Position numbers and translations under genes: made by a program. Positions 1 through 64,000 of a stretch of 64,000 bases of DNA are shown here, one piece after another. The stretch comes from Acidobacteriota bacterium (GTDB lineage: Bacteria; Acidobacteriota; UBA890; WLXD01). The stretch is taken from the NCBI GenBank assembly GCA_965248695.1, contig CBDFKD010000002.1:4352001-4416000 (forward strand), written 5' to 3'. A model generated the notes under the pieces. It was not told where the DNA came from and ran no database searches. It was given only the letters and a program-made list of their open reading frames with translations. The stretch's first letter is position 1. Each line of letters begins with the position of its first letter.

Positions 1-1
1 C

Positions 2-556
2 TGCATGTCGGATAAGTGTGCAATCGAGCGGCGCAACTACCCGCCCGGCCAGCATGGGCGACGACGGCGTCGACGTCCATCGGACTACTCCGCGCAGCTG
101 CGCGAGAAGCAGAAGGTGAAGCGGATCTACGGGGTGCTCGAGCGACAGTTTCGCCGCTACTTCTACGACGCCTCGCGGGAGCGGGGAATCACGGGTGAGA
201 CCCTTCTGGGGTCGCTCGAACGACGACTCGACAATGTCGTCTATCGCATGGGCTTCGGCCTGTCGAGATCGCATGCTCGGCAGTTGGTGAAGCACGGCCA
301 CATCGCGGTCAACAACTCGCGCGTCGACATTCCTTCATACCAGACACAGCAGGGCGACGCGGTTACAGTTCGCGACCGGAGTCGCAGCAACACCGAGATC
401 ATACTGGCGGTCGAGAACGCCAAGGTCGGGAGCCCGGTCGGTTGGATTGAAGTCGACCACGACAAGCTCGCCGGGACCGTGGCGCGATTGCCAATGCGTG
501 AAGATATCGATATCGAGATCCAGGAACAGCTGATCGTCGAGCTCTACTCGAAGTAG
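2..556 (+). CDS. rpsD: 30S ribosomal protein S4 (5' end lies outside the window)
   Basis: Motifs [34 protein letters not shown] and [10 protein letters not shown]; the frame is open to the window edge; upstream of rpoA. Confidence 0.98.
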
Positions 557-605
557 AGCATTCGGAACAGCTGCGGAAACCGTCGTCTTTCAGGAGGTCC
601 GGGAC

Positions 606-1589
606 ATGCTCTGGACTGGGTTTCAACGACCCAAGCGGCTCGAGGTTGACCTCGATTCGCTAACGGATGGATACGGACAGTTCGTGGCTCAGCCGTTTGA
701 ACGCGGCTTCGCTATCACTGTCGGACATGCAATGCGTCGCGTGCTGCTTTCCTCGGTCGAGGGCGCGGCGATCACGGCGCTCAAGGTGGAAGGCGTGCTG
801 CACGAGTTCAGCTCGCTCGAGGGCGTCATCGAAGACACCACCGATCTGATCTTGAACCTCAAGAGCATCCCGTTCCGGCTCAACGTCGACAAGCCGAAGA
901 CGCTGGTCTTGCGCAAGGACAAGCAAGGCTCGGTCACGGCAGCCGATATCGCGGAAGATCCCGATTTCACCTGCATCGACCCGGACGCACACATCTGCAC
1001 ACTGTCCAAGGGCGGCTCGATCGAACTGCAGATGCGCCTCGCGGGCGGCCGTGGCTACGTACCGGCAGATCGGAATCTCGAAGAGGATATGGGCATCGGA
1101 TGGATTCCGATCGACGCGGTGCACTCACCCGTCCGGCGTGTGAACTACAAGGTCGAGCGTGCTCGGCTGGGACGTTCGACTGACTACGAGCGCCTCGTGC
1201 TCGAGCTGTGGACCAACGGCACTGTGACGCCCGACCGTGCGATTGCCCTGGCGGCGAAGCTCATGCGCGACCACCTGGCGATCTTCGTCGATATCGAAGA
1301 AGAGCCGCAGCATGAGCACCATGAGCCTGACCAGGACCTCACGGCGTTCTACTCGCATCTGAACCGCTCGGTCGACGAGCTCGAGCTGTCCGTGCGTTCG
1401 TACAATTGCCTGAAGAACGCGAGCATTAGAACGATTCGCGATCTCGTGCAGCGTAGCGAACAGGAGATGCTCAAGACGAAGAATTTCGGCAAGAAGTCGC
1501 TTCAGGAGATCAAAGAGGTACTGGCAGAGATGGGCCTGACTCTCGACATGGACCTGTCCGACCTGCCGCCGCCGCCGGACGCCGTCTGA
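606..1589 (+). CDS. rpoA: RNA polymerase alpha subunit
   Basis: [18 protein letters not shown] and alpha-[16 protein letters not shown]...KNFGKKSL; SD AGGAGG upstream. Confidence 0.99.
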
Positions 1590-1614
1590 GCGACAGACGA
1601 CAGAGAGAAGACTG

Positions 1615-2355
1615 ATGCGTCACCGTCAAACCACAGCGACGCTGGGCCGCTCGCCGGCGCATCGTAAGGCCATGCTGCGCAACATGGTCACCGATCTGTT
1701 ACGGCACGAGAAGATACAAACGACGGCGGCCAAGGCGAAGGTGCTCAGGCCGCTGGCGGAGCGCATGATCACTCTCGGGAAGCGCGAGTCGTTGCACGCC
1801 CGGCGTCATGCCGCGCGGGTGATCCGCGACAAGGATGTCCTGCGCAAGCTGTTCGACGACCTGGCACCGCGTTACGCTGAACGGCCCGGCGGCTACACCC
1901 GCATCACCAAGCTGGCGACGCGCCCAGGCGACCGCGCCGACATGGCGGTAATCGAGTTTGTCGAGGCGGAGCTAAAGCAGCGCAAGCGCAAGCGAAAGAA
2001 GAAAACCGGCCCGCGCACCGCGTCGCAGGATACCGTCGCCGCGGTGCCGACGGAGACAGTGGTGGAAAGCGACGACGACGCGGCGGCTGCAGAGCTTGCG
2101 GCCGCCGAGTCCGATGTCGCCGTTGCGGAGAGCCCCGAGTCTGAGCCCGAAGTTGCCGCTGCCGACAGCCTCGAGTCTGAGTCGGAGCCCGAGGTCGCCG
2201 CTGCCGACAGCAGCGAGTCCGACGGCGACGTCTCCGACGACGAGGTCGCCGAGGAGCCCGACAGCGCGGCCGCCGGTGATGTTGACCGCGGAGCTTCGCA
2301 AGATGATGAGGCGAATGCCGACGACTCGTCTGACGATGACGAGAACGAGCGATAG
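1615..2355 (+). CDS. rplQ: 50S ribosomal protein L17 with a long acidic C-terminal tail
   Basis: MRHR...[22 protein letters not shown]; follows rpoA. Confidence 0.97.
2137..2211 (+). repeat. Two copies of a 33-bp coding repeat ([11 protein letters not shown]), 42-bp period, in the rplQ tail
   Basis: gagtctgagcccgaagttgccgctgccgacagc (2137-2169) vs gagtcggagcccgaggtcgccgctgccgacagc (2179-2211). Confidence 0.85.
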
Positions 2356-2392
2356 ACTCTAGCCATCGCCTGGCTGTGACCACAGTCAGTGA

Positions 2393-2465
2393 GGGCCGTT
2401 AGCTCAGTTGGGAGAGCGCCGGCCTCGCATGCCGGAGGTCGGGGGTTCGAGCCCCCCACGGTCCA
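2393..2465 (+). tRNA. tRNA-Ala (anticodon CGC); 3' CCA not encoded
   Basis: Cloverleaf: acceptor GGGCCGT/ACGGTCC with the G3:U70 Ala determinant, D arm GCTC/GAGC, anticodon arm CCGGC-CTCGCAT-GCCGG, T arm GGGGG-TTCGAGC-CCCCC; discriminator A followed by CTA. Confidence 0.96.
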
Positions 2466-2469
2466 CTAG

Positions 2470-2497
2470 GAAGCGCCCGTCAACGACGGGCGCTTTC
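2470..2497 (+). terminator. Probable intrinsic terminator after tRNA-Ala
   Basis: aagcgcccgtc-aac-gacgggcgctt stem-loop with a short T tail. Confidence 0.7.
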
Positions 2498-2587
2498 GCG
2501 TTGCAGCTCCGAGCAATCGATGCAACCGTGGCTGTCGGAGACCAGGCAGAGGCCGGCTGCCGCGGCTCAGAAGTCCAGCGCGAAAGT

Positions 2588-2670
2588 CGCGGGCTCCCGT
2601 TGGCCGGGCCCAACCGGCACCTCGGTCGCCGAGCCAGGTGCTGGTTGGGCCCGGCGGACAGGGCCCCGCG
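2588..2670. repeat. Long intergenic hairpin with a 20-bp core stem between tRNA-Ala and the 3' end of acs
   Basis: gccgggcccaaccggcacct (2603-2622) pairs with aggtgctggttgggcccggc (2636-2655), one G-U; outer pair cgcggg/cccgcg. Confidence 0.75.
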
Positions 2671-2747
2671 CCCTTCACGCCAGAGGCTATGGGCGTCTAT
2701 CTACGCGCCTCGTGCGCTGCACCTCGTCATCTGCGGGCCAGGACCGG

Positions 2748-4673
2748 CTAGAAGCCCTGGTCGCTCGGCACGCTGCCCGGATCGAGCGTCGATGTGTCGC
2801 CGACGTCCTCGCCGCGCTCCTGCGCCTTGAGCAGCCGACGCATGATCTTGCCGCTGCGCGTCTTGGGTAGGCTCGACACGAAGTCGATGACTTGCGGTCG
2901 TGCGATCTTGCCGATCTGCTTGCTCACGTGACTGCGGAGCTCCGCGGCGAGGTCGTCACCGGGTGCTAGACCATGCTGCAACAGCACGAACGCTTTTGGC
3001 ACTTCGCCTTTGATCTCGTCCGGCATTCCGATGACCGCGGCCTCGGCGACCGCGGGGTGGGCGACAAGAGAGCTTTCGATCTCCATGGTGCCGAGTCGAT
3101 GGCCGGCGACGTTGAGCACATCGTCCATGCGGCCGAGAACTCGGATGTAGCCGTCTTCGTCCCGAACGGCCGCGTCTCCCGCTGCGTACATCCCCGGAAC
3201 GATCTCCCAGTAGGTCTCTCGATAGCGGTCCGGATCGTTGTAGATCGTCGATAGCATCGAGGGCCATGGCTTGCGAATAACCAGGTACCCGCCCTGGCCG
3301 GGCGCTCTCGAATTGCCCTCGGCGTCGACGACGTCGGCATCGATGCCGGGAAACGGCAGGCCGGCGGATCCCGGCTTCTGGGCCTCGGCTGGCAGGTTGG
3401 TGATGAGAATCGAACCGGTCTCAGTCTGCCACCAGGTGTCGACGATAGGGCAGTTGGCGCCGCCGATCACCCGATGGTACCAACGCCATGCCTCGGGATT
3501 GATGGGCTCGCCGACGGTGCCGAGCAAGCGCAGGCTCGACAGGTCGTGCGCCGCTGGCCACTGTTCGCCAAGTCGCATGAACATCCGCACTGCGGTGGGC
3601 GCAGTGTAAAGGATGTTGATGCCGTAACGCTCGATGAGCCGCCACCATCGGCTGGGGTCGGGATGGTCTGGCGCGCCCTCGGCCATGAAACCGGTGGCGC
3701 CGTTGATCAACGGTCCGTAGACGATGTAACTGTGTCCCGTGACCCATCCGGCGTCGGCAGTGCACCAGTACAGATCCGTGTCGCGCAGATCGAAAACCCA
3801 CTTGGTCGTCTGGTACACACCGACCATGTAGCCGGCATGGCTGTGCACGATGCCCTTCGGCTTGCCAGTCGATCCGGAGGTGTAGAGGACGAAGAGCGGA
3901 TCGGTCGCGTCCATGATCTCGGTGTCGGCGGTCGCGGCGCAGCCGTCGACCGCCTCCGACCACGTCACATCGCGGCCGGGCTGCATGGCAACGTCGGCGC
4001 CCGTGCGCTCGTACACGACAACGTGCTCGATCGATGGACATTGCTGCACGGCCTCGTCCGCCGCCTCTTTGAGCGGGACGATGTTACCCCGGTAGTAGCC
4101 GCCGTCCGCGGTGATCAGCAGCTTGGAGGCGGCGTCGTTGATCCGGTCGCGCAGGCCATCCGCCGAGAAGCCGCCGAACACGACACTGTGAAATGCACCG
4201 ACCTTGGCGCTGGCAAGCATCGCGATCGCCTGCTGGGGACAGATCGGCATGTAGATCGTGATGCAGTCGCCCTTGCCGACGCCGAGGCGCCGCAGGCCGT
4301 TCGCCAGTCGGCTGACCTCGGCGTTGAGCTCAGCGTAGGTAAACACCTGGCGATCGCCGTTCTCTCCTTCCCACAACAGCGCCACCTTGTGGCGGCGCCA
4401 GGTCGAGAGATGGCGGTCGATCGCGTTGTGAACGACGTTGCATTGGGCGCCGGGAAACCAGCGGGCGAAGGGCGGCGTCCAATCGAGCGGCTTGTCCCAG
4501 CGGCGGTACCATTCGAGCTCGTCGGCGACCGCGGTCCAAAAGGCTTCGGGGTCGGCGGCCGCCTGCTGCCGTACCGCCGTCGGGTCCGACACGACGGCGG
4601 CCTCGACGAATTCGTCGGGGGAATCGACCTGCTCCTGATCCTCGAGCACCGAGTCGAGGTCGGTTGGTTCCAT
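2748..4673 (-). CDS. acs: Acetyl-CoA synthetase (acetate--CoA ligase)
   Basis: [47 protein letters not shown]. Confidence 0.97.
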
Positions 4674-4721
4674 GCTCGCTCGCGAACGCCGCTACGGTTG
4701 CGTTGCTGAAGGGCTTGTCGG

Positions 4722-5453
4722 TCAGCGCAGGCTACGCGCGTGCGCCAGCAACTCGGCAGCGTCGTCGTCGGCGGCGTCCTGCAACGCAGCCACAACCGCG
4801 TCTATCTGCGCCGCCGATGCGTCCGTCTGGATGCGCCCGAGTGCGCTGAGTGCGTAGGCACGCAGCTCCGCCGTGACAGCGGAGTTCGTCGCCACGCTGG
4901 CAAGTGCGGCGCAAGCATCGTCGTTGGCGATGTCGCTGAGTGTGTCGATAGACGTGCGTGCCACGAGCTCGTCGCCCGCGGCGGCCGTCACTGCCACTGC
5001 TCCGACGGCCAGATCGGCTCCGGTCTCCAGTCGGCTCAACTGCGACAGTGCTGCTACCTGAGCGTCACGAGATCCGTCTGCCAGTGCCTGGGCATAGGCT
5101 CCGGCGGCCGCAGCGTCGTCGAACTGCCGGATAGCGGAGACTGCCGCATCGCGCACGCCGCGCGAGTCGGACATTGCTGCGGTCAATGCCGGTAGCGTCG
5201 AGGCGTCGCCGATGTTGCCGAGCATCTGTGCCGCCCACTCTTTGACCTGATCGCTGTCGTCGTTGGCAAGGGCGTCGACCCAGATCGGCGTTGCTTCCGC
5301 CGACTCGAGGATCTCGATGTTCTCGTTGTAGGTCTGTTGAGCGAGGGGGTCACCGAGCCGGACTTGCTCCACGAGCTGCTGCGATGCGTTTTCCAGCGGT
5401 GTGCCGCAGGCCGCAATCAGCACCGCAAGCACCAAGGGGGATCGTCGAATCAT
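4722..5453 (-). CDS. HEAT/PBS-lyase repeat lipoprotein
   Basis: Signal MIRRSPLVLAVLIAAC (lipobox) after SD AAAGGAG; repeated helical units such as VKEWAAQMLGNIG, VRDAAVSAI, LRAYALSALG. Confidence 0.75.
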   Translation of the reverse strand: MIRRSPLVLAVLIAACGTPLENASQQLVEQVRLGDPLAQQTYNENIEILESAEATPIWVDALANDDSDQVKEWAAQMLGNIGDASTLPALTAAMSDSRGVRDAAVSAIRQFDDAAAAGAYAQALADGSRDAQVAALSQLSRLETGADLAVGAVAVTAAAGDELVARTSIDTLSDIANDDACAALASVATNSAVTAELRAYALSALGRIQTDASAAQIDAVVAALQDAADDDAAELLAHARSLR

Positions 5454-5511
5454 GGTCCTGTGTCTCCTTTCGAGGCCGTACCCGGCAGAAACGGGACTCT
5501 CGGGCGGCATG

Positions 5512-5997
5512 TCAAAACCGCTCCTCCAAGCGTTGTATGACGTAGCTCACGAGGTTGTCCACCGAGCGTCCCGACACGCGCCAACCATCGGCAGTGCGGC
5601 GCAAGTGCACCGTGCGCGTTCGACTGAGCCCCTCGGCGTCATGCATCGTTACTTCCACCGAAGCTCGCCCGCCATCGATCGTTGCCGGCGTCGCGTCGTA
5701 TGCAAGGCCTTCCTCGCGTGGTGTCTCCTGGAAAAGCCCCCACAGCATTGTTTCGACCGAGCTTCTTAGGAAGGTACTGGAGTCCCCCTCCGTGAGTACG
5801 AGCGTCAAGTCCTCCTCCACGCGCCCGACGATCTCGTCCAGATCGAGCGTTGCGACCGCGTCGTCCGAGTCCGCTTGGCGCGTCGCCCGCATGTACTCGA
5901 TGGCGACGATCTCGGGGTCGGTCGACGTGCAAGCAAGCATCAGTAGGCTGGCCGCAATGGCTACCGCCCGACGGACGATGGGTCCGCAGAAGGACAT
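5512..5997 (-). CDS. Hypothetical lipoprotein (possibly NTF2/DUF4878-like)
   Basis: Lipobox LMLAC, then DPEIVAIEY...ASVEV...VHLRRTADGWRV; stop abuts the next gene; start uncertain. Confidence 0.65.
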   Translation of the reverse strand: MSFCGPIVRRAVAIAASLLMLACTSTDPEIVAIEYMRATRQADSDDAVATLDLDEIVGRVEEDLTLVLTEGDSSTFLRSSVETMLWGLFQETPREEGLAYDATPATIDGGRASVEVTMHDAEGLSRTRTVHLRRTADGWRVSGRSVDNLVSYVIQRLEERF

Positions 5998-6069
5998 GAA
6001 AGGCGCCGTGGGAGTATGGAAGCCGAGGGCCAAACTACAGGCCGAAACTATGGCCGAGGGTGTGTGTTG

Positions 6070-7638
6070 TCAAGGTCGGACGGGGCGCGAGTAGATCACC
6101 CGGCCGTCGACAAGCACGACCATGGCGCGTGTGTTGGAAAGCTCTGCGTCGTCGTCGAACGGATCATCAGACCAGATCACCAGGTCGGCCTTAGCGCCGA
6201 CCGTGAGCCCGGACGTCCCGAGCATACGAGCAGCGATTGCGACCCGGAGCGAGTCACGAACCGACAGCCGCTGCGGAGCGTTCCAGCCGTCGAGCGGGTA
6301 GCCCTGGAGGTCCTGGCGCCGGTTCATGATCCAGAGTGCTCCCATCGGGTCGAGGGGGAAGGAAGGCGCGCGGCTCGCTAGAGCCACCAGCTTTCCCGCC
6401 CGGGCCAGATCGCGATAGGCGTGAGCCGCGGCGGTCCGTTGTGCCCCGATGCGTTCCGCCAGCCAGTACATGTCGTGAGCCATCCGATGCGGCACGATCG
6501 CTACCTGTCGGGCGTCGAGATCGCCGAGAGGGGGGAGGATATCGGCCCCGACCACCAGACCATTGGCGGCAGCCGCGCAGGCCCCTACGGCCATGAGTGC
6601 GGCGTCTCCGCGGAGATGGGTATCGAGCGGTAGACCAAGATCGGTGGCTCGATCGCAAGCCAGGCTCAGCGCGGCAGTGGGCGCTGGGGGCCGCACCTGC
6701 GGAGTATCTGCGTACGGCGAGGAGATTGCCGCCAGACGCAGGCCCAGCGGGCCGTCGATCTCGAGGCCGATGGCGGTGAGCTGAAGGGAATCGTCCGTTT
6801 CCGGCGGCTCGGGGAGAGTCGCTGTCGGACGCAGACGAGCCCGAACTCGGATCGGTAGATCTCCCGCCTCGGCTAGCTCGGCGAGATGGCCGAACGCTGT
6901 CGCGTCGAGCGGAGCGGTCGAAACCGACGTAAAGCCGGCCGCGGCGGCGGATTGCAATCCGCTCGTGAGCCAGCCGCGGCGTTGGTCGGCGGAGGCGACC
7001 GGAATCGCCGCTTCGGCTCGTTGCAGCGCTGCGTCGGTCAACAGGCCTGTTCGATTTCCGGCGGGGTCGCGAAGCACCTCGTCGGCGGTATCGGTGGCCT
7101 CGAGCGCCGTTCGGTTGAGCCAGGCGATTCGACCGATGCGGCGGTACAGGAGCACGGGGCGTGCGTCGATGATGGCGTCCAGCAGGTCGGGGCCGGGGAT
7201 TTCGCCGCTCGGCCACATGGCCTCGTCCCACCCCCATCCGATGGTCCAGCCTGATCTGTCGGCGGCAGCGGTCCGCAGCCGCGTCTGTAACTCGCGCGAT
7301 GTCGCCGCCAGGCTGATGTCCAGCATGTCGAGGCGACGGCCGACGGCTTCGAGATCCACCCAAGCGTCGTGGAATCCGGGCAGCACGGTTGCCCCGCCGA
7401 GGTTCATCTCCTGGGTGTAGTCGGTCGTCAGCGCCCGGACCTGTTCGTCGGTGCCCACGGCGACGATCCGGTCGCCGGTGATCGCCAGCGCCGCCAGCGA
7501 CTCGGTTGCCTCCGCCGACGGGTAGATGTGACCCCCGGTAAGGATCAGATCAGGGCCCGGATCCACGGGCGCACCGCAGGCACTAGCGACCAGCGTGACG
7601 AGTGGTATTGCTCCGCTCAGCGATGGTCTTCGTGGCAT
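6070..7638 (-). CDS. Amidohydrolase_3 (YtcJ-like) family lipoprotein with degenerate metal ligands
   Basis: Lipobox VASAC; DLILTGGHIY, ALAITGDRIVAVG, LGGATVLPGFHD, GWGWDE, GAKADLVIWSDDP. Confidence 0.8.
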   Translation of the reverse strand: MPRRPSLSGAIPLVTLVASACGAPVDPGPDLILTGGHIYPSAEATESLAALAITGDRIVAVGTDEQVRALTTDYTQEMNLGGATVLPGFHDAWVDLEAVGRRLDMLDISLAATSRELQTRLRTAAADRSGWTIGWGWDEAMWPSGEIPGPDLLDAIIDARPVLLYRRIGRIAWLNRTALEATDTADEVLRDPAGNRTGLLTDAALQRAEAAIPVASADQRRGWLTSGLQSAAAAGFTSVSTAPLDATAFGHLAELAEAGDLPIRVRARLRPTATLPEPPETDDSLQLTAIGLEIDGPLGLRLAAISSPYADTPQVRPPAPTAALSLACDRATDLGLPLDTHLRGDAALMAVGACAAAANGLVVGADILPPLGDLDARQVAIVPHRMAHDMYWLAERIGAQRTAAAHAYRDLARAGKLVALASRAPSFPLDPMGALWIMNRRQDLQGYPLDGWNAPQRLSVRDSLRVAIAARMLGTSGLTVGAKADLVIWSDDPFDDDAELSNTRAMVVLVDGRVIYSRPVRP

Positions 7639-7779
7639 CTGTTCCCTCTGTGGCACCTTACTCCGATCGGTAGCCCGTGTGGGGCCGGCCGCCAACCGCC
7701 ACCGGTAACGCCACGCGCGAAGGCTGCCTCGGCGGGCCCAGTTTGACAGCCGCTTGGCGCCGCCTCTAGCCTGGCACGC

Positions 7780-9960
7780 ATGGCCTCAACCAGCCACATC
7801 TTCGTGCCGTGCCCGGGCGTCTGGCAACGCCGGTCCGTTATCGGCGTGATCGTCTGCATGCTGCCGACACTCGTGACGGCGCAGCAAACCGAGGGTCTCA
7901 ACGAGGAGCCGAGCATCGACTGGCCCGGCGCGACGGTCAACACGCTGAGGACGTTCTTCGAGCGTGTCGACGTCGAAGCGGTGCTGGTGGGACTGACAGC
8001 GCCACGCGCCCGGACCGCCGGTGGAGATCTCGAGACGCTGGACACGGTGCTCGCCCCTGGTCTCGAGGCGCCGTTTCGCTTCGTTCAACGGCGAGTGCGG
8101 CACGAGCCGTATGCAGGCAATGTGCGCGGCGCGCGTGGCGCCCTGCTCGCGGGGAGCGCCAATGCTCTCGACCAGTCGCTCCTCCTGGCGACCCTCTATA
8201 GGGCACGCGGCACACCGATCCGACTGATTCGTGGCCGGCTGGGCTGGCGTGATGCGGTTGCCCTGGTTGGCGAGCCGCCAGCCGAACCGGCGGGTCGCGG
8301 AGATCCGTGGCTGCGATGGGTCGAGATCGCCTCGGACCACTGGTGGGTGGAAGCCCGGCAGAGCGACCGCTGGATCGCTCTGGATCCGTCGTTCGCGAGC
8401 ACCGCCGTCGGTGAAACGGTGGGCACCAACGGCGAGGTCGTCGATACCCTGCCGCGTTCGCTGCGGGCGTTCGCCACGCTTCGGTTGCAGCTGGCGCGCG
8501 AGACGCTCGCGGAGCTGGACGTGCCTCTGTCGTCGTTGATCGGTTCCAGCGTTCGTGTCGATCGCCAATTCGATATCGGCGAGCAGGAAGCCGAGGCCGC
8601 CGAAGAGCTGGACGGGGCGCCTGTCGAGGATCCCGATGCTGCCGGCGATGACAACCTCGAGGAGGAGCCGCCCGATGCTGCGGCGCTGGCTGAGGCCCGG
8701 CTTGCCGTTGCGCTCGCCGACGTGATCACCCCCGTGCCGGTCGGATCTGTGGCGCTCAGGCTGCGAGCAGCTGGCCAGATCGGCACGACCCCTCTCCTCG
8801 AGCTTGCGGATCTCGCGCGGGTCGAGCTCGAGATCGATGTCGACGTGCCCATGGGCTCGGGTATACAGACTCGAATTCCGGTCGGCGCCGACCCCCATGC
8901 GCACCTGTCGGTGGTGTTCGCGTCTGGCCCGATGCCGCGAGCCCATCTGCAGGATCGAGTGATTCCATTGTTCGACTCATTGAGCGCACTCTCGGCGGTT
9001 GAGCTCGCGGCTCTGGAGGCGTGGACAGCGCGGCCGCGGCCGCGGCCGCGTCCAGTGGGGCCGGTGGGACCGGTCCTGGAGCTCGAACCACCTGGTGCGA
9101 GAATCGAGGCCGGCGATCCTGAGCATCCCGTCACGGCACTGCACGTCGCTGTGCTACGTGCCTGGCGGACGCTCCAGGAGGCCGGATTGGACGCCATTGC
9201 AGTGGCTCTCTTGATGGTCGGGGACGCCCTGCAACCGCCGCCACCGACCTATCGTGGATCGCTCCGCATGGCCGCCGTGCAGTGGACGCCGCCGGTTGCC
9301 GAGGCGGAGGGATGGTTGACCGTCTGGATGACTGACCCCTTGCGACTCGGCGGCCGGCAGCCCGCCCAGAGGTCCGGTTTGGCCTCTGCTTACGGACTAC
9401 TGCGCTCGGCCTTGACGGGGCAGGTCTTGCACCGCGTTGCGGATCGACCGCCGGTAACCGCGTTCGACGTTACGTTGCGCGCCGTCGGCACCGGCGGTCG
9501 GTTGCAGTGGTGGCGTGCTGACGATGATCTGCCGAGTCAGTGGCCGGCCGCTGCGCAGGCGGCGGCGCAGGTTGATCTCGGCAAAGGGCGCCTGCTCGCG
9601 GGTCTCGCCCGGCCCGTCGAGCAAGGCGGAGAGACCCTGCACGGTTGGTGGGGGGTCTTTGATCAGAGCGGTCAGACGCTCGGTCGAGTGCTGACGCCAT
9701 CGGGCATCGCACAGGGCTTCGTGCGTTTCGCGCGTCCACGCGATGACATGTCGCTGGAATCCGTCTTGGCGACCCTTCACGATCTCCATGCAGCGTTGCG
9801 CTGGCTGATCGGGGCGGCGAGCGACGACGGACAGGAGCTCGATGGGCTGCTTCCGGGGGCTTGTGCGGCAACACCACTGGTGTTCGATCTACTGCGCGCC
9901 GGGGCACCGGCCGGAACCGTGGCTCCGACGTTCGAGGTTTTCTGCACCGCGCTGCCTTGA
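7780..9960 (+). CDS. Exported hypothetical protein with an N-terminal transglutaminase-like domain
   Basis: Signal-like N-terminus; EPYAGNVRGARGALLAGSANALDQSLLL and DHWWVE...WIALDPSF. Confidence 0.65.
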   Translation: MASTSHIFVPCPGVWQRRSVIGVIVCMLPTLVTAQQTEGLNEEPSIDWPGATVNTLRTFFERVDVEAVLVGLTAPRARTAGGDLETLDTVLAPGLEAPFRFVQRRVRHEPYAGNVRGARGALLAGSANALDQSLLLATLYRARGTPIRLIRGRLGWRDAVALVGEPPAEPAGRGDPWLRWVEIASDHWWVEARQSDRWIALDPSFASTAVGETVGTNGEVVDTLPRSLRAFATLRLQLARETLAELDVPLSSLIGSSVRVDRQFDIGEQEAEAAEELDGAPVEDPDAAGDDNLEEEPPDAAALAEARLAVALADVITPVPVGSVALRLRAAGQIGTTPLLELADLARVELEIDVDVPMGSGIQTRIPVGADPHAHLSVVFASGPMPRAHLQDRVIPLFDSLSALSAVELAALEAWTARPRPRPRPVGPVGPVLELEPPGARIEAGDPEHPVTALHVAVLRAWRTLQEAGLDAIAVALLMVGDALQPPPPTYRGSLRMAAVQWTPPVAEAEGWLTVWMTDPLRLGGRQPAQRSGLASAYGLLRSALTGQVLHRVADRPPVTAFDVTLRAVGTGGRLQWWRADDDLPSQWPAAAQAAAQVDLGKGRLLAGLARPVEQGGETLHGWWGVFDQSGQTLGRVLTPSGIAQGFVRFARPRDDMSLESVLATLHDLHAALRWLIGAASDDGQELDGLLPGACAATPLVFDLLRAGAPAGTVAPTFEVFCTALP

Positions 9961-9976
9961 GCCGGTTTGCAGAACA

Positions 9977-11350
9977 CTACGCTCTGGCGAGCGCCTCGCA
10001 GATCTCGACCGTGCAGCGAACGCCGCGACGCAGGGCGGCGATCGTGATGTGCTCGTTCGGAGCGTGGTGGTTCATGCCCGGCTGCCCATAAGGCACCAGC
10101 AAGCTCGGCATGCCGAGCACGCGCGTGAAGATGAAGTCGGGCGTTGTTCCCCCCAGGCGAGGCCGCAGGATGGGCGGCTGATCGCAGGCGCTGGCAACGG
10201 CTGCGATGATTGGCTCGGCGAGCGACGTATCGGGTGGGGTCGCGGAAGGTGGCACGGAGGCCAACCGCGTGAGCTGTATGGACGGGAACCGCGGTCGCAA
10301 GTGCCCCTCGAGAGCGGCGAAGATACGGTCGGGATCCTGATCGGCAACCAGGCGAACGTCGAGCTTGCACGTGGCGCTCGCCGGAATGATCGTCTTGGCG
10401 CCGGGTCCGCCGTATCCGCTCGTCAAACCGGCGATATTCAGAGTCGGCGAGAACATCAACGCCTGGGCCGGATCCTCCTCGGCCAGCGGAGCCAAGTGGT
10501 CGACGCCGAGCTCTTGGCGGAGGCCGTCGCGATCAAAGCGAAGCGAGTCGAGCATGCGCTGTTCCATGGCGGTAGGCGGCCGCACATCATCATAGAACCC
10601 GGCTACAAGCACCGTGCCGTCGGCGTCACGCATCGATCCCAGCGCGGCTACGAGATCCCAGGCCGGCGTCGGGGCGATACCCCCTCGGTTACCCGAGTGC
10701 ACGTCACGCTCCGCGCCGCGCGCCTGCAGTTCGACATAGAGGAGACCGCGAACTCCGAAGATCACGACCGGCGTACCGTCGTCGTGAAACGGGGCATCGG
10801 AAGTGAGCGCCAGGTCGGCGGACAGTTCCTCGCGGTGATCGGCCGCGACCTGCGCGATATGCGGGCTGCCGATTTCCTCTTCGCCTTCGATCAAGAACTT
10901 GATGCCGATCCCGAGCCGATCGAGCTTATGGAGCAACGCAACGCCCATGATGTGTGCCAGCAGCTGACCCTTGTTGTCGGCGGCGCCACGACCGTAGACC
11001 GCGCCTTCGCGCAGCACGCCCTCGAACGGCTCGGTGTGCCACTCGGAGATCGGTTCTGCCGGCTGTACGTCGTAGTGACCGTAGATGAGCAGAGTCGGAG
11101 CCCCTGGCGGGGCCGGATGGCGCGCGAAGACCACCGGTGCACCGGCCGACTCCCAGATCGTCGTGCGCAACCCCTGCTCGCGCAGAAGGGCCGCGAACGC
11201 ATCAGCGCCTTCCACCAGGCACTCGCCGCGCGCCGACACGCTCGGTATGGCAATCAGCTGACGCAGCGTCTCGGTTGCGGCGCCGGTGGTTGCGTCGATG
11301 TGGGCGTCCAGGTCCGTCAAGTCGAGATCTCTCCGGGTCGCGGGCAACAT
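9977..11350 (-). CDS. M20/M25/M40 family metallopeptidase (dipeptidase/ArgE-like)
   Basis: YGHYDVQP, YGRGAADNKGQL, EGEEEIGS, HAPNEH. Confidence 0.93.
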   Translation of the reverse strand: MLPATRRDLDLTDLDAHIDATTGAATETLRQLIAIPSVSARGECLVEGADAFAALLREQGLRTTIWESAGAPVVFARHPAPPGAPTLLIYGHYDVQPAEPISEWHTEPFEGVLREGAVYGRGAADNKGQLLAHIMGVALLHKLDRLGIGIKFLIEGEEEIGSPHIAQVAADHREELSADLALTSDAPFHDDGTPVVIFGVRGLLYVELQARGAERDVHSGNRGGIAPTPAWDLVAALGSMRDADGTVLVAGFYDDVRPPTAMEQRMLDSLRFDRDGLRQELGVDHLAPLAEEDPAQALMFSPTLNIAGLTSGYGGPGAKTIIPASATCKLDVRLVADQDPDRIFAALEGHLRPRFPSIQLTRLASVPPSATPPDTSLAEPIIAAVASACDQPPILRPRLGGTTPDFIFTRVLGMPSLLVPYGQPGMNHHAPNEHITIAALRRGVRCTVEICEALARA

Positions 11351-11495
11351 CGGGGGAACGGTCTTCTTTGCCGACGCCTTCTTCCGCCGGCTACAATCGT
11401 ACTTGAGTCCGTACGGGTTACGGACGGCAGTCCTTTGCCATCCTCCCGTGACCGTGGGCCCCGGGGTTCATGCCCCGTCTGCCTGGAGACATCGA

Positions 11496-12944
11496 ATGGT
11501 GCTGACTATGCGATTTCGACCGCTGCTTATCCTCGCCGCCCTGGCAATCGGGATCACCCTGACCGACCCGGCGATTGCCCGGAAAGACGACTTCCCGAAG
11601 ACCATGGAGGCGGCGCGTCGCCACTACGAAGAGGAGTTGGCCGTCAAGGACTGGAGCACTGGGCCGGTCGAGTATTTGATGCTGGAGCACGAGCGCGACA
11701 CCTGGAAGGACGTCGAGACCGATGAGGCCCGCCACGAGTTCATCGAGTGGTTCTGGTCCCGCCGCGATCTTGACAGCCGCGACGACGGCCATGCGTTCCA
11801 GGAGGAGTTCTATCGACGGGTAGCGCATACCAACGAGCGTTTCCACGGCTTTCCGCGCGGTTGGCGGTCGGATCGCGGGCGCGTGTGGATCACGCTCGGT
11901 CGGCCCAATGGCGGCATGCGCCGGACGGATCTGAGGCGCTATGGACGATGCTCGGCGCCGGAAGGCGAGTGGTGGACGTACCGCACCAACAACATGGCAT
12001 TCCGAGCGCAGATGGGCGAGTTCCACGTGATCTTCGTCGAGACGCGCATAGGTCAGTACCAGATCTGCGATCCGGGGATGCTCGGGGTGGGCGGCTTCCC
12101 GCCCGATCTGCAGACAGCGTTCCTGTTCACCAACGAGTCATCGGTGGTCGACACGGTCAACGAGTTCCGGCCGGGAGCGGGAGTTGCTACCACCGCGGTA
12201 GCGATTCGTGAGACCGTGGCACGCGTCGAGCCGCTGAGCGTGCCGGCGGCAACCTGGGGGATCTCCGGCGTTGCCGGCGCGGTGCTCATCCCGGTCGAGC
12301 TACCGCTGCGAGGTCTCCTTTTCGAACCCGCTGGCGACGGGCTGCGGTCGACGCTTCAGATCGAGGCGTCGCTACTGGCCATGGGCGATGCAGAGGACTT
12401 CCGCGGCGCGGAAGAGTGGACCATCGATCTGACTGCGGCTGATGCGTCGCAGATTGGTGGCGCTTCGCTGCGCACTGCGCTGTTGGTGCCCGCCGGCGCC
12501 GGTGGCTACTCCGTCGGAGTGCGCGTGCTGGATCCCCTCTCGGGGACCGCCTATACGTGGGAAGGATCTGTGGAGATCACCGACGGCGGTAGCGCCATCA
12601 GCCCGCTGCTGATCGCGCCCTCGGTAACCCGCCTGCGCGATGGCGGAGAGGTGGGGGTGATTTCCGCTGCCGAGCCACGCCTGGGGGCGGGCGACCCGTT
12701 CGTGGCCGTTACCTGGCTGCGTGGCAAGGCGCCGGGCGCCGATACGGTACGGATGTCGCTGGTTGATTCGAGCGGGACCGAGGTCAACGTCGACGACCTT
12801 GCCACCGCCTGGACGACCGGCGCCTCCAGCGGGCCGCTGATCGTCCAAGCAGCGGTACCGGCAGTGGACGCGGGCGAGTACGTGGTTCGCCTCATCGTCG
12901 AGGACGGAGGCCCTCCGGTGGAGGCGCGGGTCCGCATCGAGTAG
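11496..12944 (+). CDS. GWxTD domain-containing exported protein
   Basis: Signal peptide; FIEWFWSRRD, EEFYRRVAHTNERF, GWRSDRGRVWITLGRP. Confidence 0.85.
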   Translation: MVLTMRFRPLLILAALAIGITLTDPAIARKDDFPKTMEAARRHYEEELAVKDWSTGPVEYLMLEHERDTWKDVETDEARHEFIEWFWSRRDLDSRDDGHAFQEEFYRRVAHTNERFHGFPRGWRSDRGRVWITLGRPNGGMRRTDLRRYGRCSAPEGEWWTYRTNNMAFRAQMGEFHVIFVETRIGQYQICDPGMLGVGGFPPDLQTAFLFTNESSVVDTVNEFRPGAGVATTAVAIRETVARVEPLSVPAATWGISGVAGAVLIPVELPLRGLLFEPAGDGLRSTLQIEASLLAMGDAEDFRGAEEWTIDLTAADASQIGGASLRTALLVPAGAGGYSVGVRVLDPLSGTAYTWEGSVEITDGGSAISPLLIAPSVTRLRDGGEVGVISAAEPRLGAGDPFVAVTWLRGKAPGADTVRMSLVDSSGTEVNVDDLATAWTTGASSGPLIVQAAVPAVDAGEYVVRLIVEDGGPPVEARVRIE

Positions 12945-13061
12945 ACGGCATTCAGCGTGCTAACCTGATTGGTTACCGCGTGGAGGAAGATACACGCATG
13001 GTAGGATCGGCGCGGGAGACCCATCTCCAGGCTCAATGCGAGCCGATCCCTGGCGGCCCAG

Positions 13062-13340
13062 ATGCGTATGACTCAGGACCAGATCGACGTGATCGCCTTC
13101 CGGGTCGTGCGGGATCTCAACAAGCTCGGGCTGATCAGCGTGGTGGACGCGGCGGAAACGGAAAGTCGGATGAGCTCGATCGTCGTCGACGAGCTGATGA
13201 CCGAGGATCGTCTCAACGATGAGGTGCGGGACATCATGCGCACGTACAACGACCAGATCCGTCGCGCCGATGTCGAGCTGCACGAGATGTTCAAAGTGAT
13301 CAAGGCCAAACTCGCAAAGGAACGCAACATCATCCTCTGA
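13062..13340 (+). CDS. DUF507 family protein
   Basis: EDRLNDEVRDIM...MFKVIKAKLAKERNIIL; first of a tandem pair. Confidence 0.8.
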   Translation: MRMTQDQIDVIAFRVVRDLNKLGLISVVDAAETESRMSSIVVDELMTEDRLNDEVRDIMRTYNDQIRRADVELHEMFKVIKAKLAKERNIIL

Positions 13341-13345
13341 TCGTT

Positions 13346-13627
13346 ATGCGTCTATCCCGCGCTAAGGTCAACCATCTGTCGCGCCTCCTCGTCGATGCAC
13401 TCGCAGTGGACGAGTCGGTAGCTCTGCGTCGCGATCCGAACACTGTTCGCCTGGCGATCGTCGAGATCTTCAATGAGGAGCTGCGGCGCGACGAGTACAT
13501 CGACCGCAAGGTGCAACAGAAGATCGCCTCCCAGAAACGCGACATTCCCGAAGGGGGAAGGGAGTGGGAGATTCTCTACCGGCAGTACTATCGCGAAGAG
13601 TTCGACCGGCACCGTCCCGCGCGCTGA
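13346..13627 (+). CDS. DUF507 family protein
   Basis: MRLSRAKVNHLS...KIASQKRDIPEGGREWEILYRQYY. Confidence 0.8.
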   Translation: MRLSRAKVNHLSRLLVDALAVDESVALRRDPNTVRLAIVEIFNEELRRDEYIDRKVQQKIASQKRDIPEGGREWEILYRQYYREEFDRHRPAR

Positions 13628-13668
13628 CGGGGCACGTGTCGCTCCGTCGCACCGCTGGTATTTGACGC

Positions 13669-15927
13669 ATGCGGGTCACCGCCGTTCTTCGCGTCGCCTT
13701 CTTGGGCGTTGCCGTCGCGGTGGCGTTGGTTGTCTATCTGCAGTGGCAGCCCGCCAGAGCGCTCGATCCCGCCACCGCCAGTGTCCCGGTCGCGGTCCTG
13801 CCGGAGAGCGACCGTGACGTCGATTCGCACACCGAGCGGATCAACTTCGTCAAGTACCGCGGTGACCGGCGGCTCTACGAGATCACCGCCGACGATCTCC
13901 TGGACTTCTCCGACGGTTGGAACACCTGGGCTGGCGTGCAGCTGCGAATCTTCGGCGAGGAAGGTGCGGGAAAGGACGTCATGGTAGTCGGCGACACCAT
14001 GCGAACGAGTGGCGAGGGCGATGACTTCGACGAGATTCGTATTCTCGGCAACGTTCGTGCCGAGCTCCCCAACGACGGCTACTTCGAGACGCGACGAGTG
14101 AACTACGACGTAGTTAGCGGAGTGGTAAGCAACTGCAACCGCAGCACGTTGTTCTACGCCGGCATGGAGTCGCGTGGCGACTGTCTTCATTTCCAGACAG
14201 CGGGCGACGTCACCAGCGGACAGGACGTTGTAGCTGAGGAGCTCCGGATGTGGGGCGACCTGACCGTACGACGGGGCAGCGATGATAGCGCCATGCCTGC
14301 TGGACTCCGCGGCGGCGCTGCGGAGATGCGCGTTCGGCCGGGGGGAGATCAAGTGCACCTTCAGGGTGACGCAGAATTGGAGATGGAGCAGGCGTCGATT
14401 CGCGGCGACAACATCGTGCTCGATGTCGGATCCGGCGTCAGTGAGTTGCGCGGGATCGAGGCCGCCGGTAGTGCGCGGGTGAGGTTCTTCCCGCGTGGCG
14501 ATAACCCGGCTGCCGTCGAGGAGCCTGCCGACGATGTCGACCTCGACACAGATGTCGAGAGTGCCGATGAGGGCCTCGCGGAAGAGGCGGACGGAGAGAA
14601 TAACGGTACGGAGATAGCGGCAGACCGAGACGCCGGCGAGACGGCGGCAAACGAGGAGGACAGCGCCGCACGGCTCCTCCGCGGGGCCACGATTCAGGTA
14701 GCGTTCGACGACGGCGAGCTTTCGGCCATCGAAGCGATCAGCGGGCGGCTAGGATCGCGGCTAACCCTGCCGGGTTTCGGGCGCCTGGAGGCGCGAGAGA
14801 TTGCTCTTCGTCCCGATGACGACCGCCAAGAAATCGAGGCGCGTCGCGGCGTTGCCTGGCGAGCGCGCGGCAACAGCGAGAGCCTGCGCGAGCTTACCGC
14901 AGCGGAGCTCCTGCTGATCGCCAGCGATGCCGGCCTCGAGAGCGTCGAGGCTGATGGCGATGTGATGGCAGATCTGGCGATGCCGGAATCGAAGGAGTCG
15001 CTGGTGTTCACCGGTGCTCGGTTGATTGCCGAGTGGACCGACGGCGTGCTCGACGAGGCAGACTGGCCCGACGGAGTCGAGTTCGAGGCCGACGGTCGTG
15101 CCCTCGTGGCCGGTGAAGCAAGCTATACGGACGTCGCTGCTGCCTGGACGCTTGCCGGGGATCCAGCACCGGTCTTGTCGGCGAACGGCGTGGATCTGTA
15201 CGCCGACGAAATGACGTGGCGCCCGGGAGAGGGTGTTGACGCCTATGGATCGGTACGCGCCGATGTGGCCGACCAATATCTGGACGCGGCCAGCGTCTTG
15301 TTCGGAGATGCTCCGGTGGTGGAAATGCGTGCGGAGTCGGCCGAGCTCGATGTCGACGGAGTCCTTATCCTGCGCGACACGGTGCAGGTCATCTGGGAGT
15401 CACAGTCGCTGGAGACCAGCGAGCTCCGACTGGAATCCGATCCAGGCCGCTTGCGCGCCGCCGGGAACGTCGAGTTGGTAGCCGTTGCATCGATCGAAGA
15501 AGATGGCGAGCCGGAGTACGCGACCGTGACCGCCAGCAACTTGCTCGTCGAGCAGGACGGGATGGAGCTACGTCTCGGCGGCACCGCCAGCCTGCGTCAG
15601 CGCACGCGCGTCATCGAGGCCGACAAGCTACGGGTCGATGTCAGCGACGCAGGCGAGTGGAGCGAGATCTTTGCCGAGCAGGCCGTCCGGTTCCGCGATA
15701 CCCAGGCGGAAGCGAATGGCGACGAGCTGACATACGACTTGGAGACCGGCGAGCTGGTCTTGCTGGGAACCTCCCTCGCCCCCGCTCGTTTCGCCTATGA
15801 GGGCATCGAGTACAAGAGTCAGGATGCCCTCCGCGTCGTTTACGAGGCCGACGAAGTGATCATCGAATCGACCGAGAACGGCAGGACACAGACGATCCCC
15901 GTGCCGCGCGAGGTGCAGAGCCCCTAG
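13669..15927 (+). CDS. LptC/LptA(OstA)-like LPS transport periplasmic protein with repeated beta-jellyroll segments
   Basis: N-terminal TM anchor; repeated beta-rich units (AAGNVELV, ANGDELTYDLETGELVLLG); expected position upstream of lptB-rpoN. Confidence 0.75.
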   Translation: MRVTAVLRVAFLGVAVAVALVVYLQWQPARALDPATASVPVAVLPESDRDVDSHTERINFVKYRGDRRLYEITADDLLDFSDGWNTWAGVQLRIFGEEGAGKDVMVVGDTMRTSGEGDDFDEIRILGNVRAELPNDGYFETRRVNYDVVSGVVSNCNRSTLFYAGMESRGDCLHFQTAGDVTSGQDVVAEELRMWGDLTVRRGSDDSAMPAGLRGGAAEMRVRPGGDQVHLQGDAELEMEQASIRGDNIVLDVGSGVSELRGIEAAGSARVRFFPRGDNPAAVEEPADDVDLDTDVESADEGLAEEADGENNGTEIAADRDAGETAANEEDSAARLLRGATIQVAFDDGELSAIEAISGRLGSRLTLPGFGRLEAREIALRPDDDRQEIEARRGVAWRARGNSESLRELTAAELLLIASDAGLESVEADGDVMADLAMPESKESLVFTGARLIAEWTDGVLDEADWPDGVEFEADGRALVAGEASYTDVAAAWTLAGDPAPVLSANGVDLYADEMTWRPGEGVDAYGSVRADVADQYLDAASVLFGDAPVVEMRAESAELDVDGVLILRDTVQVIWESQSLETSELRLESDPGRLRAAGNVELVAVASIEEDGEPEYATVTASNLLVEQDGMELRLGGTASLRQRTRVIEADKLRVDVSDAGEWSEIFAEQAVRFRDTQAEANGDELTYDLETGELVLLGTSLAPARFAYEGIEYKSQDALRVVYEADEVIIESTENGRTQTIPVPREVQSP

Positions 15928-16200
15928 CAGGCCGTGGTGGAAGTGTGGCGGGCCTGGCGACAGGGTCTTGCGAGGTGGAGGCAAGAGAGGAGGAGGCGAT
16001 TGCGACCCCATCGTCGACGACGAACGACGCAGCATACGCGCGCAACTCCCCTGTCGCCCAGAGGGTTACGGTGATTTGGGGCCACCTGCGGCGTTGGCCT
16101 TCCTCGACGATGGTTAGGGCATCGCCAGTGTCCGGCCGCCTTCCATATGGCCCCAACTCACCGCAACCAGGCCCGCCACACTTCCACCACGGCCTGCTAG
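15924..16200. mobile_element. MITE-like non-coding element 1 (~270 bp; 34-bp perfect inverted repeats including flanking CTAG)
   Basis: ctagcaggccgtggtggaagtgtggcgggcctgg (15924-15957) is the exact reverse complement of 16167-16200; CTAG (or TA) is duplicated at both ends; no transposase. Confidence 0.85.
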
Positions 16201-16207
16201 CGGGCGA

Positions 16208-17587
16208 TCACAGATAGTCGACCGGATCGACGCCGGCGAGCTCCGGCTCCAGGGGCTGCTCGACCTGGATCTCGCCGGCGCTCAGATCGAGAGCCTCCGG
16301 TGGCTCCAGCTCCTCGCCGGCGGCGTCGCGAACGACCAGCACGTACGGCCGCTCTGGGTCGAGAAGGTTGGTGCTTCGCGCCACCGCAATACGGCCATCG
16401 CTCAGTTGGAGGCACGTACCCGGCGGGTAGTAGCCGAGCATGCGCCGGAAGCCTGCGAAGAGCTCAGCGTCGAACTTGTCGGTGGCGTCCTTTTCCATGA
16501 TCCGCATCGCAACGTCCGGCGCCAGCGCGTCACGGTAGGGCCGATTCGACCGTAGCGCGTCGTAGACGTCGGCCAGGCAAACGAGCTCGGACACCAGATG
16601 CAGGGGCCAGCGACCATAGTCGGTGTGTTGCTCGTCGTACGCCAGCTGGTGCTCGTAGGCGACCACGAAGGCCAGATCGTCGGCCGGCGACTCGAGGAGC
16701 ATGCGGGCGCCATCATCGCCATGGCGCTGCATCACCTCCCACTCTTCGTCAGTCAGCTTCCCCGGCTTGTTGAGCACGCCGTCGGGCACCATGACCTTAC
16801 CGATATCGTGCAGGATCGCGGCCAGCGCGACCTGGGTGAGCGCTTCGTGCGGCAGCTCCAGCCAGCGGGCGATCGTCAACGACAGCATCGCCACGTTGAG
16901 CGAATGGGTGTACGAGTAGTCATCATGGTTCTTGAGGGTATGCAACAGCGAGAATGCCTGTGGCTGCGCCTCGACCACGTCGGCGAGGTCGCTGGCTAGC
17001 GCGACCGCATGGGTTATCGAATCGGTATCGATACCGTGTTCCAGACGGCCCTTGGGCTGATGCATGTTCTCCAGGTTGGCCGAGTAGACCTCCCAGGCGC
17101 GCGATAGTGTCGGTACGGTGCGTGCGGAGCCCGTCGGCCCGGTTCCTGCGTCGCCGCTCAGTGGCGCGGCTTCGATGTTCTGCACAGCTTCTTTCGCCAG
17201 AAGCGTCTCGATGCCGCCCTCGGCTTCGAGCGTCTCCTGCCGTGCGTTGAGGGCGCCGACCAGAGCCCTGAGCTCCCATCGGCGGACGCCGCGCGATATC
17301 GCCATGCGGCCGATGCCCTGGCGCCGGAACAGCTCCGACAGGCCCTCCAGAACCTCGCCGTGGACCGGAAGTGGCTCATTGTCGAGAATGAACTCTCCGT
17401 CAGCAAGGGCGAAGCGCAGGTCGCCCCTATCGGCCAGCAGTCCGACGGTGCGAAGGTACAGGTCGCGCATCGCGCCAACCGCTCGCGGGTGATCCTTCGG
17501 GTAGATGGCCTGGCTCTGTTGGGCGCACAGCAGGTGTCGACCGAGCTCCACCAGGACGTCTTCTCCGGAACTGCACTCACGCGGCAC
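16208..17587 (-). CDS. HD-GYP-like HD-domain phosphodiesterase
   Basis: HDDYSYTHSLNVA, ILHDIGK, LNKPGKLTDEEW, LADVYDALRSNRPYR; GYP segment is non-canonical. Confidence 0.88.
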   Translation of the reverse strand: MPRECSSGEDVLVELGRHLLCAQQSQAIYPKDHPRAVGAMRDLYLRTVGLLADRGDLRFALADGEFILDNEPLPVHGEVLEGLSELFRRQGIGRMAISRGVRRWELRALVGALNARQETLEAEGGIETLLAKEAVQNIEAAPLSGDAGTGPTGSARTVPTLSRAWEVYSANLENMHQPKGRLEHGIDTDSITHAVALASDLADVVEAQPQAFSLLHTLKNHDDYSYTHSLNVAMLSLTIARWLELPHEALTQVALAAILHDIGKVMVPDGVLNKPGKLTDEEWEVMQRHGDDGARMLLESPADDLAFVVAYEHQLAYDEQHTDYGRWPLHLVSELVCLADVYDALRSNRPYRDALAPDVAMRIMEKDATDKFDAELFAGFRRMLGYYPPGTCLQLSDGRIAVARSTNLLDPERPYVLVVRDAAGEELEPPEALDLSAGEIQVEQPLEPELAGVDPVDYL

Positions 17588-19742
17588 GGGCGGTGTCCTG
17601 TGGTTGTGGCGCTACGGCGGTCTGCGGCTCGCTCTGCTGCCGTTGGCGTCGCTGGATGCTCTTCACGGCAGCGATAGCTGCCCGGGCGGCCGTGCGGCGG
17701 CGCCGGCGAAACAGCCAGGCTCGACGCGTCAGCGGCACCAGGGCGCCGAGGGCGGCCTCATCGCCGATCTGAGCGAGCGCTCTCGCGGCCGCGGCGATCC
17801 GGCGCGTGTTCCGACCACTCCAATTCGGCAGCGACAGATGCTCCAAGAGAATCTCCTGGGAGCGGCGCTTGAACCGTTGCCGGAAGGCACGGAGGGCGGC
17901 GACGCGTACTTCCAGCGTCGTATCCGCAAGTGCCTCGAGCAGGACCGGCTCAGAGCACTCGTCGGGCAGAAAAGCGAATCCTCCGACGGCCTCGCGTCGG
18001 ACCGTGGCGTCGTTATGACGTGCCGCCAGCCCGAGCAGTGGGGCGAGATCTGGCCGGCGCAGCTGGGCGAGCACCCAGACGAGATTCCGCACGAAAGGAA
18101 TGCGCTCGTCATTGAGCCGCTCGCCGAGGTCTTCCGTTGGCAGCGTCTGCATGCCACCGAGGATGCGCCGTAGATGGTGCCGATACGAGGGTGATCGAGC
18201 TGTGGCGAGCGCCTCGAGCAGCTCCGGCAGGAGGTCGACTCCCAGGTGGTCCACGATTCTCCACAAGACTGGGAAGCTCTCGCCTGCCGAACGTGCCAGA
18301 CGCCGGACGAGGAGCACCGCCAGCTCCGGTTGCTGTATCTGCGCCAGTGCGCGGCGGGCGAGCTCGCGCTCCTCCGTGCTGCGGCCGGTGTCGCTGGCGT
18401 GATGAGCGAGAGTCGAGAGAATCTCCTCGAGCAGCCCCAGCTCGTTGTTCTGCACGATGGTTTCGAGGGAGCTCTCGATGGCATCGATCAAATGCTCGTA
18501 GAAACGCGAGTCACGATTGCTTATTAGCAGGGAATGCGCGATTCGCGCCTTGCGCACTCGCAACGAGTCCTCGCCAAGCTCGCCGAAGCGAGCGCGGATC
18601 TTACCGCTGTTCCACGGCGACTTGCCTTCCGACGACTCGTGTTCCAAGGCCGCGCGATAGTCGTCGGGCACGAACGGGTCCGGGTTCTCGCCAGTCATGA
18701 CCTCGACGAGATGGGGCCATGCCTCTTGGACATCAACTGAGGAACGCTCGGCAAGGTGTACCGCCCGGCTGGCGATCTGAGATCGGTCGGTGCGACCCGA
18801 CACAACGCGCGACAGGAACTTGTAGAGCCGCGGTGTTGCCCGCGAACGGGATTGCATCGCGTAATTCACCAACCGCATGACCTGCCCACCGGAAAGCGCC
18901 TGGGCGACGCGCTCGGTGAGGTCTATCGGGTCGCTGACCTCGGTGCCCGCCTGCAGGGGCAGAGGGTCGGTGAGCACCTCGATCCAGGCTTCCGGGTCGA
19001 GGTCGTCGAACAGGCCGGCAGACGTCTCGACCAGTGTCTCGATCAGGTTGGCGACATCGGGCGCGCGCCCGGCGATCTGTTCGACGAGCAAGGTGAAGCC
19101 GTCGGTTTGCGAGTGTCGGGCCATCTCCGAGGGTTGACGGGCCGGATCCAGCGCCCAGCGGAAGAAATCGCCGGCGCACTCCGCGTCCGCCGCGAGCTCC
19201 TCCCATTGCAGCGGAGGAGCGCCGCTCGGGCCCCCGAAGCCGGCCAAGATCTGGCCCCAAACGTCGTCCGGGTCGAACCGATGGGAGCCGCCATCGACGA
19301 GCCCTTGAAGCTGTAGCGGATCGGCGTGGATTCCGGGGATACCGCCGAGCAGCAGCGTGTCTCCGTCGTGCTCGAACTCCTGCTGCGCCAGGGTGGTGAT
19401 CAGCGTTCGCACCGAGTCCATCGGCAGGCCGGGGCCCAACGTCAGGCGAGCGACGCGGCGCCGATGCAGCTGCGCAGCCAGTCGCTCGAGAATGACCGAC
19501 CGTGTCTGGCGCGTTCGCGGCGCGGTCCAGGAGATCTCCTCGGGGCGGATTTGTATCGATAGAGGCTCGGTGCCTATCGCCGCCACCAGGGAGGAGTGCG
19601 CCGTCTCGAGCGCCGTGACCACCGCGGGGGCCGAAGCTGGGTACATCCGACTGGTGTGCACCGCAATGTCGAGTCGGCGCAGTGCTTCCGCCGGGTCGTT
19701 GTCCGGCTCCGTGCTGTCCAGGTGCAGGGTGTCGGTGCACAT
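17577..19742 (-). CDS. HEAT repeat-containing protein
   Basis: C-terminal HEAT units (FVRNLVWVLAQL, VRREAVGGF, VRVAALRAF, AAARALAQIG); stop overlaps the HD-GYP start. Confidence 0.8.
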   Translation of the reverse strand: MCTDTLHLDSTEPDNDPAEALRRLDIAVHTSRMYPASAPAVVTALETAHSSLVAAIGTEPLSIQIRPEEISWTAPRTRQTRSVILERLAAQLHRRRVARLTLGPGLPMDSVRTLITTLAQQEFEHDGDTLLLGGIPGIHADPLQLQGLVDGGSHRFDPDDVWGQILAGFGGPSGAPPLQWEELAADAECAGDFFRWALDPARQPSEMARHSQTDGFTLLVEQIAGRAPDVANLIETLVETSAGLFDDLDPEAWIEVLTDPLPLQAGTEVSDPIDLTERVAQALSGGQVMRLVNYAMQSRSRATPRLYKFLSRVVSGRTDRSQIASRAVHLAERSSVDVQEAWPHLVEVMTGENPDPFVPDDYRAALEHESSEGKSPWNSGKIRARFGELGEDSLRVRKARIAHSLLISNRDSRFYEHLIDAIESSLETIVQNNELGLLEEILSTLAHHASDTGRSTEERELARRALAQIQQPELAVLLVRRLARSAGESFPVLWRIVDHLGVDLLPELLEALATARSPSYRHHLRRILGGMQTLPTEDLGERLNDERIPFVRNLVWVLAQLRRPDLAPLLGLAARHNDATVRREAVGGFAFLPDECSEPVLLEALADTTLEVRVAALRAFRQRFKRRSQEILLEHLSLPNWSGRNTRRIAAAARALAQIGDEAALGALVPLTRRAWLFRRRRRTAARAAIAAVKSIQRRQRQQSEPQTAVAPQPQDTARAA

Positions 19743-19768
19743 TGTCGATCTCAGCGTCGGACTGGCGA

Positions 19769-20209
19769 TCAGCTCGCCTCGCGTAGCTGGGAACCGGTGT
19801 ACTTGTCTGTGATCGCGGTCCGGAGGTCGCCATCCGCGGCGGCGACGGGTAGCACGCAAAGCTGCGTGGCCTCTTCGATCTCCGTGATGACCGACTGATC
19901 CAGCGGATCCACCATCGCCAACACCAAGTGCCCTCCGGTTCGTACGAGCCCGAGACAGCAGTGACGTTCGGCCAACTCATGCGGCACGGTTAGCACCACC
20001 TCCGTGCTCACCTTCGCGAGCGCGGCGGCGCTTACCGAGGCCTTCGGCTGCGCTAGTAGTGCCTCGACGATGTCCGCACGCGAGACGACACCCATCTGCA
20101 GGAGAATCTCGCCGACCTGTCGGTCGGTCTCGCGCTGGCGCCTGAGCGCTTCGCGTAGCTGATCGCGTCCGATCAATCGCCGGAACAGCAGTATCTGGCC
20201 GAGCTTCAT
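19769..20209 (-). CDS. Stand-alone MshEN / GspE N-terminal domain protein (putative c-di-GMP receptor)
   Basis: Tandem motifs KLGQILLFRRLIGRDQLREALRRQ and QVGEILLQMGVVSRADIVEALLAQ, then VPHELAERH...LVLAMVDPLD; no ATPase domain. Confidence 0.85.
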   Translation of the reverse strand: MKLGQILLFRRLIGRDQLREALRRQRETDRQVGEILLQMGVVSRADIVEALLAQPKASVSAAALAKVSTEVVLTVPHELAERHCCLGLVRTGGHLVLAMVDPLDQSVITEIEEATQLCVLPVAAADGDLRTAITDKYTGSQLREAS

Positions 20210-20258
20210 TGGCCCATCCGAAGTGAACTGTGAGTGGGTCTACTCGTAATGGGAACAC

Positions 20259-20308
20259 TAAAAGATAGTAAAAAGCAATAAAAATCTGTTAAAGATCATA
20301 AAGGATAA
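20259..20308. promoter_or_regulatory. AT-rich array of five 10-bp-phased A-tracts in the divergent MshEN/lptB intergenic region
   Basis: taaaagatag taaaaagcaa taaaaatctg ttaaagatca taaaggataa. Confidence 0.6.
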
Positions 20309-20506
20309 TGTTGGACCTCATGGCCTCGTATGGCACAATAGAGTCGGTCGAAGCGGTTTCGATCGTCGCCCGGCCACGGCCTAGTGAGGCGGGCCGGGAC
20401 GAGGCCCCTGGAAGGGCGTAAGCGACTTCAAACAAAAGAGAAATCGCCACTACGACGATCTCGGGTTACGTTGACCCGGCCATCGTCACATTGGTACGAT
20501 ATCTGC

Positions 20507-21325
20507 ATGCAGGAACCTTCGAACCCCTCGGACACCGCGAGCGCGGCGCCGCTCAGCCAGTCGGCTTCACCGGTGCGACCAGATCCGGACCAGCCCGTGC
20601 GGACCTTGCAGGTCGAGGGGCTCGTCAAGGCATACAGTGGCCGACGCGTCGTGGACGGGATCAATTTCGGTATCTCTCAGGGTGAGGTCGTCGGGCTCCT
20701 TGGTCCCAACGGCGCCGGCAAGACGACTACGTTCTACATGGTGGTCGGGCTGGTCCGTCCGGACGCAGGGCGCATCCGCGCCGCCGACATCGAGATCACC
20801 CGAGAGCCGATGTACATCCGAGCTCGCCGCCACGGAATCTCCTATCTGCCGCAAGAGCCCTCGGTTTTCAGGCGTCTCACGGTGGAGGAGAACCTCATGG
20901 CGATTCTCGAGGGCTTGCGACTGACCCGTCAGGAGCGTCGCCGCCGTTGCAAGGTATTGCTGACGGATCTCGGGCTTACCCATCTGGCCGATCATCGTGC
21001 CTACACGTTGTCTGGAGGCGAACGGCGACGCGTCGAGATCGCTCGGGCGCTGACGACCAACCCCTCGTTCCTGCTTCTCGACGAGCCGTTCACGGGTATC
21101 GATCCGATCGCCATCAACGATATCCAGCAACTCGTACGTGAGCTGCGTATGCGCGGTATCGGTGTGCTGGTAACTGATCACAATGTGCGCGAGACCCTGC
21201 GCATTACCGATCGCGCATACATCATCACGGACGGCCAGATCTTTCGTTCCGGCGCTCCTGGAGATCTCGAGCGTGACTCACAGGTCCGCAAGATCTATCT
21301 GGGCGAATCCTTCAGCCTCAACTGA
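20507..21325 (+). CDS. lptB: LPS export ABC transporter ATP-binding protein
   Basis: [56 protein letters not shown]. Confidence 0.96.
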
Positions 21326-21328
21326 GCC

Positions 21329-22768
21329 ATGGCACTAGAGCAGCGACTTTCCGTACGACTGCAGCAACGGCTGGTAATGACGCCTGCCCTGCAGCTTGCG
21401 ATCAAGCTCCTGCAGCTGAACAAGCTCGAGCTCGAGACCACGTTGCAGCAGGAGATGGTGGAGAACCCGGTCCTCGAGGAGCACGAGGAGCTCGAGGAAC
21501 CGAGTGTCGCGGAGCGCGCGGAAGCTGAAGCTGCGGCGGAGACACCGCTCGAAGAACCGGCAGCGGGCACGGAAGAGCTGGCCGATAGCTTTGACGCCGA
21601 CGAGTTTTTCTCGAAGATGTTCGACTACCAGCCAACCACCGCGAATATGCGCGAGGTGGGTGAAGCGCCGCCGTTCGAGAGCACTTTGACCGCCGTGCCG
21701 TCGCTGGTTGATCACCTGATGTGGCAGTTGGAGATGACCGACCTGGGGCCGGGCCAGATGGCGATCTGCCAGGCGATCTTGGGCAATCTGGACGAGAGCG
21801 GGTACTTACGCGCCAGCAGCACAGAAATCGCCGCGATGGGGCCATGGCCGGTGCTCGAGGTCGAGCGCGTGTTGGCCAGCGTGCAGGCGTTGGATCCGCT
21901 CGGCGTGGCAGCTCGCGATGTGCGCGAGTGCTTGTTCCTGCAGCTCGAGCGCCTAGGCGTGGAGAGCCAGTTGCCAGGCGTCATCGTGCGCGATCACATG
22001 GACGCGCTAACGGCACATCGCTTCAAGGATATCGCCCGAGCCACACGCACGCGGTTAGAGGAGATCGCCGAGGCGGTCGAGATCATCCGTGCACTCAATC
22101 CCAAGCCGGGGCAGGCGTTCACGGCAGAAGCGCCGCGCTATATCGTGCCGGACGTATACGTCCGCAAGGACGGCGACGAGTACATCGCCACCGTCAATGA
22201 CGACGGACTGCCGAAGCTGCGTGTGTCGCGCCTCTACCGCGACATGTTGCGCTCGGACAACGGTCTCTCCAAACAGGCTAGCGAGTATCTACAGGAAAAA
22301 ATGCGCTCAGCGCTGTGGCTCATCAAGTCCTATGGGCAGCGCCAGCGCACCATCGGCAAGGTAGCGGCGAGTATCCTCGTTCAGCAGCGCGACTTCTTCG
22401 ACCATGGACTGGCGGCTTTACGCCCGATGGTGTTGCGGGACGTTGCTGAGGACATCGGTATGCACGAGTCGACCGTGTCACGCGTGGTCAACGGCAAGTA
22501 CATGCACACGCCGCAGGGCGTGTTCGAGATGAGGTTCTTCTTCCATAGCGGCCTCGGGCACGCTAGTGGTTCCGACGTCTCGTCGGTCAGCGTGAAGGAC
22601 AAGATCCGCAGGCTCATCGACGCCGAGGAAGCTCGGAAGCCACTGTCTGACGCGGCTATCGCCAATCGGCTCAAGGAGGGAGGGCTGGTGATCGCGCGGC
22701 GGACGGTGGCGAAGTACCGTGAGGAAATGGCCATCCCTGCCTCGAGGGCCCGGCGCGCGATAGGCTAG
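21329..22768 (+). CDS. rpoN: RNA polymerase sigma-54 factor
   Basis: MTPALQLAIKLLQL, HESTVSRV, RpoN box ARRTVAKYRE. Confidence 0.98.
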   Translation: MALEQRLSVRLQQRLVMTPALQLAIKLLQLNKLELETTLQQEMVENPVLEEHEELEEPSVAERAEAEAAAETPLEEPAAGTEELADSFDADEFFSKMFDYQPTTANMREVGEAPPFESTLTAVPSLVDHLMWQLEMTDLGPGQMAICQAILGNLDESGYLRASSTEIAAMGPWPVLEVERVLASVQALDPLGVAARDVRECLFLQLERLGVESQLPGVIVRDHMDALTAHRFKDIARATRTRLEEIAEAVEIIRALNPKPGQAFTAEAPRYIVPDVYVRKDGDEYIATVNDDGLPKLRVSRLYRDMLRSDNGLSKQASEYLQEKMRSALWLIKSYGQRQRTIGKVAASILVQQRDFFDHGLAALRPMVLRDVAEDIGMHESTVSRVVNGKYMHTPQGVFEMRFFFHSGLGHASGSDVSSVSVKDKIRRLIDAEEARKPLSDAAIANRLKEGGLVIARRTVAKYREEMAIPASRARRAIG

Positions 22769-22824
22769 TGGTTTCAACGGGTATCGGATGCAGCATCCTT
22801 TCAGCTGAGGAGGAAGCCGAGTCC

Positions 22825-23169
22825 ATGGACATCGACTGGACGATCCGGGGCACTTCGGTAGGGCATTCCCTACGCGACAAGGTCGAGCAACACCTGCGTA
22901 AGCTGGGGCGTTTCTTGCAAGGCGACGAGGCGGCCCGTGTCGTCGTAACGCAGGAGGGTGATGGTCCGCTGTTGCACCACACGGTGGAGATCATCGTGCG
23001 CCATCGACGCGGCACGTTCACCGCCAAGAAGGAATCACCGGATCTGACCGGTGCCGTTCGCGATGTGCTGCGCCGGCTCGAGATTCAGGCGCACAAGGCG
23101 CACGACAAGTTGGTCGAGCGCCGGCGTCACGGTGCTGGCGTCTTCTCCGAGCCGATGGAAGCTCCTTGA
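22825..23169 (+). CDS. hpf: Ribosome hibernation promoting factor (short HPF/RaiA)
   Basis: MDIDWTIRG...LRDKVEQHLRKLGRF...; directly after rpoN. Confidence 0.8.
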   Translation: MDIDWTIRGTSVGHSLRDKVEQHLRKLGRFLQGDEAARVVVTQEGDGPLLHHTVEIIVRHRRGTFTAKKESPDLTGAVRDVLRRLEIQAHKAHDKLVERRRHGAGVFSEPMEAP

Positions 23170-23190
23170 GGGCTATCGGGACGTAAACGC

Positions 23191-24192
23191 GTGAGCTCAG
23201 AGGCGTCGGACGCAACTGTCGGGGTACCGGTTCTCGAGCTGCTCGATTCGGGCAACGAGTACCTTCAAGTCGAGCTTGTCGCCGGGGCGTCCGGCATCGA
23301 GAAACGGATCACCCACCAGCGGATTCAGAAACCGGGCCTGGCGATGGCCGGCGATGTGGGGTTTATCCACCCGGGACGCGTGCAGGTCTTCGGCGAATCC
23401 GAGATCACCTACCTGAAGGATCTCGACCCGGACCAGCGGCGGGCACTGCTGGAACCGATCACTGCTTGCCCACTGTCTTGCGTCGCGATCACCAAGAGTC
23501 TGGAAGTGCCATCGGAGCTGCGCGACCTATGCGAGGCGCATTCCATTCCGCTATTGCGCAGCTCCCTGCTGTCTTCGGCGTTCATCGATCGGCTCAACCA
23601 CTTTCTGGACGCGCACTTCGCTCCGCGCACGACCGTGCACGGGGTGATGGTCGACATCCTCGGCGTCGGCGTGCTGATTACCGGACCGTCGGGGATCGGC
23701 AAGAGTGAGTGCGCACTCGATCTGGTCATGCGTGGGCATCGGCTGGTCTCCGACGACATCGTGGAGATCCGCTGCCGCCAGGGCGAGATCTTGGTTGCGC
23801 GCGGGCCCGAGTTGGTGCGGCATCACATGGAGGTGCGCGGGCTAGGGATCATAAACATCGCGCATCTGTTCGGCGTTGCATCAACACGTCAACGCAAGCG
23901 CGTCGAGTTGGTCATCGACCTGCAGCAGGGTGACGTCACCAACGATTGCGAGCGACTGGGACTCGATGTCGAGACCACCGATCTGCTGGGTGTAGACATT
24001 CCGCTGATTCGCTTGCCGGTGGTGCCCGGTCGCATTGTCGCGAACCTTGCCGAGGTGGCGACCCGTAACCTGCTGTTGCGCCTGAAGGGATTCAATCCGG
24101 CCGCCGATCTCGACTCGAGACTACGCCAGGCAATGGAACATCCGCAGTATGCGCTGGGAGCGTACGGTCTCGATGAGGGGGATCTGGAGTGA
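23191..24192 (+). CDS. hprK: HPr(Ser) kinase/phosphorylase
   Basis: IQKPGLA, HGVMVDILGVGVLITGPSGIGKSE, LVSDD, HHMEVRGLGII. Confidence 0.97.
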   Translation: MSSEASDATVGVPVLELLDSGNEYLQVELVAGASGIEKRITHQRIQKPGLAMAGDVGFIHPGRVQVFGESEITYLKDLDPDQRRALLEPITACPLSCVAITKSLEVPSELRDLCEAHSIPLLRSSLLSSAFIDRLNHFLDAHFAPRTTVHGVMVDILGVGVLITGPSGIGKSECALDLVMRGHRLVSDDIVEIRCRQGEILVARGPELVRHHMEVRGLGIINIAHLFGVASTRQRKRVELVIDLQQGDVTNDCERLGLDVETTDLLGVDIPLIRLPVVPGRIVANLAEVATRNLLLRLKGFNPAADLDSRLRQAMEHPQYALGAYGLDEGDLE

Positions 24193-25072
24193 GCAGCAGC
24201 CGAATCCTCATCGTCTCCGGCATGTCAGGTGCCGGCAAAACGAGTGCGCTACGGGCCTTCGAAGACATCGGCTACTACTGCGTCGACAACTTGCCTCCAC
24301 CGCTGATGCAAACCTGCGTCGACCTTTGCCACCGGGCCACACCAAGCTTGGCGCGGCTAGCGTTGGCTATCGACGCTCGCACTGGCGAGTTCCTGGATCA
24401 GTTCGGTCCGGCTTGGGCGGATCTGAAGGGGCGGGCGGCAGGATCGCTGCTGCTGTTCTTCGATGCTCCCGACAGCACGCTGGTGCATCGCTTCTCGGAA
24501 ACTCGCAGACCACATCCGCTTGCCCCCAGGGGGTCGGTGGAGGAAGGGATTCAGGCCGAACGCCAGGTTCTCCTGCCGCTCCGGGACCTGGCCGACACGG
24601 TGATCGACACGGGCGAGTTCAACGTTCGATCGTTGCGCCAGTTCCTCCTCAAGCGCTTCGCCGATGGCGACGCCGCGGCGCTCAACATTGCCGTTACCAG
24701 CTTCGCCTACCGCAACGGTGTGTTGCCGAACGCTGATCTCGTGTTCGACGTACGCTTCCTGCCGAACCCCACTACGAACCGGCCTTGCGCTCGCTCACGG
24801 GTCTGGACGCCCCGGTCCGTCGGTTCGTGGAGTCCAGTGCCAACACCGAGGAGTTTCTCGGCCACTTGGAACGACTGTTGACCTTTCTGCTGCCGCGGTA
24901 CGGCGACGAGGGGAAGGCATACCTGACGCTCGCTTTCGGATGTACGGGCGGACGGCATCGCTCGGTAGCGATTGCCAGCATGGTTGCCGCCAGCCTGCGG
25001 GATCGCGGCCATCCGACCACGCTCACGCATGCCGACCTGGGCGCGGTGCCCGCGCGTAGGGCGGCCCGATGA
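24189..25072 (+). pseudogene. rapZ: RNase adapter RapZ/YvcJ, split by a 1-bp deletion at about 24767-24770
   Basis: SGMSGAGKT, VDNLP and FDVRFLPNP in one frame; (HY)EPALRSLTGLD...GCTGGRHRSV in another frame. Confidence 0.85.
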
Positions 25073-25521
25073 TGCCCGAGGGTGGCGAGCACGAGCAGAC
25101 AGCGGTCTCCATCGGGGCGGTTGTGGTCACGCACGGCGGGCTGGCGACCGAGTTGCTCGCAGCGACCGAGCGCATCGTCGGCCCGACAACGTTCATACGC
25201 GCGGTCTCGATCGACTGGGACGACGAGGTTGCTGATGCACGGCGCCGGATCGAGAAGGCGATCGGCGAGGTGGCTGCGCCGGGCGGCGTGCTGATCTTCA
25301 CGGACATGTTCGGCGGCACCCCGACGAACGTCAGTCTGTCGTTCCTCGAGGCAGGCAGCGTGGAGATCCTCACGGGCGTCAACCTGCCGATGCTCGTCAA
25401 GCTGGCCAACCTGCGGGCGCAGGACGCTCCTCTTGCGGAGATCGCCCGGCGGGCACGCGATCGTGGGCAGGATAGCGTCTATGTGGCGAGCGAGATTCTC
25501 TCCGTCCAGAACAAGCTGTAG
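25069..25521 (+). CDS. PTS mannose/fructose-type EIIA component
   Basis: VVVTHGGLA, FTDMFGGTPTN, GVNLPML. Confidence 0.93.
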   Translation: MMPEGGEHEQTAVSIGAVVVTHGGLATELLAATERIVGPTTFIRAVSIDWDDEVADARRRIEKAIGEVAAPGGVLIFTDMFGGTPTNVSLSFLEAGSVEILTGVNLPMLVKLANLRAQDAPLAEIARRARDRGQDSVYVASEILSVQNKL

Positions 25522-25535
25522 CGCGGCGTGAACCG

Positions 25536-25802
25536 ATGATTCAGAAGGAACTAGAGATTCTCAACAAGCTCGGCCTTCACGCGCGTGCGGCCGCCAAGTT
25601 CGTCAAGTGCGCCAGTCCCTTCGAGTGCGAAATTCAGGTTGGCAAGGACGCCATGACCGTCAACGGCAAGAGCATCATCGGCGTGCTGTTGCTGGCGGCG
25701 CCCAAGGGCAGCCGGATCCTGGTGATCGCAGACGGCCCGGACGAGCAGGAGGCGGTGGGCGCACTGACCGATCTGGTGAACGGCCTCTTCGGCGAGGATT
25801 AG
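25536..25802 (+). CDS. ptsH: Phosphocarrier protein HPr
   Basis: NKLGLHARAAAKFV (His15) and NGKSIIGVL (Ser46). Confidence 0.96.
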   Translation: MIQKELEILNKLGLHARAAAKFVKCASPFECEIQVGKDAMTVNGKSIIGVLLLAAPKGSRILVIADGPDEQEAVGALTDLVNGLFGED

Positions 25803-26227
25803 TGACCGTCTCGGGCCCGGAGCCTGTCGTTCGCGAGGCGATCGGTGTCTCCAGCGGCGTCGCTATCGGAACAGCGTTCGTTATCGAGCCACGCGTCAGC
25901 CATCTCTATGAGCCGCTGCATCCGGCGGTCTTGCGATTGCTCGAGCAGATCGTCGTCAGGGCCCAAGAGCACGGCGTCCCCGTGAGCTTGTGCGGCGAGG
26001 CAGCTTCCGACCCTCTCACCGCGATGGTGTTTCTCGGATACGGCATCGACGAGCTCAGCATGACGCCGAGCTCGGTGCCGGTTATCAAGAGCCTCATTCG
26101 GAGCCTGCCGGCCAGCGATGCACGGCAGATCTTGGCGCACGCCATGGAGCTACGCACGGCGCAGGAAGTCGAGGAGTTTGCGCTCGAGCAGCTCATGGCG
26201 CACTTGCCGGAGGGCTATGAGGGGTGA
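25802..26227 (+). pseudogene. ptsI: Internally deleted PTS enzyme I remnant (141 codons, in frame)
   Basis: EI N-terminus IGVSSGVAIGTAFVIEP fused directly to EI C-terminus RVSHLYEPLHPAVLRL...VSLCGE...GIDELSM. Confidence 0.88.
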
Positions 26228-26279
26228 TTGTTGCCTCGATCTGGCCACCCGGGCGCCAGACCACAGGAGCCTCGAAACC

Positions 26280-26921
26280 ATGCCTGCACGAGTGATCCAC
26301 GATATCTCGGTACCTCTGGAACCGGGTGTGCCCGTGTGGCCCGGCGATCCCGGATTCGAGCTGCGCCCCGAGTTGCGCATCTCTGACGGCGACGAGTGCA
26401 ACCTAACGAGCATTCGCCTGAGCGCGCACACGGCGACGCACGTAGACGCACCGTGGCACTTCGTCGAGGCCGGAGGCACGGTCGAGGCCCTGGATCTCGC
26501 CACGCTCATCGGACCGGCGGTGGTGGCGGACCTGGGTAAGGCGAGCGTGGTGACGCGCGGGGTGCTCGACGAAGCCAGCGTGCCTGCGCGAACGGAACGT
26601 CTGTTGCTGCGGACGACGAACTCGGCCGTCTGGCGAGACGCTCCGGCCGAGTTCATGCGCGACTACGTGGCACTCGACGCCGACGCTGCTCATTGGGTTG
26701 TCGATCGCGGAATACGCCTGATCGGTGTCGACTACCTCTCGGTGCAGCGGTTCGAAGATCCGCCGGACACGCACGAGATCCTGCTTCGATCCAACGTGGT
26801 GGTAGTCGAGGGGCTGGATCTCTCGAGGATTACGGCTGGCCGCTACCAACTGGCATGTCTGCCGTTGAAGATCGCCGGCTGCGACGGCGCACCGGCGCGC
26901 GCCGTGCTGATCGAGGAGTAG
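26280..26921 (+). CDS. Cyclase family protein (kynurenine formamidase-like)
   Basis: PVWPGDP, SAHTATHVDAPWHF, IGVDYLSV, DGAPARAVL. Confidence 0.9.
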   Translation: MPARVIHDISVPLEPGVPVWPGDPGFELRPELRISDGDECNLTSIRLSAHTATHVDAPWHFVEAGGTVEALDLATLIGPAVVADLGKASVVTRGVLDEASVPARTERLLLRTTNSAVWRDAPAEFMRDYVALDADAAHWVVDRGIRLIGVDYLSVQRFEDPPDTHEILLRSNVVVVEGLDLSRITAGRYQLACLPLKIAGCDGAPARAVLIEE

Positions 26922-27168
26922 CCGCCCGCCGGCCCGGGCGGCACGCTCATCGACAAAAGACGGACGCGTGCGTGGCCGACCCCACTACGGGGGTCGCCTG
27001 TTGCGAGCCTGACGGCGTGCCCACGCCGGTCATCGGATTAGCGAGTTCCGGTCGGAGATGGCACACTTTCTACACGGTCCTCGCGAGTACGATGAGCACC
27101 GCGCGCGGCCGCGAGTCGCCGCACGCGCGCGCTTGCCCCACTTGGTCCACCACGGCGAGACGAGAGGA

Positions 27169-27522
27169 ATGCGCAAAGTCGACAAGCCCTGGGGTCACGA
27201 GATCATCTGGGCCGAGACCGACAGCTACGTCGGCAAGATCCTGCACATCGATGAGGGTGAGCAGCTGAGCCTCCAGTACCACGAGCTCAAGGAAGAGACG
27301 CTCTTCTGTCAGACTGGGCGACTCGAGCTCGAGGTCGGCGACGGCGACGACACGAATCTTCGGATGATCATTCTGGAGCCCGGACAAGCGCAGCATATTC
27401 CGCCGGGCACCGTGCACCGCATGCGCGCGTTGACGACCTGCGATGTCTTCGAGGTCTCGACGCCGCATCTCGAGGACGTGGTACGACTCGAAGACCGCTA
27501 CGGTCGCGTGACCGGCGAGTAG
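27169..27522 (+). CDS. Cupin domain protein (mannose-6-phosphate isomerase-like)
   Basis: VDKPWGHE, LSLQYHELKEET, HIPPGTVHRM, DVVRLEDRYGR; SD GAGG. Confidence 0.88.
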   Translation: MRKVDKPWGHEIIWAETDSYVGKILHIDEGEQLSLQYHELKEETLFCQTGRLELEVGDGDDTNLRMIILEPGQAQHIPPGTVHRMRALTTCDVFEVSTPHLEDVVRLEDRYGRVTGE

Positions 27523-27606
27523 CGCGGGAGCCCGCCACCAACCTGCACAGGAACACCGATTGTCCGTCACCGGCGGGTCATCGATCGGACACAGGGAGAT
27601 GCGCAC

Positions 27607-28671
27607 ATGACAGAGCGCTGGAGTCGACGTGACCTCGTGAAGGCCGGCGTAGCGGCCGGTGTAGGCGTCGTCGGCGCCCCCGCATCGGCGCCGGCCGTCG
27701 TTCGCAGTCAATCCCGCCCGGTGGCGGTGGCGTCGAGCAACGGACTCGGGGCCTGCGCCAAGGCCGTGCAACTGGTCGGGTCGGGGGCCGACACCCTCGA
27801 CGCGGTCATCGCTGGCGTCAACCTCGTGGAGCTCGACCCGGAAGACACCAGCGTCGGCTACGGCGGCCTTCCCAACGAGGACGGGGTGGTGCAGCTCGAC
27901 GCTTCGGTCATGCACGGGCCCTCAAGGCGCGGTGGCGCCGTAGGCGCTCTCGAGGGCGTCAAGACACCCTCCAACGTGGCGCAGTTGGTGGCCTTCAGGA
28001 CGGACCACGTTCTCCTGGTCGGCGAGGGAGCGGCGCGTTTCGCGCAGGCCCACGGCTTCGGTCCCGAAGAGCTCCTCACCGAGCGCGCGCGGAAGATCTG
28101 GCTGCGCTGGAAGGAGAACCTCTCAGATGACGACGACTGGCTGGGCCCTCGAGGGGAGTCCGGCGTGGCGGCGGCAGGGTTCGCGCCTTTCGTACGTGAC
28201 TGGGGCACCATCAACTGCAACGTCGTCGACGCCGACGGCAACATCTCGGGGGTCACGACGACCAGCGGCCTGTCGTTCAAGATCCCTGGTCGCGTCGGAG
28301 ACTCGCCGATTCTCGGTGCGGGGCTCTACGTCGACAACGATATCGGTGCCTGCGGCTCGACCGGGCGGGGCGAGGCGAACTTGCTCGAATGTAGCTCGTT
28401 TCTCGTCGTCGAGCTCATGCGAGGCGGGGCACATCCGAAGGACGCCGCGATTCAGGCGCTGCGACGCATCGCCGGCAAGACCGCGCCGCGGCTGCTGGAT
28501 GACCACGGTCGTCCGAGTTTCAACTTGCGATTCTACTGCCTCAATAAACTCGGGGCGTATGCCGGCGCGTCGATGTACGGTCAGATCGGCGACGCCACGG
28601 CGCGGTTCGCCGTGAACGATGGCGGCGAGAGTCGCCACCAGGACTGCGTCGCTCTCTTCGACGTCCTCTAG
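27607..28671 (+). CDS. Tat-exported glycosylasparaginase / isoaspartyl peptidase (Ntn hydrolase)
   Basis: Tat motif SRRDLVK; SVGYGGLPN, GTIN (Thr nucleophile), TTTSGL, GRVGDSPILGAG. Confidence 0.92.
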   Translation: MTERWSRRDLVKAGVAAGVGVVGAPASAPAVVRSQSRPVAVASSNGLGACAKAVQLVGSGADTLDAVIAGVNLVELDPEDTSVGYGGLPNEDGVVQLDASVMHGPSRRGGAVGALEGVKTPSNVAQLVAFRTDHVLLVGEGAARFAQAHGFGPEELLTERARKIWLRWKENLSDDDDWLGPRGESGVAAAGFAPFVRDWGTINCNVVDADGNISGVTTTSGLSFKIPGRVGDSPILGAGLYVDNDIGACGSTGRGEANLLECSSFLVVELMRGGAHPKDAAIQALRRIAGKTAPRLLDDHGRPSFNLRFYCLNKLGAYAGASMYGQIGDATARFAVNDGGESRHQDCVALFDVL

Positions 28672-28751
28672 TCGGGACACGATCGGAGCGCGTCTCCGGT
28701 GCGCTTTCGACGAGCAGGGTGCACAATAGGGACGTGAGAACTTGTCTCGGA

Positions 28752-30056
28752 ATGCGCGGCCCGACGCTAGCGGCACTCCTGCTCGTCGCGGCGCTGCCGG
28801 CCGCTGCCCAGGCTCCCGAGCGGCAACCGTTCGTATTGGTCGCAGAGCTTGCCGACGTGATCCACCCGGTGACATCGGAGTACGTCGTCGACGCCCTCGA
28901 GATGGCGGCCGAACGCGGCGCCGACTTGTTTCTGTTACAGCTCGATACCCCGGGTGGGCTGGATCGGTCGATGCGCGACATCATCCAGTCCTTTCGCTCC
29001 AGCCCCGTACCCGTGTGCCTGTTCGTCGGACCATCGGGCGCGCGTGCCGCCTCTGCCGGCTTCTTCATGGCCATGGCGGCCGATGTGGTGGTGATGGCCC
29101 CAGGCACGAACATGGGTGCGGCAAGCCCGGTGATGGTGGGTGGAGGCACCGACGAGACGATGCAGGCGAAGCTCTTGCACGATGCCGAGGCTTACATCCG
29201 TAGCCTTGCCGAGGATCGGGGGCGTCCGGTCGATCTGGCGGTCGAGGCAGTCACCGACGGGCGCTCGTTTTCGGCCCGAGAGGCACTGGATGCCGGCCTC
29301 GCCGACTTCATCGTTGCTGATGTAGACGCGTTGCTCGCTGCCTTAGACGGCCGGCGGATCAGCAAAGGCGGTGCCGAAACGGAGCTGCGGCTCGAGGGTG
29401 CCCAGATCGAGACCCGCGAGCTGTCGCTTCGACAGCGGATCCTTGCCGTGCTGGCGAACCCACAGGTGGCGTATGTGCTCATGCTGGCCGGGCTGGCCGG
29501 GTTGTACTTCGAGTTCTCGACACCGGGCGCCGTGCTGCCGGGAGTATTGGGCGGCATTTGCCTTGTGCTGGCGTTGCAGGCGTTCCAGGTATTGCCGATC
29601 AGTTTCGCCGGCCTGTTGCTGATCGGCCTGGCGATCGTGTTCTTCATCCTCGAAATCAAGGTGATCTCATACGGCTTGCTGACCGTGGCGGGCCTCGTGG
29701 CGTTCGTCCTCGGGTCGTTGATGCTCGTGCCTGGCCCCATCCCCGAGCTGCGGTTGCAGCTCGGGTTCGTCCTCCCGACCGCGCTCGGTGTGCTCGGCAT
29801 CGCGGGCTCTCTAGTCTGGCTGGTCGTGCGTTCGCACAATGAGCGCGTCCACACCGGCTCCAAGGGTCTCGTCACCAGGATCGGTCACGCAACATCGGAT
29901 CTACGCCCGGGTGAACCGGGTTCGGTATTCGTTCACGGAGAGCGATGGCGAGCGCGCTCGGACGTGCCGATCCGCTCCGGCGATACAGTCGAGGTCGTGG
30001 GAGTGGAGGGCGGCATGGTCATCCGGGTGCGCCCCAGTCACGCAAACGAAAGGTAG
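28752..30056 (+). CDS. nfeD: NfeD family membrane-bound serine protease
   Basis: [27 protein letters not shown]-terminal OB fold [10 protein letters not shown]; upstream of an SPFH gene. Confidence 0.92.
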
Positions 30057-30064
30057 CTGAGATC

Positions 30065-30859
30065 ATGACATTCCTGTCGCCGCTCGTACTTCTGTTCGTC
30101 ATCTTCGCGTTCTACTTGATCGGCTCGGTCAGCATCCTCAAGGAGTACGAGCGCGGGGTCATCTTCCGGCTCGGGCGGCTTCTTCCCGACACCAAGGGAC
30201 CGGGGATCATCTTCGTCTTCTGGCCCATCGACAAGATGGAGCGCGTGTCGCTGCGTACGATCGTTCTCGACGTGCCCCCTCAGGACGTGATCACGCTCGA
30301 CAACGTGTCGGTGAAGGTAAACGCGGTGGTGTATTTCCGTGTCATGGAACCCACCCGTGCCATTGTCGAAGTCGAAAACTACATGTACGCCACTTCGCAG
30401 CTGGCGCAGACCACGCTTCGTTCGGTGCTCGGTCAAGTTGAGCTCGACACGCTGCTGTCGGAACGTGAGCGCCTCAATTCCCAGCTGCAGTCGATCCTGG
30501 ACGACCACACCGACCCATGGGGCATCAAGGTGTCGATGGTCGAGGTGAAGCACGTCGATTTGCCGCAGGAGATGGTCCGCGCCATCGCCCGCCAGGCGGA
30601 AGCCGAACGTGAGAAGCGCGCCAAGATCATCCACGCTGAGGGCGAGGCGCAGGCATCGAAGCGCCTACACGAGGCGGCAATTGTGCTGGCACAGGAGCCG
30701 GTTGCGGTGCAATTGCGGTACTTTCAGACGCTGACCGAGGTGGCGTCCGATCGCAGCTCGACCATCGTGTTTCCGCTACCCGTGGACATGATGGTGCGTG
30801 GGCTGGCTGCCAGCGGGATCGTCAGCCCGCCTGCGAGCGCCGAAAAATCGGGGGAGTGA
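30065..30859 (+). CDS. SPFH/stomatin (slipin) family protein
   Basis: [50 protein letters not shown]. Confidence 0.95.
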
Positions 30860-30990
30860 GCGGTTCGCCTCGAGATAACCGGGTCCTGCGGTGGCGAGAG
30901 AATCACCTCTCGATGCGATAGACTTTTCGTCATATTGACCGCGCTAGCGCGCCGGTGCCACGGCGTGGATCCGGCGTACGGGGTGGCAAG

Positions 30991-31587
30991 ATGAACGGCT
31001 CGGGCAAGCAGAGCTTCTACGAGATCCAGCTCAGCAACGGCAGCCTGATCGCGGCCTTTCTCGTGGCCGTTGGCCTCGGCGTCGCTGTGTTCATGCTCGG
31101 GGTCATGGTCGGCCGCGGCCAAGGGCCCCAACCGCTCCTCGAGGGAGGGCTGGTGGAGGCGCTCGGCGATGAGAGTGGCCCAGCCCCGGCGAACGATCCC
31201 AGCGACACCGATTTCCTCGCGCGCCTTGAAGAGACACCTGAGGGGACCAACGACCTGCCCGTAGCCGCCGAGCCCGATCGCGATCCGGAGCCCGTGGCGT
31301 CGCCGGTGGTAGCGCGCACGAGCAACCTGCCCGCCGCGGACCCATCGATCGCCAGCGGCTTCGTGGTGCAGGTGAAGGCAACCAGCGATCGCGACGAAGC
31401 GGATACGCTCCAGGCCAGTCTCGCCTCAGCCGGATTCCCGGCGTTCGTTGTCTCTGGCGACGTCGAGGGGACGACGATGTTCCGTGTCCGCGTCGGCCGG
31501 TATCGCGACGAGTCGGCGGCCGAGCGCGTCGCCATCGCCCTCAGTGGTCGCGGCGATATCGTCGACACCTGGATCACGCAGGGCTAG
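30991..31587 (+). CDS. SPOR domain protein (FtsN/DedD-like)
   Basis: TM segment VFMLGVMVG, then FVVQV...FRVRVGRY. Confidence 0.85.
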   Translation: MNGSGKQSFYEIQLSNGSLIAAFLVAVGLGVAVFMLGVMVGRGQGPQPLLEGGLVEALGDESGPAPANDPSDTDFLARLEETPEGTNDLPVAAEPDRDPEPVASPVVARTSNLPAADPSIASGFVVQVKATSDRDEADTLQASLASAGFPAFVVSGDVEGTTMFRVRVGRYRDESAAERVAIALSGRGDIVDTWITQG

Positions 31588-31610
31588 AGGCGCTTCTGTC
31601 TCGCGCTGGC

Positions 31611-33137
31611 TTGGCGGTGCTCCTCGGCGGCCTCGCGCTGGCCGCTGCCTTCCCCAAGGTCGGTTGGCACCCGCTTGCGTGGGTTGCCATCGCGCCGCTG
31701 CTGGTCGCAACAACGGACGCCACGCCGCTTCGAGCTTGGTGGTACGGAATCCTGTTCGGGACGGTGTTTCGCGCCGGCACGCTGTACTGGGTGGTGCACG
31801 CCATGACGCGTTTCGGCGGCCTCTCGCTGCCGGTAGCGGTACTGGGAGCCGGGCTGCTAGTGCTCTACCTCGCCGCCTACTGGGGCCTGTTCGCCTTGGT
31901 GGCGAACCGGACGGGCGCCGATCGGGTGCAGGCGGTGCTGCTGCTGGCCGCTACGTGGACCGGGCTGGAGTACGTACAGTCGATTTTCCTGAGCGGCTTT
32001 CCGTGGACGCTGCTGGGGTACGCCGGAGCCGCCAGCTTGCCGGTGGCGCAGGTTGCCGATCTCGCCGGTGTGTTCGGGCTTTCCTTCATCGTCATGTTGA
32101 GCAACGGCGCTGTCGCCGCGGCCGCCCGCGGGCGTCCCGGCTGGCGAGCATCAGTCGGGATCGCCGCAGTGACGGTGGCTGCGACCCTCGTCTACGGGTA
32201 CGGCCGGTTGGCCAGCGACGCGACGGCCGACAGCGGCGCCGCTCTGGCGGTCGGACTCGTGCAGGGCAACGTGTCGCAGGAGATCAAATGGGAGCCGGCG
32301 CTCAAGGAACGCACGCTGAATCGCCATCTGGCGCTGTCTGAGGACGGCGCTCGGCAGGGTGCCCGCTTGGTGGTCTGGCCGGAAAGCAGCTGGCCGGATC
32401 CGTACGGGGTCGAGCGCGACGCGCAGGCGGCGGAGTTGCTGACCGACGTGGCGCGACGCACCGGTGCGGCGCTCGTGGTGGGTACGGTTCACGTCGAGAA
32501 CAGCGCCGACGGATACACAGTCGCCAACGCCGCCGTCGTCGTGGACGGTGATGGTAGCTGGGCCGGCCGCTACGAGAAGTCGCACCTGGTGCCGTTCGGC
32601 GAGTACCTACCGCTGCAGGGCGTGCTCCGCTTCCTGGGACCACTGGTCGAGGCCGTAGGAGCCATGCGACCGGGTGATCCAGCACAGCCGTTGCTCTCAG
32701 CTCCGCACGTCGGCGTACCGCCTTTCGGGCTGGCGATTTGCTACGAGATCATCTTTCCTAGCCTGGTCAGGCAGCAGGTTCGATCCGGGGCGCAGTTCCT
32801 GATCACGATCACCAACGACGGCTGGTACGGCACCAGCAGCGGCCCGTACCAGCACTTCGAAATGGCGCGCTTGCGGGCCATCGAGAATCGTCGTTGGTTG
32901 GTGCGCGCCGCCAACACCGGGATCAGCGGCGTGGTGGATCCCTGGGGTCGTGTCACGCAGCGCACGGAACTGGAAACAGAGGCCGTCGTCGTCGGCGAGG
33001 TGCGCCCCCGCGATGGTCTGACGCTCTACGCGCGCACCGGCGACGCCTTCGCGATCGCTTGTGCGTTGCTGGCGGCAGTCTGTGTCGCCGGCGTCCTCTG
33101 GCCGCGATTCGCTTTCGTATACGGACCGCCGTCCTGA
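31611..33137 (+). CDS. lnt: Apolipoprotein N-acyltransferase
   Basis: VQGN, VVWPES, YEKSHLVPFGEY, ICYEIIF, TNDGWYG, RAANTGIS; start uncertain. Confidence 0.95.
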   Translation: MAVLLGGLALAAAFPKVGWHPLAWVAIAPLLVATTDATPLRAWWYGILFGTVFRAGTLYWVVHAMTRFGGLSLPVAVLGAGLLVLYLAAYWGLFALVANRTGADRVQAVLLLAATWTGLEYVQSIFLSGFPWTLLGYAGAASLPVAQVADLAGVFGLSFIVMLSNGAVAAAARGRPGWRASVGIAAVTVAATLVYGYGRLASDATADSGAALAVGLVQGNVSQEIKWEPALKERTLNRHLALSEDGARQGARLVVWPESSWPDPYGVERDAQAAELLTDVARRTGAALVVGTVHVENSADGYTVANAAVVVDGDGSWAGRYEKSHLVPFGEYLPLQGVLRFLGPLVEAVGAMRPGDPAQPLLSAPHVGVPPFGLAICYEIIFPSLVRQQVRSGAQFLITITNDGWYGTSSGPYQHFEMARLRAIENRRWLVRAANTGISGVVDPWGRVTQRTELETEAVVVGEVRPRDGLTLYARTGDAFAIACALLAAVCVAGVLWPRFAFVYGPPS

Positions 33138-33201
33138 AGTACGCGGAGAGAGGATTCGGGATAACCTCGCCGACGCCGATCGACACCATGAGGACGACAG
33201 C

Positions 33202-34315
33202 ATGATTGAGGAACCCCGACGCGCGCTCGACGAGCTGCGATCGCGATACCAGTCGCTGGGAGGTCATCTTTGACCCTTGCGGGGCTAGGGATCGGCTAGG
33301 CGAGATCGAGGCGCTGATGGCCGCGCCGGCGTTCTGGGATAACGGCGGCGACCAGCGACTGGTCCGGGAGCGTAGCGATCTGCAAGCGCGTATCGAGCTC
33401 GATGCGGCGCTCAGCGAGCAGATCGATGAGGCCGAGGCGTTCCTGGAGCTTGCCGAAGAGGGGGAGAAGGAGGCCGTAGCCGAAGCCGAGGGAGCGCTCG
33501 GCGTGCTGCGAAGACGCCTCGATGCCTACGAAGTGCAGCTACTCCTCGGCGACCCCGACGACGTGCGGCCAGCGCTGGTGGACATTCATCCGGGCGCTGG
33601 AGGTACCGAGTCGCAAGATTGGGCGGCCATGATCCTGCGCATGTTGCAGCGCTGGGCGGAGGCCGGTGGCTACAAGGTCGAGATGATCGACGAGCAGCCC
33701 GGCGAGGAAGCGGGGCTCAAGAGCGCGACTCTGCGCGTGGAGGGGCCGTACGCGTTCGGATATCTGAAGGGTGAGACGGGCGTGCACCGCCTGGTGCGTA
33801 TCTCGCCCTACGATGCGGCTAGCCGCCGCCATACGTCGTTCGCCTCGGTTGCGGTTGCTCCGGAGATCGACGATAACATCGAGATCGAGCTCGAAGACAA
33901 GGACCTTCGCATCGACACCTACCGCGCCAGCGGAGCTGGTGGGCAACACGTGAACGTGACCGACTCTGCCGTTCGCGTTACCCATGTCCCTACCGGTCTC
34001 GTGGCGCAGAGTCAGGCGGAGCGTTCGCAGCACCGCAACAAGGCAATGGCGCTCAAGGTCTTGCGCGCCCGCCTGTACGAGCGCCAGCGTCAGCTCCGCG
34101 AGGCCGAGGTCGCCGAGAAGCAAGGCGAGAAGATGGAGGTCGGATTCGGTTCACAAATCCGCTCCTACGTGCTGCATCCCTATCAGATGGCCAAGGACCA
34201 TCGCACCAACGTGGAAAAAGGGAACGTCGACGCGGTTCTCGACGGTGATCTGCAGCCGTTCATGGACGGCTTCCTGAAGTGGCGCGCTGGCGGTACCGGC
34301 AACGAGTCCTGCTAG
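33202..34315 (+). CDS. prfB: Peptide chain release factor 2, with programmed +1 frameshift at CTT-TGA-C (33268-33274)
   Basis: MIEEPRR...LGGHL* followed by the +1 frame with GGTESQDW, SPY, GGQ and SQIRSYV; internal SD GGGAGG just before CTTTGAC. Confidence 0.97.
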
Positions 34316-34333
34316 CGCCGCGGAGATTGGCGG

Positions 34334-36727
34334 TCAGGAGCCAGTGGTGTCGAGGCGGCCATCCTTGACGAAGTAGGCCTGTTGATATGCCTCGAGGTTG
34401 AGGATGGCGCGCTCCGCCGGGCCGCAGGCACGAGTCGGCGCGGTGCCGGCGATGTAGGCGAGCTCGACGGCCTCTTTGCAATACGGGCTGTACAGGAGCC
34501 CGGTGAACGCGTCCACGGTGCGCAGCTCGATGTTGCCCGGCTGCGGTAGCTGCGCCGGGCCGTTTCCCGTCTCGGCCGCTCGCATCACCTCGATCCAGAT
34601 TGGCAACGCCGAGTTCGAGCCGGTGGCGTATCGGTGAATGCGCTCCTTCTTATCGTGGCCGAGCCACACGCCGACGGTGTGGTTGGGGGAGAAGCCGACG
34701 TACCAGACGTCGGTACGGTCGTCCGTCGTGCCGGATTTGCCGCCCAGCATCTGTTCCAGCTCCTGTCCCAGCGCTCTGGCGCGCACTCCCGTGCCCCGCT
34801 GGATGCCCGCTACCAGCATGCGCGCCATCACATAGGCCTCGTCGGCGTTCATCACCGAACGAGCTGACTGCTGCGTCTTCTCGAGCAGCTTGCCCCGGCG
34901 GTCGTACACCGTACGGACCAGATGAGGCTCGACCAGGACGCCCATGTTGGGGAATACCGTGTAGGCGCGCACGATCTCCCACACCGAGATGTCCATGACG
35001 CCGAGGCCGAGCGACAGGTAGGGTCCGAACGGCGCGGTAAGGCCGAACTTGCGCGCCATATCGATGACGTTCTCGACGCCGATCTTTTGCTGCAACATGA
35101 CCGTGGGCACGTTGCGGGACTTGCCGATCGCCTCGGCCATCGAGGTGACGCCGATGTACTCGTTGTTGAAGTTCGCCGGCGAGTACGGCTGGCGCGTCGT
35201 CGGGTCACGGAAGGTAGTTGGCTGATCGACGAACAGGAACGACGGCGAGAGCCCTTGGGTCACCGCGGTTGAATAAACGAACGGCTTGAAGATCGAACCC
35301 GTCTGTCGGACCGCCTGGGTGGCGCGGTTGAACTCCGAGTCATCGAAGACCCGCCCGCCGCTCATGGCGCGAACCTCACCGCTGTCGTTCTCGACCACCA
35401 GCACCGCTCCCTGCAGCTCCGGTATCTGGCCGAGCTCGACCTCCCAGGTTCCGTCCTCGGCCCGCGACTCGAGGAAGACGTCGATCAGATCCCCGGCCCG
35501 GACTAACCTCTCCATCCTTGTGCGGTTGGTCCACTCGGCGTCTTCGGGGCTGATCTCTACCAGTATCTCGCCGATCCGTGCTCGCACGGTCTGCGGCCGT
35601 ACTTGCACGACGACGGCAGGGACGAAATCTCCGGGCTCCATCGGCGATCGCCAGCGAGGATCCTCGTAGGCTGCGGCATCAATGCCCTCGTCCGTCAGGT
35701 TGCGCTGGTTGCCATGCCAGCCAGACCGCTTGTCGACATCTCGGATGCCCTTGTCGAGAGCAGCCTCTGCGGCGCGCTGGAGCCGCCGATCGAGCGTCGT
35801 CTGGACTCGCAGACCGGAACGGTAGATGCCTTCCATACCGTAAGTCTGGATGAGTGTCTTGCGGATCTCTTCGGTGAAGTAGTCGCCGAGCTCGTTGGTG
35901 GAGACGTCTTCCGCCACCGCTAGAGGTGCCGCCTTCGCGTCGGCGTTCTCCGCGGCGCTGATGAAGCCCTCGTCGAGCATCCGGTCGAGCACGACATTGC
36001 GCTTGGCGACCGCATTTTCTGGATGCAGGTCGGGACGATAGCTCGATGGCCGCTGGATCATCCCGGCGAGCAACGCCGCCTCCGGCAACGTAACGTCCGA
36101 GATCGGCTTGCCGAAGTAGAACTTCGCCGCCGCCTGGAAGCCATATGCGCTGCTTCCCATGAAGATCTGGTTCGCGTAGATGCTGAAGATCTGCTCTTTG
36201 GTGTAGTGGCGCTCGATCTGGATCGCATAGATCGCTTCGCGGATCTTGCGCTCGAGGGTCTTGTCGCGCGGAAGCCAGTTGTCGCCGCCGAGGTAGCGAT
36301 CGAGGTTTCTTGGCACCTGCATGGTGATTGTGCTGAAGCCTTCGCAGAAGTAGCCACAGCGCAGGTCGGCGAACAACGAGCGCAATACTGCCTGCGGGTC
36401 GATACCCACGTGGCTGAAGAATCGCGCATCTTCGGCCGCGACTACCGCCTGCACCATGAAGGGGGAGATCTCGTCGAAGCTCACCACTTCACGACGTTGT
36501 TGGAGCCACTCGGCGTACTGCATCCCGTCGCGGTCGTAGATACGAGTGACCAGGCTCGGCTCGTAGACACGAAGCGCATCTACGATCGCAGCATCCGGTA
36601 CATAGGCGATCACGAAACCCGCGGCGAGCCCGCTGATCACTGCCGCGAGGGGCAGGATGGCGAGGACGGGGTGCCGAAGGATCGGCCCCGCGGTGCGGGC
36701 AGCAACGGTGAGAAGGCGGTCAATCAT
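34334..36727 (-). CDS. Class A penicillin-binding protein (PBP1A family)
   Basis: Transglycosylase motifs AEDARF, STITMQ, RKIRE; transpeptidase motifs GSIFKP, SRN, KSGT. Confidence 0.93.
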   Translation of the reverse strand: MIDRLLTVAARTAGPILRHPVLAILPLAAVISGLAAGFVIAYVPDAAIVDALRVYEPSLVTRIYDRDGMQYAEWLQQRREVVSFDEISPFMVQAVVAAEDARFFSHVGIDPQAVLRSLFADLRCGYFCEGFSTITMQVPRNLDRYLGGDNWLPRDKTLERKIREAIYAIQIERHYTKEQIFSIYANQIFMGSSAYGFQAAAKFYFGKPISDVTLPEAALLAGMIQRPSSYRPDLHPENAVAKRNVVLDRMLDEGFISAAENADAKAAPLAVAEDVSTNELGDYFTEEIRKTLIQTYGMEGIYRSGLRVQTTLDRRLQRAAEAALDKGIRDVDKRSGWHGNQRNLTDEGIDAAAYEDPRWRSPMEPGDFVPAVVVQVRPQTVRARIGEILVEISPEDAEWTNRTRMERLVRAGDLIDVFLESRAEDGTWEVELGQIPELQGAVLVVENDSGEVRAMSGGRVFDDSEFNRATQAVRQTGSIFKPFVYSTAVTQGLSPSFLFVDQPTTFRDPTTRQPYSPANFNNEYIGVTSMAEAIGKSRNVPTVMLQQKIGVENVIDMARKFGLTAPFGPYLSLGLGVMDISVWEIVRAYTVFPNMGVLVEPHLVRTVYDRRGKLLEKTQQSARSVMNADEAYVMARMLVAGIQRGTGVRARALGQELEQMLGGKSGTTDDRTDVWYVGFSPNHTVGVWLGHDKKERIHRYATGSNSALPIWIEVMRAAETGNGPAQLPQPGNIELRTVDAFTGLLYSPYCKEAVELAYIAGTAPTRACGPAERAILNLEAYQQAYFVKDGRLDTTGS

Positions 36728-36880
36728 ACGGCTGACGGGGCTTTGAGGAGCGTTCCGGAATGCGGATCCCACTCACCTGAATGGTAGCATGGGCGAGCCT
36801 GCGGTCGTTGGGTGAGGGGGCTCCGACAGGCCCTTGTGGCAAGAGGCTTGACGGGCCGGGCGGGGAGTTGTTTCATTGAG

Positions 36881-36907
36881 TTAGCAGTCTGATCGAGAGA
36901 GTGCTAA
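36881..36907 (+). promoter_or_regulatory. CIRCE operator (HrcA binding site)
   Basis: TTAGCAGTC-N9-GAGTGCTAA, one mismatch to TTAGCACTC-N9-GAGTGCTAA; -35-like TTGACG at 36848; upstream of hrcA. Confidence 0.93.
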
Positions 36908-36996
36908 GACCCCGTCGCGCCGGCTGTCGAGCGGGGTCTCGTGCTTTTCCGGTACCATGGCGCTGATGCCATGGTGGGGTAACGAGTGGGGATGGC

Positions 36997-38040
36997 ATGC
37001 CGGCTTCCAAGCTGACAGCGCGTAGCGCGGCGGTTCTTGACGCAATCGTCGAACGCCACATCGCCACCGGCGGTCCGGTGGGTTCGACGGCGATTGCTGA
37101 GCAGCTTCCCGAGGCCTTGTCTCCCGCAACCATCCGCAACGTGATGGCGGAGCTCGAGCGGCTCGGACTGCTCGAGCAGCCGCACACGTCCGCTGGGCGG
37201 ACGCCCACACGGGTCGGCTATACGTTGTACGTCGGTGGCCTCATGGCGGCGGGCCGAGTCGACGGCCTCGACCCCGGTAGCTTGCGCGAACGTCTGGAGA
37301 CGGATCCGATCGAGGTCCGCGAGCTGCTACGGCGTACGTGCCACCTGCTCGCCGAGCTTTCCGAGCTCGTCGGAGTCGTTTCCGGCCCGGCCCTGGCAGA
37401 CACGGTTTTTCAACATATCGATTTCGTCGCCCTCGAGGGCAAGCGCGTGCTTGCCATGGTGGTAGCGCGAAGCGGTCAGGTGAAGAACCGGATCGTGGGT
37501 CTGGATCAGCACATGACCCAGGATCAGCTCGATCGCTCAGCGGCCTACTTGGTTCGGCGTTTTGCAGGACGCAGTCTGCGACAGGTCTCTGCCCGTGTAC
37601 GGGAGATGCTCATTGAGGCGGATCAGCATCTCGATCGCTGCGAGTCCCGCGCAATCCGACTCGGAGCCAGCTCGTTGACGCCGGATCTCGATGAGGCCGA
37701 GGTCATGGTGGAAGGGGCGGCAAGCCTGCTCGGACAGCCGGATTTCGATGGCGATTCGAGCCTGCAGGCGATGATCGAGACGCTCGAGGAACGCCGCGAG
37801 CTGCGCGGCGCGATGGTGAGCACCGGCGACCAGCAACCACGGATCTTCATCGGAGCTGCGCCTCTGCCGGCGGCGCTGGGAAGCTGCTCGATGGTGGCCG
37901 CGACGTACTGGTCGGGCGGTCACGCGCTGGGCTCGCTGGCAGTGTTGGGCCCGACGCGGCTCGACTACGTTCGCACAATCGCCCTGGTCGATGCGATGGC
38001 GCAAGCGACCTCGGACGTGTTGGGGCGAGTCACGCTCTGA
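36997..38040 (+). CDS. hrcA: Heat-inducible transcription repressor HrcA
   Basis: PVGS, LSPATIRNVMAELE, QPHTSAGRTPT, VLGPTRLDY. Confidence 0.96.
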   Translation: MPASKLTARSAAVLDAIVERHIATGGPVGSTAIAEQLPEALSPATIRNVMAELERLGLLEQPHTSAGRTPTRVGYTLYVGGLMAAGRVDGLDPGSLRERLETDPIEVRELLRRTCHLLAELSELVGVVSGPALADTVFQHIDFVALEGKRVLAMVVARSGQVKNRIVGLDQHMTQDQLDRSAAYLVRRFAGRSLRQVSARVREMLIEADQHLDRCESRAIRLGASSLTPDLDEAEVMVEGAASLLGQPDFDGDSSLQAMIETLEERRELRGAMVSTGDQQPRIFIGAAPLPAALGSCSMVAATYWSGGHALGSLAVLGPTRLDYVRTIALVDAMAQATSDVLGRVTL

Positions 38041-38082
38041 CTCCAGCCGCGATCGCTCGTGCCGCGGTTGTGAGGGTTACCG

Positions 38083-38703
38083 ATGACGGATAGCAAGCGC
38101 AGCATCCTGGAAGCCAAGTGGGCAGCTGCGGCAGCCGAAGCCGGTGCCGATGCGGTTGGCGATGCCGATGCGGCCGACGAGGCGAGCGAGGAAGCCGACG
38201 CGGCTGCTGTTGCCGAAGGGGATCTGGTCGAGGCCGGGGAGCCGCAGCCGCTCGAACAAGAGGTCGCCTCGCTCCGAGACCAGCTGCTTCGACAGCAGGC
38301 CGAGATGGCCAACTTTCGTCGCCGGACGCAGCAGGAGGGCGGGGAACGCGCTGAAGGAGGCCGAATCGAGGTGATCCAGCGGTTGCTACCGGTGCTGGAT
38401 GACTTCGAGCGTGCCATCGACGCGGATCCGGAAGCCGAGGGCTACCGCGAGGGCGTGGAGCTGATTCTCAAGTCGCTGCGTGATCTGCTGGCAAGCTTCG
38501 GGGTCACGCGGCTCGACCCGCAGGGCGAGGAGTTCGATCCGACGCAACATGACGCCATGCAGCAGCTGCCAACCGACGAGGTAGCCGCCGGCCGCGTGGC
38601 CAGCGTTTACAAGCCCGGGTATCGGGTGGGGGAGCGCCTGTTGCGGCCAGCAATGGTGGCCGTGGCGCGTGAGCTGGCAGGTGACGCGGACGAGGATCCC
38701 TGA
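38083..38703 (+). CDS. grpE: Nucleotide exchange factor GrpE
   Basis: AEMANFRRR, LLPVLDDFERA, FDPTQHDA, GYRVGERLLRPAMV. Confidence 0.96.
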   Translation: MTDSKRSILEAKWAAAAAEAGADAVGDADAADEASEEADAAAVAEGDLVEAGEPQPLEQEVASLRDQLLRQQAEMANFRRRTQQEGGERAEGGRIEVIQRLLPVLDDFERAIDADPEAEGYREGVELILKSLRDLLASFGVTRLDPQGEEFDPTQHDAMQQLPTDEVAAGRVASVYKPGYRVGERLLRPAMVAVARELAGDADEDP

Positions 38704-38705
38704 GG

Positions 38706-39821
38706 ATGGCGCCTGACTACTACGAGGTGCTCGGCGTCGGCCGCGATGCGTCAGCCGAGGAGATCAAGAAGGCCTATCGCCACGCCGCCATGGCGAACCA
38801 TCCCGACCGCAATCCGGATGATCCGGCAGCCGAGGAACGCTTCAAGGACGCTGCAGAGGCCTACGCCGTGGTGGGTGACGCCGAGAAGCGGGCTCGCTAC
38901 GACCGTTTCGGCAACGCTGCGTTCAGTGGCGGGTCTCCCGATTTCGGATCGGATGTTTTCGCCGACTTCGGCGACATACTGGGCGGCCTCTTCGGCTTCG
39001 ATACGGGTTTCGGACGAGCGCGGCGGGGTGGCCCGGCACGCGGTTCCAGCCTTCAGTATCGGCTGCAGATCGACCTCGAGCAGGCAGGCTCAGGCGACGA
39101 GATAGAGATTCGCGTACCCCGCCGACGTGGATGCGGGGCCTGCGGCGGCAGCGGATCGGCGTCGGGGACCGGTCGCCACCCCTGCGTCGCCTGTGGTGGC
39201 GTCGGCCAGGTACAGCAGCGGCACGGGTTCCTAACCATGGCGCGGCCGTGCGGCCGCTGTGGGGGAAGTGGCACGATCATCGACGATCCCTGTCCGACGT
39301 GTCGCGGCGAGGGACGTGCTCAGGAGACCACCACGCTGAAGGTAAAGGTGCCGCCCGGCGTCGACACCGGCATGCGACTCCTGCTGCGCGACGAAGGCGA
39401 GAGCGGCGTCAACGGCGGCCCGCCGGGCGACCTCCAGATTCTGATCGAGGTCCGTGATCACGAGCGCTTCGTCCGCCGGGGCCAGGACCTCTACACGCGG
39501 GCGCCGGCCAGCTTTGCGCGGCTGGCCCTTGGCGGGGAGCTCGAGATCGCGACCCTGGGCGGGCAGTCGGCGACGTTGCAGGTACCGTCCGGCACACAAT
39601 CGGGAGAGGTCTTGGAGCTGCGCGGGCACGGTCTACCGTCGGTCAACGGCGGTCGACCCGGTGATCTCCGCGTCTCGGTCCAAGCGGTGACACCACGCAA
39701 GCTCAGCGAGCGCGAGGAGCAGCTCCTGCGTGAGCTGGAGGAGCTGCGACCGGAGCCAGCGGAGCTCGACGGCGAGCGCTCCTGGTGGGACCGGCTGCGG
39801 GACACGCTCGGGCAACGATGA
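38706..39821 (+). CDS. dnaJ: Chaperone DnaJ
   Basis: J domain DYYEVLGV...HPDRN and four CxxCxGxG repeats. Confidence 0.96.
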   Translation: MAPDYYEVLGVGRDASAEEIKKAYRHAAMANHPDRNPDDPAAEERFKDAAEAYAVVGDAEKRARYDRFGNAAFSGGSPDFGSDVFADFGDILGGLFGFDTGFGRARRGGPARGSSLQYRLQIDLEQAGSGDEIEIRVPRRRGCGACGGSGSASGTGRHPCVACGGVGQVQQRHGFLTMARPCGRCGGSGTIIDDPCPTCRGEGRAQETTTLKVKVPPGVDTGMRLLLRDEGESGVNGGPPGDLQILIEVRDHERFVRRGQDLYTRAPASFARLALGGELEIATLGGQSATLQVPSGTQSGEVLELRGHGLPSVNGGRPGDLRVSVQAVTPRKLSEREEQLLRELEELRPEPAELDGERSWWDRLRDTLGQR

Positions 39822-40573
39822 AGAGCGTCCCTCGCGGGCGATTCAAGGTCAGTGCCGGCGCGCTGCACACCGACCAGGTCAGGATCGATGCCGAGGAGGC
39901 AAACCATGTTCGGGTAATGCGACTCGGCGTTGGCGATCGGGTGGTGCTTTTCGACGGGGCCGGACAGGAAGCGATCGCGGTGCTACAAACAGTAGACGCC
40001 GGAGGCTGCATCACGGCGCAGGTACAAGAGCGTCATACGCCGGCCACCGAATCGCCGCTCACGGTGTGGCTGATTCAGGCAGTGCCAACCAAGCTCGCGC
40101 GCATGGATCTGATCGTGCGGCAGTGCACCGAGCTCGGGCTGAGCCATCTGCTCCCGGTTGTAGCGGCGCGTAGCCAGGTGCCTGGTGGGGGAGTGGAGGT
40201 GATTGGCGAACGCCGCCAGCGCTGGGTGTGACTGGCGGAGGCGGCGGCCAAGCAGAGTTGCCGTGGTGTGGTGCCGAGCATCGGGCGTCCGGTGGCGCTA
40301 GGAGACGTTGATTGGACTTCGATCCCCCCTCTGAGGCTGCTGTGCGACCCGAGTGGGATGCGCGGGACGCTGGTGGAAACGCTCGACGGCCGCGCGCCCG
40401 CGAGCGTGGCGCTGTTGGTGGGTCCGGAGGGCGGCTGGGATGCCGAGGAGCGGGCGCTGGCGCAGGCGGTGAACGCCACCACGGTCGCGTTCGGTCCCCG
40501 TGTGCTGCGAGCCGACACTGCCGGCGCGGCGGCCCTGGCGGTGCTTCAGCACGCCTGGGGAGACCTCGGTTAG
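39818..40573 (+). pseudogene. rsmE: 16S rRNA m3U1498 methyltransferase RsmE with an in-frame TGA at 40229-40231
   Basis: HVRVMRL, QCTELG, RRQRWV*LAEAAAKQS, VGPEGGW, LRADTA all in one frame; start overlaps the dnaJ stop (ATGA). Confidence 0.88.
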
Positions 40574-40637
40574 GGTTCGCGTAGGATGCCGGTTCGACGC
40601 GACTGGCAGCGCCAGGCGCCGTTTCGTATCCCTGAGA

Positions 40638-41459
40638 TCAAAACGAGCGGTTGCGGATCCCCTTACGCATGTCCGCGCCTTGCATACGGATCACCGTGCA
40701 CATCTCGTGAAGGCGACTGCGCAACGGCCGGCCAATGCGGTCTTCCAGAGTTGCTGGGCCCTCGGGCGGTGATCGCCGCCCACGCTTGGGCAGCTGGGCC
40801 GATGTTGCTGCGCTTCGGGCAGCGGTGCCAGGGTCCATTGAGCCAAGCTCGTTTGTTGTAGGCGCATCGCCGAAATTCGTGGTGATCAGCGTCATGCGCT
40901 TGCGGTTGTACCGATCGTTGAGGATATGAGTGACGGTATCGAACACCCATGGGCTCGGGCGACGGGCTCCGAGATCGTCGAGCAACAGCACTTCGGCCTC
41001 GAGCAACGGGCGCAGCACCTGTAGCTCCGATGTTTCCGATACCGGGTTGTAGGACTCCTGGATATCACGCAGAAGGTCGCGGTAGTCGACGAATCGTCCG
41101 CTGATCGAGTGGCGGTCCAACAGTGCGCTCAATACACCGACAGCGAGGTGTGTCTTGCCAACGCCGGGCTCTCCGATGAACAACAAGCCGTATTCGAGGC
41201 TCGGGAATGCGTCGACGTATCGCTCACACGTCAGCTTGGCGCCTTCGATCGTCTGGTGCGCCCCCGGGCCTTCTGCGTTGAAAGTGTCGAGACGACAATG
41301 CTCGTAGCGGCGTGGGATGCGCGCGTGGGCTACTCGCCGAGTCTGGCGGGCCTGCAGGTGGCACGGGCAACGTCGAACCGATCGGTCGTCCGGCTCCGAG
41401 GCGGTGACCCACCCGGTGCCGCCGCAGTCGCTGCAATCGTGCAGTCTAGGCGACGCCAC
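40638..41459 (-). CDS. DnaC/IstB-like AAA+ ATPase with an N-terminal Cys cluster
   Basis: CSDCGGTGW...CPC, IPRRYEHC, GEPGVGKTHLA, LLLDDLG, ITTN, RSRLHEMC. Confidence 0.88.
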   Translation of the reverse strand: MASPRLHDCSDCGGTGWVTASEPDDRSVRRCPCHLQARQTRRVAHARIPRRYEHCRLDTFNAEGPGAHQTIEGAKLTCERYVDAFPSLEYGLLFIGEPGVGKTHLAVGVLSALLDRHSISGRFVDYRDLLRDIQESYNPVSETSELQVLRPLLEAEVLLLDDLGARRPSPWVFDTVTHILNDRYNRKRMTLITTNFGDAPTTNELGSMDPGTAARSAATSAQLPKRGRRSPPEGPATLEDRIGRPLRSRLHEMCTVIRMQGADMRKGIRNRSF

Positions 41460-41461
41460 CG

Positions 41462-41869
41462 TCAGCTGTCCCCGGAACGGCGTGGGCGCCGCACCAGAGC
41501 GCCGCGCTCGATGCGCACCAGGGCCTGAACGAACTCCTTCGACAGCAGCTGGTCCTCACCTGCCAGCTCGTCGCGGACGAAGCACATCAGCTCCGCCACC
41601 TCGCTTTGCAATCGCTCCATGTTGCGGCGCATGTTGAGGATGACCTCTACTCCTGCAAGATTTACCCCGAGGTCGCGGGTCAGCGACAGAATGACTTCCA
41701 GCCGGCGGAGGTCGTCATCGTCGTACAGCCGCGTATTGCCGCGCGAGCGCGACGGGCGCAATAGGCCTTCGCGTTCATAAAGGCGTAGGGTCTGCGGATG
41801 GATCTCGTAGCGCTCCGCCACCGCGCTGATCATGTAGTTGCCCTTCTTACGCTTGGCGTCGGCGCTCAT
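41462..41869 (-). CDS. hspR: MerR-family heat-shock repressor HspR
   Basis: YMISAVAERYEIHPQTLRLYEREGLLRPSRSRGNTRLY, LGVNLAGV; in the dnaK operon. Confidence 0.9.
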   Translation of the reverse strand: MSADAKRKKGNYMISAVAERYEIHPQTLRLYEREGLLRPSRSRGNTRLYDDDDLRRLEVILSLTRDLGVNLAGVEVILNMRRNMERLQSEVAELMCFVRDELAGEDQLLSKEFVQALVRIERGALVRRPRRSGDS

Positions 41870-41871
41870 CC

Positions 41872-42957
41872 TCAAGGCTCGGCTTCGCGATCCCGCGGTC
41901 TGAGTGGGTGGCGCGCTGCAAGCTGACGGACCATCTCCTTGGAATCCTCGTCCAGGATCTCGGGGAGATGGACCTCGACGCGCACCAGCATATCGCCTCG
42001 CCGCCCGTCGGGCAGCTCGAGGCCGCGACCGCGAAGCTTGAAGACGTCGCCGGTCTGCGTGTTGGGCGGCAACGGCAAGCTGGCGCGTTCACCGTCGATC
42101 GTCGGCACATCGATGCGCCCCCCGAGCACTGCCTCGAGCATGGAGACCGGCTGCCGGATGTAGAGGTGCGGCCCCTCGCGCCGGAACCCGGGCGCCGGCT
42201 CGACTCGACAGCGGAGGATCAAATCGCCACGCTCGCCACCGATGCGGCCGCAGTGTCCCTGTCCTGTGACGCGAATCTCCTGGCCGTCGGTGATTCCCGG
42301 AGGTACCCGGACGAGAATCGTCTCGATGCGCGGCTGCGTGCCCTGTCCTGCGCAACCGGTGCACGGTATCCCTCGAACGAGACCAGTGGCGGCGCAGTCG
42401 GCGCATCCACAGGTTACTGACAAGGCTCCCTTTGCGAACGTCTCCTGGCCACTACCGCCGCAGCTGTCACAGGGTCGGGCTTGTTGCAGCCGGACCCGTC
42501 CTCTACCGCCGCAATCCTCACAGCGGTCCTGGCGGGTTACCCGAGCAGTGCTCCGCCGACCGCGCTCCGCATCCACGAGCGCAACGCTGACGTCGATGTA
42601 GAGATCGTTGCCGGACTGTGGACTGGAGCGTTGGTGGTGATCCTTCAGGTGTCGGAACAGCTCGGCGTAGGTGCCGGGCTCGTCGCCCTCGGGCACTATC
42701 CTGACGGTGAGATCGGGCGCCACCGGCTCGATGGCGTCCACCATCGAGCCCTCGCGGTCGTAACGCGCTCGGCGCTCCGGATCCGACAGGACCTGGTAGG
42801 CGGACTCGATGCGCTCGAACACCGTCGCCGCGTGCGGATCTCCAGGGTTGATGTCCGGGTGATAGCGTCGACTGAGGTGCCTGTAAGCTTGGTCCACCTG
42901 GTCGGCATCGGCGTTGGGAGGTACTCCCAACGTCGCGTAGTGATCGCGTGCCAGCAT
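41872..42957 (-). CDS. Second DnaJ-class co-chaperone
   Basis: DHYATLGV...YHPDINPGD, CxxC(xGxG) repeats, DnaJ C-terminal domain. Confidence 0.9.
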   Translation of the reverse strand: MLARDHYATLGVPPNADADQVDQAYRHLSRRYHPDINPGDPHAATVFERIESAYQVLSDPERRARYDREGSMVDAIEPVAPDLTVRIVPEGDEPGTYAELFRHLKDHHQRSSPQSGNDLYIDVSVALVDAERGRRSTARVTRQDRCEDCGGRGRVRLQQARPCDSCGGSGQETFAKGALSVTCGCADCAATGLVRGIPCTGCAGQGTQPRIETILVRVPPGITDGQEIRVTGQGHCGRIGGERGDLILRCRVEPAPGFRREGPHLYIRQPVSMLEAVLGGRIDVPTIDGERASLPLPPNTQTGDVFKLRGRGLELPDGRRGDMLVRVEVHLPEILDEDSKEMVRQLAARHPLRPRDREAEP

Positions 42958-42967
42958 ACCTATGATG

Positions 42968-43001
42968 CTGTGCGGGACGCCGCGCCGGGCGCCCCGCACA
43001 G
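42968..43001 (-). terminator. Intercistronic stem-loop just after dnaK (attenuator or mRNA stabiliser)
   Basis: ctgtgcgggacgcc...ggcgccccgcacag; the + strand A-C mismatch becomes G-U on the transcribed - strand; no U tract. Confidence 0.5.
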
Positions 43002-43007
43002 TCCCGG

Positions 43008-44906
43008 TTACGAGCTCGAGCTCTCGTCGTCGACCACCTCGGCCTCGATGACCTCTCCGTCTTCCTCGGAGGCGGGGTCGTCCTGGCCAGAGTCAGCATC
43101 CGCGGCGCCGGCCTGCGCATACATCGTTTGCGCCAGCTGGTGCGATGCGTGCTGTAGCGACTCGGTCGCCTGCTTGAGCTCGTCGACGTCCGCCTCTTTC
43201 TCCAGCGTCTCTTTCGCCGCCTTCACGGCACCCTCGACATCGGAGATCGCCCCGGCGTCGAGTTGTTCGCGGTTGTCGCTGAGCAGCTTCTCGGTCTGGT
43301 ACACGAGGCTGTCGAGCTGGTTGCGCGCCTCGATTTGTTCGCGGTGCCCCTTGTCTTCGTCGGCGTGAGCGTCGGCGTCCTTGATGAGCTGATCGATCTC
43401 GGAGTCCGAAAGCCCGCTCGACGATGTGACGGTGATCTTCTGCTCCTTGTTGGTGCCGAGATCCTTCGCCGTTACGCTGAGGATGCCGTTGGCGTCGATA
43501 TCGAAAGTGACCTCGACCTGGGGCACGCCGCGCGGGGCGGCCGGAATCCCCTCGAGATGGAAGCGGCCCAGCGTTCGGTTGTGCGATGCCATGTCGCGCT
43601 CGCCCTGCAACACGTGGACCTCCACCGAGGGCTGGTTGTCGGCCGCGGTGGTGAAGGTCTCGCTCTTGCGCGTCGGGATCGTAGTGTTGCGCGAGATCAA
43701 CACCGTGGTCACCCCACCGAGGGTCTCGATGCCGAGCGACAGCGGAGTCACGTCGAGCAAGAGCAGGTCGCTGACCTCTCCGGCCAAGACGCCGCCCTGG
43801 ATCGCGGCGCCCAGCGCCACGACCTCGTCAGGATTCACGCCCTTGTGCGGCTCCTTGCCAAACACCTCACGGACCTGGTCCTGCACCGCGGGCATCCGGG
43901 TAGATCCGCCGACGAGCACCACCTCGTCGATCTCACCAGGCTTGAGACCGGCGTCGGCCAGCGCCTGCTTGCACGGTCCGACGGCGCGCTCTAGCAGATC
44001 GGCGACCAGGCTTTCGAACTTGGCACGCGTCAGCTTGAGGCTGAGATGCTTCGGCCCGGTCTGATCGGCGGTGACGAACGGCAGGTTGATCTCCGACTCG
44101 ACGACCGTCGAAAGCTCGATCTTCGCTTTCTCGGCCGCTTCCTTGAGTCGCTGCAGCGCCATCCGGTCGGACGAAAGATCAATGCCTTGATCCTTGCGGA
44201 ACTCCTCGATGATCCAGTCCATGATGCGCTGGTCGAAGTTGTCGCCGCCGAGGTGGGTATCGCCGTTGGTAGCTTTCACCTCGACGACGCCGTCGCCGAC
44301 TTCCAGGATCGAGATGTCGAATGTTCCGCCGCCAAAGTCGTAAACGGCGATCTTCTCGTCCGCCTTTTTCTCCAGGCCGTAGGCGAGCGCCGCGGCCGTC
44401 GGCTCGTTGATGATCCGATCCACCTGCAATCCGGCGATGCGGCCGGCATCCTTGGTGGCCTGACGCTGCGCGTCGTTGAAGTAGGCCGGCACGGTGATCA
44501 CCGCGCGCTCGACTTTCTGACCGAGATAGTCCTCTGCCGCTTGCTTGAGCTTCTGCAGCACCATCGCCGAGATCTCTGGCGGCGAGTAGCTCTTGCCGAC
44601 GGCGAGAATGTTGACATCGTCGCCGTCTTGCTCCACCTCGAAGGGGACCATGGTCAGCTCTTCGCTGATCTCGTTGTGACGTCGCCCCATGAACCGCTTG
44701 ATCGAGAAGACGGTGTTTTCCGGGTTGGTGACCGCCTGACGCTTCGCCACCTGACCGACGAGGCGCTCTTCTTTTTCGGTGAAGGCGACCACGGAGGGCG
44801 TTGTTCGACCGCCCTCAGCGTTCGGGATGACGGTCGGCTCACCGCCCTCCATCACCGCCACCACCGAGTTGGTGGTGCCCAGGTCGATACCGATGATCTT
44901 GGACAT
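43008..44906 (-). CDS. dnaK: Chaperone DnaK (Hsp70)
   Basis: [36 protein letters not shown]. Confidence 0.99.
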
Positions 44907-45046
44907 GTCGAGCTCCTGATTCCATCCCCGCGTTGACGGGGTTGCAGAGAGTGTGTCCCGCCGCTCGGCGAGATCCTCGCCAAGCAGGGCCTTATTCGTA
45001 GTCTAGGCAGATTGAAGACTTAGTTTAGTTAGAGAAGATGATAAAA

Positions 45047-45067
45047 CCTTAGTCGATTCTTATCAAG
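45047..45067 (-). promoter_or_regulatory. Possible HAIR-like HspR operator upstream of dnaK
   Basis: CCTTAGT-N7-TATCAAG vs consensus CTTGAGT-N7-ACTCAAG (5/7 per arm) in an AT-rich patch; hspR is in the downstream operon. Confidence 0.5.
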
Positions 45068-45189
45068 TCTATTCAGGGCGAACGGCAGGTTCGGGATCGT
45101 TGACGGACAACGCGCTACAGCGTGCGTGGTAGCGCTGAAGTGGGCTTCGCCGTCGGCCGCTTTTGCTACCCTGCGGGCCGGGGAGCCTC

Positions 45190-45732
45190 TTACAGCTTGG
45201 CTACCTTGCGCTTTTGCAGGTAAGCCATGCGCAGCTGATACAGCACGTCCTCGAGGGCTTTGCCGGTGTCGTCGGTACGAGTGCCCTCGGTAGACTCCTG
45301 CAGGAGTCCGAGAACCTCGATTCGCAGTCGGGCGAGTTCAAGATCCTCGATCATCTGTCCGCTTTGCGGCTCGGGCATCGCTCCGAGGGCCAGGAGCCCG
45401 CCGACATACTGTTCCTCAACGAACTTGAGCAGAGCCTGATCGTCCAGCTCGAGCCCGCGCGTGGGTGGGGCGGCATCGTCGCTGGCGCCCGGGACATCTT
45501 CGGGGACTACGGCCGTTGGCGCCTCGGAAGCCGGGCTCTCCGCCGTGCTGCTCTCGGGCGCAGCGATTCCGTCGTCAGGCACCGACTCGACGGAGGCCGC
45601 GGGCTCCGTTATCTGCCCGTCGGGCTCGGGCGACGGTGCCTGTTGGCGCAAGTTGCCGTCGCTATCGAACAGCCTGCGATCGGTGACCTTGATCGTCGGT
45701 CGCTCGTCGGCGGTGGTGTCATTGTCGCTCAT
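45190..45732 (-). CDS. DUF1844 family protein
   Basis: IKVTDRRLFDSDG, LLALG, DLELARLRIEVLGLLQESTEG, LYQLRMAY. Confidence 0.8.
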   Translation of the reverse strand: MSDNDTTADERPTIKVTDRRLFDSDGNLRQQAPSPEPDGQITEPAASVESVPDDGIAAPESSTAESPASEAPTAVVPEDVPGASDDAAPPTRGLELDDQALLKFVEEQYVGGLLALGAMPEPQSGQMIEDLELARLRIEVLGLLQESTEGTRTDDTGKALEDVLYQLRMAYLQKRKVAKL

Positions 45733-45834
45733 GAAACAGGAGTCTAGCAGGTCGCAGACATGCCTCCATGCCTGCTCGGCGAGGCCGACTACACCGGCGT
45801 CGCGGTCGGCCGGCGCGACCAATAGACTCCCCGT

Positions 45835-46647
45835 ATGGCCGACCGAGAGGACGCGCGGATCAATGAACCGAGTGATCGGTTGGCGGGCGAGGCCTTCGCC
45901 CGTCTTGTCGGCATCATGCGGAGATTGCGAGGCCCTGACGGCTGTCCATGGGATCAGGAGCAGAGCTTTGCCAGCCTCCGGCGCTACACCCTCGAGGAGG
46001 CGTATGAGGTTGTGCAGGCCATCGACGACGGCGACCCGCGAACACTCAGTGCCGAGCTGGGTGATCTGCTACTGCAGATCGTCTTTCTGTCGCAGATCGG
46101 TGCCGAGGACGGCAGCTTCACGGTCGTCGATGCGATCGAAGCGATCAACGACAAGCTCATACGACGCCACCCGCACGTCTTCGGCGACGTAAGCGTCGAT
46201 GGCGCCGACGACGTGCTCCGCAACTGGGAGGAGATCAAGCGGCGGGAACGTGGCGAGACGTCGTTGCTGGACGACGTGCCGCAGGCCTTCCCGGCGTTGG
46301 AGCGGGCTCAGAAGCTGGGCAAGCGGGCAGCGCAGATGTCGTTCGACTGGGCTTGCTCGGCGGACGTGCTCGACAAGGTGCGCGAGGAGATCGACGAGCT
46401 GGCCGAGGTGCTGGATCAGAGCGGAGCGCGCCAGATCGAAGAGCTCGGTGATCTGCTGCTGACGTTGACCAGCCTGGCGCGGCACCTGGGTCACTCGGCC
46501 GAGATAGCGCTCAATGATGCCAGCCGCAAGTTCGAGCGCCGCTTCCGGCAGCTCGAGGCAGCGGTCGGTGACGGGCGAGTCGCAGCTGCGCCTGCCGAGC
46601 TCGAAGCCGCTTGGCAACGAATCAAGGCGGGCGAGCAGGTCGTCTGA
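45835..46647 (+). CDS. mazG: Nucleoside triphosphate pyrophosphohydrolase MazG
   Basis: GCPWDQEQ, LEEAYEV, ELGDLLLQIVF, KLIRRHPHVFG. Confidence 0.96.
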   Translation: MADREDARINEPSDRLAGEAFARLVGIMRRLRGPDGCPWDQEQSFASLRRYTLEEAYEVVQAIDDGDPRTLSAELGDLLLQIVFLSQIGAEDGSFTVVDAIEAINDKLIRRHPHVFGDVSVDGADDVLRNWEEIKRRERGETSLLDDVPQAFPALERAQKLGKRAAQMSFDWACSADVLDKVREEIDELAEVLDQSGARQIEELGDLLLTLTSLARHLGHSAEIALNDASRKFERRFRQLEAAVGDGRVAAAPAELEAAWQRIKAGEQVV

Positions 46648-46725
46648 CGGACAGCCGTTGACCGGCCGACACTTCTGGACACCCGGCATGGGGGAAGTGG
46701 TCCGTCGCTGCTGTCGTCCGGTCTG

Positions 46726-47487
46726 CTAGCGCCCGGCGATCGCCGCTACCAACACTCCGATGAGGTACAACCCGAGCAGCGGAACTGCGACCAGGAACTG
46801 GCTCGCCCCGTCGGGCGGCGTGAGCATCGCTGCCAGCACGAACGCCACCAGCACCGCGTACGGAAACCATCGCAGCAGGCCGCGGGCGTTAACCAGACCC
46901 ATCCGCGCCGCGCTCAAGATGATCAGCGGTAGTTGCGCACCGATACCCATCGCCAGCAGGAGGCGAATGGTGAAACGGAGGAAGTCGCGGATCGTGATGG
47001 CGTGTGCGAAGTCCTTGCCGACGTCGAGCAGGTACCCGACGGCGAACGGAATCAGAATGAAGTAGGCGAAGCTCAGTCCGGCCAGGAACAGCGCGCACGC
47101 AGTCAGCACAGACACGGCGATCGTGATCGCGGACCTCAGACGGATCCGTGGCGCGACCATCACATAGATCTGGAGCGCCAGTGCCGGCACCGCACAGACC
47201 AGGCCGCTGGTCAGCGAGACCGTGAAGTACAGCACGAACGGATCGGTGAGCCCGGTGAACGCCAGTCGCGGATCCAGACCCCGAGCCGTCAACTCAGCGG
47301 TCAACGGCCGTGCCAGGAAGTCGAATATCTGCCGTGACCAGTTCCACGACAACGAGGTGCCGATGGCCAGCGCCAGCAGCGACCAGACGGTAAGCTTGCG
47401 GGCACGGTCCACTCCCGCCAACAGGGTGCGTAGCGGGGAATCGTCGTCGGAGTCCGGCTCGGACTCGATGGTCGGTTCGGTCGTCAT
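46726..47487 (-). CDS. tatC: Twin-arginine translocase subunit TatC (divergent)
   Basis: Six TM segments; QIFDFLARPL, FAYFILIPFA, AAMLTPPD. Confidence 0.85.
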   Translation of the reverse strand: MTTEPTIESEPDSDDDSPLRTLLAGVDRARKLTVWSLLALAIGTSLSWNWSRQIFDFLARPLTAELTARGLDPRLAFTGLTDPFVLYFTVSLTSGLVCAVPALALQIYVMVAPRIRLRSAITIAVSVLTACALFLAGLSFAYFILIPFAVGYLLDVGKDFAHAITIRDFLRFTIRLLLAMGIGAQLPLIILSAARMGLVNARGLLRWFPYAVLVAFVLAAMLTPPDGASQFLVAVPLLGLYLIGVLVAAIAGR

Positions 47488-47592
47488 GGCTCGCCGGGGT
47501 GGATGCGGGGGGACGAATTCTAACAGTCCGTGGTTTTCACCACGGTAACCGTCTCTGCGGCAGCCGGGTGACGGTTCGTCGAGGCTGGGGCG

Positions 47593-48168
47593 ATGGCAAC
47601 ACTCGAACCAAGAGCACCGCATCACGATCTCGGGACCGTCGAGGTGATCTGCGGAAGCATGTTCTCCGGCAAGAGCGAAGAGCTGATACGTCGGCTGCGG
47701 CGCGCTCAAATCGCCAAGCAGGTCGTGCAGATCTTCAAGCCGCGAGTCGACGACCGCTTTGACAGCGATCACATCGTGTCTCACAACCAGCAGAGGCTGC
47801 CGAGCGACCGCGTACGGGATTCCGAGGAGCTATACGCTGGCGTGCGTGCCGATACGCAGGTGGTCGGCATCGATGAGGCACAGTTCTTCGATGGCGGGCT
47901 GGTGGAGACGTGCCAGCGCCTGGCGGAAGAGGGACATCGCGTCATCGTTGCCGGGCTGGACAAGGACTATCGAGGCGAACCGTTCGAGCCCATGCCGGCG
48001 TTGCTGGCGATCTCGGAGTACATCACCAAGACGTTGGCGATCTGCATGCAGTGTGGTCGCCCGGCCAACTTCTCGCAGCGACTTACCGCCAGCAAGAAGC
48101 GCGTCGTGGTCGGCGCGTCGGATGTCTACGAGGCGCGCTGCCGACGGTGTTTCACCACGGCCTGCTAG
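47593..48168 (+). CDS. tdk: Thymidine kinase
   Basis: [37 protein letters not shown]. Confidence 0.97.
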
Positions 48169-50480
48169 CGACCGTTGCCGCTGCGCCATCGCTCGCCGCG
48201 CACCCGGATGCGTGCCCCGAGCTCGATCGTCAGCGCCCCGTCACGATCCGTACGGTATACGGCCGCCTGATGCCGCCTGAGGCGCTGCAAGACGTCGGAG
48301 CGCGGCAGGGACCAGGGATTCGTCGCGCCCACCGAGATCACGGCATGTCGTGGTTGCAGGCGTTGCAGCAGGATCTCCGAGGTGGCACCGCCACTGCCGT
48401 GATGACCGACCTTGAGGATGGCCCCGCTTAGCGGAGCCAGGTCCCAATGGCGCTCCGCGGCGACACCTGCGTCGCCGGTGAGCACAACATGCTTGGCGCC
48501 GCAGGTCGCTGCGAGAACCAACGAGGCGTCGTTGCTCACCTGTCGGGCACCAGCGCGCAGCGCGTCGACCGTTGGCGCGAAGCTCTGCCAGCGGCAGCCG
48601 GCGAAGGCTCGCTCGGGCCGCCGGGGGGCGAGCATGGTGGTGTTCCTCGAGCGCGCCAGATCGAGCAACTGGGCCGAGGTGCGAGTGTCGGTCGGCGTTG
48701 CACCCTGCCATAGCTCGGCGACATTGAAGTGGCGCAGAATCGAAGGCACGCCGCCGACATGGTCGGCATGGTCGTGGCTCACCGCAACGGCGTCGAGACG
48801 ATGGAGTCCGAGGCGTCGTAGCTCGGGCGCCACAATCCGGTAGCCGGTGTCGTAGTCGATACTCGGATAGCCGCCAGCGTCGACAAGTACGGCTCCGGCG
48901 ACCGATGCCACTAGCAGTGCGTCGCCCTGTCCGACGTCGAGCACCAGCAAGAACGGATGCGGCGGATCGGGCGGCGCGCGGATCGCCAGAGCCGCGGCCA
49001 GGACCGCCGACGCGATGCCGGCGGCCCGTAGGCGACCGCGCCGGCCGGCGGCGAGCGCCAGTCCCGTCCCATAAGCCACCGCCAACGTCGTGCTGGCCGA
49101 CGCCACGGCGATCGGCATGAGTCCCAGATATGCCGCGGCCCTTGGACACGCCAACACGAGGTCGAACATCGATTCGGCGCCGGCCGCCAGACTGCCGGAG
49201 ATCGTTTGCAAACCGCTCAGCGAAACGACTAGCGCGCTCACCGTCAGTACCAGGGCGGCGGAGACCAGCGGGATCGCAACCACGTTGAGCAGCAGTCCTG
49301 CTACCGGCACGATGGATAACTGTAGCGCCAGCAGCGGCGCCACACCGGCTTGCGCCGCCAGGCTGGTACGAAGAGTGCGCAGCCACCAGGTATCACCGCC
49401 ACGGTCGCACAGGAGGATGGTCGCCGTTGCCACTGCGCTCAGTTGGAAGCCGAGTTGCTGCAGCGCCGCCGGTTCAGCGGCGACGATCAGCGCCAGGGCG
49501 AAGCTCAGTGCGTCAGTGGAAGCCACTCGGCGCCCGATCAGACGTCCGCCGAGAAGGCAGATCGCCATGGTGGCGGCGCGCTGTATCGGTGCCCGCGGCT
49601 CGGTGAGGACAATGAGAGCCAGAGCGGTACATAGTCCGGCAGCCCAACTCGCCCGCGGCGAGCGGCCCAGTACTCGGAGGATTGCCGCCGGTGCCACCGC
49701 TAGCAGCCCGACGTGTAGCCCCGATATGGCCAGCAGGTGGATGAGCCCGCTACGCGCCATTCCCTGCAACAGACTCTCGTCGAGGTCGCGCCGTTCACCC
49801 AGCACCAGCGCGCGCACCAGCCCGGCGTGGCGCCGGAACGTTGCGGTAATTTGCGCGCGAACGAGATCACGGGCGCGCCCCGGCCATGTGGACGCCGAAA
49901 ACGATGGAGGCCCGCGCAGCCGCACCTGCCCGTAGCTCTTCAATCGTGAGCGCAGGTCAATGCCGCGCAGTCGCAGTCGATCGAGCACAGCACGGGCAGG
50001 GTTGGCCGGGGGACGGTCGTGTTGAAGTCGAAGCCAGGCCTCGATTCGCGCTCCCGCATACCAGTTGGGACGCGGGGGCGGTTCAGGCACCTGCACCTCG
50101 ACGCGCCCGCGTAGTGACTGCCAACGGTTTCCCATCCAGACGCGATCCACGTCCACGATCATCGTCGAGCCACGCGCCGCAGCCGTCGGCTCGCGGGCGA
50201 CCGCCGCCAGAACTCGCCATGGGCCGTCGAGGCCCCCATCGTGATCGGTGAGCGACCGCAGCGTGGCTGGCCGCGCGGCACTGCTACCGCCGATAGCCCC
50301 CGCCAGCACTGCGATGGCGCTGATCGCGATCGTTGTTCTCGGCCGTGTGACGTGACCCGCGAGGGTCCAGAGCAGCAGACAAACGACTATCGACGTCGCA
50401 CTCGACCACGGAACAGTGGCGAGGTGGTCGACGGATTGTGAATAGGTCCATGCGCTGGCAACGCTCCACGCCGCCAGCAC
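48165..50480 (-). CDS. comEC: ComEC/Rec2 competence protein
   Basis: [49 protein letters not shown]; start uncertain. Confidence 0.92.
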
Positions 50481-50508
50481 GGTGAAGCGCGTCGGCGCGC
50501 CCCAGAGG

Positions 50509-51078
50509 TCAGACGTGCCAGGGACTGAACCTCGGCAAGCGCACGCTCTGGGATCCGCTAGATGCCCTGGCGTCGCGAAACGTCGCCTCGATGGCGTTTG
50601 CCTGGAGGTCGAGCTCGGTGGCCCCGAGAGTGGCGGCATCACCGGCGAGGCGATCGAGTGCGGTCGCCGCCGCCCGCAGTGCCTCCTCGAGGTCGGGTGC
50701 CGCGTCGGCCGCTGAACGACAGGCGGCGGCTGTGGCGAGCAGGTGCTCGATCGCCGGATCTGCCCCGGCGTCCGCGTTGTTGAACACCGGGAGCTGGCGG
50801 TGCTCCTCGAACGCGGCCTCGACCTGTTGCTTGCAGTACGACAGGGAGTTCACCCTCGCTGCCGACCCGCTGGTGGCATCGAAGCGGTCGAAAGCGCGGT
50901 TGATGCCTTGTAGCACCGTCTCCAGCGGGATACCGCGGTCGTACCACCGTTCCACGACTTGCCAGTCGCGCGGCGATAGCAGCAACGGCCCGTCGCGTCG
51001 AAGGCCGAAATGCCGCTCGACGCGGCGAAAGTAGTCGTCGCGCCGCCCCTCGTTGTCGTCTGTCGGCGGGCTGCTCAT
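50509..51078 (-). CDS. Hypothetical protein with a possible DnaD-like domain
   Basis: YFRRVERHF...LLLSPRDWQVVERW...GIPLETVLQGI...VNSLSYC. Confidence 0.65.
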   Translation of the reverse strand: MSSPPTDDNEGRRDDYFRRVERHFGLRRDGPLLLSPRDWQVVERWYDRGIPLETVLQGINRAFDRFDATSGSAARVNSLSYCKQQVEAAFEEHRQLPVFNNADAGADPAIEHLLATAAACRSAADAAPDLEEALRAAATALDRLAGDAATLGATELDLQANAIEATFRDARASSGSQSVRLPRFSPWHV

Positions 51079-51299
51079 CGTTCGCGTGGCTCACGCAGAT
51101 TGGAGACGGTCGTCGAGATGCCGCGATCCGCGGCAACTGGCGAACGTTCCTTTACCGCTACGGGAAGCGCAAGCCACATGGGCCCTCCTGAGTCGAATCG
51201 CTGCGGTCCTGAGGCGATCCTCGACCTGCTAATATCGATCTCTTGTCCACCGGGCGAAATGGGATCGTATGCGTGGGCTCTTGGGGAGAGAGCCGGTCC

Positions 51300-54122
51300 A
51301 TGGGGGTTGAAGCCACGACAGGCACGCCCGCGGCGGCGGCAGCAAGGGAGCCGATCGTCGTTCTTGGCGCGCGGGTCCACAATCTGCAGAACGTCGATGT
51401 CGAGATCCCGGCAGGCTGCCTGGTTGTCATCACCGGTGTGTCGGGCTCCGGTAAGTCGAGCCTCGCCTTCGACACGATCTACGCCGAAGGCCAGCGCCGC
51501 TACGTGGAGTCGCTGTCGGCCTACGCTCGGCAGTTCCTCGCGCGGGTGGACAAGCCGCTGGTGGATGACGTTCGTGGAGTGTGTCCGGCGATCGCCATCC
51601 AGCAACGGGTGCCGCCGCGCAACTCCCGCTCGACCGTCGGGACAGTGACCGAGATCCAGGATTACCTGCGGCTGCTTTTCGCCCGCGCCGGTACGACCAT
51701 TTGCCCTAGTTGCGGTGATGCCGTACGCGCCGACGCGCCAGGCGAAGTTGCCGAGCGTCTGCTGCGGGAGAATCCGGAGGTCGCGGCGGTGATCGCTTAC
51801 CCGCAGCCGATTCCGTCAGACGAGGCGCCTCGCCTCGAGCTACTCAAGCGCCTACTCAAATCGGGCTTCCGCCGACTGCTGATCGGCGGTGCCGTGCGAG
51901 AGCTGGTGCCCAGTGAGCTCGAGGACCTCGCCGTGAACCTGGGAAACGAGGAGATTGACGTCATCGTCGACCGTTTGAGCCTGCGCCCGCCGGCGCACGA
52001 GAGGCTGCTCGACTCGGTAGGGGTTGCCTTTCGGGAGGGAGGGGGCCGCGCGCGCGCCTGGATCGAGGGTGACGCCGGACTCCAGCCACGCTACTTCGAC
52101 GATCGTCATCGATGCGCCGACTGCGACCGCGATTTCCTGCGGCCGGAACCGCGGCTGTTCTCGTTCAACAATCCCTACGGCGCCTGTCCCGAATGCAAGG
52201 GGTTCGGGAGCATCATCGAGATCGATCTCGACAAAGTGTTCCCCGATCGCCGGCGTAGCCTCGCGGACGGAGCGGTGGAGCCGTGGAACAAAGACAGCAG
52301 GCATCGGGTTCGCAGCTCGATGCGCGCCTTCGCCGAGGCCAACGGAATCCCACTGGACGTGCCCTGGGGTGATCTCGAGGCGGAGCAACGCGAGGCCATA
52401 CTCGACGGCGGGGGAGGTTTCGTCGGCGTGCACGGGTTCTTCGCCGGGCTACGCAAGAAGCAACATAAGCTCCACGTTCGCGTGTTGCTGGCGCGCTACC
52501 GCGGGTACGTCGACTGCCCCGCTTGTCACGGCACGCGGCTGCGCGTCGACGCGCACGCAGTCCAGGTTGGCCGGCGCACCCTGCCAGAGGTCTCGTGCAT
52601 GAGCATCGGCGAGATCGCCGCTTTCTTCGACGAGCTCGAGTTGCCAGTTCAAGCGGCGGTGGTCGTGGACCAGGTGCTGCGAGAGATCCGCGCGCGACTG
52701 CAGTACTTGATAGAGGTCGGCCTCGACTACGTCACGCTCGATCGGCTCACCGGAACGCTCTCGGGTGGCGAGGCGCAGCGCATCAGCCTGGCCACGTGTC
52801 TCGGCTCGATGCTCGTCGGCTCGATGTACGTGCTCGACGAGCCCAGCGTCGGGCTTCACCCGCGTGACAACGAGCGCTTGATCTCGATCCTCGAGAGGCT
52901 GCGAGATCTCGGCAACACCGTACTGGTGGTCGAGCACGACAGACAGATGATCGAGGGTGCCGATCACCTGATCGACATGGGTCCCGGAGCCGGGGTTCTC
53001 GGTGGCCGGGTGATTTTCGCCGGTGACCCCGACAAGATCGTCAGCGCCAGCGAATCGGTCACCGCGGCCTACATATCAGGTCGTTGTCGCGTCCCGATGC
53101 CGGCCCTGCGGCGGCCGCCGATGCACCATCTACGGGTTATCGGAGCACGCCAGCACAACCTGAAGAATATCGATGTCTCGTTCCCGCTCGGTGTTCTGTG
53201 CTGCGTGACCGGAGTCTCGGGATCAGGCAAGAGCACGCTCATTCACGACATACTCCACGCCGGCCTGCTTCGGCGCTTGGGGGAGTGGAACGGAGCAGTC
53301 GGTGATCATGACGACATCGAAGGCGCCGGCCTCATCCGCCAGGCGGTGCTCGTCGACCAGGCGCCGATCGGGCGTAGCGCGCGATCGAACCCGGTGACCT
53401 ACGTAAAGGCGTTCGACCCCATCCGCAAGCGCTTCGCGGGTACGCGCGAGGCTCGTGCCCGCGGATACGGCCCCGGGCACTTCTCGTTCAACGTCGCCGG
53501 TGGACGCTGTGAAGCGTGCGAGGGCGCTGGACAGATTCTCGTCGAGATGCAGTTCCTGCCCGACGTCAACTTGCCGTGCGAGGAGTGTGGCGGCACGCGC
53601 TTCAGGCGCGAGACGCTCGATATTCGGGTTCGCGGCAAGAACATTCACGACGTTCTCGAGCTCACCGTCGGGGAGGCGCGGCGGTTCTTCGCCGACTTGC
53701 CGAAGGCCGAGGCGCGGCTCAAGGCGCTGGAAGACGTGGGGCTCGGCTACCTGCGCCTCGGACAGCCGTCGAGCACGCTGTCGGGGGGCGAGGCACAGCG
53801 CGTCAAGCTTGCGTCGCACCTCCTCCAGGGGGGCGGCAAGGGGATGTTGTACCTGTTTGATGAGCCCACCACGGGGTTGCACTTCGATGACATCGCCAAG
53901 TTACTGTTCGCGCTGAATCGACTGATTGACACCGGCGCATCGGCCATCGTGATCGAGCACAACCTCGATCTCGTCAAGGCCGCAGACTGGGTCGTCGATC
54001 TGGGACCCGAGGGCGGCGATGGCGGCGGCTTCCTGGTCGCGGAGGGTACCCCCGAGGAAGTGGCGTTGTGCGATGGATCGCATACGGCTCGTTACCTGCG
54101 CGACGTCGTTGATGATGAGTAG
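51300..54122 (+). CDS. uvrA: Excinuclease ABC subunit A
   Basis: Two ABC cassettes (GVSGSGKSS and [17 protein letters not shown] twice), zinc fingers, [13 protein letters not shown]. Confidence 0.96.
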
Positions 54123-55173
54123 CAGCCCGCTGGCGACCGACGCGCCGATCGATCTGCGCAGCGACACGGTGACGCGACCCACCGAGGCGATGCGACGTGC
54201 GATGGCGACCGCCGAGGTCGGTGATGACGTATACGGCGAGGATCCCACCGTCGAGCGCTTGCAGGACGTCGGCGCGGACTTACTCGGCAAGCCCGCAGCG
54301 CTGTTCATGCCGACCGGCATGATGGCCAACCAGGTGGCGCTGCACCTGCAGGCGCGGCCGGGCGACGAGGTGCTGATCGAGGCCTCCGGACATGGACACG
54401 ACTGGGAGCTTGGTGCGGCGGCAGTGCTCTCCGGCTTGCAGATGCGCCCTGTCCTCGGCGACGCCGGCGTGCTGCTTCCAAGCCACGTCGAGCCCTATCT
54501 GCGCTCCCGCCCTTACTACCAATCGCGCCCGACGATGATCGTGCTGGAGAACACCCACAACATGGCGGGCGGGCGGATATACCCACTCGAGGTGGCCCGC
54601 GAGGTCGTGGCCACGTGTCGAGACGAAGGACTCCGGGCACATCTCGACGGGGCGCGACTGTTCAATGCTGCGGTGGCGAGCGGGCGATCGGCCGCGGTGC
54701 TTGCGGCCGAATTCGATTCGGTGATGGTGTCGCTCTCCAAGGGACTGTCGGCGCCTGCGGGCGCGCTGCTGGCCGGAGGTGCCGATTTGATTCGCGAGGC
54801 GCGGCGAGTGCGCAAGATGTTCGGCGGCGGCATGCGGCAGATCGGAGTGCTGGCAGCGCCTGCGCTTGTGGCGCTGGAGGGTGGAATCGACCGGCTGGCC
54901 GAGGATCACGCCAATGCCCGTCGCTTGGCGGACGGGCTATTGGCGACGGGACGCGTCGCGCTGACGTTCGGTCACGTCGATACCAACATCGTGGTCTTCG
55001 ATGTCGACGGCCTGAGCGCGCAGAGCTTCTGCGACCGGGCAGTGGACAGGAGAGTGCTCTGCGCGCCCACCGCGGCCGGGCAGGTTCGGCTGGTCATCCA
55101 CCGCCATATCACCGCGCCGGTCGTCGACGAGGCGCTTGCGCGACTTGCGCCGCTCGTCGACGGCGCCAGTTAG
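54112..55173 (+). CDS. ltaE: Low-specificity L-threonine aldolase
   Basis: IDLRSDTVTRPT, GDDVYGEDPT, ENTHN, HLDGARLFNA, SLSKGL. Confidence 0.94.
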   Translation: MMSSSPLATDAPIDLRSDTVTRPTEAMRRAMATAEVGDDVYGEDPTVERLQDVGADLLGKPAALFMPTGMMANQVALHLQARPGDEVLIEASGHGHDWELGAAAVLSGLQMRPVLGDAGVLLPSHVEPYLRSRPYYQSRPTMIVLENTHNMAGGRIYPLEVAREVVATCRDEGLRAHLDGARLFNAAVASGRSAAVLAAEFDSVMVSLSKGLSAPAGALLAGGADLIREARRVRKMFGGGMRQIGVLAAPALVALEGGIDRLAEDHANARRLADGLLATGRVALTFGHVDTNIVVFDVDGLSAQSFCDRAVDRRVLCAPTAAGQVRLVIHRHITAPVVDEALARLAPLVDGAS

Positions 55174-56426
55174 CCGCCCGGCGGGAAGTCGGCGACTTGA
55201 TCCATGTAGCCGCGGAAGTTGCGCAACGTCTCCCGCAGGCTGTCGCCGCCGAACTTCTCCACACACGCGTCTGCCAATACGAGTGCGGTCATCGCCTCGC
55301 CTACCACCGCTGCGGCGGGAACTGCGCAGGTATCCGAGCGCTGAACGACAGCGTTGACCGCCTCGCCGCTGTCGATATCGACCGACGGCAGCGGCTGGCG
55401 TAGTGTCGACAACGGTTTCATGTAGACCGTCACGCGTAGCTCATCGCCGTATGTCATGCCGCCTTCGGTGCCGCCGGCGCGGTTGGTCGGGCGGCCCCAG
55501 GCGTCGTCTGGCGAGCGTACGATCGCGTCGTGCGCCTTCGAGCCGGGCTGTGCGGCGCACCAGATGGCCGGCCCGATCTCGACCGCTTTCTGTGCCTGGA
55601 TCGACAGCAACGCCTGACCGAGCCGTGCCTCGAGCCGCCGGTCCCACTGGATGTGGCTCCCGAGCCCCGGCGGCAATCCCGTGCCGATCACCTCGAACGC
55701 GCCGCCCAGCGTTTCGAGGTCGTCATGGGCGGCGTCGATCGCCGCGATCATGGCGGCCTCGACGTCGGCATCAGCGCACCGCACCGGCGAGGCGTCGGCT
55801 CGCTCACGAACCGTCGCCACGGACACCGGTAGAGTACCGTCCGCGAACGCAGCGCCGCCGATCCGGGTGACGTGGCTCGCAATCTCGATGCCGAGGTGCG
55901 CCAGGAACTGCTTGCACAGTCCACCAGCCGCCACGCGCACAGCGGTTTCGCGTGCGCTGGCACGCTCCAGGATGTCGCGCAGGTCGGCACGGTCATACTT
56001 CAGTCCGCCGGCGAGGTCGGCATGCCCCGGCCGCGGTCGCGTGATGCGGCGGATATCGACAGCGGAGGGTCGATTGCCGCTCTCGGCGACGCCGGCCGAT
56101 GCTGGTTCCGTGCCCTCGGAACCGACCGAGTCGGGGGCCTCGACAGCCATCACCGTCTCCCAGTTGATCCAATCGCGGTTCTCGATCAGCCACGCGATCG
56201 GGCTGCCGAGGGTCTCGCCGAGCCGTACTCCGCCCACGATTCGGGCTGTGTCAGCCTCGATCTTCATGCGCTTGCCGCGTCCATGCCCCCCCATCCGGCG
56301 GCGCAGGTCGGCATTCAGCGCGTCCATATTGATGGGAACGCCGGCCGGAAGGCCTTCGAGCAGGCCGACCAGCATCGGTCCGTGAGATTCCCCGGCGCTG
56401 AGAAAGCGCAGACAGCGCAGCGACAC
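55170..56426 (-). CDS. aroC: Chorismate synthase
   Basis: AGESHG, RPRPGHADL, ERASARETA, NRAGGTEGG, RSDTCAVP. Confidence 0.97.
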   Translation of the reverse strand: MSLRCLRFLSAGESHGPMLVGLLEGLPAGVPINMDALNADLRRRMGGHGRGKRMKIEADTARIVGGVRLGETLGSPIAWLIENRDWINWETVMAVEAPDSVGSEGTEPASAGVAESGNRPSAVDIRRITRPRPGHADLAGGLKYDRADLRDILERASARETAVRVAAGGLCKQFLAHLGIEIASHVTRIGGAAFADGTLPVSVATVRERADASPVRCADADVEAAMIAAIDAAHDDLETLGGAFEVIGTGLPPGLGSHIQWDRRLEARLGQALLSIQAQKAVEIGPAIWCAAQPGSKAHDAIVRSPDDAWGRPTNRAGGTEGGMTYGDELRVTVYMKPLSTLRQPLPSVDIDSGEAVNAVVQRSDTCAVPAAAVVGEAMTALVLADACVEKFGGDSLRETLRNFRGYMDQVADFPPGG

Positions 56427-56608
56427 GAGTGTCCCCTGGTTAGAGAGTAGGTTTCAGCGTACGACGACGAGTTTATGTCGTGGAGGATGGCGCTGCGGTC
56501 CGAATCATGCCCGGGGTACCGCTGGCAGTACCGACAACGAAGCCCGGGCCTGAGATACTTGCCGCCTACCGACTGACCATTGCTGCTTGGACCGAGCGCG
56601 CTATCGTC

Positions 56609-58174
56609 ATGATCAAGGTTCTGGACGCCGCCGCCATGCAGGCCTGCGATCGCGCCGCGATCGATGACTACGGCATCGCGGGCGATCTGCTGATGGAGAA
56701 CGCCGGGCTCCAGGTGGTCGAGGCGCTGGCGGATCACTTCGACGATCAGCCTCCCGCGACCGTGGCAGTGCTCTGTGGCCGGGGCAACAACGGCGGCGAC
56801 GGTTTTGTCGTGGCGCGCCACCTCCACAACATGGGCACCATGGTCGCGGTCTATCTCTTTGGCCCGGCGTCGGCGCTGCGCGATGCTGCCGCGAGCAACC
56901 ACCGTGTCGCCACGGCGGTCGGCGTGCCGGTGACCGAGGTGCTCGACGAGGAGGCGTGGGCACGGTTGGCGGCCGATCTGGCCGATGTTGACTGCATCGT
57001 CGATGCAATGCTGGGAACAGGGCTCGATAGCGCTGCCCGGGGCGTCATCGCGGCAGCGATCGAGAGCGTCAATGACGCCGATGTCCCCGTCGTTGCGGTG
57101 GATGTGCCGAGTGGCCTGTCGGCCGATTCCGCAGCCATCCCGGGCGCGGTGGTCGAGGCGGTCTTGACGGTCGCGTTCGCAGCTCCGAAGGTCTGTCACG
57201 TTCTGACGCCGGCGCGCGAGACGTGTGGAGATGTGGTGGTAGCGGACATCGGCCTGCCCGAGCCGCTTCTCGAGGCGGCGGTGCCCTCGTTGTGGCTGCC
57301 GACACCAGAGGACTGTGCGGCCGGATTGCCTCTCCGCTGGTCCGACAGCCACAAAGGCGACTACGGGCGTGTCGTCGTTATTGGCGGCGCTCCTGGCACC
57401 GCTGGCGCCGCGGTGCTCGCGGCTCGCGGGGCATTGCGGGGTGGGGGAGGTCTGGTGCACGTGTTGTGCCCCGAGACCGCCTATCTACCGATCGCCTGTC
57501 AGTTGGTCGAGGCCCTGGTGCATCCTGTTCCCGCCGGTGACGGTGGTGGCCTGAGCGCGGAAGCGGACGAGGCGGCGGGTGAGGTGCTGGCGGCAGCGAA
57601 CGCGGTGGCGATCGGCCCGGGCGTCGGGACCTCGCCGGAGACCGTCGCGCTCGTACGACGGCTGGCGGTGGATTGCACCAAACCCATGGTGATCGACGCT
57701 GACGGCCTCAACGCGCTCGTCGGCGTTGCCGAAGGGCTGCGGGAGGCAGCGGCGCCGCGTGTTCTGACACCCCACCCCGGAGAGGCGGCGCGACTTCTCG
57801 GAGTTGACGTGCCGGCGGTGCAGGCTGACCGCGTCGCCGCCGCCACCGAGCTGGCGGAGAAGACGCGCGCGGTGGTTCTGTTGAAAGGGCACGACTCCCT
57901 CACGGTGGACCCCGGGTGTGCGCCGGTGGTCAACATGACCGGCAATCCGGGGATGGCCACCGGCGGTACAGGCGATGTCCTGACCGGCTTGATCGCTGCC
58001 CTCATTGCGCAGGGGTTGCGGCCCTGTCCGGCTGCCTGGACCGGGGCCTGGCTACATGGCCTGGCGGGCGATCTGGCGGCGGCGCGCGTCGGTCAGATCG
58101 GCTGCCTGGCGACGGATCTCGCCGATGAGCTGCCGCGGGCGTTTGCGGCCGTGGAACCGGAGGAGGAGTCTTGA
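56609..58174 (+). CDS. nnr: Bifunctional NAD(P)HX epimerase/dehydratase
   Basis: LMENAG, GRGNNGGDG, VDVPSG, HKGDYG, DADGLN, TPHPGE, ATGGTGDVL. Confidence 0.95.
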   Translation: MIKVLDAAAMQACDRAAIDDYGIAGDLLMENAGLQVVEALADHFDDQPPATVAVLCGRGNNGGDGFVVARHLHNMGTMVAVYLFGPASALRDAAASNHRVATAVGVPVTEVLDEEAWARLAADLADVDCIVDAMLGTGLDSAARGVIAAAIESVNDADVPVVAVDVPSGLSADSAAIPGAVVEAVLTVAFAAPKVCHVLTPARETCGDVVVADIGLPEPLLEAAVPSLWLPTPEDCAAGLPLRWSDSHKGDYGRVVVIGGAPGTAGAAVLAARGALRGGGGLVHVLCPETAYLPIACQLVEALVHPVPAGDGGGLSAEADEAAGEVLAAANAVAIGPGVGTSPETVALVRRLAVDCTKPMVIDADGLNALVGVAEGLREAAAPRVLTPHPGEAARLLGVDVPAVQADRVAAATELAEKTRAVVLLKGHDSLTVDPGCAPVVNMTGNPGMATGGTGDVLTGLIAALIAQGLRPCPAAWTGAWLHGLAGDLAAARVGQIGCLATDLADELPRAFAAVEPEEES

Positions 58175-58620
58175 GCCGCGCTCGCGACTACATCACGAAC
58201 AGCGTCGAGGAGACCGAGCGCGTTGGCGCCGGGCTCGGGCGTCGACTGCGCGGCGGCGAGGTGATTCTGATCTTCGGGCCGTTGGGGGCGGGCAAGACAC
58301 AGTTGGTGCGCGGTATCGCTGCCGGCCTCGGACTCGACCCGAGCCAAGTGTCGAGCCCGTCGTATGCCCTGATCAACGAGTACCCCGGGCGGTGTACGCT
58401 CTACCATGTCGACTTATACCGGCTGAGCACGGCGGATCTTCCGGACCTGGGTCTCGAGGATCTCTACGGGCGGGGCTGCGTGGTGGCAATCGAGTGGGCC
58501 GAGCGCCTCGAGGAGGCGGGATGGGATCTGGGCTCATCGATCATCGTCGAGGTCGACCACCATCCGGACCGACCGGAAGCCCGCATCATCGGCGTCGACG
58601 AGGCGGTTACAGGCAGTTAG
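58171..58620 (+). CDS. tsaE: tRNA t6A biosynthesis ATPase TsaE
   Basis: GPLGAGKT, VSSPSY, YHVDLYRL, IEWAE; follows nnr. Confidence 0.95.
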   Translation: MSRARDYITNSVEETERVGAGLGRRLRGGEVILIFGPLGAGKTQLVRGIAAGLGLDPSQVSSPSYALINEYPGRCTLYHVDLYRLSTADLPDLGLEDLYGRGCVVAIEWAERLEEAGWDLGSSIIVEVDHHPDRPEARIIGVDEAVTGS

Positions 58621-58894
58621 TGGCCTGTAACAGATGATCGTTGCCTATCGCAGATGGGATTTGCGGGTGAGATCAAGGCGCGGCGACGCAGTCGATGCTA
58701 GGGGCATCATCAAGGAGCCGCAACGCCGTTATCGCCCGCAACTGCCCATCTGTCCAGAGGATGGCGGCGAACTGGGCCGCCTGCGGCGTTGCTCCTCCTT
58801 GAAAATGGGCGAACATTGTCTCGTCGGACCGCCTGGCATCCGGGCCCATTTCGTCACCACGATAGGCAACGATCATCTGTTACAGGCCACTTAG
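58617..58894. mobile_element. MITE-like non-coding element 2 (271 bp, 58620-58890; 31-bp perfect TIRs; TTA direct repeats)
   Basis: gtggcctgtaacagatgatcgttgcctatcg (58620-58650) is the exact reverse complement of 58860-58890; TTA at 58617-58619 and 58891-58893. Confidence 0.85.
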
Positions 58895-58921
58895 CGCCCG
58901 TTGCGGGCCACAAAACGTCGG

Positions 58922-63978
<5,057 letters not shown>

Positions 63979-64000
63979 CGCGCGCTGCGGAAGAGGAAGG

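Follow-up and report, generated by a model that had tools for sequence, protein, structure and literature searches.

At two places in a 64,000-nt stretch of an Acidobacteriota bacterium genome (GCA_965248695.1, contig CBDFKD010000002.1, positions 4,352,001-4,416,000 of the forward strand; hereafter the window), elements of 277 and 278 bp share an interior although their terminal inverted repeats (TIRs) mostly differ, which raises the question of what these elements are and what their interior does. As described in the initial annotation, each begins at the TAG stop of a + strand gene and lies just past the stop of a convergent - strand gene, and the ends of the open reading frames agree with this at both sites. 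The features concerned are:

13669..15927, + strand, flanking gene with an LptD_N/LptA-like domain, 752 aa, its TAG stop in the left CTAG of E1
15924..16200, no strand, element 1 (E1 family), 277 bp with the CTAG at either end counted
15925-15926 and 16198-16199, duplicated target TA of E1
15924..15957, + strand, E1 left TIR, CTAG plus 30 nt
15951..16063, + strand, E1 left arm, L-type, sense on the + strand, covariance model 71.7 bits, E 2e-15
16059..16173, - strand, E1 right arm, R-type, sense on the - strand, covariance model 100.9 bits, E 1e-22
16167..16200, - strand, E1 right TIR
16208..17587, - strand, convergent neighbouring gene with an HD_5 / HD domain, ending 8 nt past E1
58171..58620, + strand, flanking gene TsaE, its TAG stop in the left TTAG of E2
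58617..58894, no strand, element 2 (E2 family), 278 bp, inserted at the TTAG of the TsaE stop codon
58617..58650, + strand, E2 left TIR
58644..58759, + strand, E2 left arm, L-type, sense on the + strand, covariance model 95.7 bits
58755..58866, - strand, E2 right arm, R-type, sense on the - strand, covariance model 92.8 bits
58860..58894, - strand, E2 right TIR
58922..59935, - strand, convergent neighbouring gene with a Lactamase_B_2 fold, ending 28 nt past E2

Both elements share one layout, with near-perfect TIRs of ~34 bp enclosing two hairpin arms of ~110 nt placed head to head. In an inverted-repeat search the E1 repeats pair over 37 nt (15921-15957 with 16167-16203, 97% complementary) and those of E2 over 42 nt (58609-58650 with 58860-58901, 90% complementary), the window copy of E2 having one additional base at its right end; the E1 left TIR is conserved in ~26 further genomic copies. 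The repeats of the two elements had been called unrelated, which holds for most of their length but not at the tips: each opens with (C/T)TAG, and GGCC-(N)-GT close to the tip is common to the two. The internal landmarks stand at the offsets given for them, namely CGCAACT at 16041 and 58737, CCAGAGG at 16058 and 58754, and CCTGCGGCGTTG at 16085 and 58780. A covariance model built from this genome's own arms finds exactly four arms in the window, one L (+) and one R (-) in each element, in agreement with the two inverted domains of the initial annotation. Closing stems had been seen to keep pairing though their sequences differ, and all of them return in the inverted-repeat search: the pairs GGCGACAGGG/CCCTGTCGCC and CAGATGGG/CCCATCTG, a continuous 21-bp basal stem in the E1 right arm (16064-16084 with 16148-16168) and a 17-nt stem in E2 (58762-58778 with 58843-58859). 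The E1 left arm is closed by 15956-15965 with 16049-16058. The E1 right arm carries the conserved core CAAGGCG..GAC..CGATG-loop-CATCGTCGAGGA..CAACGCCGCAG, and in the E1 left arm helix P3 is degenerate, with purine-rich GGAGAGAGGAGG opposite GACGACGAAC. Folded as RNA, whole elements exceed dinucleotide shuffles in stability by a wide margin, whichever strand is taken (z -10.5 to -13). Rfam 15 returns only a tRNA at gathering score across the whole window and, in E-value mode, best E values of 0.15-9.8 for the two elements, far below gathering scores, so that the comparison with Rfam suggested at the outset yields no match to a described family.

Mobility, suspected from the start, is evident from many genomic copies and from empty orthologous sites. 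The 5.9-Mb home genome holds ~128 loci with copies or fragments of the E1 and E2 families (122 and 124 blast matches, respectively); 34 + 34 simple TIR pairs and 97 solo tips were counted. Empty sites, which the initial annotation had proposed to look for, occur at both window positions in all four same-genus genomes, where the genes end (C/G)TAG (GTAG or CTAG in orthologues of the 13669..15927 gene), and of 17 loci occupied in G003, ~9 are empty in G000. Indels separate the copies, which show covarying pairs and not codon patterns, and one-armed derivatives have multiplied to ~10 copies with identical breakpoints. E1 and E2 are non-autonomous small transposons (MITEs), often located at a gene's TAG stop codon: they are short, non-coding and TIR-bounded, with many dispersed copies, target duplication and presence/absence polymorphism. 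Elements are also seen inserted into one another and beside insertion sequences.

The ends point to the type of transposon. CTAG stands at both ends of 39 of the 54 anchored full-length copies, and at deviant ends (GTAG, TTAG, CTAA) it is the outer bases that change, the inner TA-G/C-TA being kept, which fits a 2-bp duplication of TA. According to PMC2170065, IS630-family transposition targets TA and duplicates it, and a TA-within-CTAG preference is named in the title of a paper cited there, so that these ends show the target behaviour expected of IS630. IS630-family elements of relatives (G002/G004, G007, G020 and G039) measure 1143-1207 bp, have CTAGT... ends that are imperfect copies of each other and encode a DDE_3 transposase of 370-390 aa. 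Their ends match the E2 tip at 17-18 of 24 positions and a MITE in another MAG at 19 of 24, but the E1 tip poorly, at 9-13 of 24. Judged by TA duplication, CTAG target and, for E2, the TIR tip, E1 and E2 are probably MITEs of the IS630/Tc1 type. An IS5-family MITE with a 4-bp YTAR duplication was considered and rejected, with no match to PF01609 (the only IS5-related model searched) and with CTAG...CTAA and GTAG...CTAG ends that fit the 2-bp duplication better; a REP/REPIN (RAYT) or IS200/IS605-type element was likewise set aside, as a PF01797 (Y1/HUH transposase) search of the own genome gave no match.

In the own genome (96% complete, 2 contigs) no IS630 transposase was found: a PF13358 (DDE_3) profile search and tblastn with six relatives' transposases gave no match, and NF033545 gave weak hits on IS3-type (rve-type) genes only. 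The copies there are therefore probably no longer mobile. Among 61 relatives, 17 have a DDE_3 hit (12 of the 30 with arms and 5 of the 31 without). The 18 arm-bearing relatives lacking such a hit, together with a home genome that returns neither IS630, PF01609 nor Y1 transposases, could speak for a different enzyme that recognises the arms and cuts at the CTAG ends present in most copies, leaving TA overhangs. Such a mover would explain why any TIR works provided the repeats pair, and in G039 the TIRs of the MITE and of the abundant IS630 element are indeed unrelated (10 of 24 positions). It is nonetheless very improbable, given that deviant ends keep the inner TA-G as for a TA duplication, that the tips of E2, L167 and L086 resemble IS630 ends at 17-19 of 24 positions, and that IS630 elements of G007 insert at the same CTAGs and abut MITE ends.

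The target also bears on the position at stop codons. Genome-wide, 552 of 4485 CTAG sites give a called gene's TAG stop; 24 of the 54 anchored full-length copies supply such a stop and none of them lies within a called gene. The location at TAG stops follows from the CTAG target combined with the purging of gene-internal insertions. Relative to genes, orientation shows no bias, the arm beside the gene whose stop codon is used being L in 13 cases and R or unclassified in 11, with solo arms lying sense to an incoming gene in 10 cases and antisense in 7. Replichore orientation was likewise unbiased (15/13 and 13/10).

What is retained in the interior is a fold, and the proposal of a conserved single-strand structure gains support from compensatory changes in two sets of arms. 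In own-genome arms, 84% of cells are paired compared with 33-51% in slid controls, with double changes at 27 of 39 pairs compared with 11-16. In 150 arms from other Acidobacteriota MAGs, whose alignment was fitted to the model structure and leans towards it, the paired fraction is 92.4% (28-50% in slid controls), double changes affect 34 of 39 pairs and the covariation score is 0.403 (at most 0.084 in controls). The G-U pairs favour the arm sense strand, as had been noticed, with 285 G-U against 67 A-C; one G-U pair is retained by 138 of 147 arms, and in 114 of 134 the sense strand gives a more stable fold than the antisense strand. Fixed across genera are the asymmetric, purine-rich internal loops (GAC.. 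facing GAGGAG), a CAA bulge and one G-U pair, and the conserved arm loops contain GGA. Arm order is always sense then antisense (50 simple pairs, reverse 0).

Further copies, for which the initial annotation proposed a search of this and other genomes, are widespread. Of 61 relatives 30 carry arms, as do 40 of 151 genomes in a phylum-wide sample (29 of 105 genera); related genomes differ in copy number, from 1 up to 61 or more, and many genomes lack the arms altogether. Elements elsewhere measure 265-302 bp, with CTAG at both ends in 29 of 45. Across 119 element pairs whose TIRs are less than 0.4 identical (mean 0.30), identity in the arm cores is 0.77, which bears out the view that TIRs are exchanged around a conserved interior; basal stems have wholly different sequences with pairing retained, and in distant genomes the core is found in solo hairpins that have other stems. 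The initial annotation regarded this as the opposite of a plain MITE family, which is correct between families, but within a family the TIRs are well conserved. Could the interior be without function, descending from one horizontally spread MITE whose pairing is kept by template switching within quasi-palindromes during replication and whose TIRs were changed by recombination with local IS ends? The patchy distribution, the massive decay into solo tips and short remnants, private mutations that look neutral (see below) and the lack of orientation bias for genes, solo arms and replichores would all suit this, and mutual insertion and IS adjacency give chances for end exchange. We consider it improbable: template switching should perfect hairpins, yet the asymmetric loops, CAA bulge and G-U pair are fixed, basal stems are unlike but paired, cores stay alike at chance-level TIR identity, and the distant solo hairpins combine one core with different stems. 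As the cassette is kept with compensatory changes and fixed loops despite exchanged TIRs, it therefore appears to be selected as a folded single strand.

Where this selection acts is indicated by the inserted copies. Private mutations in their stems create G-U and A-C about equally (14 and 13), with densities of 10.0 per 1000 sites in stems and 11.3 in loops; inserted copies look to decay about neutrally, with no detectable constraint. This speaks against each locus serving the host, and selection seems therefore to act on the propagating lineage. Such selection would also be expected if the arms were cis-acting DNA structures, either cruciforms or folded ssDNA, that raise mobilisation by binding transposase or host protein or by bridging the ends, with no RNA involved. 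The arms are symmetric to both ends and always sense inward, length is tightly held at 265-302 bp across unrelated TIR families, and orientation relative to genes is unbiased, all in keeping with a role in DNA. That role is still unlikely, since arms are absent from the IS630 insertion sequences examined in these genomes, one-armed variants still multiplied, and the G-U excess and conserved G-U pair denote one strand whereas a cruciform would fold both. Replichore orientation is also unbiased, and IS630/Tc1 cut-and-paste, as described in PMC2170065, involves no hairpin intermediate and requires nothing besides the transposase.

The favoured reading, to which we give about an even chance, is that these are MITEs of the IS630/Tc1-mariner kind with a cassette selected as a folded single strand, for which a role in RNA is preferred. 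Judging from the anatomy and from relatives, a transposase supplied in trans would bind the ~34-bp terminal repeats, excise the element and paste it into the TA of CTAG, duplicating TA. In this GC-rich genome many available CTAGs would hold a TAG stop and gene-internal insertions would be purged, such that copies accumulate at gene ends, where the duplication would keep the stop codon intact. The unusual feature is the cargo, an L-type and an R-type arm, imperfect hairpins each sense inward from the nearer end, so that the whole single strand is predicted to fold into a Y consisting of the TIR stem and two arms. If this fold acts in RNA, a gene reading in would meet a sense arm and the 34-bp TIR duplex, which would provide a stable, orientation-independent 3' structure or processing site; gene-end insertions would thereby be harmless and the lineage would keep spreading. 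The absence of orientation bias, the lack of constraint in inserted copies and the spread of one-armed derivatives weaken the RNA reading.

A more far-reaching form of the RNA reading, possible though doubtful, is that the cassette is a phylum-wide structured RNA not described before: a Y-shaped module of ~210 nt with sequence-free closure by a 34-bp duplex and freely exchanged IS630-type ends, its RNA activity deciding which transposon lineages succeed. The MITEs carrying it would then form a superfamily set apart by RNA cargo and not by the ends that a transposase binds. This activity would be RNase III processing, insulation of transcription or decay, or binding of a protein at the purine-rich loops. 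A 34-bp perfect duplex flanking a conserved, structured core with GGA-containing loops could instead release from any transcript, by cleavage of the TIR duplex, a trans-acting small RNA of ~210 nt that would serve the host, for example a protein sponge acting through the GGA-rich loops, for which Neisseria Correia elements (CREE), reported to be bound by RNase III and cleaved or protected (PMC2649163), would offer an analogy. With copies that decay neutrally and are often truncated, and numbers that vary so widely among related genomes, many having none, such a product is hardly credible.

Acidobacteriota are a major, poorly studied soil phylum. MITEs are normally defined by their ends, with the interior seen as filler, but in these elements it is the inside that is conserved: one folded cassette of near-constant length is found between wholly replaced TIRs in many genera. 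Should the fold act in RNA, it would represent a new, widespread bacterial RNA motif and an example of a transposon equipped to render its own insertions at gene ends harmless. Should it act in DNA, it would hint at an unrecognised requirement of IS630-type transposition. The repeats also sit on stop codons, break MAG assemblies and create spurious ORFs, and a covariance model would aid annotation.

Among known systems, the relatives' IS630 insertion sequences share the CTAG-flanked ends, CTAGT... tips and target, but they contain a transposase gene, have no arm in those examined and are absent from the genome of the window. REP/REPIN (RAYT) and IS200/IS605 palindromes are also intergenic hairpins in many copies whose structure is conserved and which are recognised in folded, single-stranded form; they differ in needing a Y1 (HUH) transposase and making no TA duplication, whereas the present elements occur in a genome with no Y1_Tnp gene found and show no replication-strand bias. 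CREE likewise consist of an inverted repeat enclosing a conserved core. They are about half this length and form one family with one repeat type and a single-hairpin, not Y-shaped, fold. RNase III reportedly binds the CREE transcript and either cleaves or protects it, altering neighbour-gene expression (PMC2649163). CREE belong to another phylum, and for the present elements the RNase III link would be an analogy. Prokaryotic MITEs are typically AT-rich according to PMC10969869, unlike the GC-rich elements of the E1/E2 type. MITEs of the IS630/Tc1-mariner kind, such as MITEEc1, which carries the label MITEEc1_IS630 in a 2024 survey (PMC11602168), come closest in kind, being small, multicopy, intergenic and without an ORF, bounded by TIRs and a TA duplication, dependent on a transposase in trans and transcribed into one long hairpin. 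Compared with MITEEc1, by description only, the present elements stand apart in a conserved, covarying two-arm interior that outlasts TIR replacement across many genera of one phylum.

The two elements of the window are MITEs (small non-autonomous transposons) that insert at TA/CTAG; their terminal inverted repeats (TIRs) are exchangeable, and their two-arm fold, formed by a single strand, is conserved and shows covariation. Each contains two internal hairpin domains, here called arms (~110 nt, head to head, one L-type and one R-type), with a short central linker between them, and each folds on either strand into a Y made up of a long terminal stem and the two arms. On both strands of both elements the folds far exceed dinucleotide shuffles (z -10.5 to -12.9). 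A direct check of the window sequence found the internal landmark strings where the initial annotation had placed them, and an inverted-repeat search of both elements bore out its claim that the closing stems are unlike in sequence yet paired. No functional relation exists among the four flanking genes. The features concerned are as follows:

15924-16200: element 1 (E1), long inverted repeat of 37 nt, 97% complementarity
+ strand at E1: gene for an LptD_N-domain protein, its TAG stop being the TAG of the left CTAG
Convergent at E1: gene for an HD-domain protein, stop 8 nt past the right end
15945-16217 (+): 90-aa ORF crossing E1
58617-58894: element 2 (E2), long inverted repeat of 42 nt, 90% complementarity
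+ strand at E2: gene for TsaE, its TAG stop being the TAG of the left TTAG
Convergent at E2: gene for a metallo-beta-lactamase-fold protein, stop 28 nt past the right end
58634-58894 (+): 86-aa ORF crossing E2
2393-2465 (+): tRNA gene, which alone in the window reaches an Rfam gathering score

It is almost certain that the 90- and 86-aa ORFs are spurious; annotation could mistake them for genes.

The central proposition of the initial annotation, that a structured interior is conserved while the ends vary, holds at a far larger scale than its author could see. A profile search built on the window's four arms gave 156 arm matches in the genome of origin (G000; 5.89 Mb, 65% GC, two contigs), where all 50 simple pairs run sense then antisense, never the reverse, and 32 arms are solo. 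Because one arm type was shifted by one column, RNAalifold on a MAFFT alignment returned a poor consensus, and the structure was therefore set by hand from per-sequence folds. With this hand-set structure, 84% of cells are paired across 102 distinct arms of this genome, against 33–51% when partners are slid, and double changes occur at 27 of the 39 pairs (11–16 in slid controls). For 150 arms from 100 loci of other Acidobacteriota MAGs, in an alignment that was model-fitted, 92.4% of cells are paired (28–50% slid), double changes affect 34/39 pairs, and covariation scores 0.403 (at most 0.084 slid). In 119 element pairs the TIRs are no more alike than by chance (mean identity 0.30); identity is 0.77 in the apical cores of their arms and 0.69 in the basal stems. 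Recurrent across the phylum are a TTGCG...GCAAC helix in the L-type arm, often with a purine-rich unpaired region, and the string GATGCAAGGCG..GACG..TCGAGGAG..CAACGCCGCAG in the R-type arm; with two distinct arm types, each element has a polarity. One G-U pair is retained in 138 of 147 arms and the asymmetric loops are fixed, features which argue against a mere self-perfecting palindrome.

Covariance model searches located arms in 30 of 61 relatives and, in an even sampling of the phylum, in 40/151 genomes and 29/105 genera (one positive, G071, is unpublished). Elements elsewhere consist of head-to-head arm pairs within 265–302 bp (mode 279–283) under many different TIRs, with CTAG at both ends in 29 of 45. 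At least 115 stretches contain the exact core pattern; almost all belong to MAGs labelled Acidobacteriota (Thermoanaerobaculia, Terriglobia and others). The pattern had no match in viral contigs, and blastn of E1 against plasmids was likewise without a match. The pattern also matches contigs of MAGs labelled Deltaproteobacteria and Nitrososphaerota, an archaeon (L149, L193), perhaps through contaminated bins or an occasional transfer. As to prior description, Rfam offered nothing usable for either element, at gathering score or in E-value mode, as a known RNA family, and a full-text literature search found no description of the element, with the proviso that supplementary MITE catalogues, e.g. 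PMC11602168, may list such sequences.

More distant genomes carry the same core as solo hairpins of ~113–134 nt without TIRs, their basal stems very different but paired. A solo R-type hairpin without TIRs at locus L091 (1502-1614), the only arm match of its genome (G006), adjoins what seems, on the opposite strand, to be the 3' end of a gene for tRNA or tmRNA.

In the genome of origin, blast recovered ~26 more near full-length copies of the E1 family (83–94% identity), which also has a one-armed derivative of ~175 bp with breakpoints common to its copies, and ~25 full-length copies of the E2 family (72–98% identity), including a subfamily with a different inner TIR half on both sides. The statement that the TIRs differ is thus correct between families, while within each family they are well conserved. 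Copies or fragments occupy ~128 loci. A scan for TIR tips found 133 + 132, resolving into 34 + 34 simple pairs, 97 solo tips and four E1-like elements nested in E2 copies (G000:C2:733547-734108, 4669339-4669902, 4883273-4883821 and 5094744-5095306, C2 being one of the contigs). In each case insertion was at a TAG (GATGC-TAG) of the loop that caps the left arm of E2, so the same insertion system finds a target within the arms themselves. Solo tips represent copies that are truncated or internally deleted, some shrunk to palindromic stubs of ~25–45 nt, in which a TIR tip is fused to the last ~7–10 nt of the opposite TIR with CTAG on either side (outside the window, for example, G000:C2:1180650-1180675, 1318002-1318027, 3854956 and 5756186). 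Several stubs share an identical junction. Their appearance suggests remnants of excision or internal deletion at microhomology, and where one of them lies (C2:3716778-3716814) a full element is present in the sister species G003. The genome is also rich in insertion sequences, with a 1260-bp IS3-type element at ~66 loci, most copies 100% identical (e.g. G000:C2:55544-56803), and a 1404-bp IS256-type element at ~20 (e.g. C2:105817-107220); one IS3 copy interrupts an E1 copy at C2:2899915.

CTAG stands at both ends of 39 of the 54 anchored full-length copies. At deviating ends the outer base varies (GTAG, TTAG, CTAA) and the inner TA-G and C-TA are constant, the pattern expected if TA is duplicated, C-TA-G is the preferred site and the element termini are G...C. 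A search for empty orthologous sites, as proposed in the initial annotation, was productive: both window sites are empty in 4/4 same-genus genomes, where GTAG or CTAG closes the orthologous genes and a spacer of 10–60 nt follows. The elements therefore landed within the stop codons, which the duplication left intact. By crude GC3-based ORF calls, 0 of the 54 copies lie inside a called gene and 24 supply the TAG stop of one, compared with 552 of 4485 CTAG sites genome-wide, the stop-codon counts being lower bounds since these calls cover ~70% of the genome (the flanking gene of E1 was missed). The flanking genes of the 54 copies are convergent in 19 cases, tandem in 27 and divergent in 8. Location at gene 3' ends results from the CTAG target site together with selection against gene disruption. 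TAG is the stop of 1495/3692 ORFs of this genome on the same crude calls (40%), a high share that supplies many gene-end CTAG targets.

Stop-codon CTAG sites were hit independently in the sister species, by another subfamily, in the other orientation or by the other family. A selection test on orthologous copies of G003 and G000 was consequently not clean, as shared sites often differ in precisely these respects, showing that the same CTAG has been hit repeatedly. At one shared site (L253 in G003, G000:C2:5130691-5130970) three coordinated changes affect both TIR arms, GGTGGGTCTGG/CCAGACCCACC vs GGCGGGCCTGG/CCAGGCCCGCC and GAAAGTG vs GGAAGTG, which could be subfamily replacement or in-place compensatory change.

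TA duplication with preference for CTAG is the IS630/Tc1-mariner signature (PMC2170065 and the title of a paper cited there). Elements of the IS630 family are present in 17 of the 61 relatives' genomes; they measure 1143–1207 bp, are CTAG-flanked and have tips reading CTAGT(G/C)TCCTG... Over 24 positions, E2 matches these ends at 17–18 and E1 at only 9–13, and the MITE tip of another MAG matches at 19. In the genome of origin, no match was obtained with DDE_3 (PF13358) or by tblastn with six relatives' IS630 transposases, the IS630 model NF033545 gave only weak matches on IS3-type genes, and neither DDE_Tnp_1 (PF01609) nor Y1 (PF01797) transposases were found. TIR-tip pairs at insertion-sequence-like spacing are lacking there save for one 4451-bp pair with degenerate tips. 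Self-blast for an autonomous partner among the abundant insertion sequences returned IS3- and IS256-like elements, which have other ends. From the CTAG/TA signature and the relatives' elements, E1 and E2 are filed as IS630-type MITEs whose helper, a transposase acting in trans, is absent here; we infer trans-mobilisation by IS630-family transposases and helper loss in this genome.

In one relative (G007) a 1207-bp IS630-family element, its copies >99% identical, abuts or nearly abuts a MITE end or fragment at every locus examined, that is 6/6 loci compared with a reference locus, plus the reference locus itself (L239, L226 and L259-L263; at L239 the CTAG is common to both). This shows that the insertion sequence uses the same target; a composite parent is ruled out, the insertion sequence having inserted at MITE ends. 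Arms are absent from within the relatives' IS630 elements, the only matches falling in adjacent MITEs.

Within the arms, G-U outnumbers A-C by 285 to 67 (112 to 67 with the two wobble-rich columns removed); more G-U than A-C is seen at 24 pairs and the opposite at 9. Of 134 arms, 114 fold more stably in the sense than in the antisense direction, so the fold is read on a single strand, which for each arm is the one running 5'->3' inward from the nearer end. Among private mutations in Watson-Crick stems of this genome's copies, 14 gave G-U, 13 A-C and 22 other mismatches, with 5 compensated; their density is 10.0 per 1000 sites in stems and 11.3 in loops, and wrecked copies are numerous. Orientation is unbiased relative to the gene whose stop is used (L 13 vs R or unclassified 11, many arms being unclassified), for solo arms relative to the gene reading in (sense 10, antisense 7) and by replichore (15/13 and 13/10). 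Given these neutral-looking mutations, the wrecks and the unbiased orientation, the host does not keep copies intact one by one, and it is for the lineage still spreading that the fold matters.

That the fold acts in RNA is the preferred, if unproven, reading; its less probable rivals are a DNA-level role of the arms in transposition, a cassette devoid of function, mobilisation by an unknown enzyme that recognises the arms, and a cassette that encodes a trans-acting small RNA. On the preferred RNA reading, transcription would enter an element lying on a stop codon from either side, and the sense arm with the 34-bp duplex could form an orientation-independent 3' structure or RNase III site, and new insertions might then be less costly. 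As a kind, the element is already known, namely the IS630-type MITE, and the proposed RNase III site would be a likeness, by analogy, to the Neisseria Correia elements, for which such a site is reported (PMC2649163).
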